Shown: one piece after another, positions 1 through 64,000 of the stretch
Layout of the letters: each line of letters starts with the position of its first letter
How positions within the stretch are numbered: the first letter of the stretch is position 1
DNA from: a virus
Taxonomy: Duplodnaviria; Heunggongvirae; Uroviricota; Caudoviricetes
DNA: 64,000 bases
Direction: 5' to 3' (one strand)
Virus record (IMG/VR): IMGVR_UViG_2675903313_000009
Made by a program: the position numbers and the translations under genes
Notes under the pieces: model-generated
Databases searched by the model: none
The model's input: the letters and a program-made list of their open reading frames with translations, nothing else
What the model was told of the DNA's origin: nothing

Positions 1-2
1 AC

Positions 3-248
3 TACGAGCAGCGACAGGCTCAAGGTCTTAATCGTATTAAAGAAGAATGGTCGTTAACCTTTACCAGATCATACAACGAAATTAATGCAATCGATGACTT
101 CCTGACTGAGCGATCAGGCGTTGAATCGTTCTATTGGGTTAATCCAAGAGGCAAGCAGATTGTAGTTGTATGTGACAGTCATACGGTCAAGCGATATCAG
201 GGGTACTGTGTCTTAACTGCTACATTCAGACAAGTATTTGAGGCTTAA
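3..248 (+). CDS. Minor tail protein M-like, C-terminal fragment (gene starts upstream of window)
   Basis: Frame-3 translation YEQRQAQGLNRIKEEWSLTFTRSYNEINAIDDFLTERSGVESFYWVNPRGKQIVVVCDSHTVKRYQGYCVLTATFRQVFEA* has no stop until 246-248 and sits directly upstream of the gpL-like gene, matching lambda tail gene order M-L-K-I-J. Confidence 0.6.
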   Translation, partial: YEQRQAQGLNRIKEEWSLTFTRSYNEINAIDDFLTERSGVESFYWVNPRGKQIVVVCDSHTVKRYQGYCVLTATFRQVFEA

Positions 249-297
249 GTATCTGGATAAGTAAGTACTAATTTACTATCATTGTGGCGCTGACAGG

Positions 298-1029
298 ATG
301 TTAGCGCCTACTTATTTCAAGGATGAAACAATGGGAATTAAAGCTGATATTCAGAGCTTATCTCCCTCTGCACTCATTGAGTTGTTCGTACTGGATATGT
401 CGAACACAACTTCAGGGGGGAAGCTATTCTTCCACGCCGGAACAAACGAACTGATGCAACCGGTCGTCTGGCAAGGAGTGACATACGAGCCGTGGCCAAT
501 CAAAGCATCAGGCTTTGACAAAACTGGCCAGGGAACGTTGCCACGTCCAAAAATTCAGGTATCGAACTTTGCCGGAACCGTCTCTGCGGAAGTTCAGGCG
601 AACGACGATCTTGTTGGCTGCCGCATTATTCGCAAGATGACGCTGGCTCGCTTCCTCGATGCCGTTAATTTTAAAGACGGCAACCCAACAGCAGATCCAA
701 ACCAACATTTCCCGGATGAAATGTGGTTTATCGAACAGAAAACTCTCGAAACTCATCAGGTTGTCGAGTTTGAATTGTCCAGTGTGTTCGATTTGATGGG
801 GGTGCAACTGCCGTATCGTCAGATCATTAAAAACACCTGCCCGTGGAAATACCGAGGGCCAGAATGCGGCTATACCGGTCCATATTTCGACAAAAATAAC
901 CAGCAGACGTCTATGTCTGGTGCTGATTACTGCACAAAACGTTATGACGCCTGTAATGCGCGTCGGAATTATTTTGCCAACGGAGTGATCCATTTTGGCG
1001 GGTTTATTGGAGCTACGCGATATGGGTAA
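298..1029 (+). CDS. Minor tail protein L (lambda gpL-like)
   Basis: Track ORF; motifs VVWQGVTYEPWPIKASGF and ARFLDAVNF plus a C-terminal Cys cluster (CPWKYRGPECGY...CTKRYDAC) match my memory of lambda gpL. True start may be the internal Met at 331. Confidence 0.85.
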   Translation: MLAPTYFKDETMGIKADIQSLSPSALIELFVLDMSNTTSGGKLFFHAGTNELMQPVVWQGVTYEPWPIKASGFDKTGQGTLPRPKIQVSNFAGTVSAEVQANDDLVGCRIIRKMTLARFLDAVNFKDGNPTADPNQHFPDEMWFIEQKTLETHQVVEFELSSVFDLMGVQLPYRQIIKNTCPWKYRGPECGYTGPYFDKNNQQTSMSGADYCTKRYDACNARRNYFANGVIHFGGFIGATRYG

Positions 1030-1819
1030 TAAAGCAATCCCTGAGCTTGGCTCTGATGTTATGCAGCAAATCTATCTCTGCGCCATAAATCGCTACCCTA
1101 ATGAAGCGTGTGGCTTTCTGGTGAGAACTAATGGCGACAAATATCGCTTTATGGAAGCGCGAAATGTTTCGGAGAACCCGCAGAACACTTTTGTAATGCA
1201 CGTTGACGACATTATGGCGGCAGAGGATGCGGGTGATGTTATCGCAATCTGGCATTCACATACTGATGAATCAGCAGAAGCATCTGATGCCGATCGTGCA
1301 GGCTGCGAAGCGACGGAAGTTCCGTGGATGATTCTGGCTATTCGCAAGAATGTTGAGGGAGATGCCCCTTTCCATTTTAGCGAGATGAATGTGATCACAC
1401 CTGATGGTTTCGAAATGCCATACCTGGGTAGACCGTATGTATTTGGCGTATTCGATTGCTGGATGTTGTGTCGGGACTATTTGAAGCGTGAGTTTAACGT
1501 CGAACTAAACCCGAACGCACACCTGCATATTCCATCGTGGTACACCGGCGATAACGACATTCTCGATCAGAACTACCGTAACGAGGGATTGGTGCGTCTT
1601 GCGCCCGGAACAGAGCCTCAACGTGGGGACATCTTCTTTATCCAATACGGGAAAATGCCTGACCACTGCGCGGTTTATATCGGCGATGGAATGATTCTTC
1701 ATCACCAGATCGACCGCCTTAGTTGTCGTGCTTATTACGGCGGGATGTATCAGAAACATACGACGCATCACTTGCGTCACAGAGACTTGCTCAAGGGAGA
1801 TGAGACGTGTCTGAGTTAG
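1022..1819 (+). CDS. Tail assembly protein K (gpK-like; MPN/JAMM plus NlpC/P60-like domains)
   Basis: ATG at 1022 overlaps the gpL stop (ATGGGTAA). JAMM-like HSHTDES...SDAD motif and a Cys/His motif (DCWMLCRDY ... H) later. Track ORF 995-1819 begins at an upstream alternative codon. Confidence 0.8.
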   Translation: MGNKAIPELGSDVMQQIYLCAINRYPNEACGFLVRTNGDKYRFMEARNVSENPQNTFVMHVDDIMAAEDAGDVIAIWHSHTDESAEASDADRAGCEATEVPWMILAIRKNVEGDAPFHFSEMNVITPDGFEMPYLGRPYVFGVFDCWMLCRDYLKREFNVELNPNAHLHIPSWYTGDNDILDQNYRNEGLVRLAPGTEPQRGDIFFIQYGKMPDHCAVYIGDGMILHHQIDRLSCRAYYGGMYQKHTTHHLRHRDLLKGDETCLS

Positions 1820-2400
1820 TTCATGTGCAGCTTGGCGGCCCTATGGCCAAACATTTTGGCCGCCACTGGCATCTAAAGGTGCGCAATACAAAACAGGCTC
1901 TGGATTTAATTGAGGCCAACAAGCCTGGGTTTAAAGCATGGATGAAGCGCAACATCAAAACCTATGACAGATACCACATCCAGATCACCAATAAACAGGG
2001 CCACAAGTGGTCTGTGGACGAGAGTGAATATCAGATGATGGGGCAGTCTGACAACATAGCCAAAATCCGCATTACCCCTGTTCCGCGAGGAAGCGGCGGT
2101 TCTGCTTTTGGGTGGTTTCAGACGGTAGTAGGAGCCGCTTTGTTGGTTGTATCGGCGGTAATGATGCCCGCTCTTGCGCCTCTCGGTTTGTCACTGATGA
2201 TGGGCGGTATAGCGCAAATCATATCTCCGCAAGCCACTAACGAAAGTGTGAGGCAGGCGGATAACTCGAACTCTTATTACTTTGATGGACCTCAAAACAC
2301 AACAAACCAGGGGAACCCTGTACAGCTTATCTATGGCGAGGAAATTTTAGTTGGCTCACAGGTCGTGAGTTCTTCTATCACCATCGATCAGCTTATGTAA
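1807..2400 (+). CDS. Tail assembly protein I (gpI-like)
   Basis: Position between K and J; 197 aa with a hydrophobic C-terminal half; overlaps the K stop. Confidence 0.7.
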   Translation: MSELVHVQLGGPMAKHFGRHWHLKVRNTKQALDLIEANKPGFKAWMKRNIKTYDRYHIQITNKQGHKWSVDESEYQMMGQSDNIAKIRITPVPRGSGGSAFGWFQTVVGAALLVVSAVMMPALAPLGLSLMMGGIAQIISPQATNESVRQADNSNSYYFDGPQNTTNQGNPVQLIYGEEILVGSQVVSSSITIDQLM

Positions 2401-2411
2401 TCAAGGATTTT

Positions 2412-5400
2412 TTGGACATGGAACAGTTCAAGAAGAAAAAATTACCGCTTCTTATTGCCGGTGCTGGTGGCAAGAAAAGTAAAAGCTCCAGCCGTACCCC
2501 GGTTGAAGCTGATGATACTGTCAATTCTCGTGCTATGGCAGCCATCCTCGACCTTCTTGGCGAGGGGGTTATCGGTGGCCTGGTAAATGGCGCAAAGTCG
2601 ATCTTCATCGACGATTTACCGATCTTGAATGAAGATGGCTCTTCCAACTTCAGCGGTATTACATGGGATTTTCGTGACGGCTCACAAGACCAGACGCCAA
2701 TGGCTGGTTTTGATTTTGTTGAAACGCCTAAGTCCGTAAATATTCAGCTTAAAAAAACACACGACGTTACGGTTTCAATCGATAACGATGAAGCTGATCG
2801 CGTTCGTGTCATCATGAAATTCCCCTCTTTACGTAGCGTTGATAAAAGCTCTGGCGATACAAATGGCACTACGGTGAAGTACAAATTCCAGATCGCCAAC
2901 GCAGACGCAACATTTTCTGATGTAGTGGCAGAAGGTGAGAAAAGCGTTGATATCACGCTAACGGCAAAGAAAACCGGCGTGTATTACCGTAGCCATGAGC
3001 TGAAACTGCCTAAGCCTGGTCGTGCATACAAGGTTAGGGTGATTCGTCTTACAGATGATAATAGTAGCCAGTACCTCTACAACGACACATGGGTTGATTC
3101 CATCGGTGAGATTGTCGACACGCCAATGAACTACCCTAACTCTGCTCTTGTTGGCTTGAAGGTCAATTCAGAGCAGTTTGGTAGCACAATGCCTTCCCGT
3201 TCGTATTTGGTGCGCGGTATCAAAATCCGAGTACCGTCAAACTACAACGAATACACCAATACTTATGTCGGCGTATGGGACGGTACTTTTAAGCTGTTGT
3301 CTTCTTCAAACCCTGCGTGGATTCTCTACGATTTGCTTACCAATACTCGGTATGGTCTTGGGCAATTTGTGTCGGAATCCATGATTGACCTCGGCCAGCT
3401 CTACCAGATTGGTCGATATTGTGACGAAGAGGTCGATGATGGCTTTGGGGGTAAAGAGAAACGCTTTGCAATCAATACGCAGATCACCAGTCGACAAGAC
3501 GCATACCGATTAATTCAGGATATTGCCGGTGCATTCCGCGGCATGGTGTTTTGGGCTGGTGGCATGGTTAACATCATGCAGGATAGCCCATCAGATCCGG
3601 TAATGATGTTTACCAACTCCAACGTCAAAGATGGACTGTTTACCTATAAAGGTTCTGCGCGTAAAGATCGCCCATCCGTTGCGCTCGTAACCTACAACAA
3701 CAAGGAGGACGGTTATAAGCAAAATATCGAGTACGTTGAAGATCAGGACGCAATGCGCCGTTATGGTGAGCGTAAAACAGAAGTCGTAGCATTTGGATGT
3801 ACAAGCCGAGGCCAGGCTCACCGAGTTGGTTTGTGGCTTTTGTATACCGCCAGAATGGAGTCGGATGTAATTACATTTACTGCCGGCTTAGACGCCTCAT
3901 TTCTGATGCCCGGTGAAACCGTTCTGATTCAGAACAAATATCGTGCAGGTAAACGTAACTCCGGTCGAATTGTGGAGTTTACCAAAAACAGCATCACTCT
4001 CGATGCGCCTGTGTCGTTAGCTAAAAGCGGCAGCTTTATTCGGATATTGAATCAGGAAGGCAAAATCGTTGAACGCGATGTTCTTGAAACTGGCGAAAAC
4101 ATAACAAAGGTTACGTTTTCAAAAGCCCTGTCGTCAGCGGAAACGCCTGTTTTGAACGGTGTCTGGACAATTACAGAACCAGATCTCGAACCTATGCGCG
4201 TTCGCATCGTTAACATCGCGCAGGGGGAAACGCCGGGTAGCTTTGACATCACCGCTGTTGAGAACAATCCGTCTAAATATGAGGCAATCGACAATGGTGC
4301 AACGCTGATCCCGCAGAATACGACGGTATTGGACCCAACTTACTCCAAGCCATCTAATCTGCAAATCACTGAAGGGACTTATCTCTCAAGCCCGGGCAAC
4401 CTGTCAGTAAAACTGACTGCAACATGGGAAGGAAAATCTCCAGAGTATTGGATCAGTTGGCGACGTTCTGATGAAAACAATGTATCGAACTGGCAATCGG
4501 CGCGTGTAACCGAAGAGCAATACGAAATCGTTAATGTCGCGGAGAATGGACGCTACGACTTCCAGCTGTATGCGGTTTCATTCAACGGTAAAAAAACAGA
4601 GATTATCAGTACCGTTTATCAGGTGTTGGGCACAATGACACCGCCGGATGCCCCAACGTCATTAACGGCCGTTGGAGACTATCGTAATGTGATACTGAAT
4701 TGGGTTAATCCAGATTCGGTAGACCTTGATCACATTAATGTTTACGCATCCCAGACCAACAATCTGGATACGGCGAAACTGATCGCAGAGTCTGCAAGCA
4801 CCACCTTTACACATGCTGGTCTTGGGGATAGCGAAACGTGGTATTACTGGGTTCGAGCATCGAACAAGCGAGGTATGTTAAGTCCTCCGAACTCAAACTT
4901 GGGTACAGAGGCGGCAACTCGCGATGTACTGTCGTTCCTGACTGGCAAAATTACATCTTCCGAGCTTGGTCAGGCTCTGCTTGAGGACATCAACAGCAAA
5001 GCCTCTCAAGAAGCAGTTGACGAGTTAAATGAGCATATCAACCAGAGCGTCGAATCTTTGGAGGGGGCGGTAAACGACGTTAAGGAAGATATAGCTGAAT
5101 TAGATAAGCAGTTCAGCGATAACCTCGCGAATTTTGAAATAAAATTCAACGAGCGTAGCGATGCTTTGGAGAACGCACAAACCGAGCTTAAAGGTGAGGT
5201 TTCGGCAACGATCGACAAGGTCAATGAAGCGTTTGAAAAAATTGATGCTACTGATGCTGCAATTGTTGAAATCGAAAACACCGTATCTGAACACGATAAA
5301 GCTCTCGCTAATACAGTCGAGGCAATAAAGGCTGCAAGAGATGAAGCGGCGGCTCTTATTGCTAAGGAAAGCGAGGCTCGTGTTGAAGGCGATGCTGCAA

Positions 5401-7142
5401 ACGCTAAACAACTGGAAGTGTTGCAGTCAACGGTAGAGGAAAGCTCCGCTGCCGTTGAAGAAATGAAAAAGACGGTTGCAGAGGTCGATCGTGCCAGTGC
5501 AGAACTGACTACGAACATTGAGGCGTTAGCCAAAACAAATATTGACTTGGCTCTTCGTCAAGATGAAGACCAGCACAAGCAGATGGTCAATAACGCGAAG
5601 ATCGCAACAACACAGAAAACCTTTGCTGATGATATGTCTGCAATGGCCACGAAGGTTGAGGAAATTCGCGTAGAAATTGGCGAAGACATTAAGGCCAGTA
5701 TTCTGGAAGAGTCCACCGCTCGTGCCGATGGCGATGAAGCGTTGGCAAAGCGTGTCACTCAGCTGCAATCTAAGTTTGAAGGAGATATCAGCGCGGCGAT
5801 TAGTACAGAGCAGGAGGCTCGTACATCTGCCGATGAAGCTCTGACGACACAGATCACTCAGCTTGAGTCGAAAGTAAGCAACGATATCGTCGCAGCTATT
5901 AAGGAAGAGCAAGAAGCCCGAGCAACGGAAGATTCGGCTCTGGCAAGCCAGATCACCCAACTTCAGGCAAAGGTTGATGATGATATTTCTGCTGCAATAC
6001 GTAGTGAGCAGGAGGCCCGAGCAAGCGGGGACTCTGCGTTAGCCAAACAAATAAACCAGCTTCAGTCAAAGGTTGACGGTGATATATCCGCTGCCATCAC
6101 TCAGGAGCAGGAGGCCAGAGCAAGTGCTGACCAGGCGCTCTCACGAGAAATTAACAGCCTGCGAGCACAAACCGGAACTGATATTGCCGCAGCGGTTGCT
6201 GTAGAGACAAAAGCAAGGACTGATGCCGATAGTGCATTGTCTACCCAGATTACGTCTCTTACAGCAAAAGCTAATGATCTCAAGGCGTCTCTTGCCAGAG
6301 AAACAACGGCTCGTGCAGATGGTGATACCGCTTTAACAAAAGAGGTTTCAAGTTTAAAAGCACAGACAGCGAAAGATATTAGTGCGGCCGTTGCAGTTGA
6401 AACGCAGGCTCGAACTGATGCTGACTCGGCGTTGTCGTCTCAGATCACCAAGCTGACCTCTCAATACAAAGAGGATATTAAAGCGGCTGTAGCAACCGAA
6501 ACGAAAACGCGTACAGAGCAAGATGCTGCATTGGCAACTCAAATCACAAACTTAGAGTCTCAAACGGCAGCCAACATTTCCGCGGCGGTCACAACTGAAA
6601 CGACAGCGAGAACGCAGGCAGATAATGCTCTGAGTGGGCGAATCGATACTCTGAAAGCAGAGGTGAATGGAAATACCGCGACAATTCAACAGCAGGCAAC
6701 AGCTATTGCTGATACCAACAAAAAAGTGTCAACCGCGTGGACGTTGAAAATGGAGACTTCAACGAGCGGAGGGCAGAAGTATGTTGCCGGTATTGCGCTT
6801 GGTATTGACACCACTGGGCTATCTCAGTTTTTGGTTCAGGCGGACAGGTTTGGTTTGGTCAACTCTGTTAACGGGAAGATCACAACGCCATTTGTTATCG
6901 AAAACAGTATCGCCTATATGAATGGAGCGTATATCAAGGATGGCACAATCACCAATGCAAAAGTAGGCGATCTGCAATCTACCAATTTTGTTAGCGGTAG
7001 ATCTGGATGGCGGTTCGGCAAAAATGGAACGCTTGAGATCAACGGTAATAGCGGCGGCAATGGGCGATTGGTTATAAATGGTCAGCGGATTGACGTTTAT
7101 GACGATAACAACGTCCTACGAGTAAGAATTGGCCGTCTGTGA
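2412..7142 (+). CDS. Host specificity / tail tip protein J (lambda gpJ-like) with a long central coiled-coil repeat insert
   Basis: 1576 aa; N-terminal and later blocks (FRDGSQDQTP, GCTSRGQAHR, KITSSELGQALLED, GQKYVAGIALGID..LSQFLVQADRF) match lambda J from memory; about 570 aa of heptad-rich tandem repeats lie in the middle. Confidence 0.9.
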   Translation: MDMEQFKKKKLPLLIAGAGGKKSKSSSRTPVEADDTVNSRAMAAILDLLGEGVIGGLVNGAKSIFIDDLPILNEDGSSNFSGITWDFRDGSQDQTPMAGFDFVETPKSVNIQLKKTHDVTVSIDNDEADRVRVIMKFPSLRSVDKSSGDTNGTTVKYKFQIANADATFSDVVAEGEKSVDITLTAKKTGVYYRSHELKLPKPGRAYKVRVIRLTDDNSSQYLYNDTWVDSIGEIVDTPMNYPNSALVGLKVNSEQFGSTMPSRSYLVRGIKIRVPSNYNEYTNTYVGVWDGTFKLLSSSNPAWILYDLLTNTRYGLGQFVSESMIDLGQLYQIGRYCDEEVDDGFGGKEKRFAINTQITSRQDAYRLIQDIAGAFRGMVFWAGGMVNIMQDSPSDPVMMFTNSNVKDGLFTYKGSARKDRPSVALVTYNNKEDGYKQNIEYVEDQDAMRRYGERKTEVVAFGCTSRGQAHRVGLWLLYTARMESDVITFTAGLDASFLMPGETVLIQNKYRAGKRNSGRIVEFTKNSITLDAPVSLAKSGSFIRILNQEGKIVERDVLETGENITKVTFSKALSSAETPVLNGVWTITEPDLEPMRVRIVNIAQGETPGSFDITAVENNPSKYEAIDNGATLIPQNTTVLDPTYSKPSNLQITEGTYLSSPGNLSVKLTATWEGKSPEYWISWRRSDENNVSNWQSARVTEEQYEIVNVAENGRYDFQLYAVSFNGKKTEIISTVYQVLGTMTPPDAPTSLTAVGDYRNVILNWVNPDSVDLDHINVYASQTNNLDTAKLIAESASTTFTHAGLGDSETWYYWVRASNKRGMLSPPNSNLGTEAATRDVLSFLTGKITSSELGQALLEDINSKASQEAVDELNEHINQSVESLEGAVNDVKEDIAELDKQFSDNLANFEIKFNERSDALENAQTELKGEVSATIDKVNEAFEKIDATDAAIVEIENTVSEHDKALANTVEAIKAARDEAAALIAKESEARVEGDAANAKQLEVLQSTVEESSAAVEEMKKTVAEVDRASAELTTNIEALAKTNIDLALRQDEDQHKQMVNNAKIATTQKTFADDMSAMATKVEEIRVEIGEDIKASILEESTARADGDEALAKRVTQLQSKFEGDISAAISTEQEARTSADEALTTQITQLESKVSNDIVAAIKEEQEARATEDSALASQITQLQAKVDDDISAAIRSEQEARASGDSALAKQINQLQSKVDGDISAAITQEQEARASADQALSREINSLRAQTGTDIAAAVAVETKARTDADSALSTQITSLTAKANDLKASLARETTARADGDTALTKEVSSLKAQTAKDISAAVAVETQARTDADSALSSQITKLTSQYKEDIKAAVATETKTRTEQDAALATQITNLESQTAANISAAVTTETTARTQADNALSGRIDTLKAEVNGNTATIQQQATAIADTNKKVSTAWTLKMETSTSGGQKYVAGIALGIDTTGLSQFLVQADRFGLVNSVNGKITTPFVIENSIAYMNGAYIKDGTITNAKVGDLQSTNFVSGRSGWRFGKNGTLEINGNSGGNGRLVINGQRIDVYDDNNVLRVRIGRL
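5000..6700 (+). repeat. Tandem coding repeats (units of about 33-36 codons) inside J: Q/E-rich coiled-coil modules (..QITQLQSKV.DDISAAI..EQEARA.AD.AL..)
   Basis: At least 12 consecutive similar units visible in the translation; antisense ORFs listed here by the track are artefacts of the repeat. Confidence 0.75.
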
Positions 7143-7235
7143 TGGTGGAAAAAAAAATTTATATCGGTAAAAATAGGTAAGTATTTACTTAATGGCGGGC
7201 AAGGTTGGCCCGCCAAATCAAGGAGCATATTCAAC

Positions 7236-10200
7236 ATGTGGTACAGGGAAGGTACTATCACATTTACACAGGGTAGCAATACTCTGGTTGGGGCAGGGAC
7301 AGCCTGGAATGTAACAGCTAATGGTGTGTTGCCGGGGATGATCGTCATTGGCCCCGACAATAAGCTGTATGAGATCAAGCGCGTAATAAGCGATACGAAT
7401 ATTGTTCTCTCAGAACCTTATACCGGCGAAACTCAGTCTGAGGTTCCGTGCCGAATCATTACGACCTATGAAGGCGACTTAACACAGTTTAGCGCGCGCT
7501 TTACTGCGCTAATGTCGCGTATGTCGGCTGATTCCAAGTCCATACGCAGTTGGTTGACTGCGCTGGATGAGGTGACAATCGAGCGTGAAGACGGTACAGA
7601 AGTGACCGTTAAGCCGCTAATGCAGATCGTCAACGAGCACAACGAAAACGTTGAGTGGTATAAAAATAACACTGACGCGATTGATGCTGCTGGCGACAAA
7701 GCTCGTGAGGCGGCGGCCAGTGCTGCCGCAGCAGCAAAAAGCGCCAATGTCGCTGGAGAAAAAGCCTCTCAAGCGTCTCAAAGTGCATCCGCTGCGGCAT
7801 CCTCACAAAGTGCCGCAAGTGCGAGTGCAACTGCTGCGAAAAAATCTGAAACGAATGCTGCAGCGTCACAAAAATCTGCAGCCACTTCTGCATCCACCGC
7901 GACCACGAAGGCGTCAGAAGCTGCCACCTCAGCCCGGGATGCGGCGGCCTCAAAAGAGGCAGCGAAATCATCAGAAACGAGCGCTGCCTCGAGCGCCGGC
8001 AGTGCAGCTTCCTCGGCAACGGCGGCAGGAAATTCCGCGAAGGCCGCAAAAACGTCTGAGACGAATGCGGATAACAGCGCACAGGCGGCAGCAGACTCAC
8101 AAACTGCATCGGCAAACTCCGCGACAGCAGCCAAAAAATCAGAAACCAACGCGAAAAATAGTGAGGCAGCAGCAAAGGTCAGCGAAACCAACGCTAAAGC
8201 GTCAGAGAACAAGGCGAAAGAATATCTCGACAAGGTCGGGGGACTCGTCAGCCCGATGACGCAATACGATTGGCCCGTTGTTACTGGTAATGAGTCTTTT
8301 TACATAAAGATCGCGAAACTTTCCGATCCCGGAAGCAACAATTGCCATGTAACGCTAATGGTTACTAACGGCGGTGACTACGGCTCCCCTTACGGAAACA
8401 TTGACTTTATCGAGATCTCGGCGCGCGGTCTGCCTTCTTCGCTTACTGCTGATAATGTATCTCGTTACCTGAGTATACGCCGTTTAGGGCCAACCGGGCT
8501 AATCAATAGCATGCAAATGCGTTACGGCCTGGTTAAAGGTGATGGCTTTATTGAGGTTTGGGCCTTCCAGCGTGCATTTATCAACGGCGCAAAGGTTGCG
8601 GTACTGGCGCAGACGGCACGCACGGAATTATACATTCCAGACGGATTTGTTAAGCAAACCGCCGCGCCTTCTGGATATGTTGAAGGCAACGTTGTAAGGA
8701 TTTACGACCAGGTAAACAAGCCGTCGAAATCGGATGTTGGACTTGGCAACGTAACGAACGATGCGCAGGTAAAAAAAACCGGCGATACAATGACCGGTGG
8801 GCTTACTTTTGCAAACGACTCAATCCTTGCCTGGATTCGGAATACTGACTGGGCGAAGATTGGATTTAAAAATGATGCCGATGGTGACACTGATTCATAC
8901 ATGTGGTTTGAAACAGGCGACAACGGCAATGAATATTTCAAATGGAGAAGCCGCCAGAGCACCACAACAAAAGACCTGATGAATCTTAAATGGGATGCTT
9001 TGTCTGTTCTTGTTAAAGCCCTTTTCAGCAGTGAAGTAAAAATATCGACAGTCAATGCACTGAGGATTTTTAATTCATCCTTTGGTGCTATTTTTCGCCG
9101 TTCTGAAGAAAGCCTGTATATCATCCCTACACGAGAAAATGAGGGTGAAAATGGAGATATTGGGCCATTAAGGCCATTCAACATCAACTTAAGAACAGGA
9201 GTTGTGTCTGTTGGTCATGGACTAAATGTTACTGGTGGCGTTAATGGTAGTTTGAACGGTAATGCTTCAACAGCTACGAAGTTGCAGACTGCGCGTACTA
9301 TTAATGGGGTGTCGTTTGACGGTTCTAAAAACATTGAGCTAACTCCAAGGTCTATAGGAACGATCAACTCAGCAACAATGTCTTTTAGTGGTGGTGCCGG
9401 ATGGTTCAAGCTGGCAACTGTAACCATGCCACAGGCCAGTTCCGTGGTTTACATAAGCCTGATTGGTGGTGCAGGGTATAACGTTGGCGCCCCGCAGCAA
9501 GCAGGCATCTCTGAGCTGGTTCTGCGTGCCGGAAATGGAAATCCAAAGGGTATTACTGGTGCATTATGGCGACGGACATCGGTTGGATTTACTAATTTTG
9601 CATGGGTGAATACATCCGGTGATACCTATGATGTTTATGTTGAAATAGGTAATTACGCCACAGGTGTTAATATTCAGTGGGATTATACCAGTAACGCCAG
9701 CGTAACGATTCATACATCACCAACTTATACAGCGAATAAACCAACTGGTCTTACTGATGGAACGGTATATGTCATTTACAGTTCGCACATTAAACCGACC
9801 GCCACGGATGTCGGCGCATTACCAATAACCGGAGGAAATCTCAACGGCGGTTTAACGGCTACTGGTGAGATCATTTCAAAATCGGCGAATGGTCTGCGCA
9901 TTGCCTATGGCAACTATGGATTCTTTATCCGTAATGACGGCGGCAGCACATATTTCATGCTAACAGCATCAGGAGATACATTAGGTTCATGGAACGGTTT
10001 GCGACCTATTACAATTAATAATACCAGCGGTGCTGTATCAATTGGTAATGGACTAAATGTGACTGGTGGCGTAAATGGTAGTTTGAACGGTAATGCTTCA
10101 ACAGCTACGAAGTTGCAAACAGCGAGAAACATCAATGGTGTTAAGTTTGATGGTTCAGGCGATATCAATATTAATACATTGGTATCTCGTGGCCGAGTTA

Positions 10201-11150
10201 CGGCGTTAAGCGGCTCTACTCAAGGCACTGCTGGCATTCAAATGTATGAGGCGTACAACAATAGCTACCCGACCACGTATGGCAACGTATTGCACATGAA
10301 AGGTGCGAGTGCTGCTGGTGAGAGCGAGTTGCTTATTGGCTGGAGTGGTACGAGCGGTGCACATGCGCCAGTTTTCATTCGCTCACGAAGAGATAACACA
10401 GGTGCAGCATGGTCAGCGTGGGCGCAGGTATATACCGCTAAGGATTCAATCCCTGGTGTGAATACAACTGGTAATCAGAACACTACTGGTAATGCCGCAA
10501 CCGCCACAAAATTGCAGACAGCAAGGAAAATTGCTGGTGTGGCGTTTGATGGCTCTGCCGATATAACTTTGACTGCGGCTAACCTTAATGCTTACACGAA
10601 AACAGAGGTAGCAAACCTTCTAAGTTCCTATGCAAGCAGATCATCACTGACAGGCTATAGTGGCAACCTGGATATTGTTGCTGAAACACTGGTTGTCAAA
10701 TCAGGCGGTAGTGGAGGGTTTGCTATATGGGATATTGGCACAACTACTAGCGGTGCCAATATGTACATTGATCCAAACCCAGGTATCAATACAGTTTGGC
10801 GTTCAACGTCTTCAAGGCGCTATAAAAAGGATATTGAAACATTACAAGATCGATATGCTGATGAACTTTTGTCATTAAGACCTGTTTGGTATCGTTCAAT
10901 TTGTCGAGGTGACCGAAAGAATTGGGGGTATTACGGCCTTATTGCTGAAGAGGTTGGTGAGATTGCCCCGCAATATGTCCATTGGCGTGAACCAACAAAT
11001 AATGATTCTCCAGAAGATATTTCCTCAAATGGTATGGTCGCTGAAGGAGTGATGTATGAGCGTTTGGTTGTACCACTCATTCATCATATTCAGCAATTGA
11101 CCAAAAGGGTTGAGGAGCTTGAAACGAAGTTAAATTCACCTAAAGAATAA
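7236..11150 (+). CDS. Side tail fibre protein with C-terminal intramolecular chaperone (S74-like autoproteolytic) domain
   Basis: 1304 aa; AGGAG RBS upstream; Ala/Ser-rich low-complexity stretch; motif [20 protein letters not shown] present three times; C-terminal block ([22 protein letters not shown]...GLIAEEV) resembles fibre chaperone domains. Confidence 0.8.
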
Positions 11151-11210
11151 ACAACTTCAATCGGGGCTGGAGCTAAACCAGCCCCTGCTTAAAAGTATAA
11201 GGATATATTT

Positions 11211-11465
11211 ATGAGCTATGGTGCACAGGTTTGGTCGCCATCAAGACAGGAGATGGTCAATGCGTTGGCCCCTGTTTATTACCTCGATTATTTTACTCCC
11301 TCTGGTTCAGGAAGTAGAACATATGAGGTTGAGGCGGGATTGGGAATCGACTATTACATAATGGACGTAACCAATGGAAAGTACACAAGTCTTACGGTTT
11401 CTGGAAATACCATTTCGTGGTCTGGAGCTAGTGGTAATTTAAACATATTGGTTTTTCAAAAATAA
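11211..11465 (+). CDS. Hypothetical protein (84 aa), tail-fibre-associated by position
   Basis: Track ORF with AAGGA-like RBS; no recognisable motif. Confidence 0.4.
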   Translation: MSYGAQVWSPSRQEMVNALAPVYYLDYFTPSGSGSRTYEVEAGLGIDYYIMDVTNGKYTSLTVSGNTISWSGASGNLNILVFQK

Positions 11466-12073
11466 TGTACGGAAGCAAGATATATCGATCTGACGGGAAG
11501 GTCTGGATGTCTCCTTCTTTGTCTCCTATCGTTTTTCAGAGAAAGCAGGTTGTTTCTTTGTCCGGCGGAACAGAGTTTAACACCAAAATATCTCCAGATC
11601 GTTCACCGATTATTTTTGTTGCCTATTCGAAAGCTGTTTCATTAATAGCCAACAGAATAGTGCGTAACAACCAGGTGATTTACAGTTTCGGAGGTCGGGG
11701 TAGCGACTCTAGTGCCACGATATACGTATTTTCGAAAGGTATAGCCAAAAAAGAAACTTGGGGCATGAGTTTTTTCAATGCACAAGGGGGGGAAATCTAT
11801 AATACGGCAAATATCCCACTTTCATTTACCTTTCTTAATAATACGGAGTGGAACAGCTCTGGAGGGCATGTTTTTGATTACCCTCCAGCGATAATCCCAA
11901 CATATGCGAATGTGTTCGCTGTTCCAGTACCGGGCGGAGCCATGACAATGGTTTATGGATATGCGGCGTATGGAAATACTGTTAGCTCGATATTCGTAAA
12001 CCAACTTAATGGCGGCCATAGTTTTAGCGTAAATGGCAGAGTACCGGTAATAAATAGAAATCTGTATAACTGA
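11465..12073 (+). CDS. Hypothetical protein (202 aa), Gly/Ser/Asn-rich; possible adhesin or fibre accessory
   Basis: Start overlaps previous stop; composition typical of beta-rich distal fibre proteins; no motif recognised. Confidence 0.45.
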   Translation: MYGSKIYRSDGKVWMSPSLSPIVFQRKQVVSLSGGTEFNTKISPDRSPIIFVAYSKAVSLIANRIVRNNQVIYSFGGRGSDSSATIYVFSKGIAKKETWGMSFFNAQGGEIYNTANIPLSFTFLNNTEWNSSGGHVFDYPPAIIPTYANVFAVPVPGGAMTMVYGYAAYGNTVSSIFVNQLNGGHSFSVNGRVPVINRNLYN

Positions 12074-12080
12074 TGAGTAA

Positions 12081-12314
12081 ATGATGAAAAGATTATTTCT
12101 AACAATAGCTGTTGTTCTCTCTCTTACTGGCTGCCAGAAATTGCCGACACCTATATGTTATGGTGAAGCTATCATTGGTGGACAGGAGACAGTCATACCC
12201 ATATATGCTGTTAAAAAAGTGAACGACTATACCTTATACAAAGCGGGTAGCATCTATAACTGGCGATGGGTTGGAGTAGGTGCTTTCTCATCAATCGGTT
12301 GCAATGCTGAATGA
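12081..12314 (+). CDS. Small lipoprotein (77 aa)
   Basis: N-terminus MMKRLFLTIAVVLSLTGCQ is a lipoprotein signal with lipobox LTGC; sits immediately after the fibre genes. Confidence 0.55.
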   Translation: MMKRLFLTIAVVLSLTGCQKLPTPICYGEAIIGGQETVIPIYAVKKVNDYTLYKAGSIYNWRWVGVGAFSSIGCNAE

Positions 12315-12383
12315 TAGGTAAGTACACACCTACAACAAAAGGGTGAAATGTGATATAAATCCGCCATCCCGATTTGACTTTTC

Positions 12384-12719
12384 ATGGAGGAAAACATGTC
12401 GAACGAGATGGCGGGCGTTACAACAGAGCAAGTTGAGCGTATTGCCGCGATCGTTGCTCGGGAGGTTGTTGGCAAATTAGGTAAAGAGCTACGTGAAGAA
12501 ATTGGCCAGGAGGTCAATGATCAGCTGAAAACCTACTTTGGTGATATGACCCCGGCGCAACATAGTATTCAACACTCCAATCTGGACAAACTCCTTAACC
12601 GGTTAGATTCCATCTCAAGTGGGTTCTTTGGCGGCATTGTTTCTAAAATAACGTCGTTCATTATTACCGCACTGCTTTTGGGGTTAGCCGCGTATGGCGT
12701 AAAAAGTGGACTGCAATAA
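12384..12719 (+). CDS. Putative holin (single C-terminal TM)
   Basis: 111 aa with hydrophobic helix ITSFIITALLLGLAAYGV near the C-terminus; directly precedes the putative endolysin. Confidence 0.4.
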   Translation: MEENMSNEMAGVTTEQVERIAAIVAREVVGKLGKELREEIGQEVNDQLKTYFGDMTPAQHSIQHSNLDKLLNRLDSISSGFFGGIVSKITSFIITALLLGLAAYGVKSGLQ

Positions 12720-12732
12720 CAGGAGATCAAGG

Positions 12733-13425
12733 ATGAAGACTCCGAGAGGCATTCGTAATAATAACCCCGGTAATCTTGATAAAGGATCACCGTGGCAAGG
12801 TCTGGTTGCGAATCCAGACGAACCGCGCTTTTGCACGTTTAAAGACCCTGTTTGGGGGATTCGTGCGCTGGCGGTGACTCTAATTACCTACCACGATAAA
12901 CGTCGCGCAAAAGACGGCTCAAGTATCGATACCATTCGTGAAGTTATTGAACGCTGGGCACCGCCGAATGAAAACAATACTGACGCCTACATTAATGAGG
13001 TGTCTAAAGCCGTTGGTGTAACCGCAGACATGATCATCGATCTGCATGATTACGACATCCTTCGACCTTTGGTTGAGGCAATCATTCGCCACGAGAATGG
13101 CCGAGGCCCGCTAAAAACGCTGAACACCTGGTATGCGGCAGAAGTTATTGAGGAAGGTCTGCGTCGAGCTGGCGTTGTTAAGCCGGTGAAAACCGTGAAG
13201 GCTGTTCCTGTAACTAAAGAAACCGCAGGCGCAACTGTTACAGCAGGTATTGGTCTGGCGCAGCTGGCCGATGTTATGCCGCAGGTTTCCGCTGCTATGG
13301 ATAAAGCACAAGGTCATATCTCTAGCGGGGATACAGTACGCATCATCTTCGGTATTGCCACTATTGTTGTGGCAGGATTCATTGCCTGGTCGCAGGTAAG
13401 AAAACACCAGAAAGGGATGGTCTAA
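12733..13425 (+). CDS. Putative endolysin / cell-wall hydrolase with C-terminal membrane helix
   Basis: ATG at 12733 preceded by AGGAG; conserved-looking N-terminal RGIRNNNPGNL block; assignment rests mainly on position between holin and spanin candidates. Confidence 0.4.
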   Translation: MKTPRGIRNNNPGNLDKGSPWQGLVANPDEPRFCTFKDPVWGIRALAVTLITYHDKRRAKDGSSIDTIREVIERWAPPNENNTDAYINEVSKAVGVTADMIIDLHDYDILRPLVEAIIRHENGRGPLKTLNTWYAAEVIEEGLRRAGVVKPVKTVKAVPVTKETAGATVTAGIGLAQLADVMPQVSAAMDKAQGHISSGDTVRIIFGIATIVVAGFIAWSQVRKHQKGMV

Positions 13426-13426
13426 T

Positions 13427-13678
13427 ATGCTAGGCAGCCTGATGACAAAGCTAAAAGTTGCTTTGATTACGCTGGCTGCCGTTCTTTTCGTTCTGGTCGG
13501 CGCTTACACGATGGGCGGAAATGCGGCGCGACGAGCAATGGAAGAGAAGGCAAAACAGGAAGACAGGAAACGACTTCAAAGCACAGTGGATGTCAAAAAT
13601 GAAACGGTTAATGAAGTGCGGCAAAAAGATGCCTCTGGTGTTCATCGCGAGCTGTTTGATAAATGGGTGCGTGATTAA
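13427..13678 (+). CDS. Putative i-spanin (Rz-like)
   Basis: 83 aa, N-terminal TM (LKVALITLAAVLFVLVGAY) followed by a charged helical region. Confidence 0.45.
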   Translation: MLGSLMTKLKVALITLAAVLFVLVGAYTMGGNAARRAMEEKAKQEDRKRLQSTVDVKNETVNEVRQKDASGVHRELFDKWVRD

Positions 13679-13826
13679 GACGCAGGCTCCAGGCGTGCTA
13701 TTCTGCGATGCTGCAAATCCTATCTATGTGAGTAGAGAGGATTTTATGACTGAGGAAACGGAGCGACAGTTGCTTATCCACAATACGATAGGTGAAAGGC
13801 TGTGTGAGTGGGGGCACCTGAACTGA
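13590..13826 (+). CDS. Putative o-spanin (Rz1-like lipoprotein) overlapping the i-spanin in another frame
   Basis: Internal start of track ORF 13521-13826; MSKMKRLMKCGKKMPLVFIASC carries a lipobox; the overlapping arrangement is typical of Rz/Rz1. Confidence 0.4.
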   Translation: MSKMKRLMKCGKKMPLVFIASCLINGCVIKTQAPGVLFCDAANPIYVSREDFMTEETERQLLIHNTIGERLCEWGHLN

Positions 13827-14050
13827 GTCGATGATTGATGAGTGGTCTCAGTTTACCTTTTATCCTAAAGATGGCATCTTCACTCATATACACGCCTGTT
13901 CACTCAAGCTCATGTTGAATCATTTAGTAATTTGATGTAGATTTATTAGGCATCCACGTAAGTGGGCACATACAGGCTACGCATCCTCGTAGCCTTCAAC
14001 CCCGAGAGGGGTGCCGCAATGACACTTGTGTTAACGGCTAAGGTGGATAT

Positions 14051-14470
14051 ATGCTAAATTATCATGACAATACGCGTTCTATGCAGACGATCCGCACCAA
14101 TACTGCGGTCATCGACAGCTTTCCTATGCGTATTCACAACAGTGAAGACGCAGTAGAAGTGCGACGTATGTTGTGCCGTGAATCAGCTAACCGCCAGCAC
14201 TTCATCGTCACTTTTAAGAGCGATGTGGCGCGTGCCGAAAAGATCTCTAATTCTACGTCACTGGTTAAACCGTTGGCCGAGGTTGTCGCTAACGGTAAAC
14301 GAACCTCTTTTGTTTTAGATGTTGCTGAACAATATCCTGACTTGAAGTGTTTAGATCGTGATATTTCTTCACGAATCAAACAAGTTGTAGAGTCTTTTAT
14401 GAAGAAATTCTGTAAAATCGATGATATGGAACCATCAACGGCACAGAATACTTCATGGCACCATCTCTAA
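14051..14470 (+). CDS. Hypothetical protein (139 aa)
   Basis: Track ORF; no motif recognised. Confidence 0.45.
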   Translation: MLNYHDNTRSMQTIRTNTAVIDSFPMRIHNSEDAVEVRRMLCRESANRQHFIVTFKSDVARAEKISNSTSLVKPLAEVVANGKRTSFVLDVAEQYPDLKCLDRDISSRIKQVVESFMKKFCKIDDMEPSTAQNTSWHHL

Positions 14471-15228
14471 TTGGTCAGGCGAACAGATTAATCCCTGAAA
14501 TAGAAGACTACAGCAAGGTCTTGTCTGAAATGCCGAGAGCGACGAGAATTATCGCTCTCGGTGAGTTCTATTTTATCTCCCGAGGTTTCGATCTAATTCG
14601 ATTTACCGAATACGAGCTTGTTGATTCGGCCTATGAACGCTGTATTGTTGGCGAGTGTCTTGAGTCATGTGATCCTGATTACCAAGAGCAGGAAGTTAAG
14701 CGACTCAAACGTGCTGGTTACACACCTCTTGAGATAGGAGCAGAAATTGAATCCTACAAGTTGCATGTGGGGCAGCCAGTCCAAACAGTCTTCCGCGTGG
14801 CCTACTGCGAGTTTCCAATCAAGGATAAATCTGGAGTAAAAGTCAGCGCCAAGCAGATTAGAGGGGTTTTTACTCATGCTGATTATATGGGATTAGGCAT
14901 CGCAAGTTTTGCTTACCTTTATCTCGTAGATAAGTATCAGTACTTGGTTTGCGATACGTTACAGACGGTAAAAGGCGCAACTCTTTGGGCTGTGAGTATG
15001 CGCAAACATGGACTGGTCGAAATTTACGATACGAAGAACGAAAATTTTATAGAGGAATTGGGTGAGGATGCCTGTGGCGTAAGTGGTTTTATTCCGTGGG
15101 ATATCGGTAAGTCTGACGGAGGCCAGATGCGAAGACGTGAAGAGTGGGGGACTAATAAAATCAATCTCACCCCAGGTGCTTGTACTCATATAGTGAACAT
15201 TCTGACTAAACGATCTATGAATCAATAA
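14455..15228 (+). CDS. Hypothetical protein (257 aa)
   Basis: Track ORF overlapping the previous gene; followed by a strong terminator. Confidence 0.5.
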   Translation: MAPSLIGQANRLIPEIEDYSKVLSEMPRATRIIALGEFYFISRGFDLIRFTEYELVDSAYERCIVGECLESCDPDYQEQEVKRLKRAGYTPLEIGAEIESYKLHVGQPVQTVFRVAYCEFPIKDKSGVKVSAKQIRGVFTHADYMGLGIASFAYLYLVDKYQYLVCDTLQTVKGATLWAVSMRKHGLVEIYDTKNENFIEELGEDACGVSGFIPWDIGKSDGGQMRRREEWGTNKINLTPGACTHIVNILTKRSMNQ

Positions 15229-15229
15229 A

Positions 15230-15250
15230 CCCGCTACGGCGGGTTTTTTG
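15230..15250 (+). terminator. Rho-independent terminator
   Basis: CCCGCTACGGCGGG hairpin followed by TTTTTTG. Confidence 0.75.
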
Positions 15251-15377
15251 TTATTAAGCCCCCCCTATGTACCTATCATTAAACCTTTACACCGCAGCCG
15301 TAGGCATTTAGGCTATATCACATATAAGAAAACAAGTTGTTTCAGACGATAATTATATACGCAAAGGGAACTCTCCA

Positions 15378-16046
15378 ATGACCAAGATCTTTGTGGTTGG
15401 CGGCACAAAGGGCGGGCCTGGCAAATCCACCGTTGCCCAGCAAATTGCCGTTTGCCTGAAAGTCAAAAAGAAGAAGAAGGTTTATATTACCGATATAGAT
15501 ATTCAGCGCACGACAACGAGCTGGTGTGAAGACCGTCGACAGAACGAAGACCTTGAGCTGATTCCTTTTGCATACGTTCAGGATGACATCATTAAGCACC
15601 TAAAATCGCTTCAGGGTAGAGCTGAGTTTGTAGTGGTAGATGCTGGTGGCTTCGACTCCGAAATTCAGCGACAAGCGATGCTGATGGCTGACGTTATCAT
15701 TATCCCGCTGCGTCCTAAGCGTCGTGATTTGAAATCTTTACGTGACATCGATCCTATTATCGACAATGTTCGCAATGTAAACGATAAAGTGAAGGTCCGC
15801 GCGGTCATGAACCAGTGCCCGGCTTTGCCATCACAAGTGTCTCGCATTCTGGCGGCTAAAGAGATTGTTGAGACGTTTGGCATCGAGTCTGCGCCAGTCA
15901 ATCTATATAACCGCAACGTCTATGATGATGCGGAAGAGTCTGGTCGTTCTATCTTTGAAATGACCGGTAGCGAGCGCGACAAAAAGGCGGAAGCCGAGTT
16001 TGAAGAATTTGTAGATTATCTGTTGAGTCTGGAGGAAGAAGAATAA
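15378..16046 (+). CDS. parA: ParA-like partition ATPase
   Basis: Deviant Walker A GGTKGGPGKST at the N-terminus; 222 aa, size of small type Ib ParA. Confidence 0.85.
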   Translation: MTKIFVVGGTKGGPGKSTVAQQIAVCLKVKKKKKVYITDIDIQRTTTSWCEDRRQNEDLELIPFAYVQDDIIKHLKSLQGRAEFVVVDAGGFDSEIQRQAMLMADVIIIPLRPKRRDLKSLRDIDPIIDNVRNVNDKVKVRAVMNQCPALPSQVSRILAAKEIVETFGIESAPVNLYNRNVYDDAEESGRSIFEMTGSERDKKAEAEFEEFVDYLLSLEEEE

Positions 16047-16405
16047 TGTCCATGAAAATGGGTGACCTAGCAAAGCGCAAAGAGCCTGATGCACCGGCTA
16101 AGAACACAACTCCTTTGCGCCAACCAGTCAGACCACAGGGACGCCCGACTCGTGGCAAAGAGAAAATTAAAAGCCGCACAATGTCACTGGAGGACGAATA
16201 CTTCGAACTGCTGGAGATGATGAAGTTCATCCCTCGCTTCGAGAAGTTCACTCGTTCTGACGTGATTCGTGCTGCTATTTTCCATCTTGCGGAGAAGACA
16301 CCGCAGGAAATCGAGGACATCGTGAAACTTAACGAGGCGATCACAGCTGCCGATGTCACGATGCGTACCGATGAAATCAAACGCGAGTTGATGAAGAAAG
16401 GTTAA
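16046..16405 (+). CDS. Small partition partner (ParG/ParB-like)
   Basis: 119 aa, basic N-terminus, overlaps the parA stop; fold assignment not verified. Confidence 0.5.
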   Translation: MSMKMGDLAKRKEPDAPAKNTTPLRQPVRPQGRPTRGKEKIKSRTMSLEDEYFELLEMMKFIPRFEKFTRSDVIRAAIFHLAEKTPQEIEDIVKLNEAITAADVTMRTDEIKRELMKKG

Positions 16406-16412
16406 TTTTATT

Positions 16413-16437
16413 GAGGTGCTGCTTGGCACCTCTTTCT
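16413..16437 (+). terminator. Rho-independent terminator after the partition operon
   Basis: GAGGTGC-TGCTTG-GCACCTC hairpin followed by TTTCT. Confidence 0.55.
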
Positions 16438-16449
16438 ATAGGTTCCCTA

Positions 16450-17169
16450 ATGCTCTACAAATATATTGGAAGTGAAGATTCGCAAAAAGTGTTACGTAAC
16501 CTCAAACGGTTTGTAGAGGACGGCACTATCTCTGCTAGCGCACCTTCTTCATTCAACGACCCATCAGAGTTCAAAGTTTCGATAACGATGGGAGGTACAG
16601 AAGTGGAGCACCGGAAACACTTTGAAGACAATGGATGTAAGGATTTTTCCTTTGAAGACTGGGATGCTGTAGCTCCTGAAGCTGCAAAATCGTTGGCTGT
16701 GGATTTGCGGAAAGAATCATTAGGGGCTTTTGGTGTGGTGTGCTTGTCACCAAACGAAGATAACATCTTGATGTGGTCACATTACTCAGTGTCGCATAAA
16801 GGTTTCTGCATAGGCTTTGATGATGATTTTGTTACCTCTATTGAGGGGTATCACAGCTTTGATAATGTGAAATATATACCTTCTGTTCCCGTGTTCGATG
16901 AAGTTACAGATGAGTTTAAGGTACTTTTTGATAAGCTCTTTTTCTACAAGCACGAATGCTGGAAATATGAGGAAGAACAAAGGGTTATTACTAAAAAAAT
17001 AGGCGCTCAGGCATTTGATAAGAAATATATTAGAGAGATCATTCTTGGACATAACGTTTCTCCTGAAGTAGAAGAATATGCCCGGACACAGCTAGACACG
17101 AGCATCGAGGTTTACAAAATGAGTACACCTGATGATGGTTATCTTCTTGTCAAAGAAAAGCTGAAGTAG
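16450..17169 (+). CDS. Hypothetical protein (DUF2971-like by motif memory)
   Basis: ATG at 16450 inside track ORF 16411-17169; begins MLYKY...; motifs FNDPSEF, MWSHYSVSHKGFCIGFD and ECWKYEEEQR resemble the DUF2971 pattern as I remember it (unverified). Confidence 0.5.
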   Translation: MLYKYIGSEDSQKVLRNLKRFVEDGTISASAPSSFNDPSEFKVSITMGGTEVEHRKHFEDNGCKDFSFEDWDAVAPEAAKSLAVDLRKESLGAFGVVCLSPNEDNILMWSHYSVSHKGFCIGFDDDFVTSIEGYHSFDNVKYIPSVPVFDEVTDEFKVLFDKLFFYKHECWKYEEEQRVITKKIGAQAFDKKYIREIILGHNVSPEVEEYARTQLDTSIEVYKMSTPDDGYLLVKEKLK

Positions 17170-17235
17170 CTCCAGACTTTCCTCAAATGATTATGTTGGG
17201 CGCTTTTCTTATTGAACTGGTTAGTGAGGCTAATA

Positions 17236-18408
17236 ATGGATTTGTTCTCAACCAAAATAGCAAAAAACAAGCTGCACGAATCTTTTAAACAGATTTATCA
17301 AGATAATACATATGCTCCAGTAAGAGAAGTGATACAGTCGTGGGGGCGTGGGTTACTGGAGCGTAGCGGTGAGCAGACTAAATTCGTTAAAGAGTTTCAG
17401 ACAACCTTCAATTCCGCCTTATGGGAATTGTATCTGAACGAAATGTTTATTCGTCTCGATTATTCTGTCGACTACACAAAAGACAGTCCCGATTTCTGTG
17501 TTACTACACCGTCAGGCTACCAGTTTAACGTCGAAGCTGTGATATCAGATCGGCCACATAATCCACCTGCAGGTGTTCTTTTTAGCGAATCAAAATTCAA
17601 ACATCAATCAACGCTAAAATTAATCGGAAAAATCAAAGACAAACATGATCTTTTTACAGGAGTTAATGGCAAAAAATTCCCGTACTCTACGATGTCTCAT
17701 GTAGTTAATAAGCCGTTTGTTCTGGCGCTTGCACCCTTTGACTCCGATTTATCATTGTCTCAAAATAACACAATCATCAATCGAGTGTTGTTTGGCATTG
17801 AGGAACCTACCACCAGAAATTTGGTGACTGGCAGCCAAACTAAAGTTACCTCAATCAAAAAGAATGAAGACGTTGAAATTCCATTAGGTATATTTACTAA
17901 CGACTCATATAAAGAAATAAGTGCGGTTATTTTCTCCACCACCGGCACTTTTGGAAAAGCCGTGGTTCAAAGCGGTATCGGTAGATATGTAAGGTCAACA
18001 CGATATCGAGCCATTGATGTGAATGATTTCATCGCCAATGAAGGGATGAAAAACGAGGGAAAGCACACACAAAGGATAGGACCTGATCATTTCATCACTA
18101 CATATCGGCATTTTTTAAATAACGAAGTCACTGGTGCGGATATTGTAGTTTGTCATTCCACTGCTCATGAAGAGACGCACTTTGACGGCCTTCATATTTA
18201 CTACAATCCTTTTGCGACAGTGCCACTGGACAGAAATATTTTCTTCCCCCCAGAGATAACTCATAATTTTTACGATATGGAAAAAGAACAGTCTGTTCAG
18301 AATCATCCTGATGGAGCGCTGGTATCTAGACAGGTTTTTGAACCAACTAGAGCACATTTTAGGTATATCATGAAACATTGGTTTCCAGGCTTTCTAAAAG
18401 ATGTTTAA
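17236..18408 (+). CDS. Hypothetical protein (about 390 aa), no recognisable domain
   Basis: Internal ATG of track ORF 17212-18408, preceded by a GAGG-like RBS; more AT-rich than the flanking modules; 66 nt downstream of the DUF2971-like gene, same strand. Confidence 0.5.
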   Translation: MDLFSTKIAKNKLHESFKQIYQDNTYAPVREVIQSWGRGLLERSGEQTKFVKEFQTTFNSALWELYLNEMFIRLDYSVDYTKDSPDFCVTTPSGYQFNVEAVISDRPHNPPAGVLFSESKFKHQSTLKLIGKIKDKHDLFTGVNGKKFPYSTMSHVVNKPFVLALAPFDSDLSLSQNNTIINRVLFGIEEPTTRNLVTGSQTKVTSIKKNEDVEIPLGIFTNDSYKEISAVIFSTTGTFGKAVVQSGIGRYVRSTRYRAIDVNDFIANEGMKNEGKHTQRIGPDHFITTYRHFLNNEVTGADIVVCHSTAHEETHFDGLHIYYNPFATVPLDRNIFFPPEITHNFYDMEKEQSVQNHPDGALVSRQVFEPTRAHFRYIMKHWFPGFLKDV

Positions 18409-18432
18409 GCATCCTGCTGGTTGAATTTGGAA

Positions 18433-18495
18433 CCTGCTTCTGTATATAAATACTAAGTTACTTATTATTATTTATACGGAAGCAGGTCTTTTTCT
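18433..18495 (+). terminator. Long AT-rich palindrome / terminator closing the cassette
   Basis: CCTGCTTCTGTATATAAATA ... TATTTATACGGAAGCAGG inverted repeat followed by TCTTTTTCT; loop contains TAAGTTACTTAT. Confidence 0.55.
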
Positions 18496-18596
18496 ATGCC
18501 AACTTCCCAGACACATTCCCTTCCGTTTCCACTTCCAAAAACTGCCACCAGTCGCTATCATCCGCTCATTGCAATAAGTAAGTAACTACCTATCTG

Positions 18597-19346
18597 GTGA
18601 GCCACATGAGCCAAATCTTTTTTGATACCATTGACAACGACCAGTACGACTTCATGACAGAGTGGAATACCGCTGTTATGGACAAGTGGGTCGCTGAAAA
18701 CATTGGTTTGTCGCGCTGCAAAGACGAGGCTGAACTCTTCGAGACGAAGTGGTTTGATTACCGCGATATGCATCCTCTCATGGCCACCTGTCTGTTTACG
18801 GAGGCGTACAAACGTCAGTACTCAAATATCATGCTGACGCACGGTCGCGAACACTTTGAAACAGCTCCGTTCACCACCGGGTTAAAACGCCTGCCTTATC
18901 AGGAGTTGTCGACTGCCAATAAAACGTCGCTATGGAAAGCACGCCAGTTTGCTGATCGCTATTGCTGTTCATACGACTACTTTATCTCCACGGTTCTTTC
19001 CGCAGCTGCACGGCGTCTGTGGGACAAGTTGCCGCGCCCACAGCATTTATGGCAGCCAGAACTGGTTGAGATATTCGAAGAGAAATTATCCAGACGCGCA
19101 ACAACCCGTCTGGATGACTCTCTGGTTAGCTTTAAGCATATGGGAGACATGCAGTTCAACCCGATTCAGGAAAGCTATTTTGAGTGGATTCTGGAGCGTT
19201 TGCGCATCATCCCCCGCAGCAAGCGCATACGCGCAATTTTCTCTGCTATCTGGCTAATGGAAATCGTTCCAGAGCGCCTTATTTCCGCCCACTTTCCAGA
19301 AGAACTGGAAGAAGCACGGCGGTTTATTGATCCCCTATCTAATTAA
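18597..19346 (+). CDS. Hypothetical protein (249 aa) preceding the helicase; possible replication accessory
   Basis: Track ORF (GTG start 18597 or ATG 18606); no motif recognised. Confidence 0.5.
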   Translation: MSHMSQIFFDTIDNDQYDFMTEWNTAVMDKWVAENIGLSRCKDEAELFETKWFDYRDMHPLMATCLFTEAYKRQYSNIMLTHGREHFETAPFTTGLKRLPYQELSTANKTSLWKARQFADRYCCSYDYFISTVLSAAARRLWDKLPRPQHLWQPELVEIFEEKLSRRATTRLDDSLVSFKHMGDMQFNPIQESYFEWILERLRIIPRSKRIRAIFSAIWLMEIVPERLISAHFPEELEEARRFIDPLSN

Positions 19347-19389
19347 CTAATACTAGAAAACAATTTGTTTAAAAAACAAAGGAAAGCAC

Positions 19390-20730
19390 ATGACCGAACT
19401 TTGCCATACAGGACGCGGGCTGTCCGAAGAGTTTGATGAAGATTTCCAGAACAGACTGACGGCATATTTTTGTCGTGATCACGAGTTTCTTACTCGTGCG
19501 GGAGATCTGGTTGTGCCTAGCCAATTTGCCAATGCGGCCAATGCCATATTGGTTAATATGGTTTCGGGCTATTACCGTATGTACAAGAGCGCGCCTTCTT
19601 CATCTGCGATTCTGGATATGCTTAAGCGCGCGAAACGCGATAAGACCATCCGTGAGGAACTCTTCCCGGATGTTGTTGCTGCGTTTAAGCGCATCCTTGC
19701 AGAAAAATTGTCTGATACCACGTACATGGTTGACCAGGTATCCACATTCGCAAAAAGTGTAGCGTTTGATGATGCTCTGATTAAAGCTGCTGAACTGAAA
19801 GAGAAGGGCGACTTTCAGGGGGCGATGGCAATCATGGCCAAGGTTCAGCAGATAGGCTCGAACGAAGCGACCGGAATCTATGACTACTACACCTCCGCAA
19901 GTGAGCGATTGAAAGCGCGTGAATATGAGGCTTCAGAGGAGTATGTGCCAAACAGCATTACAACTGGACTCCCTCTGCTCGATAGGTTGCTGTACCAAAA
20001 AGGCTGGGCGAAGCGTGAAATGGTGCTCTTCATGGGGTTCGCTAAATCCGGCAAATCGACCGCAATGGGTGAGTTTTCCATAAACGCAACGCTTGCTGGC
20101 TACAATGTTCTGTATCTCTCGCTGGAGGTTCACACCACCATTTTATCCGACCGTTTTGATGCAAGATTGTCGGAGACAGAAATGTCCAAGCTGGTGGAAC
20201 GGCGCGATGAGGTTCATCGTAAGTTGGCAGAGTTGGGAGCCACGAAGGGGATTGGTAGTTTGTGGGTGGTTGAGCGTCCGTCAGGAAGTATGTCACCGGC
20301 AGATCTGGACCGTATGCTTAACAGCATGAAAGCCAACGGCATGGTGCCTGACATGGTTGTTGTCGACTACGCAGATTTGATGCGTGCCAGTTATGACCTT
20401 CGTGATGATCGCGCCAACATTCGTAGTATCTACACCGATTTACGTGCTCTTTATGACAAGCATAACGTTGCTGGGATTACGGCATCGCAGACAAACCGTG
20501 AAGGTGGCGCGTCAGAAGTTGCCACAATGATGCACGCTGCCGACAACATCGAAAAAGTACGTATTGCTGACCTGGTAATAACGATCAACAAAACCGAAGA
20601 AGAAGAAGCGAAAGGAGAGGCTCGTCTCTACTTTGCTGGTTCACGTAACCAGCAGGGAGGGATCAGCATTCGCGTTAAACAAAACCTCGAACAAATGCGC
20701 TTCATTGAGCGAATCTTAGACGTTACCTAA
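19390..20730 (+). CDS. Replicative DNA helicase (DnaB family, RecA-like core)
   Basis: Walker A GFAKSGKST; 446 aa; conserved leader AAAGGAAAGCACATG upstream. Confidence 0.7.
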   Translation: MTELCHTGRGLSEEFDEDFQNRLTAYFCRDHEFLTRAGDLVVPSQFANAANAILVNMVSGYYRMYKSAPSSSAILDMLKRAKRDKTIREELFPDVVAAFKRILAEKLSDTTYMVDQVSTFAKSVAFDDALIKAAELKEKGDFQGAMAIMAKVQQIGSNEATGIYDYYTSASERLKAREYEASEEYVPNSITTGLPLLDRLLYQKGWAKREMVLFMGFAKSGKSTAMGEFSINATLAGYNVLYLSLEVHTTILSDRFDARLSETEMSKLVERRDEVHRKLAELGATKGIGSLWVVERPSGSMSPADLDRMLNSMKANGMVPDMVVVDYADLMRASYDLRDDRANIRSIYTDLRALYDKHNVAGITASQTNREGGASEVATMMHAADNIEKVRIADLVITINKTEEEEAKGEARLYFAGSRNQQGGISIRVKQNLEQMRFIERILDVT

Positions 20731-20811
20731 AAAATAAGCGTGGAGAACACCTCCACGCTTGATTCATTGGTGAAACAACTTTTCTTTTGCCAAACCACAA
20801 AAGAAAAACAC

Positions 20812-21993
20812 ATGAACCTTTATATTATATCAACATTTAGGTTGGTCACAATATTGCCTATTAAAAGTGGAATTATCGTGAGCGAGCTGAAAGAGCTAAT
20901 TACCGAATTAGATTTTGAACAATGGTTGGACACTGAAGGTATCGTTTATCGACGTGGAGGCGTGAGTGCTCGCGGTCGTGAAGTGAATATCAAGGAGTGT
21001 CCGGTATGTGGCAGCTCCAACTGGAAGGTATATTTCAATCTGACCAGTGGCGTCGGCAAATGCTTTGCTGGTGATCATCCCGAAGAGATTCAGTTCAATA
21101 AGCTGATCTTCCTCAAGCACTACAGCGGTAAATCACGACGACAGTTCGAGGAATATGTGCAGAACGCGCTGATCTCACAAGGATGGGCGCCGAAGAAGGA
21201 AGAGGTCGTGCTGGCCAGCAAGGTTGAACTCGAAGGGCCAGTAGCTCTCCCTCGACATTACGAACTCCCCATTGACGGTCGTCTTCCTGATTATCTGGTG
21301 GAGCGCCATATCTCCCCGGATCTGGCCAAATACTTTGATCTGCGTTACTGCGTCGAAGGCAAGCACGCATACGTCGATCCGTACACAGACCAGGTCAAAG
21401 GGCAGGTGTTTGATATGCGCATCCTGATACCGGTTTACGATCTGGATGGCGTGATGAAGACCTTCCAGGGGCGTGACATTACCGGTGCAGCAGAACGTCG
21501 CTACCTCTTTCCTATGCAGCTTCCAGCTTCAGGTAGGTTTCTCTACAACGGCCATAATGCAGTCGGCAAACAGACTGTAGTTGTCTGTGAGGGGGCGTTC
21601 GATGTTATGGGGGTCAAACGAGCTATTTTTGACGAAGAAACATTACGTGATTACGTGGAACCAATAGGAACGTTCGGGATGCATCTATCTGGTAACACCA
21701 CTCAGGATGCAGAAGATCAGCTGGGCGCGTTCCTGACGCTCAAGGCGCGTGGGCTACGTAATGTGATTATGATGTGGGATAGTGAAAAGCAGGCTATACG
21801 CAACACTATGGCCGCAGCCAGGCGACTGAGCAGTATTGGTCTTAATGTGAAAATTGCATGTTTGGGCGAGGAAGGACTCGACCCCGGCGATGCGACCCCG
21901 GGGCAGATTATCAAAGCCTACTATTGCGCAAAACCTTACTCACGACAGCTTGAACTTTTAAGCAAGGTAAAAGGCATAGCTGCATTAGTTTGA
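20812..21993 (+). CDS. DNA primase (zinc-binding plus TOPRIM)
   Basis: ATG at 20812 follows the conserved AAAAGAAAAACACATG leader; CPVCGSS..GKCF zinc motif and VVCEGAFDVMG TOPRIM-like block. Track ORF 20740 starts inside a hairpin after the helicase gene. Confidence 0.65.
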   Translation: MNLYIISTFRLVTILPIKSGIIVSELKELITELDFEQWLDTEGIVYRRGGVSARGREVNIKECPVCGSSNWKVYFNLTSGVGKCFAGDHPEEIQFNKLIFLKHYSGKSRRQFEEYVQNALISQGWAPKKEEVVLASKVELEGPVALPRHYELPIDGRLPDYLVERHISPDLAKYFDLRYCVEGKHAYVDPYTDQVKGQVFDMRILIPVYDLDGVMKTFQGRDITGAAERRYLFPMQLPASGRFLYNGHNAVGKQTVVVCEGAFDVMGVKRAIFDEETLRDYVEPIGTFGMHLSGNTTQDAEDQLGAFLTLKARGLRNVIMMWDSEKQAIRNTMAAARRLSSIGLNVKIACLGEEGLDPGDATPGQIIKAYYCAKPYSRQLELLSKVKGIAALV

Positions 21994-23130
21994 ACCAGTA
22001 TTAGTCACATACACATTGACCGAAAATGATTTAACTTCAGTATTGAAGTTGTCAGTCATTACCGCGAGGTAGGCATTTTTGGTATCTCTGAATTGCTTCA
22101 GGATGATTTGAACGTTATCTGTGCAAACAAACGAGGTAGCCAGATTGCCTCCTTTCTCTGAAAAATCCTTCAGGAATGTGCAGTCAACTTTGCCATCATT
22201 AGCGGTGAAGGTAGCATCATCACCCTGCCAGGTAAATGTAGCGTTAACGCCCTTATCAATGGATTTAGCAATAAGTCGCTGGGTGGCGGATTTTGTTTTG
22301 GCTTTGGAAGCCGGCGCTCGATATTTGCCGCTTTCTTTCAGTTCTGCAATGTAATCGCAGCCTCTTTTTTCTCCTTTATCGCAAGCAGTCTGATAAAGGT
22401 CGGCTGCTTTTTTATAGTCCTTTTTTACACCTTCCCCATTCTCATACATAATGCCAAGATTGGTTATGGCGTCGGCGTTTCCAAGTTCCGCTGCCTTTTT
22501 ATACCACTTAACTGCTTCTGCATCATTGCGTTTAACGCCTAACCCATCATCGTATAGTATTCCTAATCCTATCATAGCTTCTGAACTGCCTTGGTCTGCC
22601 GCCTTTTTGTAATAAGTAAAAGCCTTTTTATAATTCTTTTTAACGCCTTTACCATATTGGTAATACGCCCCAAGAACTGAAGTTGCTTTAACATACCCGG
22701 CATCAGAGGCTAGTTTGAAGTATTTAATGGCGAGTGCATGATCTACTTTACCAAGCAACCCCTTTTGATAAATAGCACCAAGATTGTTGTAGGCTCTACC
22801 TTCACGAGCATCCCCCGCAAGTTTGTAGTACTCAACAGCTTTATTTAGGTCTTTATCTACACCCTCGCCAAATGTGTACATAACCCCAAGTGCATAATAT
22901 GCTACTTTGTCTCCCTTTTCTGCAGCGAGATCAATCCACTTCTTGGCCTCAACTACATCCTTATCAAAACCATTGATACCATCAAAATAATTTGTCCCTA
23001 ACTCACTTTGTGCTGCGGTATCCCCTGCGGTAGCGGCTTCTATCAGCGTTTGTTTATTGTCTGCGTTAACGAATCCAGAGCTAAAAAGCAAAGTTAATGC
23101 CAGCAACGATGAAGATTTTATGTATTTCAT
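21985..23130 (-). CDS. Secreted Sel1-repeat (TPR-like) protein
   Basis: Start at internal Met (MKYIKSSSLLALTLLFSSGFVNA signal peptide) of track ORF 21985-23175; at least seven Sel1-like units (A..YY.LG..Y..G.GV.KD...A..WYKKAA). Confidence 0.75.
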   Translation of the reverse strand: MKYIKSSSLLALTLLFSSGFVNADNKQTLIEAATAGDTAAQSELGTNYFDGINGFDKDVVEAKKWIDLAAEKGDKVAYYALGVMYTFGEGVDKDLNKAVEYYKLAGDAREGRAYNNLGAIYQKGLLGKVDHALAIKYFKLASDAGYVKATSVLGAYYQYGKGVKKNYKKAFTYYKKAADQGSSEAMIGLGILYDDGLGVKRNDAEAVKWYKKAAELGNADAITNLGIMYENGEGVKKDYKKAADLYQTACDKGEKRGCDYIAELKESGKYRAPASKAKTKSATQRLIAKSIDKGVNATFTWQGDDATFTANDGKVDCTFLKDFSEKGGNLATSFVCTDNVQIILKQFRDTKNAYLAVMTDNFNTEVKSFSVNVYVTNTGSN

Positions 23131-23363
23131 ATTTTTTGTTCTGTTGATATAGGATGAACAGTTTAGACGCGGCAAGCGTCAAGTGTGCGAAAAAGGGTAC
23201 TTAAATTTAGTTAATATGTCAGCTTTGTTGATTTAGTTTATGGTCGGTAAAGTTACTAGGAAACTAATAACCATAAGAAATAGTACGCCATTTAATTATT
23301 GTGGCACTGCTCGTGTTTTGATTAACTAATACCTGCGATAAATATAAATAAAGGGAAGCCAAC

Positions 23364-23777
23364 ATGAGCAAAAATAAGCTGATTTTAACAGGAGCTTTAT
23401 TGTCTTTGTTTGCTTTAGTGGGGTGTAAGCCTACAGACGAGAAGGCTATTGCTCTGGGCCAACAAGCAATTGCGGATGATATGAAAGATCCCACGTCGGT
23501 GATGTTTAGGAAAGATAAGTTTGTCAGGACTGATCATGACGATGGGAGTGTGACAGGCTTTGTGTGCGGAGAATTGAACGCCAAAAATGGCTTTGGTGCA
23601 TACGTGGGCTATCACTCATATGTTGTTGAACTCGAAATGAAGCCAAAGGGCATGTTTTCGAAAGGGGTGGTATACAAAATCCTATCGAAGTCGTTGGCAC
23701 CTAATGATCCTCATGACTTACAGCGTTATAAGCAGGTCTACAGAAAGATGTGCAACAGTGAGGCTGTAGCTCATTAA
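23364..23777 (+). CDS. Lipoprotein (137 aa)
   Basis: Signal peptide with lipobox (LFALVGC). Confidence 0.55.
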   Translation: MSKNKLILTGALLSLFALVGCKPTDEKAIALGQQAIADDMKDPTSVMFRKDKFVRTDHDDGSVTGFVCGELNAKNGFGAYVGYHSYVVELEMKPKGMFSKGVVYKILSKSLAPNDPHDLQRYKQVYRKMCNSEAVAH

Positions 23778-23902
23778 TGGTGAATGCCGGGCAGACTATA
23801 AGCCCGGCATCTTCGTATAGGGAACTATTGCGCCTAAAATGATAAGTAGATACATACTTAGTTTTTTGTAAGAATACTTTCATCTGTTAGCTAGGAGTTG
23901 GT

Positions 23903-24679
23903 ATGAAAGACGAAATTCAGAAATTGGCCTGTGACATCATTGATAAAACAGGTTTAGAAATCAGCGAGGGCAGTCGACTAGACATCATTGGAAAGGCCGT
24001 CAATACAGCAATGAATCATATCGCTGCTCGTATGGACGAGATCCCGCTACCAGGGTTGCCTTATCTGAAAGTTGAGTTACACGTATGGGGCGAACCTTCT
24101 TGTGCACGGCGTTCTGCATTAGTTGTTTTTATTAGCAAAGAAAACCCGCTCAGTCTTAAAGTGCAGGTTGGAGCATGGCTTGATGGCAGAGTGATCTACA
24201 CAAATACCGTTTTTTGTCTTTCAAACGACGAAACTATTGAAGCGGCCATTCAAGAAGCAGTTCTAGCAATGCGCAGCAGCGGTTTGATGAAGAATAACTA
24301 CGAAGAGTACTTGCGTTCGATAAGTGGTGAAAAGACATTATCTCTGAAAGCAGATTTCGTTACCCCGAAAAATCTGTTGGAAGTTTTGATTAATAAAGGG
24401 GCTAATAGTGCCGTAAATGTAATCAGAGAGAGTGAATACGCGTCTCTTTGGGATATGTGCAAAAGCCAGTTGGATCTTGTGCATATCGTTGTAGATGCGG
24501 GGAAGGCTTGTGATGGCGTAATGGCGGAATTTACTGGGAAGATGGTCAGGATTGCTAACGAATTACCGATGATTAAACAAGAGGCTAAATCATACGCCAC
24601 CAATCATGTCACAGAGCTTCTTGCCCCTTATCGCTTAGAAAGCGATCAGCGCAAGATGATTAGCTGGGGAAGTTGGTAA
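23903..24679 (+). CDS. Hypothetical protein (258 aa)
   Basis: Track ORF; no motif recognised. Confidence 0.5.
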   Translation: MKDEIQKLACDIIDKTGLEISEGSRLDIIGKAVNTAMNHIAARMDEIPLPGLPYLKVELHVWGEPSCARRSALVVFISKENPLSLKVQVGAWLDGRVIYTNTVFCLSNDETIEAAIQEAVLAMRSSGLMKNNYEEYLRSISGEKTLSLKADFVTPKNLLEVLINKGANSAVNVIRESEYASLWDMCKSQLDLVHIVVDAGKACDGVMAEFTGKMVRIANELPMIKQEAKSYATNHVTELLAPYRLESDQRKMISWGSW

Positions 24680-24746
24680 GCTCTCTGTGTGTCGTTTTTT
24701 ACGCAAACAATGATAGGTAAGCACAAGATTATTTCTGGCGGTAATT

Positions 24747-25217
24747 GTGAAAGCTGATTTGTCAAAAATCCCTTCTATTTCAGGAAATAACGGTTATTCA
24801 CTTCGTTGTGAGGAAGTAAAGATAAACGGTGAGTCGGCATATTGCAGCTACTCCGTTTGCCAGCACACCATTCTTGCCTTCAAAGAAAACCGTCTTCCTC
24901 GAACTTCATTCCAGTCGTGCGCAACCGCTATCAAAGCAGGCAAATGCAAGGCGTTAAAAATGATGGTTGAAGAGATTCGTAAAGGAGAATCTCTGTATTT
25001 CGAAGATATGACCGCGCTCATTAAGGAGGTTGAAGAACGGAATAAACAAGCCAGAACTTTAAAACGAAAACGTGACAGTGTAACGATTAATAGCATGGTT
25101 AAGAAGAGCACCACATCACAAACAGCGATCACTGACGTGTATGCGGCGTTGCTTGAAGAAACAACAAAAGAAACACATGAGCAAATCGATCAACATATGG
25201 AGGTAAAACAACAATGA
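24747..25217 (+). CDS. Hypothetical protein (156 aa)
   Basis: Track ORF; its stop overlaps the ligase start. Confidence 0.45.
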   Translation: MKADLSKIPSISGNNGYSLRCEEVKINGESAYCSYSVCQHTILAFKENRLPRTSFQSCATAIKAGKCKALKMMVEEIRKGESLYFEDMTALIKEVEERNKQARTLKRKRDSVTINSMVKKSTTSQTAITDVYAALLEETTKETHEQIDQHMEVKQQ

Positions 25218-26536
25218 AAAAGTTGATCGCACTTAAGCATAAGCTGGACGAAATGAAAGCTATGGGAACCAATGCAAAAAAAGAGGCATTGGCCAACATG
25301 GATGACTTCGAGCAAAGCATGGTTTCATTGATGCTCAACCCTTTCATCCGTTTTGGGGTAAAGAAATACAAAGTGGCAGAGCCGCTTAGTGAGTCCATCC
25401 CAAGTGACGAAAAAGCCATTGATGTACTGAATAAGCTGGCCTCTCGCGAGCTAACGGGGAACGCAGCAATAGCTGCTGTTGAGTCTATCGTGGCGTCAAT
25501 GTGCGCCGATGGGCAGGACGTGTTCCGTCGTTTCCTCTTAAAAGACCCGAAAGCGGGTGTTGGGATTAGCCTATGCAACAAGGTTTTTGAAAATCCCATT
25601 CCGAAATTCGAGGTGCAGCTGGCGTCACCGTATAAAGAAAAAGGCGACAAATACCCCTTCAAGCCAAATCCTAAAGCAAAATGGCCGATGATTGGCAGCC
25701 TTAAGCTCGATGGTTTGCGAGTAATTTGCGAGGTTATTGTTGACGAAGAAGAGGTTAACTTCCTTTCTCGTACTGGTAATCCAATCACGTCTCTCGATCA
25801 CCTAAAGCCAGCCATGCTCGAATTAGGCAAACTTTCAGGCCACAAACACATCTTCTTCGATGGTGAAGGCACAGCCGGTTCATTTAACCAGTCCGTATCT
25901 GCATTGCGCAAAAAGAACGTGCAGGCAATTGGCGCTATTTATCATATTTTCGACTTCTTCCTACCGGAATGGCGAGCACAGGCTAAATCCAAAGAGTATG
26001 CAAAGACAGGTATGAAGCTGAAAGAGCGCCTGGCTATGCTGGTGGCGTTGTTCAAAAACGATCGCAGTGAAGGCTACACACAAGACATTCACCTGCATCC
26101 GTTCTATATCATCCATAGCCACGAAGACTTCATCGAACGCTTCATGAAACGCCTGGACGATAACGAAGAAGGGGAGATGGGCAAAGATCCGAACTCTGTT
26201 TACGAGTTTAAACGTACCCGCAGCTGGTGGAAGTTAAAAGACGAAGATTCAGAAGATGGTGAAATTATCGACTTTGAGCCGGGCGATCCGGACTCTGGTT
26301 TTGCCAACACGCTTGGAAAAATTGTTATTCGCCTTGAAAACGGTGTGATTGTTCGTGCGAGCGGCATTAAGCATAAATATCTGGACGAGATCTGGAACAA
26401 CAAAGAGAAGTACCGTGGTCGTATTGTCGAGGTTCATTGTCACGAGAAAACGCCGGATGGCAGCTTACGCCACCCACGACTGAAATGGCCGCGTTGCTTA
26501 CGCGATACAGAAGATCGAATCGGAGATAAAGAATGA
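25214..26536 (+). CDS. ATP-dependent DNA ligase
   Basis: Nucleotidyltransferase motif I KLDGLR (in IGSLKLDGLRVICEV); 440 aa. Confidence 0.85.
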   Translation: MKKLIALKHKLDEMKAMGTNAKKEALANMDDFEQSMVSLMLNPFIRFGVKKYKVAEPLSESIPSDEKAIDVLNKLASRELTGNAAIAAVESIVASMCADGQDVFRRFLLKDPKAGVGISLCNKVFENPIPKFEVQLASPYKEKGDKYPFKPNPKAKWPMIGSLKLDGLRVICEVIVDEEEVNFLSRTGNPITSLDHLKPAMLELGKLSGHKHIFFDGEGTAGSFNQSVSALRKKNVQAIGAIYHIFDFFLPEWRAQAKSKEYAKTGMKLKERLAMLVALFKNDRSEGYTQDIHLHPFYIIHSHEDFIERFMKRLDDNEEGEMGKDPNSVYEFKRTRSWWKLKDEDSEDGEIIDFEPGDPDSGFANTLGKIVIRLENGVIVRASGIKHKYLDEIWNNKEKYRGRIVEVHCHEKTPDGSLRHPRLKWPRCLRDTEDRIGDKE

Positions 26537-26712
26537 TGCTCGGTTGGATGATTGCATTTTTAGCAGTTGGTTTTTTCATAGGTATTGTGGTGATGTCCAG
26601 TTGCATCAATGACTACATTAAAAGCGGTGTTATAGAAAGACGCGGTCGTATTTATCGCATTGTAGAAATAACCAACACCGTGAAGGAGATTAAGGATGAT
26701 CGTATTAAGTAA
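26533..26712 (+). CDS. Small membrane protein (59 aa)
   Basis: Below track length cutoff; ATG overlaps the ligase stop (ATGA); TM helix then GRIYRIVEIT motif. Confidence 0.35.
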   Translation: MMLGWMIAFLAVGFFIGIVVMSSCINDYIKSGVIERRGRIYRIVEITNTVKEIKDDRIK

Positions 26713-26911
26713 ACGGGAGAAGGAAACGCTTCATGAAATCAGTAAGTGGCCGGAGTTCCCTGAGTACTGGAAGCCTAAAACGCGAGCTAAGTTAGAGCGT
26801 TTAGGGTTGGTTGCAAACGTTTCTGAAACGTGGTGTTCGGCCAACTACCAGTTAACTGATAAAGGGAAAGTATTGCTACAGCAATTAGTAGAATCAGGAG
26901 TGTTAAAATGA
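26696..26911 (+). CDS. Small hypothetical protein (71 aa)
   Basis: Track ORF with AAGGAG RBS. Confidence 0.4.
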   Translation: MIVLSKREKETLHEISKWPEFPEYWKPKTRAKLERLGLVANVSETWCSANYQLTDKGKVLLQQLVESGVLK

Positions 26912-27060
26912 TTCCATACATCTCATTAGCTTTTATGGGTGGCTTCCTTATCGGCTTCGGCATCTGTCGTGATTTAATTAAGCAGGAACTTAAAACCAAA
27001 ACACTGTGCATCGGAAAGCGTGTGTATCGGGTAGTTCATGAAACAAAGGTGAAAAAATGA
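26908..27060 (+). CDS. Small membrane protein (50 aa), paralog of 26533-26712
   Basis: ATGA overlap with previous gene; TM helix then GKRVYRVVHET motif. Confidence 0.35.
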   Translation: MIPYISLAFMGGFLIGFGICRDLIKQELKTKTLCIGKRVYRVVHETKVKK

Positions 27061-27347
27061 TCAATTTGACTTCTTGGAACTGGTGGTTGGCCACCTATTT
27101 CTTAGCGGCCGGAGTCGCATTCGCCTTTTACGTAGGTCAGTTAGTCGTAAAACTGTTGCTGATTAAATTTGCTAGTCATAAACGTATCGATGATGGTCTG
27201 TGGCGTCTTGGCACCCTGGTGGAAATTCGCTACGGGCAACTTAAGGAGAACGAAACCATTACTATCCAAGCGAAACGATTCACTGCCACCATTACAAGAA
27301 CACCTAGTCGTAGAGTGGCCTTGATCAAAAAAGTCACAACCGAATAA
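27057..27347 (+). CDS. Small membrane protein (96 aa)
   Basis: Track ORF; ATGA overlap with previous gene; N-terminal TM helix. Confidence 0.45.
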   Translation: MINLTSWNWWLATYFLAAGVAFAFYVGQLVVKLLLIKFASHKRIDDGLWRLGTLVEIRYGQLKENETITIQAKRFTATITRTPSRRVALIKKVTTE

Positions 27348-27737
27348 AAACATATTGATAAGTATTTACTTACTTATCTTTTGTGTATAAGATGACTTTG
27401 TTTTCGTTGAGACGCGACTGTTTGAACTTAAATACAAGTGCAAACGAAGAAGTCTATCTGGCAGTAGCCTAATAAGCCAAACACCAGCGAGGTCAGTTTC
27501 CAGCCTCGTTACCGAAATGGGACACACTGAGCGAGTGTGATTGCAGAACGCAGGAGGGAACATTCATGTTCCCTCCGATGAAGTAACAGAATGGGCGGTT
27601 GGTATATTTTCAACTCCATATGACTCCCGGATTCTTAGCCACTGACCGCCCATCCTGTTACGTCATTTTGTTCAATTATGTCGTTTATACTGGGTTAAAA
27701 AGCGGCGACGTAGCCCGGCTGGTATGGTTAGCCAGCA

Positions 27738-27859
27738 CACAACGTTGAGGCCATTACATTTTTATCAATTCTAAGGTTCTATTCACAGAGATACCGGCGA
27801 ACGTTGATATGTAACATGTTGGGCAAACATTCAATCGGAGTAGTGGCCTCAACGTTGTG
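27738..27859. repeat. Long inverted repeat (16-bp arms CACAACGTTGAGGCCA / TGGCCTCAACGTTGTG, about 90-nt loop)
   Basis: Perfect complementarity read directly; first of three related stems around the tRNA genes. Confidence 0.6.
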
Positions 27860-28125
27860 AAGACGGGATTGTTGTGTAGGTTTAACCACTGTTGCCATTG
27901 GTGCCTGTTTTCACAACAAATGATTCCATACATCACATAGTATAAATTACAAAGTAGGTGCTGTCCTCAGAAACATCATCTACTTAAAGATTTTGCCTTC
28001 TACTATTGAGCGAAGTCGAAAGCGTCTGGCACTAACGAAAAGTGCAAGTAGCGGTGCGTTTCCTGGCAGAAACTAAACCGTCGCGATTGGCACTGTTGAG
28101 TAATAAATACTGGCAGTGCTGAATT

Positions 28126-28200
28126 GATGGTGTAGCTCAGCGGTAGAGCAGTTGGCTGTTAACCAACTGGTCGGTGGTTCGAATCCACCCACCATCGCCA
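28126..28200 (+). tRNA. tRNA-Asn (anticodon GTT)
   Basis: Hand-folded cloverleaf: acceptor GATGGTG/CACCATC, anticodon loop CTGTTAA, T-loop TTCGAAT, encoded CCA. Confidence 0.8.
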
Positions 28201-28205
28201 ATTTA

Positions 28206-28292
28206 GGGGAGTTAGTCCGTAGAGGTAGCGGTGTAGACTGTAAATCTACTGTCATGGCGACTCGGGTGGTTCGACTCCATCACTCCCCACCA
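28206..28292 (+). tRNA. tRNA-Tyr (anticodon GTA), long variable arm
   Basis: Acceptor GGGGAGT/ACTCCCC, anticodon stem-loop GTAGA-CTGTAAA-TCTAC, T-loop TTCGACT, CCA end; D-arm not fully canonical in my fold. Confidence 0.65.
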
Positions 28293-28296
28293 AATT

Positions 28297-28372
28297 GCCG
28301 GTTTAGCTCAGTTGGTAGAGCAGTCGCTTTGTAAGCGAATGGCCAGCGGTTCAAGTCCGTTAACCGGCACCA
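28297..28372 (+). tRNA. tRNA-Thr (anticodon TGT)
   Basis: Acceptor GCCGGTT/AACCGGC, D-arm AGCTCAGTTGGTAGAGC, anticodon loop TTTGTAA, T-loop TTCAAGT, CCA end. Confidence 0.8.
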
Positions 28373-28373
28373 A

Positions 28374-28462
28374 CACAACAGGTAAGAGCATTGGGCGAAT
28401 CGGCGATACTGACCCACAAGGCCGTAAATCGATAGAGTCAGACCAGTGCTCTTACCGTTGTG
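28374..28462. repeat. Long inverted repeat (about 20-bp arms CACAACAGGTAAGAGCATTGG / CCAGTGCTCTTACCGTTGTG)
   Basis: Between tRNA-Thr and tRNA-Ser; one bulge and one mismatch. Confidence 0.6.
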
Positions 28463-28562
28463 ATGAATGCACAGGCTGATGTGCCGCAACTACAGTAGTG
28501 CGCGCTTTGCGGGGCTTGCTACAACCCTGTGTCGGAGTTCAGTACCGACCATCACAATAGCT

Positions 28563-28649
28563 GGAGAGTAGGGAGCATGGTGCTCAAGCGGTCTTGAAAA
28601 CCGTTCCATTGTGCAAACGATGATGGTTCGATTCCATTACTCTCCGCCA
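28563..28649 (+). tRNA. tRNA-Ser (anticodon TGA), long variable arm
   Basis: Acceptor GGAGAGT/ACTCTCC, anticodon stem-loop GCGGT-CTTGAAA-ACCGT, T-loop TTCGATT, CCA end. Confidence 0.7.
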
Positions 28650-28650
28650 G

Positions 28651-28729
28651 ACACAGCGTTGAGCGGTTTGGCCTTTTAATCAACTCGATTAAGACTCCGC
28701 TAACATAAACCAGACCGCTCAACGCTGTG
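28651..28729. repeat. Long inverted repeat (20-bp arms CACAGCGTTGAGCGGTTTGG / CCAGACCGCTCAACGCTGTG)
   Basis: Directly after tRNA-Ser; one mismatch; arm sequence related to the 27738 repeat. Confidence 0.6.
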
Positions 28730-28806
28730 ATAGATAATTACGGCAGACGTTCTTAACCATAGCTTGCTAACATCTTAGCAACACTTTTTTCAGCGCAAAA
28801 TTCAAA

Positions 28807-28826
28807 GGGGCTTCGGCCCCTTTTTT
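28807..28826. terminator. Bidirectional rho-independent terminator
   Basis: GGGGC-TTCG-GCCCC hairpin flanked by an A-run upstream and T-run downstream; lies between the tRNA cluster and the convergent gene 28842-30104. Confidence 0.7.
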
Positions 28827-28841
28827 GTTGAACAGTGCAAT

Positions 28842-30104
28842 TTACTTTACATAGTCGCCCAGTTTTAATATTTCGCGCTTATATTCTTTAACCATGCTAC
28901 TGGATTCAGTATAAATTCGATTTAAAAGATTATCGCTATCTTTATTCTCATTTATCTTAATGAGTGATAATTTAAATTCATAGTCATCAAATGCCACAAT
29001 CAAATGGTGGCCTGGGATTATATCTTCGTCACTCTTGAAGTATATATCTTCAAGTATGTAATCTAGTTGATTAGATTTTCTTTTCTCGATGTAATCTTCA
29101 GCCATAGCTATTACATCATTCCTGTCATTTAACCTGTTTTTTTCGGAAGGCACATCTTCGTAATGTTGCACGATTGAACAACCAATAAGGCGTGGGATGT
29201 AAACGTCAAAATGAGTAACTCTATCATTCGCGGTTTTAAGTTGTTCCTCAAAGTAGTTTCTTACATGTAAAGGCAACTTCTCAAAGTAATCATTAATTAT
29301 AGGAGAACAAGGAGTTTTATAATTCATAAGAACCGACGGTACGAGCTGTGGGCGTCGAAACATCCAGTCCCTTTTAACGTCCGATGGAACATAATAACTT
29401 TTAATGATATTATCAAAATAATTTATCATTCGAGATTTGAATATTTTATTGAATCTAAGGTTTATGAATGTATCCAGATAAGGCATATTTGAATAAGCAT
29501 CATCAAAAAATATTTCATCATTGAAAAAATCATATTTATTCAATAAACAACACAGTTTTTCCGAATTAATATGTTCACAATAATCGATTTTTAATCCAAA
29601 GATAGCAATGATCAACTTCATCTGAGGTGGGATTTTAAAAATTAATTGTGATACATACGCTCTTTTTTCCTTGAGACATTCCCCATCAATATAAAATGAA
29701 CTATCCACATACTCAAATATATTAATAATATGCTTCACATACTGTATTACCTCATGCTGTTTTACCAATGGGTAATAGAGTCTATGTAACTCATCGCTGT
29801 TTAAATTAATTTTGTGTTTATCGATAATTTGTTTTGCAAGAAGACATAACGCATCATGTTGATTTAATAAGGAATCAAACCATTGTTTAAATGCACTCTT
29901 TCGCATTTCGAACAATGATTCAGTTGTTAATTGAAGGGCTGAAAAAGCTGCTTTTGCACTTTTTCTCGCTTCGTAGGCATTCCATGCTGTTGCTATAAAA
30001 GCAAATGCTGTAGCCAATGTTCCAACAGTTTGACCATTTAAAACAACCCAATCCCAAAAAATAACGGTGAGCAGTAGTATAATAATGAAAATTAAAAAAG
30101 GCAT
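28842..30104 (-). CDS. Hypothetical membrane-anchored protein (420 aa), strongly AT-rich
   Basis: Only long ORF in a markedly AT-rich segment; N-terminal TM helix (MPFLIFIIILLLTVIFWDWVV...); Ile/Lys/Asn/Tyr/Phe-rich; no motif recognised. Confidence 0.6.
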   Translation of the reverse strand: MPFLIFIIILLLTVIFWDWVVLNGQTVGTLATAFAFIATAWNAYEARKSAKAAFSALQLTTESLFEMRKSAFKQWFDSLLNQHDALCLLAKQIIDKHKINLNSDELHRLYYPLVKQHEVIQYVKHIINIFEYVDSSFYIDGECLKEKRAYVSQLIFKIPPQMKLIIAIFGLKIDYCEHINSEKLCCLLNKYDFFNDEIFFDDAYSNMPYLDTFINLRFNKIFKSRMINYFDNIIKSYYVPSDVKRDWMFRRPQLVPSVLMNYKTPCSPIINDYFEKLPLHVRNYFEEQLKTANDRVTHFDVYIPRLIGCSIVQHYEDVPSEKNRLNDRNDVIAMAEDYIEKRKSNQLDYILEDIYFKSDEDIIPGHHLIVAFDDYEFKLSLIKINENKDSDNLLNRIYTESSSMVKEYKREILKLGDYVK

Positions 30105-30278
30105 GTATGTATTTCACTCTACTAACTATAAATTATTAGGCTAATGTTAACCAAACAATGCCTTAATTAATAGATTGATCGAGGCTTTAATAGCTTTATA
30201 ATGCAGACTGCAAAGATAAGTATGCACATACCTATCTTCTTTGTAAGTAAAGTTGCATATCAATTCTATGAGGTAACA

Positions 30279-30524
30279 ATGACGATCACTATCTACGGAC
30301 GAGATAACTGCTCATACTGCAAACGTGCGGTCGAGCTGGCGAAGCAACTAAAGGGACATGGCTACGGTGATTATGAGTACATCGACATCACCACTGCCGG
30401 TATCAACAAGGAAAAACTAAGTGAAATTGTTGGTAAACCGGTAGAGACTATCCCCCAGGTGCTGATCGATGGCCAGCCGATTGGCGGATACACAGAACTG
30501 GCTGCATACGTCAGCACCCTCTGA
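30279..30524 (+). CDS. Glutaredoxin (Grx1-like)
   Basis: Internal Met of track ORF 30201-30524; CSYC redox motif and GKPVETIPQVLIDGQPIGGYTELAAYV closely resemble E. coli glutaredoxin 1 from memory. Confidence 0.8.
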   Translation: MTITIYGRDNCSYCKRAVELAKQLKGHGYGDYEYIDITTAGINKEKLSEIVGKPVETIPQVLIDGQPIGGYTELAAYVSTL

Positions 30525-30530
30525 TTTTAA

Positions 30531-30554
30531 CGGCTCACAGGAGCCGTTTTTATT
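30531..30554 (+). terminator. Rho-independent terminator
   Basis: CGGCTC-ACAG-GAGCCG hairpin followed by TTTTTATT. Confidence 0.65.
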
Positions 30555-30734
30555 CCCACCAAACTCACTCCCATTTCCCTTAAAATTCAAAAAACAACGT
30601 CAAAATGATTCCATACCTACTATGTATGGAATCATTACTGAAAATGAGTTACTTTTACTCTTGATCCTATAAGAATCTATGCCTAATATACTGTTTACTT
30701 ATACAGTGAATCGGCGTAACTCGGTGATTGTCAT

Positions 30735-31838
30735 ATGAAAAATAGCTTTGACAGAGCACGCGCTGCGGAGAACACCTCAAAAGAGGCGATTGAGTATCTC
30801 GAAAGAGCATCTCAAATGCAGGCCGTTATGATCTCGCAGGTCAGCAATGACATGAGATTCTCGGACGCATTCATGTTATTCACTCGCTTATCTCTGCTGA
30901 TAACAAGACGTCGGCCAGAGATCGCTGTTCATTGTATTTTGATACATGTTTTGCCGCACATTGCCGATGTAAAAGTAAGTGACATTAATAGGTTCATGGT
31001 GAACCAACTGGTCAACCCACTAATACTGGATGGCAAAATTGTTATGGGCCGCCGCGTTTTCTCTCTGATGAAGCAGTTCCTTAGCTGGTGCGCCTTCCAG
31101 GGGATGATAGACGTGTCACCGTTAAACGATATGTCACTAAACAAAGTTGCCGGTGGCGCAAAGCCCACACCTCGCGAGCGGAAGCTGACCGACGCAGAGG
31201 TATGGGTGTTCTGGAATATATGGGACTACTTCAATGTGTGCGCTGGTACAAAATGGGCGGCCAGGCTGTGTCTTGTATCCGCAAGACGACCTGACGAAGT
31301 ACTGCGGGCTAAAAAAAGTGAGTTCAATCTTAAGCGTGGGGTTTGGAATCAAGGCAAGAGGAACAAATCTGCCCGTGAGCATTCGCTGCCTTTAAGCACA
31401 TTAATGCGCACATGTATTGAAGAGTTGTTCGAATACGGTAAAGGCAGCCAGTGGCTCGTGCCTTCGAATAAAAAAATCGGGAAAGACCTTCCTATGTCTA
31501 AAGTGGCAATAGCCCAGGCATTACGTCGTATCCTGGAACGACCAGAACTGATGGAGCTTGAGCCATTTACACCCCGAGACTTGCGCCGTACTGCGCGTAG
31601 TTACTTCCCAGCATTAGGCATAAGCCAGGAGGTATCACGCAAAATCATGAACCACAGTCTTGAGGGGATAGATCGAGTCTACGACCGGCACGATTATATG
31701 GACGAGATGCGAGACGCCTTAGAAAGTTTCTCGACGTACATCGCATCAATCGTAGAGCAACCGGATTTAGACGAAATTGACCACAAATTCAAGGGAGATC
31801 GTCTATCAACAGAGCTTATTCGTGTAAATTTTTCATAG
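30735..31838 (+). CDS. Tyrosine recombinase / integrase-like protein
   Basis: C-terminal half has catalytic-type blocks (..ARRPDEVL.., ..TPRDLRRTARSY.., ..NHSLEGIDRVYDRHDY..); the usual His of the H-x-x-R box appears as Arg; start uncertain. Confidence 0.6.
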   Translation: MKNSFDRARAAENTSKEAIEYLERASQMQAVMISQVSNDMRFSDAFMLFTRLSLLITRRRPEIAVHCILIHVLPHIADVKVSDINRFMVNQLVNPLILDGKIVMGRRVFSLMKQFLSWCAFQGMIDVSPLNDMSLNKVAGGAKPTPRERKLTDAEVWVFWNIWDYFNVCAGTKWAARLCLVSARRPDEVLRAKKSEFNLKRGVWNQGKRNKSAREHSLPLSTLMRTCIEELFEYGKGSQWLVPSNKKIGKDLPMSKVAIAQALRRILERPELMELEPFTPRDLRRTARSYFPALGISQEVSRKIMNHSLEGIDRVYDRHDYMDEMRDALESFSTYIASIVEQPDLDEIDHKFKGDRLSTELIRVNFS

Positions 31839-32219
31839 AGACTTTATGGCCTCAACAACCTTTTGTGATGCGCCTTTCTCTTTACCGAATCGCTCGTTAT
31901 ATGCAGCAAGAACCTGTTTTTCGTCCTCGTTAAGAGGAGCGGTGCCTTCTTTGTATAAAAATGCTGCGAGTTCAGGTTGGCGTTCTTCCAGCACCATCAT
32001 CATAAGACGACTTGGCTCAATACCCAGCGCCAGCGCCAACGGACGAACCTTATCGATAGGCAAAGGAATTTTGCCACTTTTAATTAAAGAAAGGTTGTTG
32101 GCATTTTTATAACCAATAAGTCTGGCTATTTGGGCCTGACTCATAGGTGAGGATTCAATCAGCCCTGCGATAAAAGCAGCATAGCGACTTTCTATAAATT
32201 CAATCTTGTTGTCAGACAT
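31833..32219 (-). CDS. HTH (XRE-family-like) transcriptional regulator, candidate repressor
   Basis: HTH-like segment MSQAQIARLIGYKNANNLSLIKSGK; divergent from a promoter region containing GGTAAGTGCTTACC palindromes. Confidence 0.65.
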   Translation of the reverse strand: MSDNKIEFIESRYAAFIAGLIESSPMSQAQIARLIGYKNANNLSLIKSGKIPLPIDKVRPLALALGIEPSRLMMMVLEERQPELAAFLYKEGTAPLNEDEKQVLAAYNERFGKEKGASQKVVEAIKSL

Positions 32220-32469
32220 TGTTACAACCTTTGCGCGTTCAATTCTCTCTGGTAAGTGCTTACCGATATTACATCAAAGGTTAGGGTTGTAAAGCTATTA
32301 TCATTTTTTCGATAGGCACTTAAAAGACCGGTTAAAGGCCATTGCACGGAGAAAAATTAGCCCAAAACAGGTAAGAAAATTAACTTGCATATGATATGAA
32401 TGTATTCAGTATTGATATAAATTTTAGTAGTATTCCTTACCATAGTATAAGTTAGAATGGATTGATTGA

Positions 32470-32682
32470 ATGAACACCACTATTTCCAGCCTAATCGCTC
32501 TTGAGATCGGACACGTACAGAAATTAGCTGATGAGTGTGTAGCTGACATCCTCACCGATCTACCGAATGAGCAGATTCAGGTTGGTGTGAATGACACAAC
32601 TGGCTTTATATTCGAACTTAACAACAAACGCTTCACGCTTCTCAATATCGGCTCCGGGTCTTTAGCCGTCAGAATCTGTTAA
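32470..32682 (+). CDS. Small hypothetical protein (70 aa)
   Basis: Track ORF divergent from the HTH gene; weak support. Confidence 0.3.
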   Translation: MNTTISSLIALEIGHVQKLADECVADILTDLPNEQIQVGVNDTTGFIFELNNKRFTLLNIGSGSLAVRIC

Positions 32683-32780
32683 CCCCTCTTCTCCCTGCGC
32701 GAATGGCTTAGTTCCCTGTTCGCGCAGTGCTACATTAAACACACTAGTAAATAATTTGTTTTCATAACAAAGGATTAGCC

Positions 32781-34889
32781 ATGTCTAAAAAACGTTCCAT
32801 CAAAGAGGTTCAGGACTTCCGTGACAGTGTAAAACGAGTAGTCGCTCTCCTTTCAGGTAAAAACATCCCTGTTGCAGAACGAGGGGACGACGCTTATGTA
32901 CGCTATAACGATGATGGAGAGCCAATTCTCGTAAACATCCCATCAATCCCGGATAACGCAACACCGGCATTGATGAATGCTGTGCGCGGATTTCTCGATC
33001 ATGAGGTTGCTCACATTTTGTTTACCGATATTCGTGTGTCCAACAAAATGAGAGAAAAAGGACGCGTTCCTTCCTGGTCGCTATGGAATGCCTTAGAAGA
33101 CGTGTTCATCGAGCGAAAAATGGGTCAGGTCTTTAACGGAACAAGACGTAATCTGATGGCAACTCAGCGCCTTATAATCGAAAAAGTCTTTAAACCAAAG
33201 GCTTCAGAGGCTATTGCTTATTGTGGCAAAGATCAGCGCGCGCTTTTTCTAAACTTCTTTCTCTGTCCGGTTGTAAGAGCCTGGGATGGCCAAGCACCGT
33301 TCGTAGATTTCATGGATGAACATTGGCCTGTCATTGAGAAACCAATTTCATTATTAAAAGAACATGGTATCGATGTGGCCGTGCGTAACATGTCTTGCAC
33401 CGAGGATTGTGTAAAGGTGGCTGCGACCATAGCTAAGATCCTCAAAGACACTGAAAGTGAAAGCAAAGGTAAGGAGTCAGCTCCGGGAAAAACTTCCGAT
33501 CCTTCAGACGCTGACCAGACGGATGCCTCTGGAGAAAACAATGAAGACAACGAAGATCATGAGACTCCCTCAGTGTTAGATAATTACAAATCTATCAAAT
33601 CAGAATCACATAGTAAGTACAAACATGATAATAACGACAGTGATGATTCAGATAATTCTGAATCATCAGAAACAATATTCGATGATACAGAAAATGATAA
33701 AGAGGTATCAGATTCTGATGCTTCTGATAACGCGGCGTCAGAATCATTAACCGCTGACCACGAAAAAAGAAAAACGACAGAAGACGGCTCTTCAGATATC
33801 CCAACTCCGTCAAAAATGAGTCTGGAAGAGGCTTTAGAGGAGTTGGATAGCATGGAAGATGAAGTCGGAGGCATGACAGAAGATGCGCTATCCGAAACGA
33901 TTAAAAGCGAGTTAACAGAAAGCTCGAAAAGCGAATACAGGCCATACAATCGCTCATACGACTTCATCGGCTCGATTGATCAGGCAGAAGCCCATATCAA
34001 ACGGCTTATTAAAACATTCTCCGATATTGATTTGGGAGGATATCCAATCAGCCGCTATCGCATCGTTCCTGAAGGCAACCAGCTCTTCGACAAATATATT
34101 GAAAAGCATCTTTCGTCAGGTGTTTCGTCGACGCTGGCAAAAGACCTGGAGCGAGCAATAGCAAGCAGAAACAGAGTTCAGTTTATACCGGGCCAGCGTC
34201 GGGGGCGCATTCATGGTTCTAGTATCTACAGATTAGCAATGAATGATGCTCGCGTGTTTCGTAAAAAAGAAGAATCTAAAGCCGTTAACGCCTGTGTTCA
34301 ACAAGTGATTGATTTATCAGGTTCAATGAGTGGTATAACGATTAAACTGGCTCTTGCAAGTGCATATACCATCGCCGATGCCCTTGATCGAATAAATGTT
34401 CCCAACATTATCACCGGCTTCACTACATTTGGTAGTCATATGGCGGCAGGAGAACTTAAGGCTGTCAAGTATGAGTTCTCTCGCTTTGAATCTTTAATGC
34501 TACCTATCATCAAAAATTGGAATGAAAAGGTAAATTCTCGCGAAGTTCGCTCACGTATGGGGTGCGTAGGCTACACATTCCCACTTCTTAATAACGTGGA
34601 TGGTGAAAGCATAGCCAGCCTTGCATCGTTATTTTCCGGTCGCATGGAGGACAGGAAGATCATGCTTGTTCTGAGTGATGGCGCGCCGTGGGCTGTTGGG
34701 AGAGGTTTTGACGCTCATTTGCGTTCAGTTGCGAAGCAAATTGAAACGCAGACTGATATTGATTTGATGGCAATTGGCATCATGACTGACGCACCGGAGA
34801 GATTTTACTCAAATCATGCCCTGGTAACGAGCGTTGATAGTCTTGGTTCATCTGTAGTTACTGAACTATCTCGTATCATTTTAAAGTGA
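32781..34889 (+). CDS. CobT-like von Willebrand factor A domain protein with acidic Ser/Asp-rich linker
   Basis: MIDAS-type motif DLSGSMSG in the C-terminal half; long disordered acidic region (DSDDSDNSESSE...); partner AAA+ gene follows. Confidence 0.65.
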   Translation: MSKKRSIKEVQDFRDSVKRVVALLSGKNIPVAERGDDAYVRYNDDGEPILVNIPSIPDNATPALMNAVRGFLDHEVAHILFTDIRVSNKMREKGRVPSWSLWNALEDVFIERKMGQVFNGTRRNLMATQRLIIEKVFKPKASEAIAYCGKDQRALFLNFFLCPVVRAWDGQAPFVDFMDEHWPVIEKPISLLKEHGIDVAVRNMSCTEDCVKVAATIAKILKDTESESKGKESAPGKTSDPSDADQTDASGENNEDNEDHETPSVLDNYKSIKSESHSKYKHDNNDSDDSDNSESSETIFDDTENDKEVSDSDASDNAASESLTADHEKRKTTEDGSSDIPTPSKMSLEEALEELDSMEDEVGGMTEDALSETIKSELTESSKSEYRPYNRSYDFIGSIDQAEAHIKRLIKTFSDIDLGGYPISRYRIVPEGNQLFDKYIEKHLSSGVSSTLAKDLERAIASRNRVQFIPGQRRGRIHGSSIYRLAMNDARVFRKKEESKAVNACVQQVIDLSGSMSGITIKLALASAYTIADALDRINVPNIITGFTTFGSHMAAGELKAVKYEFSRFESLMLPIIKNWNEKVNSREVRSRMGCVGYTFPLLNNVDGESIASLASLFSGRMEDRKIMLVLSDGAPWAVGRGFDAHLRSVAKQIETQTDIDLMAIGIMTDAPERFYSNHALVTSVDSLGSSVVTELSRIILK

Positions 34890-34984
34890 ACAAAACAGCC
34901 TTAACGATAAGTAACCACTTACGATATATAATGATATATTTATATAAGAAGTTGAACGCTCATTAGAGAACAAAGGAAAAACGC

Positions 34985-36220
34985 ATGACGACTACTGCAC
35001 TGCAAAATGAAAAAAATCCTTCTGATTACCTTGTTTGCAAGTGGTGCGGCAAATCATTTCACTATTTTAAGTCCCATGTAGCCAATGGTAATTGCGAGGG
35101 CATTCCTGAGTCAGTAAAAGATGCCGATCCTGACACCGTACTGAAAATGTACACAACGCAGTTTCCAGATGAACCAACGCTATCGAAAAAGGCACTTGAT
35201 GCAATTCAAGCTAAACGTGCCGAGCAAAAAAGCGAAATGGCCAAATCTTCTGGCTTGACCAGTAGCCCTGGCTACACAGGCACAGTTGAGTACAAGACAG
35301 ATCTGGTCGCAGCTCACGAACTGCTAAACGTAACGGTGGAAGAACTCGGAACAAAACGTGGGACGCCGCTCATGGTTAGCGTCAACGTCAATACGCCGTA
35401 TCCAGAGTTCGTTCCCGAAGTGAAGAAAGGCTACGTATATGGCGACTTCGAACTGATCAAAGATATTTTCATGATGCTTGAACTTGGCATACCTGGCTAT
35501 TTGTGGGGTCATGCAGGAACAGGCAAATCGTCATTGCCTACACAGCTATGTGCTTTGCTCAATCGTCCGTTGATCCGTGCCCAACATACAGCATCAATGG
35601 AAGAGGCACATGTTACGGGGCAAATTCTGGCGCGTGATGGCTCTACGTATTTCGAACCTGGCTTGCTTGCGCTCGCAATGAAGCATGGCTGGGTTTACCT
35701 CGCGGATGAATACGACTTTGCGTTTCCACAAATTCTTGGCGTGTATCAGCCAGTGCTGGAAGGTGAAGCGTTGGTCATCAAAGAGGCAACTCCAGAATGG
35801 CGTCGCATTACTCCGCATGAACGGTTTGCTTTCATTGGCACTGGCAACACGAACGGATCTGGTGATGAAACCGGCTTGTACCAGGGTACAAACATCCAGA
35901 ACGCCGCGAACTTTTCGCGTTTTGGCATCGTTTCGAATGTGAAATACATGAGCAAAGACGCAGAGATCAACATGTTGACAAATGCAGGCATCGTGGATGA
36001 ATACGCTGAAAAGATGGTTAAGTTTGCCGGTATCGTTCGCGATGGATACGAAGAACACCTCATTAGTCAGCCAATTGGCCCTCGTGAACTTTTGTTGTCG
36101 GCCAAGATTGGAATGATGCGAGGCGACTTTGTGACAGGTATTGAGCGTTCTTTCATTAACAAACTCCCTTCAGCTTCTGCACAAGCGGCTCGTGAAGTTG
36201 TTCAAAAAATATTTGGTTAA
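34985..36220 (+). CDS. CobS/MoxR-like AAA+ ATPase
   Basis: Walker A GHAGTGKSSL, Walker B-like VYLADEYD; N-terminal Cys/His cluster (CKWCGKSF..H..C). Confidence 0.7.
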   Translation: MTTTALQNEKNPSDYLVCKWCGKSFHYFKSHVANGNCEGIPESVKDADPDTVLKMYTTQFPDEPTLSKKALDAIQAKRAEQKSEMAKSSGLTSSPGYTGTVEYKTDLVAAHELLNVTVEELGTKRGTPLMVSVNVNTPYPEFVPEVKKGYVYGDFELIKDIFMMLELGIPGYLWGHAGTGKSSLPTQLCALLNRPLIRAQHTASMEEAHVTGQILARDGSTYFEPGLLALAMKHGWVYLADEYDFAFPQILGVYQPVLEGEALVIKEATPEWRRITPHERFAFIGTGNTNGSGDETGLYQGTNIQNAANFSRFGIVSNVKYMSKDAEINMLTNAGIVDEYAEKMVKFAGIVRDGYEEHLISQPIGPRELLLSAKIGMMRGDFVTGIERSFINKLPSASAQAAREVVQKIFG

Positions 36221-36222
36221 TC

Positions 36223-36426
36223 GTGCGTAAAGGATGTTTCGGCTCTCTTATCGCTGCTTCTGAAACTGGTAAGGCTTGTCTGGTGTGTCCAGACAAGCCC
36301 GATTGTCACCAATCAGCAAAAGAAGTTGCGATTTCGATGCATGGGAAGTTCGTAGGCTTCCCCAATGACAAAATCAAAAAAACCAGAAAGGTAAAAACAC
36401 ATGAAGGCACTGATGGTTCGAACTGA
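36223..36426 (+). CDS. Small Cys-rich protein (67 aa)
   Basis: CLVCPDKPDCH motif; overlaps the polymerase start; weak. Confidence 0.3.
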   Translation: MRKGCFGSLIAASETGKACLVCPDKPDCHQSAKEVAISMHGKFVGFPNDKIKKTRKVKTHEGTDGSN

Positions 36427-39400
36427 CTTCTCACTTGGGGAGTCGGCTCTAAAAGCAGAAAACGCGGTGAAGATTGCCAGAGAAGCTGGCTACACCGCTG
36501 TAATTTCAGCAGATAGCATGAATATTGCGAGCGTTATTCCACTACAACGTGCCGCTGGTGACGACATGGCGGTTATTTGTGGTGTGAAACTAAACATTGT
36601 TGATGATCCCACATACGAGCACCGGGCTAAACTTGCTAAAGAATCTATGAGATGTATGGAATCATTAGAGCGGGGACGTAACTACTCGTTTACCGCTCTA
36701 ATTAAAAATGAGCAAGGATATCGCGACATCTGCGAACTAATGACGGTGGCCAACACACGAGAACAGTTCTACTTTGTACCGCGTCTCTCGCTCGAAAAGT
36801 TGGTTTCTACATATGCCAAAGGCAACATCATCCTGCTCACTTCCGACATCGGTAGCGTGTTCCAACGCAACGATTTTGCAAAAATCATAAGCTCACTGAT
36901 TACAGCGGGCGGGAAAGACAACTTCTATAGTGTGGTTTATCCGCACCCTACCCCATTCTACGACCAGATTAACGTCCGAGCGATGAAAGTCGCCAGCGCA
37001 CTGAAAATAGAGCCAGTAGCGTTCTATCCCGCTTATTACGAATCGATCGACGATGCAGACATTAAAGACATTGCGCACATGGTTACGAACAACATAAAAA
37101 TCGACCAGCCGCATCGTCTGCGTATCCCCCACCAGCGAGATAACGCCATCAATGGTCGTCGCCATCTCCTTGAGGCGCTTAAAGCCTTCTCCGTTCGCAT
37201 GGATGTGCCGGTAACAGCTGCAATGGCCTCAACAACGCAGGACTCCATTATCGATGCCTGCACATGGCGCTGGCATGAATTGCCACCAGCACTGCCCAAG
37301 ATGGCAGACGACGAACCTGCAACGCTGATGAAACTGGCTGTTGCAGGGCTGCGTAAACGTCTTACCACAAAAGAGTTTGGATACACACCACCTGCTTCTG
37401 AGAACAGGGTTTATGTTGAGCGGCTAAAGTACGAAATGGACACGCTGACTCGCCTGGGATTCTGTGGTTACTTCCTGATGGTACGCGATCTGATGAATCA
37501 CAGCCGTGAAACTGGCATTCCTGTCGGGCCTGGTCGTGGTTCCTCTGCCGGTTCTCTGGTGGCGTGGTGCATAGGCATAACCAACGTCGACCCAATCCGT
37601 CACGGTCTTCTGTTTGAGCGTTTCATCAACCCTGAGCGTCTCGACTTGCCGGATGCGGACTTGGACTTCAGCCAGGCACGTCGCCATGAGGTGATCGAGT
37701 ATCTGAATGAACGCTACGGCGAAGATTACGTTGCAGGCATTCCGAACTTCACCTACCTGGGCGCAGCCTCTGCACTACGTGACACCGCTCGTATTTATGG
37801 TGTGGAGTCCGCAGATATGGCGGTATCAAAAGAACTGAAGAACGTCGAGGATGATAGCCTTCCATTGGAAGAGCTGCGCGAACAACTGGCAAGTCTCGAC
37901 AAATACGCAACAAAATATCCTGATGCATTCAATGCAGCCTGCAAGTTACAAAGCCTTATGCGTGGCTTTGGTAGACATGCGGCAGGGATGATCGTAGCAG
38001 GTGTTCCTCTAACAGAACGTACACCGGTTGAGCGCCGTGGTGACGCGCGTTGTATCGCATTTGACAAGCGTTACTGCGAGGCTATGGGCCTAATTAAGCT
38101 GGACGTACTTGGTCTGGCAACTCTCGATTTGCTCGATAGTGCAAAACGCTACATAAAAGAGAACACAGGTGAAGATATCAATCTTGATGCCATTTCTCTT
38201 GAAGATCGCAAGGTGCTGGATGGTTTTGCTGCTGGGTACACTCAAGGTGTTTTCCAGCTTGAATCAGGCCCAATGCGCAAGCTGCTTAAAGATTTAGGTG
38301 GTGGAATTGAGCCAATGAGCTTTAAAACGGTTGTTGCTACGACTGCGCTCTTCCGGCCGGGGCCAATTCAGTCAGGCATGTTGGATGACTATGTTTCTGT
38401 AGCCAAAGGCTTTATGACGCCGGAATCATTACACCCCGTTCTTGATGAACTTACCGCAGAAACAAATGGCGTGATTCTCTATCAGGAACAGACGATGAAC
38501 GCGACTCGATTGCTTGCTGGCTTCACAATGGCTGAAGCTGACGGCGTTCGTAAAGCGATCGGTAAAAAAGACATGGAAAAAATGAAGAGCATGGGCGAGA
38601 AGTTCATCGTTCAGGCTCAAGCTGGCTGGATAGACGTTGAGCTGGAAGATGGCACTACACAGCGCATTCACCGTGCGGAACATTTTAAATGCGAAGACGG
38701 AACTCTGAAAACTGTCGAAGAGGCACTTGAGTACGGCGCAAAACTACCTATAAACGCAGTACGCGTTACAGCGTCACATCCAGGGCTATCAGAGATGAAA
38801 GCGAAGGAGATCTGGACCGCATTCGAAAAGAATGGTGCCTACCAGTTCAACAAATCACACTCTGTTGCTTACTCCTTAATCAGTTATCAATCTATGTGGT
38901 TGAAAACTCATTATCCCGCGGAGTTCTTCGCTGCTGCTCTCACTATTCTTGGCGAAGATAAACACCAGGGGCTGGTTAAAGATGCGCTGACCTATGGTAT
39001 TCGCGTATTGCCACCAGACGTTAACGTGTCATCTAACCGAATCGAGATCCGCACGCTTGAAGATGGCAGCCAGGTGCTGTATGCGCCCTTCTCTGCTGTG
39101 AAAGGGTGTTCTGAGAATGGCTGCCAAGCCATCATGAGAGCGCGAGAAAAAGTTGGCGGCAAATTCGAGTCACTGGCGCAATTCGAAGAAGCTGTCGAGA
39201 AACGTGCCTGTAATAGTCGAGTGCGCGAATCGCTGCAAAAAGTAGGGGCGTTTGCATCCATCGAGCCAGGCAGTCTGCCAGCAACTGATCCAGAGCGCCT
39301 ACGCGACCAGGCTGAATTGATGGGAAACCTTGTCATAGACGCAGTTAAAGCCTCACGTCCGTTTGAGATGAACCCCAAACGTTCGGCTGAAATTAACGTA

Positions 39401-39919
39401 CTCATGACGCGGATGGCGGCTGAAATGGGCTTAGGTGATGAACTAATCCGCCCCAGCATTGGTATTAAGCCGAAAATCATGATCATTCTGGACAATGCGA
39501 ACGGCAATGATGCTCGAACCGGTTACTTTATGGAGAACGGATACGACGACTTTAAGGCCAAGCTATTGACGGCTGGAGATTTACGCATGGGCGATCTCTA
39601 TGTCACAGGTGTTTGCAAGAAGGTTAAAGACAAAGAAAAAGACTACACCAAAGACGAGATCGGCCAGTTCACCGACTTTATGCGTGAAGAGATCAATCTG
39701 GTGCGTCCGACCTATGTGCTGACGTGTGGCAGCCGGGCAACTTCATTGTTTAACAACAAAAACAAGCCATCCGATTTGGTCGGCAGGAAGGAGTATCTTC
39801 CAGACCTTGACGTTACTGTCTTTTACGGGTTTAACCCCAACATTCTTTACTTCAGACCTGAAGAGGGAGAACGACTAGAAGCGATATTAGCCGACGTAGC
39901 AGAAACCATTAAGACGTGA
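36401..39919 (+). CDS. DNA polymerase III alpha-like replicative polymerase (DnaE family, N-terminal PHP domain)
   Basis: 1172 aa; N-terminus MKALMVRTDFSLGESALKAENAVKIAREAGYTAV is PHP-like; blocks GPGRGSSAGSLVAWCIGIT and FERFINPER..LPDADLDF are typical of the pol III alpha core. Confidence 0.85.
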   Translation: MKALMVRTDFSLGESALKAENAVKIAREAGYTAVISADSMNIASVIPLQRAAGDDMAVICGVKLNIVDDPTYEHRAKLAKESMRCMESLERGRNYSFTALIKNEQGYRDICELMTVANTREQFYFVPRLSLEKLVSTYAKGNIILLTSDIGSVFQRNDFAKIISSLITAGGKDNFYSVVYPHPTPFYDQINVRAMKVASALKIEPVAFYPAYYESIDDADIKDIAHMVTNNIKIDQPHRLRIPHQRDNAINGRRHLLEALKAFSVRMDVPVTAAMASTTQDSIIDACTWRWHELPPALPKMADDEPATLMKLAVAGLRKRLTTKEFGYTPPASENRVYVERLKYEMDTLTRLGFCGYFLMVRDLMNHSRETGIPVGPGRGSSAGSLVAWCIGITNVDPIRHGLLFERFINPERLDLPDADLDFSQARRHEVIEYLNERYGEDYVAGIPNFTYLGAASALRDTARIYGVESADMAVSKELKNVEDDSLPLEELREQLASLDKYATKYPDAFNAACKLQSLMRGFGRHAAGMIVAGVPLTERTPVERRGDARCIAFDKRYCEAMGLIKLDVLGLATLDLLDSAKRYIKENTGEDINLDAISLEDRKVLDGFAAGYTQGVFQLESGPMRKLLKDLGGGIEPMSFKTVVATTALFRPGPIQSGMLDDYVSVAKGFMTPESLHPVLDELTAETNGVILYQEQTMNATRLLAGFTMAEADGVRKAIGKKDMEKMKSMGEKFIVQAQAGWIDVELEDGTTQRIHRAEHFKCEDGTLKTVEEALEYGAKLPINAVRVTASHPGLSEMKAKEIWTAFEKNGAYQFNKSHSVAYSLISYQSMWLKTHYPAEFFAAALTILGEDKHQGLVKDALTYGIRVLPPDVNVSSNRIEIRTLEDGSQVLYAPFSAVKGCSENGCQAIMRAREKVGGKFESLAQFEEAVEKRACNSRVRESLQKVGAFASIEPGSLPATDPERLRDQAELMGNLVIDAVKASRPFEMNPKRSAEINVLMTRMAAEMGLGDELIRPSIGIKPKIMIILDNANGNDARTGYFMENGYDDFKAKLLTAGDLRMGDLYVTGVCKKVKDKEKDYTKDEIGQFTDFMREEINLVRPTYVLTCGSRATSLFNNKNKPSDLVGRKEYLPDLDVTVFYGFNPNILYFRPEEGERLEAILADVAETIKT

Positions 39920-40044
39920 TCCCATAAACATGGCCTCTATGGCCATGTTTTCTCTTATCCCCTCATATCCCCTATCCTCGAACTCCTTGCCTTATCATCA
40001 CAATGATATAATCAATATAAGATGATAAGTAAAAAGGAAAGCAC

Positions 40045-40476
40045 ATGATCACCGATATTTACGAGAAAATAATGTCTGATCTCGAGTTTGACCGAGACAA
40101 TCTGGAGGAAGTCTGGCGTAGACAACCCCGCCTTTTAATGGAGTATGGCTCAAAACTCGCTCATGCAGAAAGAAGTGTCGCAGAGGCAAAACTTAACCTT
40201 GAAGCTGTTGAAGCAAAGCTATACGACACAGAGCGTAAGAACTTGAGTATGAACGGCATTAAGTTCAACGAATCTGTACTGGACGCTAAGGTTAAAACAA
40301 ACCCACAGTATCTGTCTAAACGGCAGAAGTTGGATGAAGCACGGCACATCGCAGACATATACAAACATGCTGTCGCCGCCTTTTCGCATCGCCGAGACAT
40401 GATCGTTCAGGCGTCAAAGATGGCCATCGTTGAATTAGAGCGATTAGGCTCTGAACGCTTTATTACTCCCCGTTGA
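40045..40476 (+). CDS. Hypothetical helical protein (143 aa)
   Basis: Track ORF with the conserved AAAGGAAAGCACATG leader. Confidence 0.5.
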   Translation: MITDIYEKIMSDLEFDRDNLEEVWRRQPRLLMEYGSKLAHAERSVAEAKLNLEAVEAKLYDTERKNLSMNGIKFNESVLDAKVKTNPQYLSKRQKLDEARHIADIYKHAVAAFSHRRDMIVQASKMAIVELERLGSERFITPR

Positions 40477-40593
40477 TTTTTGATAGATAATAAGTATGTA
40501 CTGATCTATTATTTAACAGCTCGAAAGAGCCACGAATGAACGAAAGCCCAACGCGCATAGCGCCATCGGCCAAATCACAACAAGGAGAAACAC

Positions 40594-41622
40594 ATGTCTA
40601 AGACATTACTTGATTTGCTTAACAAAACTCGTGAAGACATTGCCGCCAAACGTGGTAACAACGTTGATCTGACTCGCTTAAAAGACGGCGTCAACTATAT
40701 CCGCATCTTCCCGAATAAAGACGACCCAAACGGTAAGTTCTTCCAGACTTTCGGTATGCACTACGTTAAGTATCAGAACGAGGAAGGTAAAGAAGCAACC
40801 AACGCTTATATTTGTGAGCAACATACTCACGGTCGCGCTTGTCAGCTATGCGAAATGGTGATGGAAGGTCGCGCTCGTCACAAGGGTAACAAAGCAATGG
40901 AAGAACGCATCGGTCAAATGCGTGCCACTCCTCGCTACCTGGTCAACGGCATTCTTTCTGCTCGTGAGGATTTCGCAGATGCTGAGAAATGCCAGTTAAT
41001 CGAGCTGCCGTCTACTGTATTCGATGATATCTGCAAAGCAATCACCGAAGACATCGCTGATGATATCGGCAATCCACTGAGCAAAGAGGAAGGCTACGCA
41101 TTCCTGATTAAACGTACTGGCTCTGGTCGCGATACCAAATATGACGTCTCGCCTAAGCGTAAAGTCTACAAAGGCGATATCGAAGATAAATTCTGGAACA
41201 CCCAGCATGATCTGATCGCATACGCAAATCAGGCTGATGAAACTCGTCTTCTGTCGACAGTTCGCACTATGGGTCGTCTGATTGGCATCGCTGCACCAAC
41301 TGCCGCAGCATCTGCACCAGCAATTTCCTCAACCGCGAAAACATCGGCTGCGGCACTACCTGGATTTGGCTCTGTCACTGGTCATACAGAAGGAGCGACT
41401 GCTGTAGCAACCGCTCACACCCCAGCTTCTGAACCAACCAGTCTGGTTGATGAAGAAATCCTCCGTGCCGTTGAAACTGAATTTAAACCAGAGGCAAGTT
41501 CCGCTGCCGTTGCCGTATCAGTCAAAGAGTCTGAAGCAGTCGCAGCGACATCTGTAGCAACCGCATCTGCGACGGAAGATGAAGGTCTGGATGACCTACT
41601 GAGAGAGCTGGACTCTCTGTAA
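40594..41622 (+). CDS. Putative ssDNA-binding protein (gp32-like: zinc site plus acidic C-terminal tail)
   Basis: Cys/His cluster CEQHTHGRACQLC and strongly acidic C-terminus (EDEGLDDLLRELDSL); sits with FEN and RecA genes. Confidence 0.5.
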   Translation: MSKTLLDLLNKTREDIAAKRGNNVDLTRLKDGVNYIRIFPNKDDPNGKFFQTFGMHYVKYQNEEGKEATNAYICEQHTHGRACQLCEMVMEGRARHKGNKAMEERIGQMRATPRYLVNGILSAREDFADAEKCQLIELPSTVFDDICKAITEDIADDIGNPLSKEEGYAFLIKRTGSGRDTKYDVSPKRKVYKGDIEDKFWNTQHDLIAYANQADETRLLSTVRTMGRLIGIAAPTAAASAPAISSTAKTSAAALPGFGSVTGHTEGATAVATAHTPASEPTSLVDEEILRAVETEFKPEASSAAVAVSVKESEAVAATSVATASATEDEGLDDLLRELDSL

Positions 41623-41641
41623 TCCCATTACGTGACCAGTA

Positions 41642-41667
41642 AGGCGTCTACGGACGCCTTACTTTTT
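41642..41667 (+). terminator. Rho-independent terminator (GGCGTC...GACGCC family)
   Basis: AGGCGTC-TACG-GACGCCT followed by TACTTTTT. Confidence 0.6.
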
Positions 41668-41682
41668 GGAAGGAATGTACCG

Positions 41683-42627
41683 GTGAATTATCTCTTCGTA
41701 GATGGCAATAGCCTGGGTTATTACCACCAACAATCTGACAAATTGCACAACGGCGAAATGGAAGTACAGGCTGCTTTCGGCTTTGTTAAGAACGTCCGTC
41801 GTTATGCCTCCATCCTCCATGCCCGACCTATGATTCTTTGGGATGGATTTAGTGACAAGCGTCGCGACTTTTACCCGGACTACAAAGCAAATCGCGACGA
41901 CGATCCTGATATGAAAAAGATGAAGGAAGGCTTTGCTATCCAGAAGCCATACATCCTCAAAATGATGACCGCGCTTGGAGTTACCCAACTCATTGCAAAA
42001 GATGCAGAAGCGGATGATCTGGCCGGGCTGCTGGTAGCCAGCATTGCACCGCAGCCAATCGTTGAACACATCTATCTGTTAACAGGCGATAGCGACTGGC
42101 TTCAGTTAGTTCGCGAAAACGTAAGCTGGGTAAGCCTGCGCGAAGACGCCAAAAACAAGCAGGTTAATTTTGAGCAATTTGCGGAGCTGACAGGATTCGC
42201 TACTCCTCGCGCATTTTTGGAAGCAAAAGCATTACAAGGCGATAAATCGGACAACATTAGCGGTGTTGGTGGCATTGGTGCTGGCGGTGCGAAAGAGCTG
42301 CTGCATGAATGGGGAAGTGTCGCAACGATGGTACGCGGCATCAACGACGGCTCAATCGTGGTTGACAAAGGACGCCATAAGACCGCCTTCAACAAACTAG
42401 CGAAGAATGCCTTCAACGAGAAAACAGGCTGTCGAATGCTCGAAGCGTTCAAGAGAAACATCACGCTAATGAACCTGATTGAGACGAAGTTTCCGCCTAC
42501 CGAAATCGAAACAATCAAAGGCAATCGTGACGTGAAAGCATTCGAGCAACTGTGCTACGAGCTGAATTTCCGTTCGTTCCTTGAAGACCTTGAAGTGTTT
42601 GTTCTTCCATTCGAAAGGTATTGCTAA
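41683..42627 (+). CDS. 5'-3' exonuclease / flap endonuclease (FEN, PIN-like)
   Basis: GTG at 41683 preceded by GGAAGGA; N-terminus NYLFVDGNSLGYY and later acidic clusters typical of FEN-family nucleases; the track ORF start at 41632 lies inside the terminator hairpin. Confidence 0.8.
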   Translation: MNYLFVDGNSLGYYHQQSDKLHNGEMEVQAAFGFVKNVRRYASILHARPMILWDGFSDKRRDFYPDYKANRDDDPDMKKMKEGFAIQKPYILKMMTALGVTQLIAKDAEADDLAGLLVASIAPQPIVEHIYLLTGDSDWLQLVRENVSWVSLREDAKNKQVNFEQFAELTGFATPRAFLEAKALQGDKSDNISGVGGIGAGGAKELLHEWGSVATMVRGINDGSIVVDKGRHKTAFNKLAKNAFNEKTGCRMLEAFKRNITLMNLIETKFPPTEIETIKGNRDVKAFEQLCYELNFRSFLEDLEVFVLPFERYC

Positions 42628-42893
42628 TGCTTAAATCGATTATCAATGGCGCTACAACCACCCCTGCCCAACTGGCAAAAGAGATTGTCTTTTATCACGG
42701 TGAGTACGCTGTCATCGCACTGCCGTCAATTCTAGGCGCTGCCGGAATGAAAGCGACAGATCGCGAGTTTGGATTAGTCAGCGAGCAGGTCGTAAAAATC
42801 CTCGCTCGTGTATCCAGACTCCTTAACCACGATGCGATTGTATTCGATGAATCCGCCGCTTTAAAACGAATCAACGAAACAAAAGGAGCCTGA
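42621..42893 (+). CDS. Small hypothetical protein (90 aa)
   Basis: Track ORF overlapping the FEN stop; weak. Confidence 0.35.
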   Translation: MLMLKSIINGATTTPAQLAKEIVFYHGEYAVIALPSILGAAGMKATDREFGLVSEQVVKILARVSRLLNHDAIVFDESAALKRINETKGA

Positions 42894-42895
42894 TC

Positions 42896-43969
42896 ATGGC
42901 AAAAGGAAAATCCGCACTGGCACTTGCTCTGAAAAAGAAAATCGGTAGCAACGACGAAATTCAGAAAGTAACTCATTGGATTGATACAGGCTTTCCACCG
43001 TTAAACAAAGCTATTTCTGGTCGTTACGATGGCGGCTTCCCATGTGGTCGTATCGTCGAAGTATTCGGTCCTCCAAGTGCAGGGAAAACGTTCCTTGCAA
43101 CAGCAGCGATGATCTCCGCTCAAAAACAAGATGGTCTGGCGGTATTCCTCGATCATGAAAACAGTTTTGACGTTGGCCTGGCTGTAGCCAATGGCCTGAA
43201 CGCAGATGAGGATGACGGTCAGTGGGTATACAAGCAGCCTGACACCTTCGAAGACTCTGTAGAGTTGATCGGCACAATACTTAAATTGGTACGTGATGAA
43301 GAGCTTATCCCTGAATCAGCACCTATCTGTATCGTGGCTGACTCACTTGCGTCTATGGTTCCGAACTCCAAAGCCGAGAAGTTCGAAAAGATGGCTGAAG
43401 GCACTGCCAAAGACAAAGATCAGCTAAACATGAACGACAATACGGCACTGGCTCGTGCGACAAGTGCGAACTTCCCTACTCTGGCTTTGTGGGCACGCAA
43501 ATACAACGCCTGCATCATCTTCTTGAATCAGGTTCGCACAAAAATCGGTGTAATGTTTGGCGACCCTACTACGTCGCCAGGTGGAGATTCACCGAAGTTC
43601 TACGCTTCTGTACGTATCCGTCTTGGTGCATCGGTGATGAAGGATGGTAAAGAGAAGATCGGCCAGGACGTAGGCGCAGAATGCATCAAAAACAAAGTTG
43701 CACCACCGTATGGCAAATGCACCTGGAAATTCTACTTCGATCCTACTCGTGGCCTCGACGTTATCGAATCGCTCGTCGAGTACATGCTGGAAGAAGGATA
43801 CCTGCCAAAGAACGCCAGCGGGCGAGTTGAAATTGGTGACAAGAAATACACCAAATCGCAGATCGTCGAGATGTATCGGGAGAAGCCACTGGCTGAAATC
43901 ATTGCGGCTTTGCAGGCAATCGACGACCGAAGAGCAAAAGACAACCCCACCGAGTCAGTAGAAGAGTAA
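42896..43969 (+). CDS. RecA/UvsX-family recombinase
   Basis: Walker A GPPSAGKTFLA in a RecA-like context; 357 aa. Confidence 0.75.
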   Translation: MAKGKSALALALKKKIGSNDEIQKVTHWIDTGFPPLNKAISGRYDGGFPCGRIVEVFGPPSAGKTFLATAAMISAQKQDGLAVFLDHENSFDVGLAVANGLNADEDDGQWVYKQPDTFEDSVELIGTILKLVRDEELIPESAPICIVADSLASMVPNSKAEKFEKMAEGTAKDKDQLNMNDNTALARATSANFPTLALWARKYNACIIFLNQVRTKIGVMFGDPTTSPGGDSPKFYASVRIRLGASVMKDGKEKIGQDVGAECIKNKVAPPYGKCTWKFYFDPTRGLDVIESLVEYMLEEGYLPKNASGRVEIGDKKYTKSQIVEMYREKPLAEIIAALQAIDDRRAKDNPTESVEE

Positions 43970-43975
43970 ACACAA

Positions 43976-43998
43976 GGCGTCCACAGGACGCCTTTTTT
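43976..43998 (+). terminator. Rho-independent terminator (GGCGTCC...GGACGCC family)
   Basis: GGCGTCC-ACA-GGACGCC followed by TTTTTT. Confidence 0.75.
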
Positions 43999-44061
43999 AT
44001 CTCTTGAAAATATATAAGTACTTACTTATTATTTTCGCATAACAACCACATAGGAAAACAC

Positions 44062-44262
44062 ATGATCAAAATCTATCTATTGGCAGTAGCCACAGGCGTT
44101 TCAGTGGCTCTCATCTACGGTTTACTGGTTCCGTCGCTGATTTCTACCAAGAGTGATTTAGCCGTCATGTTTGGAGTTATCGTTGGTTTTGGTGCTCCTG
44201 TAATCGGTCTTATTGCTGGTCGTAAGTTTATCAACTCATTAATCAAAGCAAAGGGGAAATAA
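44062..44262 (+). CDS. Small two-helix membrane protein (66 aa)
   Basis: Two hydrophobic segments; conserved GGAAAACACATG leader; immediately upstream of the SPFH gene. Confidence 0.5.
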   Translation: MIKIYLLAVATGVSVALIYGLLVPSLISTKSDLAVMFGVIVGFGAPVIGLIAGRKFINSLIKAKGK

Positions 44263-44265
44263 GTA

Positions 44266-45096
44266 ATGAAGAAAGGTTTACTTGCAGTTGCTCTGGCGGC
44301 TATTTGCACAATGGGTCTTACTGGCTGTGATCGCGTGGAGCCTGGATACGTTGGCATCAAAGTAAACAAATTAGGTGAAGACAAAGGGATCGGTGAAGTG
44401 GTTGGCGTTGGTCGCCAATGGACAGGTCTTAACACCGAACTTTACGTATTCCCGACCTTCAAACAAATGAAGACCTACGACGAGCCGTTCACATTCCAGA
44501 TGAGTGACGGTACTGCTATTGGTCACAAAATTGGCGTTGCGTATCTGGTTAATCGTGACAAGGTAACGACGGTGTTCCAGACCTATCGCAAAGGCGTAGA
44601 CGATATCACCGAATCAGATCTGCGTCAGAAAATTGCCGACTCTCTAAACCGTTTGGCCAGCCGTATGACCACTGACTCATTTATCGACGGTGGTAAGGCG
44701 CAATTGCTGGACAACGCACTGAAAGACATTCAGAAAGAGATGTCTCCGGTTGGTATTGAGGTACTGAGCCTGTCATGGGTTGGAAAGCCTGATTACCCAA
44801 AAACCGTCATTGAATCTATCAACGCCAAAGTAACGGCTAACCAGCGTACTCTGCAACGCCAGCAGGAAGTTGAACAGCGTAAAGCTGAGGCGAATATGCT
44901 ACGTGAACAGGCTAATGGTGAAGCTGATGCTATCCGTGCTCGTGCGCAAGCAGAAGCAGACGCCATTCGTCTGCGCGGTGAAGCTCTGCGTCAAAACCCG
45001 AACGTTATGGAGCTGGAAGCCATCAATAAATGGAATGGCCAGTTACCGCAGTACATGACTCAAGGGGCTAACACTCCTTTCATTACAGTGAAATAA
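44266..45096 (+). CDS. SPFH/band-7 domain lipoprotein
   Basis: Lipoprotein signal (AICTMGLTGC); central SPFH-like region; C-terminal Ala/Glu/Arg/Gln-rich coiled coil typical of the family. Confidence 0.7.
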   Translation: MKKGLLAVALAAICTMGLTGCDRVEPGYVGIKVNKLGEDKGIGEVVGVGRQWTGLNTELYVFPTFKQMKTYDEPFTFQMSDGTAIGHKIGVAYLVNRDKVTTVFQTYRKGVDDITESDLRQKIADSLNRLASRMTTDSFIDGGKAQLLDNALKDIQKEMSPVGIEVLSLSWVGKPDYPKTVIESINAKVTANQRTLQRQQEVEQRKAEANMLREQANGEADAIRARAQAEADAIRLRGEALRQNPNVMELEAINKWNGQLPQYMTQGANTPFITVK

Positions 45097-45113
45097 CTCC
45101 CCTTAAAAGTTCA

Positions 45114-45138
45114 GGCGTCCAGTTGGACGCCTTTTTTA
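45114..45138 (+). terminator. Rho-independent terminator (GGCGTCC...GGACGCC family)
   Basis: GGCGTCC-AGTT-GGACGCC followed by TTTTTT. Confidence 0.75.
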
Positions 45139-45187
45139 TCGCAATTATCTTATTAAGAAAACAATTTGTTTAAAAGGATAAGAAAAC

Positions 45188-45613
45188 ATGACAGTTATTA
45201 AGAAACTCTACGATGCCGCAAACGTGGCTCTGGATGTTATTGATGATGAAGTAGCAAAAGGCTTTCCTGAACCTGATTGGGCGCATCAGCTACGAAACGC
45301 TATCGCAGAAATGACCCCACCAGATCCAACCCCCGACGAGACAGACTGGCAGCGATTCATCCGTATGTACGCTCAGGAAATAGGTCCAACGCCAACGGCA
45401 GAGCAGGCAATGCTGCTGAAATACTTCAAAGAGGCGGGAGAGGATTTACCAATTGATGACTCAGCATATTGGTTCCACTGCGCATGGCGTAAGTATGACG
45501 TGATATTCACACAAGGCATGGGAAGCAAAGATATGGTTGTGTGGCATCTACTCCATATAGACACAGCCGTTGACAGAGTTATTGAACAGTTTTTCCCTAA
45601 CCAAGAAGATTGA
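45188..45613 (+). CDS. Hypothetical protein (141 aa)
   Basis: Track ORF preceded by the AAACAATTTGTTT palindrome and RBS. Confidence 0.5.
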   Translation: MTVIKKLYDAANVALDVIDDEVAKGFPEPDWAHQLRNAIAEMTPPDPTPDETDWQRFIRMYAQEIGPTPTAEQAMLLKYFKEAGEDLPIDDSAYWFHCAWRKYDVIFTQGMGSKDMVVWHLLHIDTAVDRVIEQFFPNQED

Positions 45614-45668
45614 TCGCCTATTCATAACTAACAAAATAAGTAAACACTAACCACAAAAGGAAAAACAC

Positions 45669-45944
45669 ATGAGAGTTTTAGTTCGAATCGTTACCAGCAC
45701 TGTCTATGACGTGTTTCCGCTTTTTATGGTCAAAGTCGATGGCCTTAACGATGAAGAAACTGACGCGCTGATCCAGCGTACTCTTGTTGAATATACAGGT
45801 CATGACGCTGATTCAGTGATGGTTGATGATGATGGTGTTTGTTGGCATAACGGCAACTGTTGGTACGTAGAAGAGACTCAACAAATCAGTAATGAAGATG
45901 CTGAACATCTTGAGCGTATTTTAAGCATCAGCACTTTTGAGTGA
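45669..45944 (+). CDS. Hypothetical protein (91 aa)
   Basis: Track ORF with the conserved AAAGGAAAAACACATG leader. Confidence 0.45.
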   Translation: MRVLVRIVTSTVYDVFPLFMVKVDGLNDEETDALIQRTLVEYTGHDADSVMVDDDGVCWHNGNCWYVEETQQISNEDAEHLERILSISTFE

Positions 45945-46159
45945 GTTTACAGTAAAGTTTATATAAGTTAGTATCTACCTATCATGAAGATTTTTATTGA
46001 ATACTTGTTACTCATCGTTTCAATAGCTTTTGTCATCGACTGCATTTTCACTGGTGTCATTCGTAAAGTCTTTTCCCCGGTGCACGACGTAGTCATAAAC
46101 GCTTTGGCTATCGTGCTCGTATTTAATTCAGCATTTGATGTAATCAAAGAGGTGGCAGC

Positions 46160-46495
46160 ATGAAGACCATCCCATTCGCGCTGTTGTTTCTTTCTTCGAT
46201 CGTTGTGGCCGACACCACTGTTTATCAGTGTGAAATGTCTGTAGCCGACGTTAAGAATGGCGCTCTTACCGACGTCATAAAAGCACCATATGGAGCGATG
46301 GTCGTAGACAGCGGCGACCAGTTCTATATTGTGCGTGACGATCGAGTGTTGTCATCCCCATATCTCACAAATCGTAATGGCAAATTAACCGGCGTCGGAG
46401 AAGACCACTTCGTATACAACAAATACAAGGGCTTTTATGGCGTTCACGCTTCTCAGCAAAGCTACCTTTTCGATGACTGCAAGGAGGTTGGGTAA
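46160..46495 (+). CDS. Secreted hypothetical protein (111 aa)
   Basis: N-terminal signal peptide (MKTIPFALLFLSSIVVA). Confidence 0.5.
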   Translation: MKTIPFALLFLSSIVVADTTVYQCEMSVADVKNGALTDVIKAPYGAMVVDSGDQFYIVRDDRVLSSPYLTNRNGKLTGVGEDHFVYNKYKGFYGVHASQQSYLFDDCKEVG

Positions 46496-46707
46496 TGGCA
46501 TTAACACTGGCAGGTCTGGAAATCGAGAAAACAAGCGGCTACTGGCGTGCTAAGGGTTTCAAGCAGCCTGGCATTCTTGAGCGTCTGGAACGTGAAGATG
46601 GGTATATCGTCCACCAGCGGCGTGAATGGCGTATGTACGATCCAGAAACAGGAAAACTGACTACAAAAGCCGGAACACTTTGGGGTCTGTTAAAGAAAAT
46701 ACACTAA
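46495..46707 (+). CDS. Hypothetical protein (70 aa)
   Basis: Track ORF overlapping the previous stop. Confidence 0.4.
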   Translation: MALTLAGLEIEKTSGYWRAKGFKQPGILERLEREDGYIVHQRREWRMYDPETGKLTTKAGTLWGLLKKIH

Positions 46708-46753
46708 ATGCAAACTGACTGCGGCTCGTTCCGCAGTCATATTTCATAGTCGT

Positions 46754-47289
46754 CACCGCTGACAGCATACACAATCAACTACCGCTGATAGCATATCGAG
46801 AGTCTATATCACCGCTCACAGCATACTTTACTCGATTTTTTACCGCTGGCAGCATACTTAAGACATTGCATGAATAATGTGTACCGGTATGGGTATAACC
46901 AGAACAAAATTACCGCTGGCAGCATACGAAGGTCTGACATATACCATTAATTACCGCTGATAGCATATCCAAACAAAAATTCCTCAATAAAACACCGCTG
47001 ACAGCATACGTTCTATCAGGGAGCAGCAGGCAATAAATGCCTTTCACTACAAGCAATCAGCGCAATAGCAATAGAATGTTAGTGAGCGCAAACCTATATG
47101 GAATGCACTCTTCGAGGTTAGTAACCACTGGGGAGGTATGACAGAGCATTGAGTGGTGATAGATGATTTACCGCTCACAGCATACGTTTATCTCACTATA
47201 CCGCTGGTAGCATATCTTTAACCGTTCACAGCATACTTTTCAGAAAAATAGCCGCTGATAGCATACATTTCACCGCTGACAGCATATCA
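46754..47289. repeat. Iteron array (about 12 copies of ACCGCTG-R-Y-AGCATAY) downstream of repA, incA-like
   Basis: Copies read at roughly 46754, 46781, 46811, 46842, 46912, 46953, 46994, 47170, 47200, 47221, 47251, 47272, in both orientations and irregularly spaced. Confidence 0.85.
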
Positions 47290-48381
47290 AAGCAGTTTGA
47301 GACTATTGGAAAGGATCTCAATCATCTTGATATTTTCAGGCGTCAAATTCTGCGAAAGTTCGGTTATCTTGTTGATAATGTTCTGTTTGGCATCAATTTC
47401 CCCAGCTTTCTCATCTGGTTTTTTGGGTTCGATGTCTTCAGGTTTTGGCGGTGCGACTTTGAGTTTTGGATTGCGGCTGTGAATCTGGATATAGATCGAC
47501 CGCCCTCGCTTAATCTCGCTGTATTCGAGATAGCCCAAATCTTGGAGAGCTTTTAAGCCGTTACGTATAGTCTGATTCTGCGAGCTGACATTCCTGCTAC
47601 TCAAATTGAGTCGCGCACGTAATCGAGCAAGCGATACCGGCGCAGGCTTGGTTGGAAGACTTTCGATGAAGGTGTACAGAGCCTGTGCTGTTTCTTTGCG
47701 TGGTAGCTTATTGATAACCTTTAACTGCAAAAGAACCTTATGGTCAAAGCGATATAGTTCGGCCAGCTTCGGTTCTGCATAGAACACCACCGTATCTTTC
47801 TGCTCGTTGTAGTCCACGCTATTGATGAGGTGCACCATCAGAAGCGAGATCTTGTTAGAGCCGTCGACATTCTTTTCTTCATACGTTCTCTGAAAAGACA
47901 GAGTTGTACGCATGATCTTCAAAAGACTGTTTGTAAGCCGGTCGCGGAGTGTTTTGCGGATCTGTGACGATGGATAGCCACAAAACTTCGCAAATTTCGT
48001 GATGCTTAACTCGACACGACCGTTAGGTTCGCCGTATTCTGCCAGCGAACGCACAACGCCCACCCACGTTTTGAAATCATGATCCATGTCGAGACGAGGA
48101 CCGGTTATCTTGATATCGGAATAACCTTCAGAACGGGCTACTTCGAGCTGAACAAGCTCCTTTGAAGCATCGATCTCATTTGGCTTATTACGCTTGCTGT
48201 ATTTTGTCCCCTTGAGCGTGGGCACGAACAACCCCAGCCGCATCAACGCAATTGGTTGGACTGTATTGTTGCTATTAGGGACAAGTTCCCCTGTGTACAA
48301 TTCAAGGGAACCTTCTTCAAAGTTGTCGAGATTATCTTCTACTTCTTTGTTATTTTTACCTTTTTTATTTTTTGTGGACAT
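47287..48381 (-). CDS. repA: Iteron-binding plasmid replication initiator (RepA-like)
   Basis: Start taken at internal Met (MSTKNKKGKNNKE...) of track ORF 47287-48501, because the upstream extension is encoded by the iteron DNA; flanked on both sides by iterons. Confidence 0.7.
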   Translation of the reverse strand: MSTKNKKGKNNKEVEDNLDNFEEGSLELYTGELVPNSNNTVQPIALMRLGLFVPTLKGTKYSKRNKPNEIDASKELVQLEVARSEGYSDIKITGPRLDMDHDFKTWVGVVRSLAEYGEPNGRVELSITKFAKFCGYPSSQIRKTLRDRLTNSLLKIMRTTLSFQRTYEEKNVDGSNKISLLMVHLINSVDYNEQKDTVVFYAEPKLAELYRFDHKVLLQLKVINKLPRKETAQALYTFIESLPTKPAPVSLARLRARLNLSSRNVSSQNQTIRNGLKALQDLGYLEYSEIKRGRSIYIQIHSRNPKLKVAPPKPEDIEPKKPDEKAGEIDAKQNIINKITELSQNLTPENIKMIEILSNSLKLL

Positions 48382-48400
48382 GTGGACACCTTTGTCATTC

Positions 48401-48503
48401 AACCGCTGACAGCATACTTGATTTGCCGCTGGCAGCATACCAAAAACAGTTGGCAGCATACGGCGAACCGTTGACAGACTATCAATTACCGCTGGTAGCA
48501 TAC
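48401..48503. repeat. Upstream iteron cluster (4-5 copies of ACCGCTG..AGCATAC), origin iterons
   Basis: Copies at roughly 48401, 48425, 48449 (partial), 48467 (degenerate), 48488. Confidence 0.8.
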
Positions 48504-48539
48504 ATGAACATGGCTTCAGACCAGTCGTGGCGCGGCTTA

Positions 48540-48620
48540 CAGCGATCGGGGATCTTATTTGATCTATACAAGGATCTATCTATGGATCTCTTTATTAGGA
48601 TCTATCCTGTGGATATGTGA
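48540..48620. promoter_or_regulatory. Putative origin core: six GATC sites in about 60 bp within GGATCTAT-type repeats, then a DnaA-box-like TGTGGATAT
   Basis: GATC at about 48544, 48551, 48561, 48573, 48585, 48599; CTGTGGATATG at about 48605-48615; immediately beside the upstream iterons. Confidence 0.6.
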
Positions 48621-48702
48621 ATAATTAAAACAGGCATTTACTACCTTCGGCGCACCTGGTGGGTTATCGTTGCCTCGGCTAACAATCACAGAAAAATGAC
48701 AT

Positions 48703-49356
48703 ATGGATCTAAAACGCACGCGCTGGGTTCGTCGTCTTGAAGACGGCTCCTACACTATCGAATCAAATTCCAACCTGAATAAGCAGAAGTTGCTTTGTGA
48801 CATCTGCGGTATAGCGGCGAAGTGCCCGATCTACGAAACCAGAATTAAACTTGATAAGGCTGGTGTGAATTTTCATTTAAACAGTTGCATCAGGTACGTT
48901 CCATTGCTCGCATTTCGTAAACCGATCATCGGATTGGATGCCCCCTACTTCAACACACTCCGTTCAGGTGTGACGTGGCGAGATCGTTTATCACCAGACA
49001 AGCTGATTTGCCTTGTATCCGCAGACACAGGGAAAATCATCCGTTTTGGGAAAGTAGACAAGGTTTACTCAGGTCCAGTAGACGAAATGTTGCGAAAACA
49101 CAGCCGGTTTAATCATCTCTGTATGGGGGGTGAGAAAATCGAGAAGGTAGAAGAAGTGATCCGCAAATCCTACGGACACTTCCTAACCAAAGATAGCCTG
49201 CTCACCGCAATCTACATCAGACATGTAAAACGTGAGTTCGACCTCGAATACCACAGTGAAGAAGAGCTTAACCTTGTTGACCCACGTCCAAAAGCTGGCG
49301 TCATAAGCATAAACGCAGCGCGTAACGCGCGTAAAAAGCCCTCCGACACGATTTAA
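48703..49356 (+). CDS. Hypothetical protein (217 aa)
   Basis: Track ORF; Cys pair CDICGIAAKC near the N-terminus; no motif recognised. Confidence 0.5.
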   Translation: MDLKRTRWVRRLEDGSYTIESNSNLNKQKLLCDICGIAAKCPIYETRIKLDKAGVNFHLNSCIRYVPLLAFRKPIIGLDAPYFNTLRSGVTWRDRLSPDKLICLVSADTGKIIRFGKVDKVYSGPVDEMLRKHSRFNHLCMGGEKIEKVEEVIRKSYGHFLTKDSLLTAIYIRHVKREFDLEYHSEEELNLVDPRPKAGVISINAARNARKKPSDTI

Positions 49357-49503
49357 ATGGTTTAGTAGGCCCATCCACAAACAAAAAAAGAGCGCTCGTT
49401 ACATAGGCGCTCATTGGCTTTTAGAACTTTTCCTGTTTAAAATTTACTCATCCAAGTAATGGTAATCCTTTAAGAGACAAACCCTCAAAACTAATACAAC
49501 TAT

Positions 49504-49761
49504 TTAAATAAGTTTTCTATCCACAAATAGTTGTCGAATTTTATTAAATTCATCGGAGGGTAAATCTTTAATTTTTTCTGAACATGCTCCTGCAAATGTG
49601 ATCAATTTGGCTTTTTGCATATGGTCAAATTTATTTTCTACATTTCCACCTCGAGGAGCGTATTTCACTTCATCATCTTTTATTTCTAGAACGACCCGTT
49701 CTTGATTCGTATGGGTCTTGTACAATCCACCAACAACAATATTTCTTTCATCAATAGCCAT
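49504..49761 (-). CDS. Hypothetical protein (85 aa)
   Basis: Track ORF in an AT-rich intergenic island, convergent with the previous gene. Confidence 0.4.
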   Translation of the reverse strand: MAIDERNIVVGGLYKTHTNQERVVLEIKDDEVKYAPRGGNVENKFDHMQKAKLITFAGACSEKIKDLPSDEFNKIRQLFVDRKLI

Positions 49762-50052
49762 TGATAATCAATCCTTTTTCAATTTGGAAAATTCCTCTTA
49801 TACGGTAATTGTTGATAATAAAAATATCAAATGATACATGACCCATGAGATAGTTCATTCATATGTAACGATGAGACTTTTGCCTACCATATACATCTAA
49901 GCACTTCAATGAAACTCTAGCCGCCTTGTAAGCAATCCATTCAACAATTTTGGTAGGTATTCACTTACCTATTTATTTTGTAATACTATGCCTGTTGATG
50001 TTCTTCTGTGCCGTGCTGTGTTGGTTGCTCACCTCTCGAGCAAGCTTAAGAT

Positions 50053-51168
50053 TTGTATCAAATAACCACAAAGGAAAAACACATGACTTTGCCATACGGC
50101 GTCATTTCTGACTGCCACTACCACAAATGGGATGCGTTCTCCACGACGAACGCTGAGGGGCTTAACTCCAGACTTGAAATACAGTTGGAAGCAACGAAAG
50201 AAGCAGCCATCGCCATGAAGAAGGCCGGTTGTAAGTACATGTTGGTTGCCGGTGATACATTTCACGTCCGAGGAACTGTGTCCCCTTCTGTTTTGCATTA
50301 CGTAACTGAAACGTACAAGTGGATTATCAACGAGCTTGATCTGACAGTAGTAATGCTGGCCGGTAATCACGATCTTGAAACCAACGATTCATTATATAGC
50401 GCCAACGCAGCAGCATCGCTGAGTTCTATCGGCGTGGTAATCGTATGTGGCAAGCGCCCACACTCAATAAAAATTGGTGATGTGACTGTCCACCTGATTA
50501 GCTGGCGTAACAATCATGCAGAGCTTATCAGCGATCTGAAAGCATTACGTAAGAGCGTAGAAGGTGATAATCATGATGTTGTTATCCATACATCCATTAA
50601 CAAAGCCATTCCAACAATGCCTGACGTCGGTATCGATGCGCAGGAGTTAAAGGATATCGGCTTTCGTCTCGTGCTTAGTGGGCATTACCACAACCATAAA
50701 GAGGTCATTCCTGGAGTTATCAGTGTCGGTGCGCTGACCCATCAAAATTGGGGAGATGTTGGATCTCTGGCTGGTTACATGATCGTAAACCCGGACGGCA
50801 GTTTCAGTCACTACGAAACCAGTGCGCCTAAATTCATTAACCTGGAAGATTATGTTGCCGATGACCAAATTCGCGGCAACTACGTGCGTTTCCGCGCCGT
50901 AATTGAGAACGATGAAGAAGGCATTAAGTACCAGAACATCCTCAAAACAATGGGTGCAAAAGGTGTCGTGTGCAACTTCATCCGTAAGTCATCAATGATG
51001 GAAGGGACAGCAAGCACAACGGAAACCAGCAAAATCGATAGCCTGGGAGAGTCGGTATCTGCTTATTGCAAGATTGTCCACGATACTGACGGCGGATTTG
51101 ATCTAAGCAAGTTGGATATTTTGTGTCAGGAAATCCTCACCGAAGCGGAGAGTTCGGAGGCTGTGTGA
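50053..51168 (+). CDS. SbcD/Mre11-like nuclease (calcineurin-like phosphoesterase)
   Basis: Motifs GDTFHVRG, AGNHD and GHYH; the likely true start is the ATG 30 nt into the ORF, which follows the conserved AAAGGAAAAACACATG leader. Confidence 0.8.
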   Translation: MYQITTKEKHMTLPYGVISDCHYHKWDAFSTTNAEGLNSRLEIQLEATKEAAIAMKKAGCKYMLVAGDTFHVRGTVSPSVLHYVTETYKWIINELDLTVVMLAGNHDLETNDSLYSANAAASLSSIGVVIVCGKRPHSIKIGDVTVHLISWRNNHAELISDLKALRKSVEGDNHDVVIHTSINKAIPTMPDVGIDAQELKDIGFRLVLSGHYHNHKEVIPGVISVGALTHQNWGDVGSLAGYMIVNPDGSFSHYETSAPKFINLEDYVADDQIRGNYVRFRAVIENDEEGIKYQNILKTMGAKGVVCNFIRKSSMMEGTASTTETSKIDSLGESVSAYCKIVHDTDGGFDLSKLDILCQEILTEAESSEAV

Positions 51169-51209
51169 GGCAAAGTCGTTATGGGAGCTTTCGAGACTTT
51201 GCCATCACG

Positions 51210-51401
51210 ATGAAAAGACTTGAACGAGGCCAGACGGTGATGTTTCACAAGCCCTACCCGCCACAAGGAAATCCCGTAGCGTTTTATCTTGGAAGGTTAA
51301 CCAGAAAAGGCGTATTGAGGCGCAGATCCTTCCCGGCGCATACGGAGTTCAGATTGAAAGAAGGTCAAAAGCTAACACACGGTATCAAAGGTGTTATATG
51401 A
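51210..51401 (+). CDS. Small basic protein (63 aa) between the SbcD-like and SbcC-like genes
   Basis: Internal Met of track ORF 51123-51401; its stop overlaps the SbcC-like start (ATGA); weak RBS. Confidence 0.3.
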   Translation: MKRLERGQTVMFHKPYPPQGNPVAFYLGRLTRKGVLRRRSFPAHTEFRLKEGQKLTHGIKGVI

Positions 51402-53314
51402 AGTTTTTAAAGCTCCAGGTTGAGAATTTTATGGCTATCGCCAGCGCGGAGGTCGAGTTAGATCAGCGTGGTTTAGTGCTCATTCAGGGTGTTAATAGTG
51501 ATGATAGTTCCGCATCAAGTAATGGCTCTGGAAAGTCAACGCTAATGAATAGCCTGATGTGGTGTCTTTATGGCGAAACAGCTCATGGTGTGAAGGGTGA
51601 CGATGTGTTGTCTACCGACCATGAAAAGAACTGTCGTGTTGCAGTAACCATCGAGGATGAAGGCAAGAGATATGCGATCATTCGTCACCGTAAACACAAA
51701 GAGTTCAAAAATCGGCTTATCGTTCGTGGTGAAGACGGCGATATGACGAAAGGCAAAGATGCGCTGACGCAAGAGTTCGTCGAGCGTCTGATCGGTGCAT
51801 CTAAAGAGGTTTTCATGGCTTCCATCTATGCGAGCCAAGAAGCTATGCCAGATTTACCTGGAATGTCCGACAAAAACCTCAAAACCATCGTAGAAGAAGC
51901 CGCTGGCGTTGACAGACTGACACGCGCCTACGCTATTGCTCGTGAGCGAGCTAATGCAGCTGCCGCACGTATGGATGTGGTTAAAACCAAATTGGAGTCG
52001 ACAATCTCGACCATTGAGGCAACACAGTCAGAAATTGAGTCAGCGAAAGCCTCCTCTGAATCATGGGAGCAAGAGCGTTCTAAACGTTATGACGATGCCC
52101 TGGCTGGGCTGGCCAGTGCCGAAGTTGAGTTAACGGAAGTTGAACTTGAGATCCGCACTCTTCCCGAACAGATCCGTGATACCGAGAAGGCAATCGAAAG
52201 TGAGCGCAAAAAGTTAGCCTCAAAAGAAGAACATGACGCCAAGTTGCTCAAAGTTCGTGGTGCGATAACTGATATTCGGGCAAGCATCAAAGCTACAGAA
52301 AATAGTCAGGCTGATGCAATGAACCGCGCGCGTAATTTTAAGACCAAAGCAGAAGAGGTTGGTACTAAAGTGGGATCACCATGCCCTACTTGTGGCAAAG
52401 CCTACTGCGAAGAAGATCTATCAACGGTGAAGGAGAATTTCATTGAACAAGCACGTCAGGAAATTGGTCAGGCGAAGACACTTGCAGAGGCAATGGCTAA
52501 ACACAAAACGAATCTTGAGAAAGCGTTAAGCATTGAGTCTGCCCTTGTTAAAACGACACCTGATGTAACGGCTATCATTGCCCGGATTGAAGAGCTTACG
52601 AAACAACTCTCATCTTTGCGTCATCGTGAGAAGGAGGTTGTTGCTATTGAGTCTCTTGTGACTCGTGCTCGTACTGAGGTCGATCGTATATCAAAAGAGA
52701 TTAATCCGTTTATTGCTCTTATCGCCAGACACGAAGATAACCTGGTATCCAGTAAGTCTACCTTCAAGTCCTTAAAAGATGAGTTGAAGGCTATTCAGGA
52801 ACAAACGTTGCTATTGGAAAAAGCTCGTCAGGTCTACTCTCCTGCCGGGGTGCGTTCTCATATTTTGACGTCTGTTACGCCTTTCCTGAATACACGCACT
52901 GCCGAGTATCTCAATACGTTGTCTGACGGGAATATTACTGCTGAGTGGTCGACGATGGATGTCACTAAAAAAGGTGAGTATCGCGACAAATTCAACATTA
53001 GTGTGCAGAAGAAAGGTTCAAGTAAGTCGTTCCAGACCCTCTCTGGTGGTGAGAAGCGGAAGGTTCGCATTGCGTGTTCTTTGGCATTGCAGGATCTGGT
53101 TAGCAACCGGGCGAGTAAAAACATCGATTTGTTTATCGGCGACGAAATTGACGATGCACTCGATACAGCCGGTCTTGAACGCCTCATGGGTATTCTGGAG
53201 TCCAAAGCTCGCGAGCGAGGTACTGTGCTGATTATCTCCCATAAAGAGATGAAGTCATGGTTCCGGGAAACTATTACGCTGGAAGTTAAAGAGGGGCGCA
53301 GCTATGTCGTTTAA
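51398..53314 (+). CDS. SbcC/Rad50-like SMC-family ATPase
   Basis: Walker A GSGKST, zinc-hook-like CPTCGK within a long coiled coil, signature LSGGEKRKV, Walker B LFIGDEIDDALD. Confidence 0.85.
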   Translation: MKFLKLQVENFMAIASAEVELDQRGLVLIQGVNSDDSSASSNGSGKSTLMNSLMWCLYGETAHGVKGDDVLSTDHEKNCRVAVTIEDEGKRYAIIRHRKHKEFKNRLIVRGEDGDMTKGKDALTQEFVERLIGASKEVFMASIYASQEAMPDLPGMSDKNLKTIVEEAAGVDRLTRAYAIARERANAAAARMDVVKTKLESTISTIEATQSEIESAKASSESWEQERSKRYDDALAGLASAEVELTEVELEIRTLPEQIRDTEKAIESERKKLASKEEHDAKLLKVRGAITDIRASIKATENSQADAMNRARNFKTKAEEVGTKVGSPCPTCGKAYCEEDLSTVKENFIEQARQEIGQAKTLAEAMAKHKTNLEKALSIESALVKTTPDVTAIIARIEELTKQLSSLRHREKEVVAIESLVTRARTEVDRISKEINPFIALIARHEDNLVSSKSTFKSLKDELKAIQEQTLLLEKARQVYSPAGVRSHILTSVTPFLNTRTAEYLNTLSDGNITAEWSTMDVTKKGEYRDKFNISVQKKGSSKSFQTLSGGEKRKVRIACSLALQDLVSNRASKNIDLFIGDEIDDALDTAGLERLMGILESKARERGTVLIISHKEMKSWFRETITLEVKEGRSYVV

Positions 53315-54047
53315 ATTAAGTCGCTCGCAGTTTTTGCAGGTATTTGCAGTGATGCAGTCGATAAAACTGATCAATGGGCATACTTCCAATGGTGCGGCTC
53401 CACGTATTCTGTGGGGCAGCAACAATATTGACGGAGTACAATTCGCCGCGTTGCTTGGTCTAATATCCGAGACGCCATTGATGCAAAGTTTGAAATCACT
53501 ACCACCTGGATGTATTGCGCCGATCCTGATTAATCCTTTTGTTGAGGGGGGATATCTTCCCAACGTCGGGCCTGGGTTTATTGCATCCCATGAAACTGAA
53601 GATCTTAACATTAATAGCGAAGGGTTCTTTGGGGGAATGGGTGCGCATCACTGTATGGCTTTCACGAACCTTATTCGACTTGCCAATAAGCGGGTGGATA
53701 GTTTGGCATCGCCAGGTGATGCTTTTACTGGTTTCCTTATCCAAAGGAGGGATAAAAAGTACAGTGCGGACAAACTACAGTTTGTTGGTAAGTATGGAGA
53801 AATGGTAGAAATCGAACTTCAGCTCCCTCATGTTTTAGCAAACGATAGTGCAGACAGTCGGAGGCTGTTGGGCATCATGCGTCATTTCATAGCAAGTGGT
53901 GTTAAACATGCCGCAGATAAACGTGTCACGCAGGAAAATGAGTATTCAGACTTTGCAAACTATCCCCAACCAACGTTGCAAACGGCAATAGTAGCCAATT
54001 CGTTGGAGGCGAGATTATTGGAAAACCCTATATGGGGAACATGGTAA
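53304..54047 (+). CDS. Hypothetical protein (247 aa)
   Basis: Track ORF overlapping the SbcC-like stop. Confidence 0.5.
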   Translation: MSFKLSRSQFLQVFAVMQSIKLINGHTSNGAAPRILWGSNNIDGVQFAALLGLISETPLMQSLKSLPPGCIAPILINPFVEGGYLPNVGPGFIASHETEDLNINSEGFFGGMGAHHCMAFTNLIRLANKRVDSLASPGDAFTGFLIQRRDKKYSADKLQFVGKYGEMVEIELQLPHVLANDSADSRRLLGIMRHFIASGVKHAADKRVTQENEYSDFANYPQPTLQTAIVANSLEARLLENPIWGTW

Positions 54048-54056
54048 GGAGACTAT

Positions 54057-54626
54057 ATGAGTAAAAAAATCAGCGTAGTTGGTGTTGATCCCTCAATGAG
54101 CAACTTTGGGCTTGCTGTGGGCACTTTAGACCTTGAGACGGACGAACTTGAGATTCACGGCCTTACTCTTGTTGAGACTAAAGCGGGGAGTAACAAAAAG
54201 ACCGTTCGTGTGAACAGTGACGATCTGCGCCGAGCCAGTGAAATATGGCGTGTTGCGAAGCCAATCATTGATAAGGCAAATATGGTTTTTTGTGAGCTAC
54301 CGGTTGGGAGCCAAAACTCTCGTTCGCAGACGTCTTACGGTATTTGTATCGGTGTACTTGCGTGTGTGGATAAGCCATTGATCCAGGTTACTCCAAACGA
54401 AATCAAGCATTTTGTCGGCAATAAACTTACTACATCGAAAGAAGAGATTATCCAGTGGGCTACGAAAAAACACCCTAAAGCACCGTGGCTGCGTCGTAAG
54501 CAATCTGGACAGGATGTTCTCGTGAACAAAAACGAACATTTGGCTGATGCGGTGGCTGCCATCCATACCGGTATGCAAACAGATCAGTTCCGCCAGGTGC
54601 GCGATGTTCTTAAGTCTCTCATTTGA
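54057..54626 (+). CDS. Putative RuvC-like Holliday junction resolvase (RNase H fold)
   Basis: N-terminus KISVVGVDPSMSNFGLAVG resembles the first catalytic strand of RuvC-like resolvases; later acidic residues; not verified. Confidence 0.5.
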   Translation: MSKKISVVGVDPSMSNFGLAVGTLDLETDELEIHGLTLVETKAGSNKKTVRVNSDDLRRASEIWRVAKPIIDKANMVFCELPVGSQNSRSQTSYGICIGVLACVDKPLIQVTPNEIKHFVGNKLTTSKEEIIQWATKKHPKAPWLRRKQSGQDVLVNKNEHLADAVAAIHTGMQTDQFRQVRDVLKSLI

Positions 54627-54660
54627 TTTCATTGATAGGTAAGTGCTTATCTATTAACAT

Positions 54661-54692
54661 GGGCCACTATATTTAGTGGCCCTCTTTATTTG
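54661..54692 (+). terminator. Rho-independent terminator
   Basis: GGGCCACTA-N-TAGTGGCCC hairpin followed by a T-rich tract. Confidence 0.6.
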
Positions 54693-54699
54693 GTGATAC

Positions 54700-57015
54700 A
54701 TGATAAGCATCGTAAAACGTAACGGCCAAACAGAGCCGTTATCCGAAGAAAAATACAACCGCGTCGTAATGTATGGCGTAGAAGGCATTCGTGGTGTAAG
54801 CGCATCCGCTGTAGCAATGGGAGCTGCGGCCAGCATTTTTGATGGGATTACCACCAGCCAGTTGCATGAGGCTTTGGTTAAATCTGCCGCTGATTTGATC
54901 TCACCAGAAGCACCAAATTACTCACAGGTGGCTGCCCGCCTGAACATTTTTAAAATCCGCAAAGATGCCTTCGGTCGTTACGACTATCCGAACTTCTACC
55001 AACACATTGTCAAGAACGTTAACAAGGGCGTTTATGACAAGGATTTGCTGACACATTATTCGTTTGAAGAGATCGAAGAACTCGGCAATTACATTAAGCC
55101 GAAACGTGACGATCTTTTTGGCTATGCAGCTACGGTGCAGTTGCAAAGCAAATACCTCGTTCAAAACCGTGTTACTGGTGAGATTCATGAGGGGCCGCAA
55201 CATATCTATATGCTGGTAGGCATGTGTCTGTTCCAGAATTGGGAAGACGACTGCGCTGGCAAAACACGTATGGAGATGGTCAAAGGTTTCTATGACGTTA
55301 CAAGTACGTTCAAACTGTCTCTGCCCACACCAATCATGGCCGGCGTCCGTACTCCAACCCGTCAGTTCTCCAGTTGTGTGCTGATTGAGTCTGGCGATAG
55401 TCTGAAAGGGATTAGTGCAGCTTCAGCCGCAATTATCGACTACGTTTCACGTCGTGCTGGAATTGGTATTGGTTTTGGCCGTATCCGTGCGCTGGGCAGC
55501 GAGATCCGCAATGGTGAAGCCACCCATACCGGAGTTATTCCATTCCTGAAGCATTTCCAGACGGCTGTTAAATCTTGTTCGCAAGGTGGTGTTCGTGGTG
55601 GCGCAGCAACAGCGTTTTACCCGATCTGGCATCTTGAAGTTGAAAGTCTGCTGGTGGTGAAAAATAACCGTGGTATTGATGAAAACCGCGTTCGCCATCT
55701 TGATTACGGCGTCATGAGTAACCGTCTAATGTACCGTCGACTCGTCAGAAGCGAGAACATCACTCTGTTCAGCCCGCATGATGTGCCTGATATGTACGAA
55801 GCCTTCTTCACAGACCAGGAGCTGTTTGAAAAGCTGTACCATAAATACGAAGCCGATGATTCAATTCGCAAGAAGTCAGTACCTGCCATTGAGCTGTTCT
55901 CATCTCTGATGCAGGAACGAGCGTCCACGGGCCGAATTTATATTGCGAACGTCGATCATATTAATGAGCATGGCGCTTTCATTCCTGCTCTTGCACCTGT
56001 CCGCCAGTCAAACCTGTGTATGGAGATCACCCTACCCACCCGTCCACTGGCATTTACCGACGACCCGAACGGTGAGATCGCGCTATGCACTTTATCCGCT
56101 TTTAACCTCGGAGCCATCCGTTCACTGGAGTCTCTTAAAGAGGTGGCGTTCTATGCCGTTGCTGCACTGGATTCGTTACTGGATTATCAAGACTATCCGA
56201 TGGAGGCAGCCGAAGTGCCTGCCAAAGCTCGTCGTAGCTTGGGAATTGGTGTAACCAACTTTGCTTATTACCTGGCAAAGAATGGCGTTCGTTATTCTGA
56301 TACCGCTGGCAATAAACTGGTGCATGAAACGTTCGAAGCTATCCAGTATTACCTTCTTGATGCCAGCTGCCGACTTGCCGAAGCAAAAGGTGAGTGTGAC
56401 TGGTTTGAGCAGACCAAATACGCAATTGGTCAGTTGCCGATCGACCATTACCGTTCTTCATTAGACGAAAGTGGCGAAACAAACTTTGAGTTAAAGATGC
56501 CGTGGGAAGAACTGCGTGAACGTATTGCAAAATACGGCCTTCGCAACTCCACACTGACGGCACAAATGCCATGCGAGACTTCCAGCCAGATCACTAATTC
56601 CACCAACGGCATCGAACCGCCTCGTGGCCCGGTGTCAGTGAAATCTTCTAAGGACGGCATCGTCAAGATGGTCGTGCCTGAGTTTGAAAAACTGAAGGAA
56701 CAGTATGAATACCTGTGGGATATGCCGGACAACCGCGGCTATCTGACAAAGGTGGCGATCATCCAGAAGTTCTTTGACCAGGCTATTTCGGCCAATACCA
56801 ACTATGACCCTTCTCGCTTTGAAGGCGATAAAGTCCCAATGATGACGCTACTGTCAGATTTGCTTCTCGCCTACAAGATGGGAGTTAAAACGCTTTACTA
56901 CCACAACACCAGAGATGGTGCAGGAAAGCGTGATGACGACGAACCGCAGAATCCACTGGCGCAAGCTGTAGCCGTCGAGCCAGAAGATGAGTGCGACGGA
57001 GCCTGCAAAATCTGA
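54700..57015 (+). CDS. nrdA: Ribonucleoside-diphosphate reductase class Ia, alpha subunit
   Basis: 771 aa; N-terminal ATP-cone, long blocks matching E. coli NrdA from memory (YLVQNRVTGEI, PTPIMAGVRTPTRQFSSCVLIE, SQGGVRGGAAT, SNLCMEI) and C-terminal CDGACKI. Confidence 0.95.
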   Translation: MISIVKRNGQTEPLSEEKYNRVVMYGVEGIRGVSASAVAMGAAASIFDGITTSQLHEALVKSAADLISPEAPNYSQVAARLNIFKIRKDAFGRYDYPNFYQHIVKNVNKGVYDKDLLTHYSFEEIEELGNYIKPKRDDLFGYAATVQLQSKYLVQNRVTGEIHEGPQHIYMLVGMCLFQNWEDDCAGKTRMEMVKGFYDVTSTFKLSLPTPIMAGVRTPTRQFSSCVLIESGDSLKGISAASAAIIDYVSRRAGIGIGFGRIRALGSEIRNGEATHTGVIPFLKHFQTAVKSCSQGGVRGGAATAFYPIWHLEVESLLVVKNNRGIDENRVRHLDYGVMSNRLMYRRLVRSENITLFSPHDVPDMYEAFFTDQELFEKLYHKYEADDSIRKKSVPAIELFSSLMQERASTGRIYIANVDHINEHGAFIPALAPVRQSNLCMEITLPTRPLAFTDDPNGEIALCTLSAFNLGAIRSLESLKEVAFYAVAALDSLLDYQDYPMEAAEVPAKARRSLGIGVTNFAYYLAKNGVRYSDTAGNKLVHETFEAIQYYLLDASCRLAEAKGECDWFEQTKYAIGQLPIDHYRSSLDESGETNFELKMPWEELRERIAKYGLRNSTLTAQMPCETSSQITNSTNGIEPPRGPVSVKSSKDGIVKMVVPEFEKLKEQYEYLWDMPDNRGYLTKVAIIQKFFDQAISANTNYDPSRFEGDKVPMMTLLSDLLLAYKMGVKTLYYHNTRDGAGKRDDDEPQNPLAQAVAVEPEDECDGACKI

Positions 57016-57020
57016 CATAT

Positions 57021-57050
57021 GGTGGGGGATATCCCCACCTTCTCTTTGAT
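57021..57050 (+). terminator. Hairpin/terminator after nrdA
   Basis: GGTGGGGGA-TAT-CCCCACC hairpin followed by a T-rich tract. Confidence 0.5.
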
Positions 57051-57121
57051 TTGTAAGCCTTGTTTAAACACATAAGATAACAACTTGTTTAAACGCACCA
57101 AAAAAGAAAAAGGAAAAACAC

Positions 57122-58264
57122 ATGTCATATTCAACGTTCCGTTTGGGTGCTAATGATGCAACCAAAGAGCCTATGTTCCTCGGACAATCTGTCAACGTGG
57201 CACGTTACGATCAGCAAAAATACCGTGATTTTGAAAAGTTGATTGAACGTCAATTGTCTTTCTTCTGGCGGCCGGAAGAAGTTGATATTTCGAGCGATCG
57301 TATCGACTTCAACACGAAGCTGCGGGACCACGAACGTCACATTTTTCTGAGCAATCTCCGTTATCAAACGTTACTCGATTCAGTTCAGGGACGTAGCCCA
57401 AATGCAACGCTGCTGCCGCTTATCTCTATTCCTGAACTGGAAACGTGGGTTGAAACGTGGTCTTTCTCTGAGACTATCCATAGCCGCAGCTACACCCACA
57501 TTATTCGTGGCATGGTGGACGATCCGAGCATTGTTTTTGACGGTATTGTTACGGATGAAGAAATCATCAACCGAGCGATCAGTATCTCTGCTGAATATGA
57601 CAGGCTTTATGGGATGACCTGCGAGCGCCAGTCGTTAGGTGAGAAGGAATTTGAGCGTCTGTACGTAAATGAATATGGCTGGGAGCCATACCCTTTGCAC
57701 CGTCAGCTTTTCCGCACATTGGTGTCCATTAATGCGCTTGAGGCGATCCGTTTCTATGTAAGTTTTGCATGTACTTTTGCCTTTGGCGAACGGAAGTTGC
57801 TTGAGGGTAACACCAAAATTATGCGCTTTATTGCCCGTGATGAAGCTCTGCATTGCGAAGGAACTGAACGCATGATCCGCTTCATGCGTACCGGTCGCGA
57901 AGGTTTATTGTGGAAAGAGATTGCTGCTGATGAAGAAAACGTCATTTACGACACCATGAAATCAGTCGCCGAACAAGAAATGAACTGGGCAGACTATCTC
58001 TTCAAAGATGGTTCGATGATTGGTTTAAACGCGGATATTCTCAAAACGTATGTAAAATACCGCACCAATCTGGCTATGAATCGTCTTGGCCTGAAGGCTT
58101 TATTTCCAGAAGTTACCACTGATCCGCTGGTCTGGATGAACAAGTGGTTGTTAACCGACACACTGCAAATTGCACCACAAGAGGCAGAGCAAAGCACATA
58201 TCTGGTAGGTCAGATCGATTCTACCGTGGATAAGGCTTCTCTAAGCCAGTTTGCAGACCTGTAA
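57122..58264 (+). CDS. nrdB: Ribonucleoside-diphosphate reductase class Ia, beta subunit
   Basis: 380 aa; long blocks matching E. coli NrdB from memory ([83 protein letters not shown]). Confidence 0.95.
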
Positions 58265-58341
58265 ACCGATACAAAGCATTATGTGGCCTGGCAACGCTGG
58301 GCCACAATGGATCACAAGAATTAAGAAGGAACAAAACTAGC

Positions 58342-59211
58342 ATGAACTTTACCAAACTGACTGACCACCTGAAACTTGCCACCGATCGACTCATTGGATT
58401 TAAGCCAGAACCATATGAGTTGCATGAAGGCCATGGTGTAGCCACTGAAAGTATTTACAAGATGGTCGATCAGTTTCATGAACTCTTCCAGCATCCGAGA
58501 CGCGTTATGCCGACACCAGAGCTGCTTCGTCTCCGTGCAAGCCTGATTCATGAAGAAGCTGTAGTGGAAGGTATTCCAGCCGCAATGAATGGGGATATTG
58601 AGCAACTGCTGGATGCAATGGCCGACTTTTTATACGTTGGTGTTGGTACGATGGTCGCCATCAAAGGTGGTATTTCTACCGGCATGACTTATTACACGCA
58701 GGAACAGAGCATTGATCGCTTTATGCAGACAATTTTTGTGCCTGGTAACACTGTTTTCGATGATATGGCAATGCCATTTCAGGAAGCTCGTGAGGCGTCA
58801 TGTATGCTCGAAGAGCTGGCAGATAAACTTGAGAACAAGACTGTTAAGGATTCTGAGCTGATTCAGGAACTGCGCCGTGTAATGAACAAAATCTATGTGG
58901 CGTGCATGATGACCTATCGACTGGCTGATTTCCTCGGTATCAATGTCGTCGAGCTGGTTGGCGAAATTCATCGGTCCAACATGACAAAATTATGGCCTGC
59001 AGATGCCAAAGAGCGTCGCCATGCTGTGGCCAACTGCAAATACGACTCTTCTGACCTGGGATTTCGCCATGCTGATGGCACCGATAAGATGATCGGTTTT
59101 CGAATTTCCGATGGAAAGATTCTGAAGTCTCCAACCTATAGTGATGTCGATTTATCCTCCTTTGTTGAGCAAGCTAAAGCCTCAGCAATGTACGGAATGA
59201 TCAAAAAATAA
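58342..59211 (+). CDS. Hypothetical protein (289 aa); N-terminal region with MazG/HisE-like acidic pattern
   Basis: E-rich helices (LIHEEAVVEGIPAAMNGDIEQLLDAMADFLYV) resemble all-alpha NTP pyrophosphohydrolases; tentative. Confidence 0.35.
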   Translation: MNFTKLTDHLKLATDRLIGFKPEPYELHEGHGVATESIYKMVDQFHELFQHPRRVMPTPELLRLRASLIHEEAVVEGIPAAMNGDIEQLLDAMADFLYVGVGTMVAIKGGISTGMTYYTQEQSIDRFMQTIFVPGNTVFDDMAMPFQEAREASCMLEELADKLENKTVKDSELIQELRRVMNKIYVACMMTYRLADFLGINVVELVGEIHRSNMTKLWPADAKERRHAVANCKYDSSDLGFRHADGTDKMIGFRISDGKILKSPTYSDVDLSSFVEQAKASAMYGMIKK

Positions 59212-59355
59212 TTGTAGGTAGTTATCTATCTGTGTATATTGCGTTGGCGCGTTAAATTTCTGAAACAACTATTCGTTTTTGGTGGCCTGTGGCCACCATT
59301 TTTTTATCTATCTGGTCTTGTTCTCTCAATAAATGTAAACTCACACAATGAATAA

Positions 59356-60486
59356 GTGATTACTTATCTTTGTGAGGTTTTTGTGTCACTCCTTTTGAAT
59401 CGTGAGCATACGAACGGTCAGGTAACAAACGCATCGTATGCAAAAGTTATTGAGACGGTGCTTAAAAGCGGCGTGCAGGCTGATGATCGCACAGGCACTG
59501 GTACTTTAAGCACCTGCTACGTTCCCTCTTACTACATGCTTACTGGTGGGACTGTGCCGCTTATTTCTGGAAAGGCGGTAAATCTTAAGCCACTACTTGT
59601 CGAACTTGAGTGGTATCTGAAAGGCACGGGCAACATCCAATTTCTCAAGGATAACGGCGTTAAGATTTGGGATGCATGGGCCGATGAGAATGGCGATTTG
59701 GGGCCGGTTTACGGTAAGCAGTGGCGTCGATGGGAAGATACCCGCATCGTGAGCCATAGTGAATATCTGAGCAAGATCGATACTTTCCGTGAACGCGGGT
59801 ACAAAGTCGAGGGATACCTGGGTATCAGTGAAGATCGCGTAGTGCTGTCCCGTGAAATCGATCAGCTACAGCGTATTGTCGATACACTGCGCACGAACCC
59901 TACCGATCGTCGCATCATGCTTAACGCATGGAACGTAGGCGAGCTTGAGGATATGAAACTGCCACCTTGCCACTTTGTCTTCTCTTTGTGGAGTCGTGAG
60001 CTTGATTTTGAAACCCGTTTAACGATGGCAACTGACATTGGTCTTCAACACAGTCGCCTCGGTTATGAGTCTATCTACACCAAGATGCTATACGATCTGG
60101 AGATGGACGGCAGTGTTACTGAAACTGAACTGGATGAACTTGGAATCCCCAAACGCATCCTCAACTCCTGCCTCGTACAGCGTAGCGTAGACACTTTTGT
60201 TGGTATGCCATTCAATATTGCTGGCTATGGCATTCTCACTCATTTTCTCGCGAAGATTACGGGTCACATGGCCGGTGCATTTGTGCATTTTGGCTTTGAC
60301 GTGCATTTGTACAACAACCACATGGAAGGTGTGTGTGAGCTAATGCAACGACAGGCTCCAGAGCATTCAGATCCGGTCGTTATATTCCCTAATGAATGGT
60401 CTGAGCTGGATGATTTCAAATGGGACGAGATTCTTATTCTTGGCTATGCCCCTCTACCGTGGATCAAGGTTCCAGTGGCGGTGTGA
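59356..60486 (+). CDS. thyA: Thymidylate synthase family enzyme with two insertions
   Basis: Blocks DRTGTGTLS, WDAWADENGDLGPVYGKQWRRW, NAWNVGELEDMKLPPCHFVF, GMPFNIAGYGILTHF match ThyA; 376 aa versus about 264 aa; GTG at 59383 after a GAGG RBS is a likelier start. Confidence 0.8.
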   Translation: MITYLCEVFVSLLLNREHTNGQVTNASYAKVIETVLKSGVQADDRTGTGTLSTCYVPSYYMLTGGTVPLISGKAVNLKPLLVELEWYLKGTGNIQFLKDNGVKIWDAWADENGDLGPVYGKQWRRWEDTRIVSHSEYLSKIDTFRERGYKVEGYLGISEDRVVLSREIDQLQRIVDTLRTNPTDRRIMLNAWNVGELEDMKLPPCHFVFSLWSRELDFETRLTMATDIGLQHSRLGYESIYTKMLYDLEMDGSVTETELDELGIPKRILNSCLVQRSVDTFVGMPFNIAGYGILTHFLAKITGHMAGAFVHFGFDVHLYNNHMEGVCELMQRQAPEHSDPVVIFPNEWSELDDFKWDEILILGYAPLPWIKVPVAV

Positions 60487-60487
60487 T

Positions 60488-60901
60488 ATGGCAAGAGGTA
60501 TGTATGTCTTATGCGAAATTGAAGGTGTGCTGGCAAATACCAGCCATCGTAAATCTGTATCTGACTCGGATGCAGGCCAATTCATTGCCGGTGATGAACT
60601 CATTTTCCCCACCAGCCGTATGTTGCGTGGTTTTGCTCGCTCAGGGGCTGAAGTGGTGCTTATCAGTAGCCGCTCTGAAACTCTTGAAGCGCCCACTAAA
60701 CGATGGCTGAAAGATTTTGGTGTTGATTACGACTGGCTTCATCTCGTACCGAATAGCACTAGTTATGAGAAGCATATTAAGCGCACATTAGCGGAGCATA
60801 AAGGCGATCTGCTTATCGCTGCGCTGGTGCACGATCCTCGACTCCGTGCCGCTTTAGCTGACTCTCATCATAGACCGGTCATCTATGAGGTGAGCATATG
60901 A
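60488..60901 (+). CDS. Hypothetical protein (137 aa)
   Basis: Internal ATG of track ORF 60392-60901, immediately after the thyA stop; no motif recognised. Confidence 0.45.
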   Translation: MARGMYVLCEIEGVLANTSHRKSVSDSDAGQFIAGDELIFPTSRMLRGFARSGAEVVLISSRSETLEAPTKRWLKDFGVDYDWLHLVPNSTSYEKHIKRTLAEHKGDLLIAALVHDPRLRAALADSHHRPVIYEVSI

Positions 60902-61374
60902 AGATGATAGCTGCTGTTGGCCGTAACTATGAGATCGGCATAGCGAACGAACTGCCCTGGCGTTGTTCTACCGATCTGAAGCTATTTAAGAGACTCACCA
61001 AAAACGCCACTGTCGTTATGGGGCGTAAAACGATGGAAAGTCTCAAACGCCCTCTTCCAGAGCGTCATAACCTCGTTTTGACGCGCTCGCATGGCTTTGT
61101 ACCAAATGGATTCTACCCTGCTGGTGTGGATGATGTGCTACGATTACCAGAGCCTGTGTGGGTGATTGGCGGGGAACAAATTTACTCGCTATTCATGCCG
61201 CATGTTGAAGAGATTTGGCTCTCTCACATCGGCGTTGATGTACCAAACGCCGATGCATTCTTCCCGACAAGCATGATGCGTAACTTAGGCTTTGTGCCTG
61301 TTGAAACAGTTTTTACCCAACGAGCCAGCGAGGAAGAGCCTGGCTTTTCGCAGATCGTATACAGAAGGTCGTAA
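60898..61374 (+). CDS. Dihydrofolate reductase
   Basis: 158 aa; N-terminus MIAAVGRNYEIGIANELPWR and size typical of DHFR; sits beside thyA. Confidence 0.85.
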   Translation: MKMIAAVGRNYEIGIANELPWRCSTDLKLFKRLTKNATVVMGRKTMESLKRPLPERHNLVLTRSHGFVPNGFYPAGVDDVLRLPEPVWVIGGEQIYSLFMPHVEEIWLSHIGVDVPNADAFFPTSMMRNLGFVPVETVFTQRASEEEPGFSQIVYRRS

Positions 61375-62018
61375 TGGATTACCGGATTGGGATCACTGGT
61401 GCTCAGGGCAGTGGGAAAACAACCCTGGCAAAATATATCGACAAACATTACGGAATCCCTTACGTGGATGCTGGGGTCGGAAGTTTGATGAGCCGACTCG
61501 GTGTTCGAGTAGGTGAGTCTATGCCTCTATATGAGCGGCTTCAGATTCAAATGGAAATAGCAAAGCATATAGAGCTACTTACGCGTGGTGTTGAAGGCTT
61601 TGTTATCGATCGCACACCTGCTGATGTTATGGCCTACACGTTGGATTTGGTCGGCCATACCAATGAAGATCGATGTATTGAGTTAGCCCTCGATATCGAA
61701 AAGTTTTGCCACAAAACTGCTATTTCAAATTTTAACGCCATTGCTGGCCTACGCCCGGGGGTCGCTCTCTCAGAGCGAGATTACTTGCGGTCACAACGAG
61801 CATCATTAGACCGTCTGTATGTCGCTCGTATTGATGCGTTGATGTGCGGGGAACTGACAAAAATTCACCTGCATCCGCAAAGGGGAGATCTGCAAACCTT
61901 CGTCGTTTCCAACCGGTATCGCACAGTTGAAGCAAGAGCCAGATCAGTAATGAGAATGCTCGATAACGCGGTAGAAAAGATAGAAAACCGCTTCTGTGGC
62001 CGAGTAACCGTTCATTAG
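61374..62018 (+). CDS. P-loop nucleotide/nucleoside kinase-like protein
   Basis: Walker A GITGAQGSGKTTLAKYI at the N-terminus; 214 aa; context of nucleotide metabolism genes. Confidence 0.5.
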   Translation: MDYRIGITGAQGSGKTTLAKYIDKHYGIPYVDAGVGSLMSRLGVRVGESMPLYERLQIQMEIAKHIELLTRGVEGFVIDRTPADVMAYTLDLVGHTNEDRCIELALDIEKFCHKTAISNFNAIAGLRPGVALSERDYLRSQRASLDRLYVARIDALMCGELTKIHLHPQRGDLQTFVVSNRYRTVEARARSVMRMLDNAVEKIENRFCGRVTVH

Positions 62019-62079
62019 AAATTGTTCGCCTCTTCGACATTGCGACAATAAAACTCTCAAAATGGGTTAAGGATAAAAA

Positions 62080-62499
62080 ATGTTTAGTGAACTGTTGCTT
62101 GAAGATGAACTGGATCGGAAAACAACAGAGGCTTTGATTCGTGTAGCGGACGAACATTCCCGGTCGCTTATGAGCGATCGAGAGGCTCGTCTGGCTATTC
62201 GTGCCATATTCGAAACTGCGCAGGGGCTTGTTGGTACACAAGTGGGTGAAGCCATTAACATCGCCATGTCTCAGTTCAGTGAAGGCAGTAAAAAGCCTCT
62301 GTTTCCTATGCATTTGATGCTGGCTGGTGGCACGGTGCTTTATATCTCTGTTTGTCTGGATAGCAACCAAATCAATATTCTCAACACTGTGTCAGGTAAG
62401 TGGAAAGATCCGATTGTCTGTGAAACCAGTGAAGAAACTTTGAAAAAAGCGGCTCAATTTGTACGTAGCGCACTACTTAAGGGCGCTAAGAAGTTGTAA
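62080..62499 (+). CDS. Hypothetical protein (139 aa)
   Basis: Track ORF with a GGA-rich RBS. Confidence 0.45.
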   Translation: MFSELLLEDELDRKTTEALIRVADEHSRSLMSDREARLAIRAIFETAQGLVGTQVGEAINIAMSQFSEGSKKPLFPMHLMLAGGTVLYISVCLDSNQINILNTVSGKWKDPIVCETSEETLKKAAQFVRSALLKGAKKL

Positions 62500-62508
62500 G
62501 GAGTTCTG

Positions 62509-63066
62509 ATGACAACGATTGTTGCAGGCATCGATATCGAGTCTACGGGACTGGATTTCCTTGCTGGTCATAAAATTATTGAAATCGCAATTACCCGCTA
62601 TGAACTGGAGACACAGAGACATATTGATAGTCTGGAGATGCGTTTTAACCCTCGCAGAAACATAGATCCGAAAGCTCAAGCCGTTCATGGCATTTCATTG
62701 GAACAGCTCGCAGCTGAACCTTTGTTGTCAAATCATGCCAGCGAAATTGGCGCTTATATGGGGGCATGTAGTGTGTGGGTTGCTCATAACGGCGAAGCAT
62801 TTGATATACCATTTATTCGACACGAGTTTTCAGGGTATGGAGTAAGACTGCCAGAAGTTCCTGTTATAGATACTATGTTATCGGGATTGTGGGCCACAGA
62901 AGACGGTAAACGTCCCCGCCTTGAAGAGTTGGCCTTCTCTCTTGGCTTTATATACGATCATGCCAAAGCACATAGTGCCTTATATGACACAAACTTAATG
63001 ATGCAATGCTTCTTTAAGGCACGTAATAAGTACGGATTTTTTAAATTACCCTCTGAAATTGTGTAA
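62509..63066 (+). CDS. DnaQ-like 3'-5' exonuclease (DEDDh family)
   Basis: Exo I IVAGIDIESTGLD, Exo II WVAHNGEAFDIPFI, Exo III HSALYDT. Confidence 0.75.
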   Translation: MTTIVAGIDIESTGLDFLAGHKIIEIAITRYELETQRHIDSLEMRFNPRRNIDPKAQAVHGISLEQLAAEPLLSNHASEIGAYMGACSVWVAHNGEAFDIPFIRHEFSGYGVRLPEVPVIDTMLSGLWATEDGKRPRLEELAFSLGFIYDHAKAHSALYDTNLMMQCFFKARNKYGFFKLPSEIV

Positions 63067-63074
63067 AACAAAAG

Positions 63075-63115
63075 CCTGCTTTAAAGAGAGTTTGAAGCAG
63101 GCTTTCTTTTAAAGA
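63075..63115 (+). terminator. Rho-independent terminator
   Basis: GCCTGCTT-loop-AAGCAGGC hairpin followed by TTTCTTTT. Confidence 0.6.
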
Positions 63116-63226
63116 ACAGTCGCCTTTCAATCATTTCCTGCCTGTATTTAATACTTTTCCGCCTGATAGGTTTAGTCAAAATGCAGCCATCGAAACGCAA
63201 ATGTAACCAAACAGAAGGAGACTTAC

Positions 63227-64000
63227 ATGAGTTCGGTTGAAAATGTAATGACAAATGATGATCTGGACGAGCTGACAGCCATGTTGCAATCACTTGATGA
63301 ACCAGTAAAAAAAGCTGCACAGGTTGAAAATACTGATGATATTGACGATCTGCTGCTCGGCCTAGATGCTGGCGTAGCCATGAGTTCTGATGATGTTGCC
63401 GAAGAACTGTTCAATGAAGAAAAAGCAGGTGATTTCAGCTCTACTTTAAATGAGTTGGAGTTAGCGCATGAGCCTATAAACGTAATTAACGCTGAAAGTG
63501 TTGAAGCTGCCGAAAACGAGCCAGAACAATTGGGATTTATTGAGGTTGAAGAGTGTGTTGAGGTTAATGATGAATTAAAAGTTCAACAGTCAAATGATAG
63601 CAATACAAATAAAAAAGCTCGTACTGCAAGAGGTCCTCGTTTTACTTTAAGTGATAAAGATGATTCGTTTTTCAATAAAGCGGGCTTAGAAAAAGATATT
63701 TTCTTAGACGCTTACGATAACGCGCCTGTCAAAGCAAAGGATAAGATATTAAACCTTCTTAATTGGTTTAGCGGAGGTCCAGATATTAGTGTTTACACGG
63801 TAATTTCCATGAGACACCTTCTCACAGAAAAGAAGGCTACAAGTAATAGTATTAAGATTGCTTTAATGAGCAATCCAGAAAAACCGTATCCGCTTAACAC
63901 TGCGTCAACTCAGGCTGGGCAAATGATGGCTGTATTTCCAGCGACAGGAATTGCCGTTAGAGACGGTGGAAATCTAACATTGAACGAAGAATCACCGATC
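63227..64000 (+). CDS. Hypothetical acidic protein, 5' part (runs off the window end)
   Basis: AAGGAG RBS then ATG at about 63227; open frame to the window end (at least 257 codons); very acidic N-terminal 110 aa; not in the track because no stop lies in the window. Confidence 0.5.
   Translation, partial: MSSVENVMTNDDLDELTAMLQSLDEPVKKAAQVENTDDIDDLLLGLDAGVAMSSDDVAEELFNEEKAGDFSSTLNELELAHEPINVINAESVEAAENEPEQLGFIEVEECVEVNDELKVQQSNDSNTNKKARTARGPRFTLSDKDDSFFNKAGLEKDIFLDAYDNAPVKAKDKILNLLNWFSGGPDISVYTVISMRHLLTEKKATSNSIKIALMSNPEKPYPLNTASTQAGQMMAVFPATGIAVRDGGNLTLNEESPI

Follow-up and report, generated by a model that had tools for sequence, protein, structure and literature searches.

A long helical shaft, probably a fold-switch module, with ten 33-residue units in the central tail fibre of a phage-plasmid like SSU5 and Cyrano

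It is an open question how phages with non-contractile tails power their passage through the outer membrane. Refolding of a coiled coil into a beta-prism is the only proposed answer of its kind, and it rests on one pyocin. The stretch of viral DNA analyzed here (64,000 nucleotides, IMG/VR record IMGVR_UViG_2675903313_000009; hereafter the window) carries a tail tip gene in which a lambda J-like protein is extended by a long array of coiled-coil repeats, and the question is what this array contributes to the fibre. Literature searches for the SSU5 J protein turned up no account of its fibre, and published micrographs of phage Cyrano give a tail of 259 nm as an overall length only (PMC9928086).

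A lambda J-type gene with an insertion

A single plus-strand open reading frame occupies positions 2412-7142 and has 1576 codons from its TTG. From the ATG at 2418, which is also the annotated start in phage Cyrano, the J-type central tail fibre gene (2418..7142, +; phrog_31, central tail fiber J) encodes 1574 aa followed by a stop codon; the 1576 aa given in the preliminary description are thus right as codons from the TTG, and the Cyrano start gives two fewer. Minus-strand open reading frames across the array (e.g. 5006-5533) were regarded as spurious. Directly upstream of J lie the genes for minor tail protein L (298..1029, +; PF05100 Phage_tail_L, E 7e-97; positioned as CYRAN_17 in Cyrano), tail tip assembly protein K (995..1819, +; NlpC/P60 and Prok-JAB, phrog_30; CYRAN_18 in Cyrano) and tail assembly protein I (1807..2400, +; phrog_32, E 7e-63; CYRAN_19), the start codons of K and I being uncertain. 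This is the order of the annotated Cyrano genome, and the L-K-I-J order is shared with lambda. The window J gene is 95% identical at the nucleotide level to the Cyrano gene for 'tail host specificity protein J'. Downstream of J follows a probable side fibre gene (7236..11150, +) that encodes 1304 aa with Gp34_trimer and Peptidase_S74 domains.

When window J was compared with lambda J (8iyk_J) by phmmer, lambda residues 3-837 aligned to aa 20-860 (E 4e-127), so that the hub and FNIII part (aa 1-860; 2418..4997, +) is collinear with lambda J, and lambda residues 840-971 aligned again to aa 1419-1547, beyond the array. Pfam placed FNIII-A_GpJ (PF24801) at aa 101-235, Phage-tail_3 (PF13550) at 357-520, fn3 (PF00041) at 744-823 and the Phage_Tail_Tip (PF09327) beta domain at 1422-1556 (6681..7085, +; E 1.4e-41), the last of these likewise collinear with lambda J (8iyk, 8xcj). 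The hub and FNIII part also matches the F2 pyocin fibre (25vf_A) and T1 gp33 (9l9p_S). A Foldseek search with the window J model returned 8xcj/8xci (lambda J central fibre) and 7z4b (SU10 tail tip fibre), and recovered nothing except the tip domain. The upstream L, K and I genes, the Pfam domains and the alignment of lambda J on either side of the array bear out the lambda J-type identity proposed earlier. These sequence comparisons support the assignment of the gene at 2418-7142 (+) as the lambda J-type, or TipJ, central tail fibre of an SSU5/Cyrano-like E. coli phage-plasmid.

Because lambda J aligns to aa 20-860 and to aa 1419-1547, the insert relative to lambda was delimited as aa 861-1418 (nt 4998-6671), which amounts to 558 aa and contains no proline. 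Lambda J is essentially shaftless, its residues 837 and 840 flanking the insertion point. In window J a 558-residue helical shaft separates the PF09327 beta-prism domain from the second FNIII domain, the one closing the tail tip. Beyond the beta-prism domain the protein has only 18 further residues (...VYDDNNVLRVRIGRL) before the stop codon (7086..7142, +), in keeping with the short region after the array noted previously. The lambda-type C-terminal receptor-binding domain (PF12421 region), which in lambda J binds LamB, is absent from window J. The J proteins of the relatives pMT1, pHCM2 and S56 have 143-169 additional C-terminal residues; the C-terminal receptor-binding domain therefore varies within the J family and does not define it.

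Ten units, a proximal helix and a conserved block

The repeats proper are ten tandem 33-aa units at aa 1079-1407 (5652..6638, +), delimited by their register, a unit HMM and alignment; unit 7 has 32 aa. The preliminary description had put an array of about 570 aa, built of 33-36-residue units, at 5000-6700, which translates as aa 861-1427. The extent agrees with the 558-aa insert that lambda J lacks, but regular repeats account for 329 aa of it, and the unit length was given too broadly. Within aa 1079-1407 the identity at a lag of 33 residues is 0.48, whereas 2000 shuffles gave no more than 0.18 at any lag, and the unit HMM recovered each of the ten units in window J with E values of 1e-16 to 1e-20. 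The units share the consensus QITxLxSKxxxDISAAIxxETxARAxADxALxx, with invariant D12, E20, R24 and D28, positions 10-11 rich in Gly, Asn and Asp, and Gly or Ala at position 27. Their hydrophobic period is 3.66, above that of shuffles, and they follow an 11/3 period. At the DNA level the units have a mean identity of 51% (maximum 71%) with a longest exact common run of 12 nt. Tandem Repeats Finder did not detect the array in the DNA; since the units are too diverged at this level, the repeats were analyzed at the protein level. A terminal partial unit (aa 1408-1421; 6639..6680, +) leads into the beta domain.

The 218 residues upstream of the repeats (aa 861-1078) contain no proline and three glycines; Ala makes up 17% and Glu 14% of them, and their hydrophobicity has a period of 3.56 (power 157, against a shuffle 99th percentile of 76). 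They show no 33-residue periodicity. The unit HMM gave one weak partial match in this region, at 978-994, and the array therefore does not fill the whole insert. We divided the region in two. The proximal shaft (aa 861-1039; 4998..5534, +) is helical and non-periodic, as judged by composition and hydrophobic period, and differs by indels among relatives. It is followed by a conserved block (aa 1040-1078, TNIDLALRQDEDQHKQ...; 5535..5651, +) that emerged from an alignment of nine SSU5-family J proteins: its 16-residue core is identical in six of the nine and has one difference in two more. The block is retained even in a 1229-aa J variant with one repeat unit. The Klebsiella-type J lacks it, and there the fibre downstream differs at its N-terminus as well. 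We consider aa 1040-1078 a candidate for a side-fibre docking site or a kink.

This candidate site bears on a reading in which docking is the main role of the shaft, the repeats binding the 1304-aa side fibre or accessory proteins and more units carrying more fibres. The helical shaft of F-type pyocins does hold three side-fibre trimers, attached at an acidic kink (PMC12874032; PMC13455828), and the fibres downstream of J have an N-terminal domain conserved across the family: over ~200-330 aa the window fibre is 56-98% identical to those of Cyrano, SSU5, pMT1, pHCM2, an Enterobacter plasmid and PhiR41_1, while its distal part is mosaic among relatives. Docking in the pyocins, however, occurs at one short discontinuity and not on regular repeats; the best docking candidate here is the non-repeat block, which is kept when a single unit is left; and unit number is unrelated to the length or type of the fibre. 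We therefore regard docking as an improbable main role for the repeats. In PDB sequence searches the downstream fibre matched Mu S and T4 gp34 and gave no match to a pyocin side fibre, for which reason side-fibre docking on the shaft stays an analogy. A dependence of shaft length on downstream fibre length was also considered and was dropped, as 10 loci showed no trend.

Homology to pyocin shafts and the case for refolding

The equivalent region in F-type pyocins is a resolved trimeric coiled-coil shaft (PMC12874032; PMC13455828; bioRxiv 10.64898/2026.02.24.707460). The central fibre of these particles (PA0641/PyoF10; F2 25vf, F7) resembles window J in its succession of hub, FNIII domains, trimeric helical shaft and PF09327-type beta-prism, and neither protein has a C-terminal receptor-binding domain of its own. 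The two are homologous in sequence across the distal shaft and tip: aa 1274-1546 of window J match residues 927-1193 of the F2 fibre 25vf_A with E 3.7e-24, the F2 fibre serving here as a proxy for F7, against which He et al. set their membership criterion of BLAST E < 1e-6. This homology upholds the earlier suggestion of a long fibrous extension. The systems differ in several respects. The pyocin shaft has ~163-180 residues in about five degenerate units, whereas that of window J has 558 residues with ten regular units; in pyocins the genes for small tip-binding proteins (PyoF11/12, PA0642) follow directly, whereas here the 1304-aa fibre gene does; and F-type pyocins are bacteriocins, whereas window J comes from a DNA-delivering phage. 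Furthermore, the F2/PAO1 pyocin shaft has been described as heptad-based and the units of window J follow an 11/3 period, so that the packing of the two shafts may differ.

According to a 2026 preprint (PMC12874032), the coiled coil of the F7 pyocin, with a 163-residue shaft, refolds to a beta-prism on receptor contact and drives puncture of the membrane, and the F7 experiments indicate that the switch occurs and is needed for killing. The experimental support for the switch is this one preprint, on a pyocin rather than a phage; its list comprises 24 phages. In each unit of window J the motif SxSxxMxxLxS occurs in both orientations, one copy of each, and the two copies are separated by conserved turn-forming residues. 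In aa 861-1418 the motif has 33 matches, against 7.5 +/- 2.7 (maximum 18) in 2000 shuffles, although it is loose and readily matched by Ala/Ser/Thr-rich helices, and the shuffles control for composition but not for helix-specific order. Forward and reverse copies strictly alternate with spacings of 18 and 15 residues; the alternation recurs every 33 residues over all ten units and extends in part upstream, from about aa 920. The F2 pyocin fragment has a like forward-reverse-forward spacing, of 17 and 15, and the E20-R24 pair fits, by its position in the units, the salt bridge of He et al. (PMC12874032). Because this unit signature is the one reported for the F7 pyocin, we read the shaft, by analogy, as a metastable trimeric coiled coil that is probably a long fold-switch module.

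Monomer AlphaFold2 gave one continuous helix through the seven units modelled (pLDDT ~80-90), both from the single sequence and with a 77-sequence alignment. A beta alternative for the repeats was sought in these two monomer runs, which gave helix in both; the fold switch itself is therefore one that we infer. The sole segment that changed between the runs was aa ~1411-1437, a helix in the single-sequence model and a strand with the alignment. In the alignment-based model the beta strands begin right after the last unit, which is the seed-strand site in PMC12874032.

The same models suit a different reading, that of a static spacer in which a stable coiled-coil rod carries the side fibres and sets how far the tip can reach, for instance through O-antigen or capsule, with unit number tuning its length. 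AlphaFold2 predicts helix with and without the alignment; the shaft varies widely in length among relatives, as a spacer would; and the one-unit, 1229-aa E. coli variant, found on plasmid-sized contigs of ~105-114 kb, implies that the units are dispensable. Moreover, the authors of PMC12874032 state that neither lambda nor T5 relies on such a switch for infection. A spacer nevertheless leaves unexplained why an invariant Asp and Gly/Asn-rich positions are fixed inside a helix, why the forward and reverse 11-residue motifs strictly alternate and why charged E20 and R24 occupy core-like positions, and the homologous pyocin segment does switch and must (PMC12874032). We consider the static spacer a possible explanation of real weight, though on balance a doubtful one. 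Were the shaft only a spacer, the locus would amount to an ordinary tail-fibre length polymorphism.

Our overall reading, to which we give somewhat better than even chances, is that of a central fibre with a metastable trimeric coiled-coil shaft that would switch its fold and whose unit number is changed by unequal recombination. Before infection, by homology, three chains would form a parallel coiled-coil shaft of ~80 nm if continuous, with kinks possible at the 32-aa unit 7 and at the conserved block. This shaft would hold the tip domain at a distance from the tail and would probably bear side fibres. Each 33-residue unit could also form a beta-hairpin, its two 11-residue strands carrying SxSxxMxxLxS in opposite orientation, with turns of 7 and 4 residues, rich in Asp, Gly and Asn, to link them. 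Receptor engagement would then cause the metastable coiled coil to refold into a stacked triangular beta-prism, as in the F7 pyocin, leaving the fibre several-fold shorter, opening the tail tip and freeing the tape measure protein.

Going further, the 33-residue unit might be the 'hairpin quantum' of a fold-switching spring, unit number setting stroke and stored energy; we put this forward tentatively and think it rather unlikely. Such a spring would have ~34 potential strands and would contract from a coiled coil of ~83 nm to a beta-prism of ~16 nm, a stroke about three to four times that of the F7 pyocin. If the spring reading is true, the allelic series could relate stroke length to envelope penetration and to the thickness of the host surface. 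The SSU5-like family, which is common and includes Yersinia pestis pMT1 and Salmonella Typhi pHCM2 among its relatives, supplies a DNA-injecting phage with a pyocin-type module in regular, countable form, and its natural, near-identical variants differing in unit number make the refolding hypothesis testable by microscopy and genetics. The question is also relevant to host-range engineering of phage-plasmids that spread resistance.

A widespread module with a variable number of units

Judged by sequence, the same shaft is present in T1 gp33, in F-type pyocin central fibres and in hundreds of database proteins, and is a widespread module. The window protein is accordingly not unique: it is a fresh example of a known shaft type, long in form. 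T1 gp33 (9l9p_S; PMC11945409) is likewise a J-like fibre with 33-residue helical repeats ahead of the tip domain and has the same ...RVxIGRL C-terminal end. Its fibre part is flexible and missing from the resolved structure, with an AlphaFold3-predicted length of ~37 nm (PMC11945409). It differs from window J in having ~3-4 units in 1172 aa and in belonging to a virulent Drexlerviridae phage, and T1 has a separate small receptor-binding protein, whereas no such gene is evident beside window J. DEV gp56 (9ze4; PMC12892993) and the SU10 tip fibre (7z4b) also share with window J the helical-repeat and PF09327 module and the IG(R/N)L end, but these are short podovirus fibres without a J hub, and the module serves there in another kind of tail. 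The tip of the DEV module recruits the separate receptor-binding proteins gp54 and gp55 (PMC12892993).

Among 5426 complete E. coli genomes, 167 (~3%) carry the array itself on plasmids at >=95% nucleotide identity, and over 140 PLSDB plasmids encode it with >=99% protein identity. These occurrences speak against the array being an assembly artefact, a possibility raised with the original description, or part of a decaying pseudogene in a defective plasmid prophage. The many J fragments cut within the shaft in short-read assemblies would suit that explanation, but the reading frame is intact, the DNA-diverged units are easy to assemble, and Cyrano makes virions (PMC9928086). With the same array recurring in complete genomes and PLSDB plasmids, artefact or decay is effectively refuted, and the chance we leave it is negligible. 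The same J fragments were also considered as a sign of shaft instability, and this argument was set aside, as arbitrary contig ends explain them equally well.

Unit counts among relatives are 1, 4, 5, 6, 9, 10 and about 22 (21-22), and two distinct 99-nt deletions, both in frame and both between units 4 and 5, occur in close relatives. Comparison of these sequences shows an allelic series from 1 to about 22 units, in which unit number changes via in-register unequal recombination. The expectation that the region is prone to length variation holds to the extent of this series and the two deletions, but it was overstated: among the matches listed, all full-length ones have the 10-unit length except that of strain CT01, and J is therefore not a hypervariable locus. 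The CT01 deletion removes exactly 99 nt where units 4 and 5 share a short homology, and the junction in P0001 is different.

The insert in the J-type central tail fibre

The J-type gene forms a single plus-strand reading frame (ORF 2412-7142), and its ATG at 2418, which opens a product of 1574 aa, is the same start as that of the annotated 'tail host specificity protein J' (CYRAN_20) of Escherichia phage Cyrano, which is pLF82, an SSU5-like phage-plasmid carried by E. coli LF82 (PMC9928086); the two genes share 95% DNA identity. It is preceded by genes L (PF05100), K (NlpC/P60 + JAB) and I (phrog_32) and followed by a tail fibre gene (7236-11150, 1304 aa). Pfam assigned FNIII-A_GpJ to aa 101-235, Phage-tail_3 to aa 357-520, fn3 to aa 744-823 and Phage_Tail_Tip (PF09327) to aa 1422-1556. 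The C-terminus (...VLRVRIGRL) stops 18 residues beyond this tip domain, and a lambda-type receptor-binding domain is thus absent.

When the protein was searched against solved structures, lambda J (8iyk_J) aligned in two parts, residues 3-837 with aa 20-860 (E 4e-127) and residues 840-971 with aa 1419-1547. This places aa 861-1418 (nt 4998-6671, 558 aa) at a site where lambda J has essentially nothing, and the insert coincides with nt 5000-6700, singled out in the preliminary description as an array of 33-36-residue coiled-coil repeats extending over ~570 aa. The array is real and the insert is close to the proposed size, but the unit length is 33 aa and regular repeats occupy only 330 of the 558 residues. 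Autocorrelation maxima fell at lags 33, 66 and 99, and aa 1079-1407 (nt 5652-6638) can be set in register as ten units of 33 residues, apart from unit 7 (6246-6341, aa 1277-1308), which has 32. The consensus is QITxLxSKxxxDISAAIxxETxARAxADxALxx, with A15, E20, R24, D28, A30 and L31 invariant. A unit HMM found all ten units (each E 1e-16 to 1e-20), and lag-33 identity in the array was 0.48, compared with a maximum of 0.18 across 2000 shuffles. The conserved one-residue skip at unit 7 would locally shift the helical register; this unit is also aberrant in the CMS-2020a/PhiR41_1 lineage.

The remainder of the insert, aa 861-1078, resembles the repeats in helical character (no proline, three glycines, 17% Ala, 14% Glu), and neither the unit HMM nor lag identity detected a 33-residue periodicity in it. 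Its hydrophobic period is 3.56 and that of the repeats 3.66, or 11/3, equivalent to three hendecads per unit; both exceeded shuffled controls. At the DNA level the units share a mean identity of 51%, with a maximum of 71% between units 4 and 5, and the longest exact run in common is 12 nt. Because of this divergence Tandem Repeats Finder recovered no array from the DNA, and the same divergence argues that the array is old and not recently expanded. Antisense to the array, the minus strand contains several ORFs of between 100 and 175 aa (5006-5533, 5100-5411 and 5526-5960), most likely by-products of biased codon content.

Occurrence and unit number

An assembly artefact, a possibility raised in the preliminary description, does not explain the array, which is common: it was found on plasmids of 167 of the 5426 complete E. 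coli genomes, and on the chromosome of none. In PLSDB it is present in more than 140 plasmids at a protein identity of at least 99%. Among the matches listed, every full-length one spans an identical 1137 nt, with the exception of CT01, which lacks exactly 99 nt of the window sequence, in frame, with the junction in a short stretch of homology that units 4 and 5 share. Protein P0001 is likewise one unit short, but its junction falls elsewhere in these two units, and the pair thus records no fewer than two independent events of unequal exchange. The anticipated length variation is thereby borne out, though such events are rare, since the allele is near-uniform across the 167 genomes. In one complete E. 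coli plasmid, NZ_CP029421.1, only 68% of the shaft query was matched, at two places, and the J gene may be disrupted or rearranged.

The suggested comparison of relatives gave 1 to 21-22 regular units in SSU5-type elements: one in a 1229-aa E. coli allele, four in S. Typhi pHCM2, five in SSU5, an Enterobacter plasmid and E. coli S56, six in Y. pestis pMT1, nine in E. coli CT01 and PhiR41_1, ten in the window, Cyrano and CMS-2020a, and 21-22 in the 2138-aa database protein P0121. The distance from FNIII to the tip domain ranges from 125 to about 1020 aa in these elements and from 2650 to 2930 aa in Klebsiella-type elements. A unit profile retrieved 881 proteins from 1.84 billion cluster representatives, some with more than 20 matched stretches, so the ten-unit array is long without being extreme. 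As a module, the shaft is both widespread and variable. Among structurally studied proteins, the helical repeats and tip domain of the window J recur, in this order, in T1 gp33 (9l9p), whose fibre part is unresolved and has an AlphaFold3 predicted length of ~37 nm (PMC11945409), in the F2 pyocin central fibre (25vf), in phage DEV gp56 (9ze4) and in the SU10 tail tip fibre (7z4b). Proteins that begin with a T7-type-fibre (PF03906) N-domain (P0103, P0111, P0277, P0285, P0287 and P0315) were further observed to carry repeats with PF09327 C-terminally; given these and the podovirus fibres of DEV and SU10, the module is exchanged between tail types.

Sequence features of a proposed fold-switching shaft

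Three 2026 reports describe the homologous segment of F-type pyocins as a trimeric coiled-coil shaft bearing side fibres (PMC13455828; bioRxiv 10.64898/2026.02.24.707460; PMC12874032). The preliminary interpretation, a lambda J-type tip protein with a fibrous extension, is supported, and the window shaft is a long, regular member of this known, recently characterised class. According to the preprint of He et al., the 163-residue F7 pyocin shaft, about five window-type units in length, converts upon cell contact into a triangular beta-prism, each strand of which carries the pattern SxSxxMxxLxS; as a result the tip opens and the tape measure protein is expelled, mutations destabilising only the prism abolish killing, and both folds were predicted by trimer modelling for 24 phage homologues (PMC12874032). 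We found 33 occurrences of this pattern in aa 861-1418, compared with 7.5 +/- 2.7 (maximum 18) in shuffles. Within the ten units, forward (e.g. ALAKQINQLQS) and reverse (e.g. AAITQEQEARA) motifs alternate strictly at spacings of 18 and 15 residues, and each unit can therefore be divided into two 11-residue strands with linkers of 7 and 4 residues. The forward-reverse-forward spacing recurs in the F2 pyocin fragment, at 17 and 15 residues. Two invariant residues, D12 and D28, fall in the linkers, as do positions 10-11 and 27, which are rich in Gly, Asn and Asp; this conservation is unexpected within a plain helix. The invariant E20-R24 pair fits the salt bridge that He et al. describe at the 'M' position.

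At 0.1485 nm per residue, the 558 residues would form a metastable coiled coil some 83 nm long before the switch; with 0.48 nm for each of about 34 strands, the prism into which it could collapse would measure ~16 nm. From homology and the sequence pattern, we give such a switch in the window shaft slightly better than an even chance. The AlphaFold2 monomer model of aa 1178-1574 gave no confirmation of it, keeping the repeats helical with both inputs and changing state in the last partial unit only: a single sequence gave one helix up to construct residue 260, and a 77-sequence alignment gave a helix up to residue 229 and strands from 234. The window shaft is of interest because it places the proposed fold-switch engine in an actual phage, in a form whose units can be counted and which is naturally polymorphic.

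A conserved block, the downstream fibre and J variants

A non-repeat block (TNIDLALRQDEDQHKQ...; 5535-5651, aa 1040-1078), identified by alignment of family J proteins, is nearly unchanged in nine aligned SSU5-family J of differing shaft length, including the one-unit allele. The downstream fibres of the family have in common their N-terminal ~200-330 aa (56-98% identity), with mosaic distal parts; Klebsiella-type elements lack the block, and their fibre N-terminus differs. As pyocin side fibres dock at an acidic kink of the shaft, we speculate by analogy that the block may be a kink or a candidate side-fibre docking site. The window fibre (7236-11150) is itself mosaic: its N-terminal ~200-330 aa are common to SSU5, pMT1, pHCM2 and others, it contains trimerisation segments of the Mu S-like and T4 gp34 kinds, it ends in an S74 chaperone domain, and even the Cyrano fibre diverges from it past aa 281.

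The J proteins of Klebsiella-type SSU5-like plasmids carry 2931 residues at the insertion point in a K. pneumoniae HKC1 plasmid (4079 aa; L012:364-12603) and 2647 in an E. coli O9:H10 plasmid (3662 aa; L013:181-11169, minus strand). Neither insert consists of 33-residue repeats; non-helical stretches rich in Pro and aromatic residues were observed instead, together with an ILEI-like match to PF15711. Family J C-termini are of two kinds, the short ...RVRIGRL of the window and one longer by 143-169 residues in pMT1, pHCM2 and E. coli S56 (L006:1921-6552, L007:1921-6303 and L010:1918-6495). A similar extension, annotated PF12421, is present in the database fragments P0031 and P0066, and in pMT1 an additional DUF4376 gene separates J from the fibre gene.

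Follow-up and report, generated by a model that had tools for sequence, protein, structure and literature searches.

The C1 operators of phage P1 are asymmetric 17-bp sites with the consensus ATTGCTCTAATAAATTT that are bound by a monomeric, non-XRE protein, and the late genes of P1 are controlled separately through Lpa. The Lpa-dependent late promoters consist of a -10 hexamer and an inverted repeat centred near -22, have no -35 element, and are found before several operons. In plasmid RK2 (IncP), KorA and KorB achieve coordinated silencing from short palindromic operators at many promoters; the two regulators have distinct sites, and KorB, which is homologous to ParB, acts from a distance. 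P1 is itself a plasmid prophage in which one repressor serves many dispersed operators, each placed on a separate lytic operon and not on one early transcript (PMC8198154). The repressors of mycobacteriophage L5 and other Cluster A phages use 20-30 stoperators per genome, which occupy short gaps between genes in the structural as well as the replication arm; some are found in promoters, most are not, the consensus and the repressor co-vary between lineages, and some members of the cluster are extrachromosomal prophages (PMC6550527, PMC9283540).

The stretch of DNA analysed here (the window, 64,000 nucleotides) comes from an SSU5-like phage-plasmid of E. coli. It carries a recurring intergenic palindrome built on TAAGT and ACTTA, of which no description was found in the literature searched. 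At a probability of roughly 0.6, we interpret this motif as the dispersed operators of the element's prophage repressor, analogous to the P1 C1 operators and the mycobacteriophage stoperators. The element resembles P1 in being a plasmid with scattered operators on separate lytic operons, and both carry other immunity components and antirepressors. It differs from P1 in having an 18-bp palindrome of unrelated sequence as its site, a small XRE-type helix-turn-helix (HTH) protein as candidate binder, and the same site at structural genes too. The likeness to L5 lies in the copy number per genome, the intergenic spread over both arms, and the covariation of site and repressor. The L5 sites, however, are 13-bp, asymmetric, monomer-bound, and strictly oriented with transcription, whereas the hosts here are Gram-negative, the enterobacterial elements show a weak orientation bias (35 versus 19 sites), and a roadblock function is conjectured. 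Unlike the monomer-bound L5 site, the two-fold symmetric site described here is expected to bind a dimer. Lambda-, 434-, and P22-type systems likewise use 14-18-bp palindromes with conserved outer bases and a variable center that are bound by HTH dimers; their -35/-10 overlap and their autoregulated repressor gene are both predicted here. Lambdoid repressors rely on two or three operator sets clustered within a single immunity region, as opposed to the ~30 copies spread here over 100 kb. As in the P1 late promoters, the palindrome center falls near -20 in many predicted promoters, but several sites here have a good -35 element, the sites are not restricted to late genes, and a copy is also found at the start site of the putative repressor gene. 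Like RK2, the element has two genome-wide palindromes, the TAAGT type and AAACAANTTGTTT; the proteins and sequences differ from those of RK2, and neither motif is tied to the ParB-like genes. The presence of the second palindrome implies at least two regulators in the element, and the pairing of motifs with proteins could be the reverse of the one proposed here, or shared.

The motif is an 18-bp palindrome, TAAGTAAGT followed by ACTTACTTA, in which each arm comprises two overlapping TAAGT units. The window contains 16 matches to TAAGTNNNNACTTA (TAAGT-N4-ACTTA) with at most one mismatch, as compared to 1.74 expected from dinucleotide shuffles, and 0 of 100 shuffles reached 16. A chance origin of the motif was considered and fails against these counts (16 observed, 1.7 expected). 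When all 5-mer palindromic dyads were counted without bias, TAAGT-N4-ACTTA ranked first, and TAAGTA was the hexamer with the highest intergenic enrichment (25 in 7.4 kb of intergenic sequence versus 18 in 56.6 kb of coding sequence). When sites were re-scored with an 18-bp symmetric matrix (maximum score 27; strong, at least 14), 13 strong sites were found with 0.18 expected. All 13 are intergenic, although intergenic sequence makes up 11.5% of the window (binomial P = 6e-13); site 59349 is scored as intergenic only with a corrected gene start. About five weaker copies bring the total to ~18 in the window, and there are ~30 per genome. The sites are listed below with the left and right arms in parentheses; the palindromes carry no strand.

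258-275: strong site (TAAGTAAGT, ACTAATTTA), score 21.4, upstream of a minor-tail-protein-L gene (ATG at 298, more likely 331); spanned by a predicted promoter, TGGATA-17-TATCAT, with a hairpin downstream (286-308).
7174-7191: strong site (TAGGTAAGT, ATTTACTTA), score 24.6, 44 nt before a tail-fibre gene (7236); followed by a hairpin (7193-7215); orthologues at SSU5 21938 and Cyrano 22449.
12315-12332: strong site (TAGGTAAGT, ACACACCTA), score 19.6, upstream of a holin-like gene (12384); the orthologue at Cyrano 26658 precedes a holin gene.
18447-18464: weak site (TAAATACTA, AGTTACTTA), score 10.9, within the loop of a long hairpin that is followed by a T-run.
18575-18592: strong site (TAAGTAAGT, AACTACCTA), score 20.9, 13 nt before the ATG (18606) of a gene that precedes dnaB; orthologues at SSU5 33601 and Cyrano 31297.
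23843-23860: strong site (TAAGTAGAT, ACATACTTA), score 19.8, upstream of the first gene of a ligase operon (23903); orthologue at SSU5 38179.
24714-24731: degenerate site (TAGGTAAGC, ACAAGATTA), score 9.0, with only the left arm good, upstream of 24747; better preserved in the SSU5 orthologue near 39084.
27359-27376: strong site (TAAGTATTT, ACTTACTTA), score 22.7, heading a non-coding stretch toward a tRNA cluster (28126-28649); predicted promoter TTTACT-17-TAAGAT; conserved in SSU5 (41774) and Kp (27593).
30217-30234: strong site (TAAGTATGC, ACATACCTA), score 20.9, 44 nt before a glutaredoxin gene (ATG ~30279; Pfam Glutaredoxin match).
32249-32266: moderate site (CTGGTAAGT, GCTTACCGA), score 10.7, where transcription of the HTH gene is predicted to start; 32251-32264 is the core palindrome, GGTAAGTGCTTACC.
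34908-34925: moderate site (TAAGTAACC, ACTTACGAT), score 11.4, 59 nt before a CobS-like AAA gene (34985); GATAAGTAAnnACTTA forms a conserved block in alignment A4.
40491-40508: strong site (TAAGTATGT, ACTGATCTA), score 17.9, upstream of a gp32-like SSB gene (40594); fills the spacer of a predicted promoter, TAGATA-17-TATTAT, with the same geometry in SSU5 and in Kp (TTGATA-17-TATCAT).
44011-44028: strong site (TATATAAGT, ACTTACTTA), score 21.5, upstream of small membrane-protein genes (44062); fills the spacer of a near-consensus predicted promoter, TTGAAA-17-TATTAT (promoter score 13.1, top of the set); terminator upstream (43974-43994); orthologues at SSU5 55696 and Kp 53559.
45633-45650: weak site (AAAATAAGT, AAACACTAA), score 11.0, 18 nt before an ATG (45669); orthologue at SSU5 57747.
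45964-45981: strong site (TAAGTTAGT, ATCTACCTA), score 17.3, ending 2 nt from an ATG (45984); identical copies in SSU5 (58075) and Cyrano (59400).
49954-49971: strong site (TAGGTATTC, ACTTACCTA), score 20.1, in the divergent region between 49761 (minus strand) and an sbcD-like gene (50053); orthologues at SSU5 63081 and Cyrano 63200.
54636-54653: strong site (TAGGTAAGT, GCTTATCTA), score 22.8, upstream of nrdA (54700); inside a predicted promoter, TTGATA-17-TAACAT (promoter score 11.8); site and downstream hairpin (54661-54682) both conserved in SSU5, Cyrano, and Kp (alignment A2).
59349-59366: strong site (TGAATAAGT, GATTACTTA), score 17.3, ~16 nt before the thyX start (~59383); terminator 50 nt upstream (59280-59298); the Cyrano orthologue (72600) lies 12 nt before CYRAN_72.

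The motif stands before tail, tail-fibre, lysis, replication, recombination, and nucleotide-metabolism operons, approximately half of the lytic operons. A preliminary description of this DNA had quoted 12 copies read by eye. All 12 strings are present in the sequence and 11 lie within ~5 nt of the positions given for them; the string assigned to 32275 is actually found at 32249-32266. Upon re-scoring, nine of the 12 are strong (scores 17-25: 7174, 12315, 18575, 23843, 27359, 44011, 49954, 54636, and 59349), 34908 and 32249 are moderate, and 24714 is degenerate with one good arm. Four strong copies (258, 30217, 40491, and 45964) and two weak ones (18447 and 45633) had been overlooked. The variable spacers originally reported (N0, N4, and N8) turn out to be registers of the single 18-bp palindrome. 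Placement right after a terminator, said to be frequent, holds for two of 16 sites (44011 and 59349), and three sites are instead followed by a hairpin. The distance to the gene start, given as 30-80 nt, ranges from 2 to ~85 nt when measured from the site end to the start codon.

In the best-scoring predicted sigma-70 promoters, the -35/-10 spacer is filled by the palindrome, as in TTGAAA-17-TATTAT (44011) and TTGATA-17-TATCAT (Kp 49339), and orthologous promoters in three genomes share this geometry. Of the sites, 20% come with a predicted promoter that scores above the 95th percentile of shuffled sequence, and in these promoters the palindrome center is mostly at -19.5 or -22.5. Most sites lack a convincing predicted -35 element. 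With the predicted -10 as reference, the palindrome does not keep to one position but clusters around -20 and around -33. For several copies, a start codon follows within 2-18 nt and leaves no room for a promoter; these copies are not covered by the picture of an operator overlapping a promoter.

The most likely binder is a dimer of the element's XRE-type HTH protein, the gene and predicted promoter of which are as follows.

31833-32219, minus strand: gene for an XRE-type HTH protein of 128 aa, candidate binder; PHROG 8 transcriptional regulator, E = 6.6e-12.
32266-32293, minus strand: predicted HTH-gene promoter; -35 TTTACA (32288-32293), 16-nt spacer, -10 TAATAT (32266-32271).

The protein is a homologue of Cyrano CYRAN_45, annotated as a putative repressor, and has a weak Pfam HTH_19 match but no S24 self-cleavage domain. 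The best fold matches of its model are lambda-repressor-like HTH proteins, with no close sequence relative among solved repressors (best E = 0.14). The gene is present in 961 plasmids, where its host distribution matches that of the DnaE gene, and it lies within a conserved module of integrase, HTH gene, and small divergent gene that adjoins cobT, including in Acinetobacter plasmids. The motif copy in the HTH-gene promoter, noted at the outset, is conserved at +1 in several lineages. The predicted promoter is itself conserved across lineages, and the copy recurs as (G/A)GTAAGCACTTACC directly after TAATAT in the E. coli, Yersinia, Kluyvera, and 68%-identity lineages. The palindrome lies at +1 in the E. 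coli, Yersinia, and Kluyvera lineages and right after the -10 in K. oxytoca; in the Klebsiella lineage, two strong copies are located upstream. The window's own copy is a modest match (10.7 of 27).

The motif is also conserved in relatives, with 26 copies in SSU5, 30 in Cyrano, and 33 in a distant Klebsiella plasmid (DnaE 65% identical); copies are retained at orthologous positions between genes, amid diverging flanks. The half-site is TATGT in the K. oxytoca lineage and TCAGT in Acinetobacter plasmids, and in both the change coincides with a changed HTH recognition helix. The helices NANN(L/I)SLIKSG and KANNLSMIKSG pair with TAAGT, PNVNTLSIIKAG pairs with TATGT, and RPNVLSMIKSG pairs with TCAGT. 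It should be noted that this covariation comprises two changes only, both at deep phylogenetic splits. In data from a Cyrano lysogen, the HTH homologue is expressed and the first genes after the sites are at background (median ~8.6 versus 9.8; PMC9928086). The lack of an activator would account for these expression data just as well.

The main rival to an HTH repressor is an activator-dependent lytic promoter element, in which a phage-encoded activator would bind the palindrome and bring host RNA polymerase to promoters whose -10 is present but whose -35 is poor. The Lpa-dependent P1 late promoters, with their inverted repeat near -22, are a precedent. We regard this alternative as rather unlikely, despite several observations in its favor. 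Averaged over 71 sites, there is no upstream -35 consensus, positions 17-22 read TAT(C/T)A(T/A) and resemble a -10, and the palindrome center is near -20. About 30 of 36 sites of the Acinetobacter version are co-oriented with genes and are often directly followed by TATACT or TACAAT. Consensus sigma-70 promoters are depleted in the window, and the genes downstream of the sites are silent in lysogens. SSU5, a phage isolate, retains all sites despite lacking the HTH gene. Its lytic growth without that gene, which counts on the side of the repressor, means that the HTH protein is not a required activator. Against an activator, no candidate for one was identified, and the best-defined cases place the palindrome between a near-consensus -35 and -10 at 17-nt spacing, where a bound protein would block polymerase; such promoters should need no activator. 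In addition, a fixed activator site would hardly shift as this one does, from ~-9 to -36 with respect to the predicted -10, early-type and late-type genes are equally preceded by the motif, and neither the +1 copy at the HTH promoter nor the covariation of helix and half-site is predicted by activation.

We consider it improbable that the palindrome is instead bound by a host factor or by another phage DNA-binding protein in a non-transcriptional role (ParB-like or nucleoid-organizing), with its intergenic position being incidental. The elements do encode two ParB-like proteins, with one site just before that operon, and the difference between the enterobacterial and Acinetobacter half-sites could equally track a host protein. 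The hosts K. oxytoca and K. pneumoniae are close, however, and their elements differ in half-site (TATGT versus TAAGT) in step with the phage HTH helix; moreover, the sites match predicted promoters and conserved promoter blocks, and we know of no E. coli factor with a TAAGT-type consensus. Least probable is an RNA-level element in which the transcribed palindrome forms a hairpin for mRNA processing, stability, or translation. Such a role would account for the copies 2-18 nt before start codons, some of which directly precede ribosome-binding sites; some copies fold better than shuffles (e.g., 27351-27384, -8.3 kcal/mol, z = -4.4), and the pair 3-16 has an excess of Watson-Crick combinations. 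Yet across the 71 sites eight of nine symmetric pairs vary as if independent, and the pair 3-16 is an A-C mismatch in 14. The hairpins are weak, differ between copies in stem register and loop size, and are in several cases indistinguishable from shuffles, whereas sequence conservation is far above the need of a 5-8-bp AU-rich stem. The spacer-filling copies would fall upstream of the transcript start, and Rfam returned no family match at the motif sites.

Taken together, the earlier proposal of operators for a dimeric regulator at promoters, with the HTH protein as candidate binder, is partly supported and its core is consistent with every comparative test run: the sites are conserved amid diverging flanks, show no RNA-type compensation, occupy the spacers of the best predicted promoters, and change along with the helix. 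Promoter overlap does not extend to the copies nearest to start codons. We infer that the HTH protein binds and represses: sitting on the palindrome within the -35/-10 spacer of a host sigma-70 promoter, or covering its -35, the dimer would block RNA polymerase. The copies too near a start codon for a promoter may act as roadblocks, and the weaker copy at +1 of the HTH promoter would provide negative autoregulation of the HTH gene. A classical prophage repressor would not usually have its site before early-type and late-type genes alike, although this arrangement is known for mycobacteriophage L5. With such dispersed operators, each lytic operon would be silenced separately while the element replicates as a plasmid.

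A palindrome built on TAAGT and ACTTA half-sites recurs in the window far more often than expected by chance. All 12 strings quoted in the preliminary description are present in the sequence, and TAAGTNNNNACTTA is found 16 times with at most one mismatch as compared to 1.74 times in dinucleotide shuffles, none of 100 of which reached 16. In a count that was blind to the finding, TAAGT-N4-ACTTA ranked first in the window among all 5-mer palindromic dyads with spacers of 0-12. Together, the shuffles and this unbiased count rule out chance or AT-rich composition as the source of the motif. TAAGTA/TACTTA is also the top intergenic-enriched hexamer (25 copies in 7.4 kb of intergenic DNA versus 18 in 56.6 kb of coding DNA), and all nine clusters of at least two TAAGT/ACTTA words no more than 25 nt apart are intergenic. 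The dyad recurs at spacers of 0, 4, and 8, which had been taken for variable spacers and are instead registers of one 18-bp palindrome with the arms TAAGTAAGT and ACTTACTTA. The 18-mer, TAAGTAAGTACTTACTTA, is two-fold symmetric and carries two overlapping TAAGT units in each arm, three of the four units being retained in most copies.

To score individual copies, an 18-bp symmetric matrix (maximum 27) was used. At a threshold of 14 it returned 13 sites in the window as compared to 0.18 in shuffles, and at a threshold of 10 it returned 20 as compared to 1.2; the matrix was trained on the same three genomes that were scored, and the motif owes its significance also to the plain consensus and to the blind dyad count.

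Copies of the 18-bp palindrome in the window (start coordinates)
Strong sites (n = 13, score at least 14): 258, 7174, 12315, 18575, 23843, 27359, 30217, 40491, 44011, 45964, 49954, 54636, 59349
Plausible weaker copies: 34908, 32249, 45633, 18447, 24714

All 13 strong sites are intergenic (P = 6e-13 given 11.5% intergenic DNA), with 59349 counted as such after correction of the thyX start, and a copy is present in 16 of the 36 intergenic gaps that measure 40 nt or more. Nine of the 12 copies listed initially proved strong and two moderate; the copy at 24711 has one good arm only, and that placed at 32275 really lies at 32249. The statement that copies often sit right after a terminator is true of two sites only (44011 and 59349), while at three sites a hairpin comes after the motif. 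The motif is one recognition sequence in many dispersed copies before lytic operons, and no copy was found upstream of parA or repA, the plasmid-maintenance promoters.

The large open reading frames of the window encode a lambda-J-type tail tip protein, a tail fibre, DnaB, a ligase, CobT, a DnaE-type polymerase, SbcCD, and ribonucleotide reductase, and four tRNA genes are present; based on this content, the window is about 60% of an SSU5-like phage-plasmid. Nearly all genes lie on the + strand. Gene models were called heuristically and then mended by reference to relatives. The fourth tRNA gene (28562-28649) is a tRNA-Ser(tga) by ARAGORN, and its score of 47.3 with the Rfam tRNA-Sec model (gathering score 47) is probably a long-variable-arm artefact. 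It was also observed that matches to the consensus sigma-70 promoter are scarcer than in shuffles at window positions 1-20000 (16 versus 32.3 ± 7.0 expected).

The pattern of variation in the motif argues for a DNA site. Among the 71 sites compared, variation at eight of the nine symmetric position pairs is exactly that predicted for independent arms; pair 3-16 alone has an excess of G-C with A-T, and A-C mismatches occur there in 14 of the 71 sites. Predicted RNA hairpins of the motif are weak (-3.6 to -8.3 kcal/mol), differ in register between copies, and in half of the cases are no different from shuffles. In an Rfam search of the window only the four tRNA genes, one of them scored as tRNA-Sec, reached gathering scores, and the motif was unmatched. 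The independent arms, the weak and register-shifting hairpins, and the absent Rfam match speak against an RNA hairpin or a known RNA family, and we regard an RNA element as highly improbable. Specific bases are strongly conserved in the two arms and the centre is free, which is the signature that a dimeric DNA-binding protein would be expected to produce.

The copies are kept in relatives, at 26 to 33 per genome as compared to about 1.4 expected. SSU5 has 26 matches of the 14-mer (about 1.4 expected), Cyrano has 30 matrix matches, and the Klebsiella plasmid pL3995-2 (DnaE identity only 65%) has 33 matches (1.4 expected), frequently as TAAGTAAnCATTTACTTA. In these three genomes the motif is also found ahead of portal, capsid-decoration, tail, Dam methylase, and ParB-like operons, and alignments upstream of nrdA, the SSB gene, and the CobS-like gene reveal the motif as a conserved block next to diverged intergenic sequence. 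An Acinetobacter baumannii phage-plasmid of the AB group, which is an evolutionary relative of the SSU5 supergroup (Pfeifer et al., PMC7969092), has the same architecture with another half-site: TCAGT-N4-ACTGA occurs 22 times as compared to 0.12 expected, and 36 sites with the consensus aaaTCAGTCAsTACTGACT use the same 0/4/8 registers. About 30 of these 36 sites are co-oriented with genes. Strong co-orientation is limited to this variant, the flanking asymmetry in enterobacterial genomes being oriented 35 versus 19. A Klebsiella oxytoca lineage (plasmid CP056499.1), in which the helix of the HTH protein is altered, prefers TATGT...ACATA (10 matches versus 0.4 expected), and the 29-kb Photorhabdus plasmid pPAU1 retains tail genes, the HTH-integrase module, and TAAGT-N8-ACTTA sites. 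A scan of genome contigs returned only seven loci, three of which were unrelated.

The candidate binder is a small helix-turn-helix (HTH) protein encoded in the window.

31833-32219, - strand: HTH protein, 128 aa, with matches to Pfam HTH_19, PHROG 8, and known folds

The match to HTH_19 (18.9 bits) is under the cut-off of 30.2, that to PHROG 8, "transcriptional regulator", has an E-value of 6.6e-12, and homologues are labelled XRE family in public records. A single-sequence structural model (pLDDT 73) has top fold matches that are all XRE or lambda-repressor-like (Stl, a Salmonella phage repressor, C.AhdI, HipB, and lambda cI), with probabilities of 0.9-0.99 yet E-values of only 0.16-1; the best match of the protein sequence to solved structures reached only E = 0.14. 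The protein corresponds to the "putative repressor" CYRAN_45, whose gene is expressed in the Cyrano lysogen (PMC9928086). By tblastn, 961 plasmids carry it, with host genera that mirror those of the DnaE gene almost one for one, and it is also present in nine of 12 related phage records. The integrase gene, the HTH gene, and the small divergent gene form a module beside cobT that is kept in the distant Klebsiella plasmid and in the Acinetobacter plasmid. The small divergent gene (window 32470-32682) is equivalent to CYRAN_46, which goes up from a log2 value of about 4.3 in LB to about 10.8 after 6 h in macrophages, as the integrase and the HicAB pair rise too; it may be the lytic-side partner of the switch.

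No homologue of the HTH protein was found in SSU5, where the whole tRNA-to-cobT block is missing (window 28650-32780 versus 42525-42761 in SSU5), including three of the four tRNA genes, a gene for a 420-aa protein, glutaredoxin, the integrase, the HTH gene, and the small divergent gene. SSU5 is the sole full-length relative checked that is without the repressor, which suggests that it is a virulent deletion derivative. Loss of the repressor module fits with the isolation of SSU5 as a plaque-forming, lytic phage, and would account for this behaviour; plaque formation without the HTH gene also implies that the protein is unnecessary for lytic gene expression. The objection that the HTH protein is not the binder because SSU5 is without it fails, since 961 plasmids and nine of 12 phage records have the gene and SSU5 has it deleted.

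Several features link the HTH protein to the motif. The predicted promoter of its gene, TTTACA-16-TAATAT, is followed directly by (G/A)GTAAGCACTTACC; E. coli, Yersinia, Kluyvera, and a 68%-identity lineage retain this arrangement, while the rest of the intergenic region diverges. The K. oxytoca counterpart is TATATT-g-TATGTACTTACTTA. In the HTH promoter region, the Klebsiella pL3995 lineage carries a pair of strong copies spaced 31 bp apart, and Acinetobacter carries two half-matching copies. In addition, TAAGT goes with the helix xNANN(L/I)SLIKSG in E. coli, Yersinia, and Klebsiella pL3995 and with KANNLSMIKSG in Photorhabdus, a pairing that holds even at only 47% protein identity, whereas TATGT goes with PNVNTLSIIKAG (NVNT..) and TCAGT with RPNVLSMIKSG. 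The recognition helix thus appears to track the half-site between lineages; as there are only two helix/half-site changes, both at deep splits, the support is modest and not decisive.

To place the motif relative to promoters, the best sigma-70-type promoter was scored around each of the 71 sites and compared to shuffled flanks; every promoter named here is such a prediction. The mean score was 8.25 at the sites as compared to 6.7 for shuffled flanks, and 20% of sites exceeded the shuffled 95th percentile. In the high-scoring predicted promoters the palindrome is centred at -19.5 or about -22.5 and fills the 17-nt spacer, a geometry that is repeated at orthologous predicted promoters in three genomes.

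Predicted promoters with the palindrome in the spacer
44011: TTGAAA-17-TATTAT
54636: TTGATA-17-TAACAT
40491: TAGATA-17-TATTAT
49339 in Klebsiella plasmid pL3995-2: TTGATA-17-TATCAT

In a second group, exemplified by 27359, the right arm provides a -35-like TTTACT and the centre lies near -33. When all 71 sites were averaged, no -35 consensus was seen and positions 17-22 read TAT(C/T)A(T/A), with no information beyond position +19. A fixed -10 element (TGTAAGAAT or TATAAGAT) about 27 nt downstream, seen by eye at four sites, was not general. Sites 45964, 18575, 59349, and 45633 end only 2-18 nt ahead of a start codon and, given this gap, cannot be part of a promoter for the adjacent gene. The proposal that the copies are operators overlapping promoters would fit the best predicted promoters, where the palindrome fills the spacer, and not the sites without room for a promoter.

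GC-rich hairpins at 286-308, 7193-7215, and 54661-54682, two of them with T-runs, lie 2-11 nt after a motif copy and just ahead of a gene, and the nrdA hairpin (54661-54682) is kept in SSU5, Cyrano, and Klebsiella. For sites 258 and 54636, the predicted start site falls inside the 5' arm of the next hairpin (286-308 and 54661-54682, respectively), so that these hairpins may stop incoming transcripts and spare those begun at the motif. Downstream of site 27359, positions 27377-27440 (..ttgttttcgttgagacgcgactgtttgaac..) are near-identical in SSU5 (41788-41850) and form part of a long non-coding stretch before the tRNA cluster; this sequence could represent a leader or a small RNA.

A second genome-wide palindrome, AAACAANTTGTTT, was also observed, with five copies in the window as compared to 0.39 expected.

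Copies of AAACAANTTGTTT in the window
15330-15342: before parA
19358-19370: before dnaB
32749-32761: before cobT
45159-45171: before the gene at 45188
57078-57090: before nrdB

The gaps that contain these copies hold no TAAGT motif. The palindrome occurs 24 times in SSU5, 20 times in the Klebsiella plasmid, and 18 times in Cyrano, and is essentially absent from the Acinetobacter plasmid. It usually lies about 13 nt after a GATAAT-like -10 and 11-35 nt ahead of the start codon; in some cases another copy covers the -35. It is probably the site of a second regulator. A canonical LexA box, TACTGTATGTGTATACAGTA, was noted outside the window, at about 89280-89300 in Cyrano. It sits immediately upstream of the S24-peptidase-like gene CYRAN_98, which is highly expressed in the lysogen (148 versus a background of 9.8). 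Since ciprofloxacin induces Cyrano, this box may tie SOS signalling to induction.

RNA-seq data of the Cyrano lysogen (supplement 2, PMC9928086) place the first genes after the sites at background (median about 8.6 versus 9.8), apart from CYRAN_34 (43.7). Expression was seen for the repressor, toxin-antitoxin pairs, the parA operon, and repA (PMC9928086). Silent downstream genes fit with repression and equally with a missing activator, and because the genes behind both palindromes are at background, the data are uninformative as a discriminator between the two. Expression also falls ninefold between CYRAN_30 and CYRAN_31, which are separated by a gap that holds two sites (window gap 18409-18596). 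This drop was dropped as evidence for a roadblock because the gap contains a long-loop hairpin with a T-run, and such a terminator could be behind it.

Taken together, the best-supported reading, to which we assign a probability of about 0.6, is a dispersed operator network that silences lytic operons via the HTH dimer. The dimer would bind the 18-bp palindrome in or beside the host-type promoter of each lytic operon and silence these operons in the plasmid state, the weaker copy at the start site of its own gene would provide autoregulation, and copies without a promoter could act as roadblocks. The main rival, which we consider unlikely, is that the motif is the site for an activator in the style of P1 late promoters. 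P1 Lpa-type late promoters have a -10 hexamer and an inverted repeat near -22, are without a -35, and serve late genes only. The motif resembles them in a subset of sites centred near -20, and the lack of a general -35, the -10-like right flank, and the strong co-orientation in Acinetobacter favour the rival. However, the best sites have good -35 hexamers within near-consensus predicted promoters that hold the site in the spacer, the position of the motif is variable, early and late genes are mixed, with copies before replication, nucleotide-metabolism, and repressor genes, and the motif is linked to the repressor gene. Less probable still is a host factor or a binder with a non-transcriptional role.

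The P1 C1 operator has an asymmetric 17-bp consensus, ATTGCTCTAATAAATTT, whereas the motif described here is a two-fold symmetric 18-mer; 434, P22, and lambda-type repressor sites are 14-18-bp palindromes and thus alike in shape. The L5 stoperator is an asymmetric 13-bp sequence with one orientation relative to transcription (PMC6550527), whereas the motif is palindromic with the enterobacterial orientation of 35 versus 19. Because it is symmetric and unrelated in sequence, the motif falls outside both the P1 and the L5 sequence families. In function, its regulon is like the P1 C1 operator network (PMC8198154) and the operators/stoperators of mycobacteriophage L5 (PMC6550527, PMC9283540). The principle of a dispersed repressor regulon is already known from P1, itself a plasmid prophage, and L5. 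A literature search, incomplete in coverage, found neither this motif nor any operators of SSU5-like elements described.

More tentatively, such silencing could extend across the SSU5/AB superfamily, with a small XRE repressor acting on about 30 copies of the palindrome that serve as spacer operators and promoter-less roadblocks, a Gram-negative, symmetric counterpart of stoperators; co-evolution of half-site and helix would define immunity groups, and the orthogonal AAACAANTTGTTT would control the remaining operons. The superfamily takes in Yersinia pestis pMT1, pHCM2-like Salmonella plasmids, and resistance-carrying Klebsiella and Acinetobacter elements. SSU5-like phage-plasmids, including pMT1 and pHCM2-type plasmids, are common in clinical Enterobacteriaceae and Acinetobacter and carry resistance genes. 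A defined operator, together with the candidate repressor and the promoters listed as its targets, would make their lysis/lysogeny switch directly testable by gel shift, ChIP, and reporter fusions, and the half-site (TAAGT, TATGT, or TCAGT) would offer a sequence-based predictor of immunity groups.

What the first reader, a model, noticed from the sequence alone, without database searches (positions are those of the whole stretch)
15330..57090. Second palindrome family AAACAA-N-TTGTTT upstream of parA, the helicase gene, gene 45188 and nrdB
Near-identical perfect palindromes at about 15330 (AAACAAGTTGTTT), 19358 and 45159 (AAACAATTTGTTT) and 57079 (AACAACTTGTTT, with GTTTAAAC beside it) sit 20-40 nt upstream of start codons of functionally unrelated genes. 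This suggests a common regulator or shared promoter element for an early gene class.
Basis: seen in the sequence. Interest (0 to 1): 0.5.

Follow-up and report, generated by a model that had tools for sequence, protein, structure and literature searches.

The report
Dispersed operator palindrome of a phage-plasmid
The palindrome is real and is one of about twenty copies of a conserved protein-binding site (AGAAAACAAnTTGTTT) that sits just after the promoters of many genes in SSU5-like phage-plasmids of E. coli, Salmonella and Klebsiella, most likely the operator through which one still-unidentified repressor keeps these genes quiet while the phage lives as a plasmid.

Summary
Confirmed. The window is part of an SSU5-like phage-plasmid of E. 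coli. It holds exactly five copies of the motif, 0.01 to 0.2 expected by chance. All are intergenic and lie 16-35 nt before a start codon.

The whole element carries about 18 copies. Salmonella SSU5 has 20 and two Klebsiella lineages have 17 and 21. It is the commonest 6+6 palindrome in each genome. Arms are kept at orthologous sites while the centre base and flanks drift. The true unit is asymmetric: AGA-AAACAAnTTGTTT.

Family-wide, a sigma-70 -10 hexamer peaks 13-14 nt upstream, with TG at -15/-14 in 20 of 28 cases. That puts the palindrome at about +8 to +20. Extra copies lie 51 bp upstream or 25 bp away. No RNA structure is predicted.

In a published lysogen transcriptome the downstream genes sit at background, except the parA operon. 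A virulent syntenic relative and two distant temperate relatives lack the motif.

Best reading: a dispersed operator, possibly also a roadblock, for an element-encoded repressor. The favoured binder, unproven, is the 119-aa protein encoded after parA. This is a new member of a known kind, comparable to P1 C1 operators, L5 stoperators and KorB or omega sites. I found no published description.

The parts
15327..15342 (+). Motif copy 1, AGAAAACAAGTTGTTT, 35 nt before the parA start
   Evidence: Exact match; sequence; 23.3 bits with the external weight matrix. It is identical in Cyrano, SSU5 and Klebsiella pJN2-26 and is kept as AGAAAACATCTTGTTT in the divergent pVH1-2-1 lineage.
19355..19370 (+). 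Motif copy 2, AGAAAACAATTTGTTT, 19 nt before the DnaB-like helicase start and 11 nt after the stop of the preceding gene
   Evidence: Orthologous copies are AAACAAATTATTT in SSU5, AAACAACTTGTTT in pJN2-26 and AAACAAGTTGTTT in pVH1, with diverged flanks.
32746..32761 (+).
   Evidence: The orthologues read AAACAAATTGTTT in SSU5 and AAACAATTTGTTT in pJN2-26.
32728..32736 (+). Putative extended -10 promoter element TGcTACATT, ending 12 nt before copy 3
   Evidence: Read from the sequence. The same position reads TGaTAAATT in SSU5 and TGtTATTTT in pJN2-26. No start site has been mapped.
45156..45171 (+). Motif copy 4, AGAAAACAATTTGTTT, 16 nt before the DUF7238 gene (45188-45613)
57075..57090 (+). 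Motif copy 5, AGATAACAACTTGTTT, 31 nt before nrdB
   Evidence: SSU5 has TAACAATTTGTTT here. pJN2-26 has a pair 25 bp apart here.
15227..15246 (+). Terminator-like hairpin upstream of copy 1, which marks a new transcription unit
45113..45132 (+). Terminator-like hairpin 27 nt upstream of copy 4
57021..57039 (+). Terminator-like hairpin between nrdA and copy 5
15378..16046 (+). Small ParA-type partition ATPase (222 aa), first gene of the operon behind copy 1
   Evidence: Pfam MipZ/AAA_31/CbiA/ParA. Expressed about 5-fold above background in the Cyrano lysogen.
16046..16405 (+). 119-aa ParA partner, the favoured but unproven candidate for the protein that binds the motif
   Evidence: Found only in the four lineages that carry the motif. 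Absent from the three relatives that lack it. The segments RPQGRPTRGK..IKSRTMS.EDE and FTRSDVIRAAI are invariant down to 48% overall identity. Expressed 9-fold above background in the lysogen. Fold not established.

Best explanation
The motif is a DNA operator. It is the binding site of a dimeric DNA-binding protein encoded by the phage-plasmid itself, copied about twenty times around the genome. In the canonical copies it lies 13-14 nt downstream of an extended -10 sigma-70 promoter, at about +8 to +20, and just upstream of the ribosome-binding site. A protein bound there would block RNA polymerase from binding or from leaving the promoter. Where no promoter is evident, as between nrdA and nrdB or just before the helicase gene, the bound protein could act as a roadblock to read-through transcription. 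Some promoters carry a second copy centred near -38, 51 bp upstream. Others carry a tandem copy 25 bp away, which implies cooperative binding. The network keeps a set of replication, nucleotide-metabolism and small early genes, and the head of the late operon, silent while the element is maintained as a plasmid. The most likely binder (my estimate is about 0.35-0.4) is the 119-aa protein encoded directly after parA. That protein would then act both as the ParA adaptor and as a global repressor, as omega of pSM19035 and KorB of RK2 do. Shown here: the sites, their number, conservation, geometry and co-occurrence. Inferred: the transcription start points, repression, and the identity of the binder.
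For: - **Above chance and complete.**
- **Whole-genome family.** There are 18 copies in the near-identical plasmid CP142588.1, all intergenic and co-oriented with the downstream gene. Cyrano has 18, SSU5 has 20, Klebsiella pJN2-26 has 17 and the divergent pVH1-2-1 has 21. It is the top 6+6 palindrome in each genome.
- **Purifying selection.** The arms are kept while the centre base carries no information (A9/C15/G15/T9) and the flanks diverge.
- **Promoter geometry.** The best -10 hexamer peaks at 13-14 nt upstream in 24 of 45 unique sites. TG is present at -15/-14 in 20 of 28 sites, against about 1 in 16 expected. Terminator-like hairpins lie just upstream of three window copies.
- **Recognition as DNA.** The extended motif AGAAAACAAnTTGTTT occurs in both orientations, always with the AGA end facing the promoter core. 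Upstream copies lie outside the leader. Pairs occur only at 25 bp and 51 bp. No RNA structure is predicted and there is no Rfam match.
- **Lysogen transcriptome of Cyrano** (PMC9928086, S1 Table; background 9.8). Genes behind the motif read terS 7.1, cobT 7.8, g58 5.7, nrdB 12.9, g85 7.0, g87 7.1, g101 7.5, g105 12.8, g106 12.2, g110 6.7, helicase 21 and g111 25.5. The parA operon reads 50-89.
- **Link to the temperate enterobacterial lineage.** The motif is absent from the virulent syntenic Pseudomonas phage nickie, which has no enriched palindrome at all. It is also absent from the temperate Acinetobacter and Aeromonas relatives.
- **Binder candidate.** The ParA partner co-occurs perfectly with the motif, has invariant segments, is expressed in the lysogen, and its own operon carries a copy, as an autoregulated gene would.
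Against: - No transcription start, protein binding or mutant phenotype is available. Every functional step is inferred.
- The simple sigma-70 scan, which needs both hexamers, finds no promoter at any of the five window copies or at the canonical copies. Support rests on the -10 and TG only.
- Only two of the five window copies (19358 weakly, 32749 well) have a recognisable -10 at the canonical distance.
- Silence in the lysogen is not specific to these genes. Nearly all lytic genes are at background.
- The invariant AGA on one side only is not what a symmetric dimer predicts.
- The 25-bp spacing is about 2.4 helical turns.
- For the binder, the suspected ribbon-helix-helix fold of the 119-aa protein was not confirmed by any test. 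Pfam gave nothing, the PDB profile search gave nothing, the AlphaFold2 model has pLDDT 63.5, Foldseek gave nothing, and hhalign against ParG, omega, Arc and CopG gave nothing.
- The FljA-like protein co-occurs with the motif just as perfectly.
Confidence: 0.6

Rival explanations
1. The motif is an mRNA operator. It is read in the 5' leader by the element's FljA-like protein, acting as a translational repressor in the manner of Salmonella FljA on fliC mRNA or T4 RegA on many early mRNAs.
For: All motif-bearing elements encode a full-length FljA homologue (Pfam PF03614, E 1e-80). FljA-type proteins are reported to block translation of fliC mRNA (PMC2652032; bioRxiv 10.1101/2025.10.27.684867). 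With the inferred start points the motif lies in the leader, 11-35 nt before the start codon. The gene co-occurs with the motif in 4 of 4 genomes and is absent from 3 of 3 relatives without it. It is retained in non-motile Klebsiella, which hints at a target other than flagellin.
Against: The extended motif also occurs in the opposite orientation upstream of promoters, and in tandem at fixed 25/51-bp spacing, which an RNA reader does not explain. Dyad symmetry is not needed for RNA recognition, and no hairpin forms. The FljA-like protein has drifted to 33% identity in pVH1-2-1 while the motif is unchanged. The E. coli fliC leader, which a FljA-type repressor is reported to silence, has no match to the motif: the best score is -4.1 bits. 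No copy lies at the protein's own gene.
Confidence: 0.08
2. The motif is a positive promoter element. It would be part of a phage-specific promoter read by RNA polymerase together with a phage activator, for example the 88-aa winged-helix protein encoded just before the terminase operon. The genes would then be silent in lysogens because the activator is absent.
For: The flanks are asymmetric and co-oriented with transcription (AGA, ACACCAA). -35 hexamers are poor. The winged-helix protein is well conserved (89, 84 and 78% identity) and sits next to the tandem copies at terS. It is silent in the lysogen (7.8).
Against: The motif lies downstream of a good extended -10, a position typical of repression. 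An activator site there would leave no room for a downstream promoter, because start codons follow within 11-35 nt. Homologues of the winged-helix protein exist in the Acinetobacter and Aeromonas elements, which lack the motif. TGnGATAAT promoters are expected to be active with host polymerase alone (established knowledge of extended -10 promoters).
Confidence: 0.12
3. The copies are only partition (centromere) sites for the ParA system and have no role in transcription.
For: One copy precedes parA. The ParA partner co-occurs with the motif. No other repeat array was seen next to the par genes. Dispersed centromere sites are known in N15 and RK2 (from memory).
Against: Every copy sits at a fixed distance from a -10 hexamer or start codon and never inside a gene. 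Centromere function alone does not require that.
Confidence: 0.07
4. The motif is the binding site of a host transcription factor shared by E. coli, Salmonella and Klebsiella.
For: The motif is unchanged across elements from three host genera.
Against: I know of no enterobacterial regulator with this consensus (memory only, not tested). The nearest I recall differ in spacing: KdgR AAACA-N-TGTTT and CusR ACAA-NN-TTGT. The host chromosome could not be scanned with these tools.
Confidence: 0.06
5. The copies are relics of duplicated promoter cassettes or recombination boundaries and have no present function.
For: Many copies share a long common upstream block (GCCTTTT...TGnGATAAT...ACACCAA), as duplicated cassettes would.
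Against: At orthologous positions the flanks have diverged while the 16-nt core has not. This holds even at 68-69% protein identity of neighbouring genes. The five window copies share little beyond the core.
Confidence: 0.03

Closest known systems
Phage P1 C1 repressor and its dispersed operators (from memory)
   Same: It is a plasmid prophage whose lytic functions are held off through many operators scattered round the genome at individual promoters, including a replicative helicase gene.
   Different: P1 operators are asymmetric 17-mers bound by a monomer. Here the site is a 13-bp dyad with a one-sided AGA, lying downstream of the -10. I did not look for a C1 homologue. In these elements a second, more numerous palindrome family fills promoter spacers and looks more like the master repressor's network.
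Mycobacteriophage L5/Bxb1 'stoperators' (Brown et al. 1997, from memory)
   Same: They are about 13 bp long, number two to three dozen per genome, lie in short intergenic gaps, and are oriented with transcription. They silence the prophage by blocking polymerase passage as well as initiation.
   Different: L5 sites are asymmetric and are bound by the immunity repressor gp71. Here the core is symmetric, most canonical copies lie right after a promoter, and the binder is unknown.
KorB (ParB family) and KorA operators of IncP plasmid RK2 (from memory)
   Same: They are 12-13-bp palindromes (KorB: TTTAGCSGCTAAA) repeated about a dozen times at promoters of unrelated operons. KorB is at once the partition protein and a global repressor.
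   Different: The sequence is different. The two ParB-like genes of this element are silent in the lysogen (5.0 and 9.5) and also occur in relatives without the motif.
Omega of pSM19035 and ParG of TP228, the type Ib centromere-binding repressors (from memory)
   Same: A small protein encoded after a small ParA binds sites in several promoter regions. Those sites serve both as operators and as centromeres, and the par operon is autoregulated.
   Different: Omega and ParG bind arrays of short repeats, not one 13-bp dyad. The ribbon-helix-helix fold could not be shown for the 119-aa protein. About 20 sites at lytic promoters would be a much wider regulon.
lac operator O1 at +11
   Same: A dyad operator lies just downstream of the start point, with auxiliary operators that act cooperatively.
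   Different: lac is a single operon with a LacI-type tetramer. Here the auxiliary copy is only 51 bp away.
Phage 434 operators (ACAA-N6-TTGT)
   Same: They share the half-site letters ACAA/TTGT.
   Different: The half-sites are 6 bp apart in 434 and 1 bp apart here. This is a resemblance of letters only.

Membership tests
Operator of a dimeric DNA-binding repressor | Dyad symmetry with an unconstrained centre | tested here: met
   Both arms are near-invariant in 48 unique sites and the centre base reads A9/C15/G15/T9. Caveat: the sites were selected at one mismatch or fewer, and an invariant AGA on one side breaks the symmetry.
Operator of a dimeric DNA-binding repressor | Site overlaps or abuts the core promoter or start point | tested here: inconclusive
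   A -10 hexamer lies 13-14 nt upstream in 24 of 45 sites, with TG in 20 of 28. No start sites are mapped, and three of the five window copies lack a clear -10.
Operator of a dimeric DNA-binding repressor | Conserved at orthologous positions while flanks diverge | tested here: met
Operator of a dimeric DNA-binding repressor | Controlled genes are off when the repressor is present | tested here: inconclusive
   Genes behind the motif are at background in the Cyrano lysogen, but so are nearly all lytic genes.
Operator of a dimeric DNA-binding repressor | A cognate protein binds the site | not testable with these tools
   Only co-occurrence and conservation of candidates could be examined.
Sigma-70 extended -10 promoter | TG at -15/-14 before a TAnnnT hexamer | tested here: met
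   Met in 20 of 28 sites family-wide. In the window this holds only at 32728-32736.
Sigma-70 canonical promoter | A -35 hexamer 16-18 bp upstream of the -10 | tested here: not met
   No hit at any motif copy. Only a loose TTT/TTG..GCC block is present.
Type Ib partition centromere/operator (omega, ParG) | Site lies in the promoter region of the par operon, and a small ParA is followed by a small partner | tested here: met
   Copy 1 lies 35 nt before parA (222 aa), which is followed by the 119-aa gene.
Type Ib partition centromere/operator (omega, ParG) | The partner has a ribbon-helix-helix fold | tested here: not met
   No Pfam or PDB match. The AlphaFold2 model has pLDDT 63.5 and helices only. 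Foldseek and hhalign gave nothing. A strand that forms only in the dimer would be missed, so this is weak negative evidence.
Type Ib partition centromere/operator (omega, ParG) | Arrays of short direct or inverted repeats | tested here: not met
   There is a single 13-bp dyad per site, at most two per promoter.
KorB-type operator | TTTAGCSGCTAAA bound by a ParB-family protein | tested here: not met
   The sequence differs. The ParB-like genes are silent in the lysogen and are present in relatives that lack the motif.
P1 C1 operator | Asymmetric 17-bp consensus | tested here: not met
   The site is a 13-bp dyad. The presence of a C1 homologue was not tested.
L5-type stoperator | Intergenic, in one orientation relative to transcription, and also inside operons | tested here: inconclusive
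   All class A copies are co-oriented by their AGA flank and are intergenic. Copies between nrdA and nrdB and before the helicase gene fit this picture. A polar block of elongation cannot be tested here.
FljA/RegA-type mRNA operator | Strand-specific site in the leader near the ribosome-binding site | tested here: not met
   Class A copies fit. However, 10 class B copies carry the extended motif on the other strand, upstream of promoters. The E. coli fliC leader has no match.
Structured RNA or intrinsic terminator | Stable hairpin, or a match to a known RNA family | tested here: not met
   Leader folds are no better than shuffles (z from -1.4 to +0.6). Rfam finds only tRNAs.

The most novel reading that the evidence does not exclude
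The small protein encoded after parA is both the partition adaptor and a global silencer. Its roughly twenty binding sites would serve together as a dispersed centromere and as operators or roadblocks at lytic promoters. Plasmid segregation and maintenance of lysogeny in SSU5-like phage-plasmids would then be run by one protein, alongside a separate CI-type network that uses the other palindrome family.
Probability: 0.3. Interest if true: 0.7.

Novelty: new member of a known kind. Interest (0 to 1): 0.45.

Why it matters
SSU5-like phage-plasmids are common in clinical E. coli, Klebsiella, Enterobacter and Salmonella. More than 700 plasmid records matched this window, and these elements carry resistance genes (PMC9600943, abstract). 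I found no paper describing how they control the switch between plasmid life and lytic growth.

A 16-nt site present about twenty times, with a defined position at promoters, is a direct handle on that control:
- it can be used as bait to fish out the regulator;
- it defines the regulon;
- it can be mutated in reporters.

If the binder is the ParA partner, this would be a clear case of a phage-plasmid tying segregation to lysogeny control.

Tried and rejected
- **RNA structure.** The five leaders fold no better than shuffles, and the palindrome gives at most -0.7 kcal/mol on its own. Rfam finds only tRNAs.
- **CI-like HTH repressor (window 31833-32219, minus strand) as the binder.** Rejected. 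It is missing from SSU5, which keeps 20 copies. It is only 57% and 47% identical in the Klebsiella lineages although the motif is unchanged. It is present in the Acinetobacter element, which lacks the motif. Its own upstream region carries the other palindrome family instead.
- **92-aa protein after UvsW.** No homologue was detected in pVH1-2-1.
- **S24 peptidase.** It has no DNA-binding domain and is absent from SSU5 and Klebsiella.
- **FljA lead.** The published binding site could not be read because the papers are not held. The E. coli fliC leader has no match to the motif.
- **Ribbon-helix-helix fold of the ParA partner.** Pfam, PHROGs (unknown function), a PDB profile search, AlphaFold2, Foldseek and hhalign all failed to show it.
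- **Pattern scan of IMG/VR with AGAAAACAANTTGTTT.** It returned mostly single chance hits plus SSU5-like contigs and was not informative.
- **Literal sequence search of the paper library.** No hits.
- **A 2026 preprint on a phage-plasmid promoter.** It was listed but could not be opened.

Full report
**What the window is**

The window belongs to an SSU5-like phage-plasmid of E. coli. Bases 14000-24000 are 99.9% identical to plasmid pA98_p4 (CP142588.1) and 95% identical to phages Cyrano, PhiR41_1 and CMS-2020a. They are 83% identical to Salmonella phage SSU5 and 79% identical to Klebsiella phage pJN2-26. In all, 724 plasmid records match. The window maps to the minus strand of CP142588.1. It runs from tail genes through parA, helicase/primase, ligase, tRNAs, integrase, CobT/CobS-like genes, DnaE, recombination genes, RepB and SbcCD to NrdAB and ThyX.

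**The observation**

- AAACAANTTGTTT is exact at 15330, 19358 and 45159, against 0.01 expected.
- The core is also present at 57079, giving 4 hits against 0.22 expected.
- All five copies are intergenic and on the + strand, 16-35 nt before a start codon.
- A weight matrix trained on other genomes finds these five at 19-26 bits and nothing else above noise.
- At two mismatches the bare 13-mer is no longer above chance.

**The family is much larger than the window shows**

| Genome | Copies (one mismatch or fewer) |
|---|---|
| CP142588.1 (near-identical plasmid) | 18 |
| Cyrano | 18 |
| SSU5 | 20 |
| Klebsiella pJN2-26 | 17 |
| Klebsiella pVH1-2-1 (DnaB 69%, ParA 68% identical) | 21 |

- In CP142588.1, 13 copies lie outside the window. 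All 18 are intergenic and co-oriented with the next gene.
- An unbiased count of every 6+6 palindrome ranks this one first in all of these genomes.
- At orthologous positions the arms persist while the centre base and the flanks change. The helicase site reads AAACAATTTGTTT, AAACAAATTATTT, AAACAACTTGTTT and AAACAAGTTGTTT in four lineages.

**Anatomy**

Aligning 48 unique sites shows that the unit is asymmetric. AGA immediately 5' of the palindrome is as invariant as the arms (47 of 48). The centre base carries no information. Three arrangements occur.

- **Class A.** The motif follows ...GCCTTTT...TGnGATAAT(t)AACACCAAnA-AGA and precedes the ribosome-binding site.
- **Class B.** The extended motif sits on the other strand (palindrome followed by TCT), 51 bp upstream of a class A copy. 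Its centre falls near -38.
- **Tandem pairs.** A third arrangement is a pair 25 bp apart, seen at terS, at nrdB in pJN2-26 and at one pVH1 gene. Close pairs occur only at 25 bp (5 cases) and 51 bp (7 cases).

The best -10 hexamer peaks sharply 13-14 nt upstream of the palindrome, in 24 of 45 sites. Of 28 sites with a good -10 at 12-14 nt, 20 have TG at -15/-14. This marks extended -10 sigma-70 promoters and places the palindrome at about +8 to +20.

The two-hexamer promoter scan finds nothing at these sites, so the -35 is weak or absent. Among the five window copies:

- only 32749 has a clear extended -10 (TGcTACATT, conserved as TGaTAAATT and TGtTATTTT);
- 19358 has a weak -10;
- 15330, 45159 and 57078 have none at the canonical distance, but each follows a terminator-like hairpin.

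**DNA or RNA?**

- The leaders have no significant structure and no Rfam family matches.
- The extended motif occurs in both orientations, always with AGA towards the promoter core.
- Upstream and tandem copies keep fixed spacing.

These points fit recognition of double-stranded DNA by a protein that binds cooperatively. They do not fit an mRNA element.

**Expression**

In the published LF82 (Cyrano lysogen) transcriptome, with a background median of 9.8, genes directly behind the motif are at or near background. The parA operon reads 50, 89 and 55 (PMC9928086, S1 Table). This fits repression, but it is not specific because most lytic genes are silent.

**Distribution**

- The virulent but syntenic Pseudomonas phage nickie has no enriched palindrome at all.
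- The temperate Acinetobacter and Aeromonas phage-plasmids lack this motif.
- Both of those carry their own abundant palindrome, AGTCAGTACTGACT (27 copies) and AGTAA-N4-TTACT (14 copies).
- The Acinetobacter copies sit in promoter spacers, like a second family in the SSU5-likes (see below). The positions of the Aeromonas copies were not examined.

**Who binds it?**

| Candidate | In the 4 motif-bearing lineages | In relatives without the motif | Other points |
|---|---|---|---|
| CI-like HTH | Absent from SSU5; 57% and 47% identical in Klebsiella | Present in Acinetobacter | Its own promoter region carries the other palindrome family. Rejected. |
| 88-aa winged-helix protein before terS | Well conserved (89, 84, 78%) | Present in Acinetobacter and Aeromonas | Silent in the lysogen |
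| FljA homologue (PF03614, E 1e-80) | Present in all four; only 33% identical in pVH1 | Absent | The E. coli fliC leader has no match to the motif |
| 119-aa ParA partner (window 16046-16405) | Present in all four | Absent | See below |

For the 119-aa protein, two segments are invariant down to 48% overall identity. It is 9-fold above background in the lysogen. Its own operon carries a copy, as an autoregulated gene would. I suspected a ribbon-helix-helix fold from the sequence pattern, but no test confirmed it. I therefore favour this protein at roughly 0.35-0.4, not more.

**Mechanism proposed**

The motif is a dispersed operator for an element-encoded repressor. It lies at about +14 of extended -10 promoters, with an optional partner at about -38 or a tandem copy. 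It blocks initiation or escape. Where no promoter is evident it may act as a roadblock.

- Shown: the sites, their conservation, geometry and co-occurrence.
- Inferred: the start points, repression and the binder.

**Comparison with known systems** (from memory unless cited)

- P1 C1 operators, which are dispersed but asymmetric.
- L5 stoperators, which are 13 bp, oriented and intergenic, but asymmetric and bound by the immunity repressor.
- KorB and KorA of RK2, which use 12-13-bp palindromes at many promoters, with a partition protein acting as global repressor.
- Omega and ParG, where the partner of a small ParA binds promoter sites that double as centromeres.
- lac O1 at +11.

The motif works like these but fails sequence or architecture tests for membership in each. 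It is best filed as a new member of the class of dispersed prophage and plasmid operators.

**Literature**

No paper in the library mentions the sequence or the regulation of SSU5-like elements. One 2026 preprint on a phage-plasmid promoter could not be opened.

**Verdict**

The feature is real, conserved and almost certainly functional. Its kind is familiar, but its protein partner and its possible link to partition are open questions. Interest is moderate.

Noticed in passing
window 258, 7178, 12319, 18575, 23843, 27359, 30217, 34908, 40491, 44015, 45637, 49954, 54636, 59353 (and about 32250): A second, more numerous palindrome family is present, with consensus about aTAGGTAAGTACTTACCTAtcat. 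The count is about 18 loci in the window and 30-45 per related genome. It occurs in both late and early regions. In at least two places it fills the spacer of a good sigma-70 promoter: 44004-44032 (TTGAAA-17-TATTAT) and 54632-54660 (TTGATA-17-TAACAT). A copy lies right upstream of the CI-like HTH gene. The Acinetobacter relative has an analogous family, AGTCAGTACTGACT (27 copies), with two copies in its cI-cro gap. This looks like the master repressor's operator network.
   Followed up: partly
outside the window: Cyrano L006:780-1301 (minus); CP142588.1 79118-79642: All enterobacterial SSU5-like elements encode a full-length homologue of FljA, the repressor of phase-1 flagellin (PF03614, E 1e-80). 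This includes elements of non-motile Klebsiella. It is either a lysogenic-conversion gene that silences host flagellin or a regulator with a phage target.
   Followed up: partly
outside the window: Cyrano 54-134; CP142588.1 about 73100-73180: The terminase/late operon is preceded by a tandem motif pair. This is followed by a GC-rich hairpin with a T-rich tail (AGAGCGC...GCGCTCT GTGTGTTTT) before the terS start. It is a terminator-like element in the leader and hints at antitermination control of late genes.
   Followed up: no
window 28126-28646: This is a cluster of four tRNA-like genes. The last one (28562-28646) just reaches the Rfam threshold for tRNA-Sec (47.3 against 47 bits). It is more likely a long-arm tRNA, since Cyrano annotates tRNA-Ser here.
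   Followed up: no
window 30735-32682 compared with SSU5 42596-42729: Salmonella phage SSU5 lacks the whole integrase / CI-like repressor / small divergent gene block found in the E. coli and Klebsiella elements, yet it keeps both palindrome families. It looks like a deletion derivative that can no longer establish lysogeny.
   Followed up: partly
L144 1774-2313; L147 46019-46342: The Acinetobacter and Aeromonas relatives carry an Hfq-like gene directly upstream of the DnaB-like helicase. The FljA-like protein of the SSU5-likes has a faint Hfq/Sm-like match in its C-terminal half.
   Followed up: no
window about 8001 and about 60001; CP142588.1 6337-9507 and 112683-123715: The closest plasmid differs from the window by several IS91-family insertions. 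It also differs locally in the tail-fibre and thymidylate-synthase regions, where 40-mers from the window were not found.
   Followed up: no
window 16046-16405: The extreme N-terminus of the ParA partner, M..KMGDLAK(R/K), is invariant in all homologues, although the next 15-25 residues are hypervariable. This is the pattern expected of a short ParA-contact peptide.
   Followed up: no
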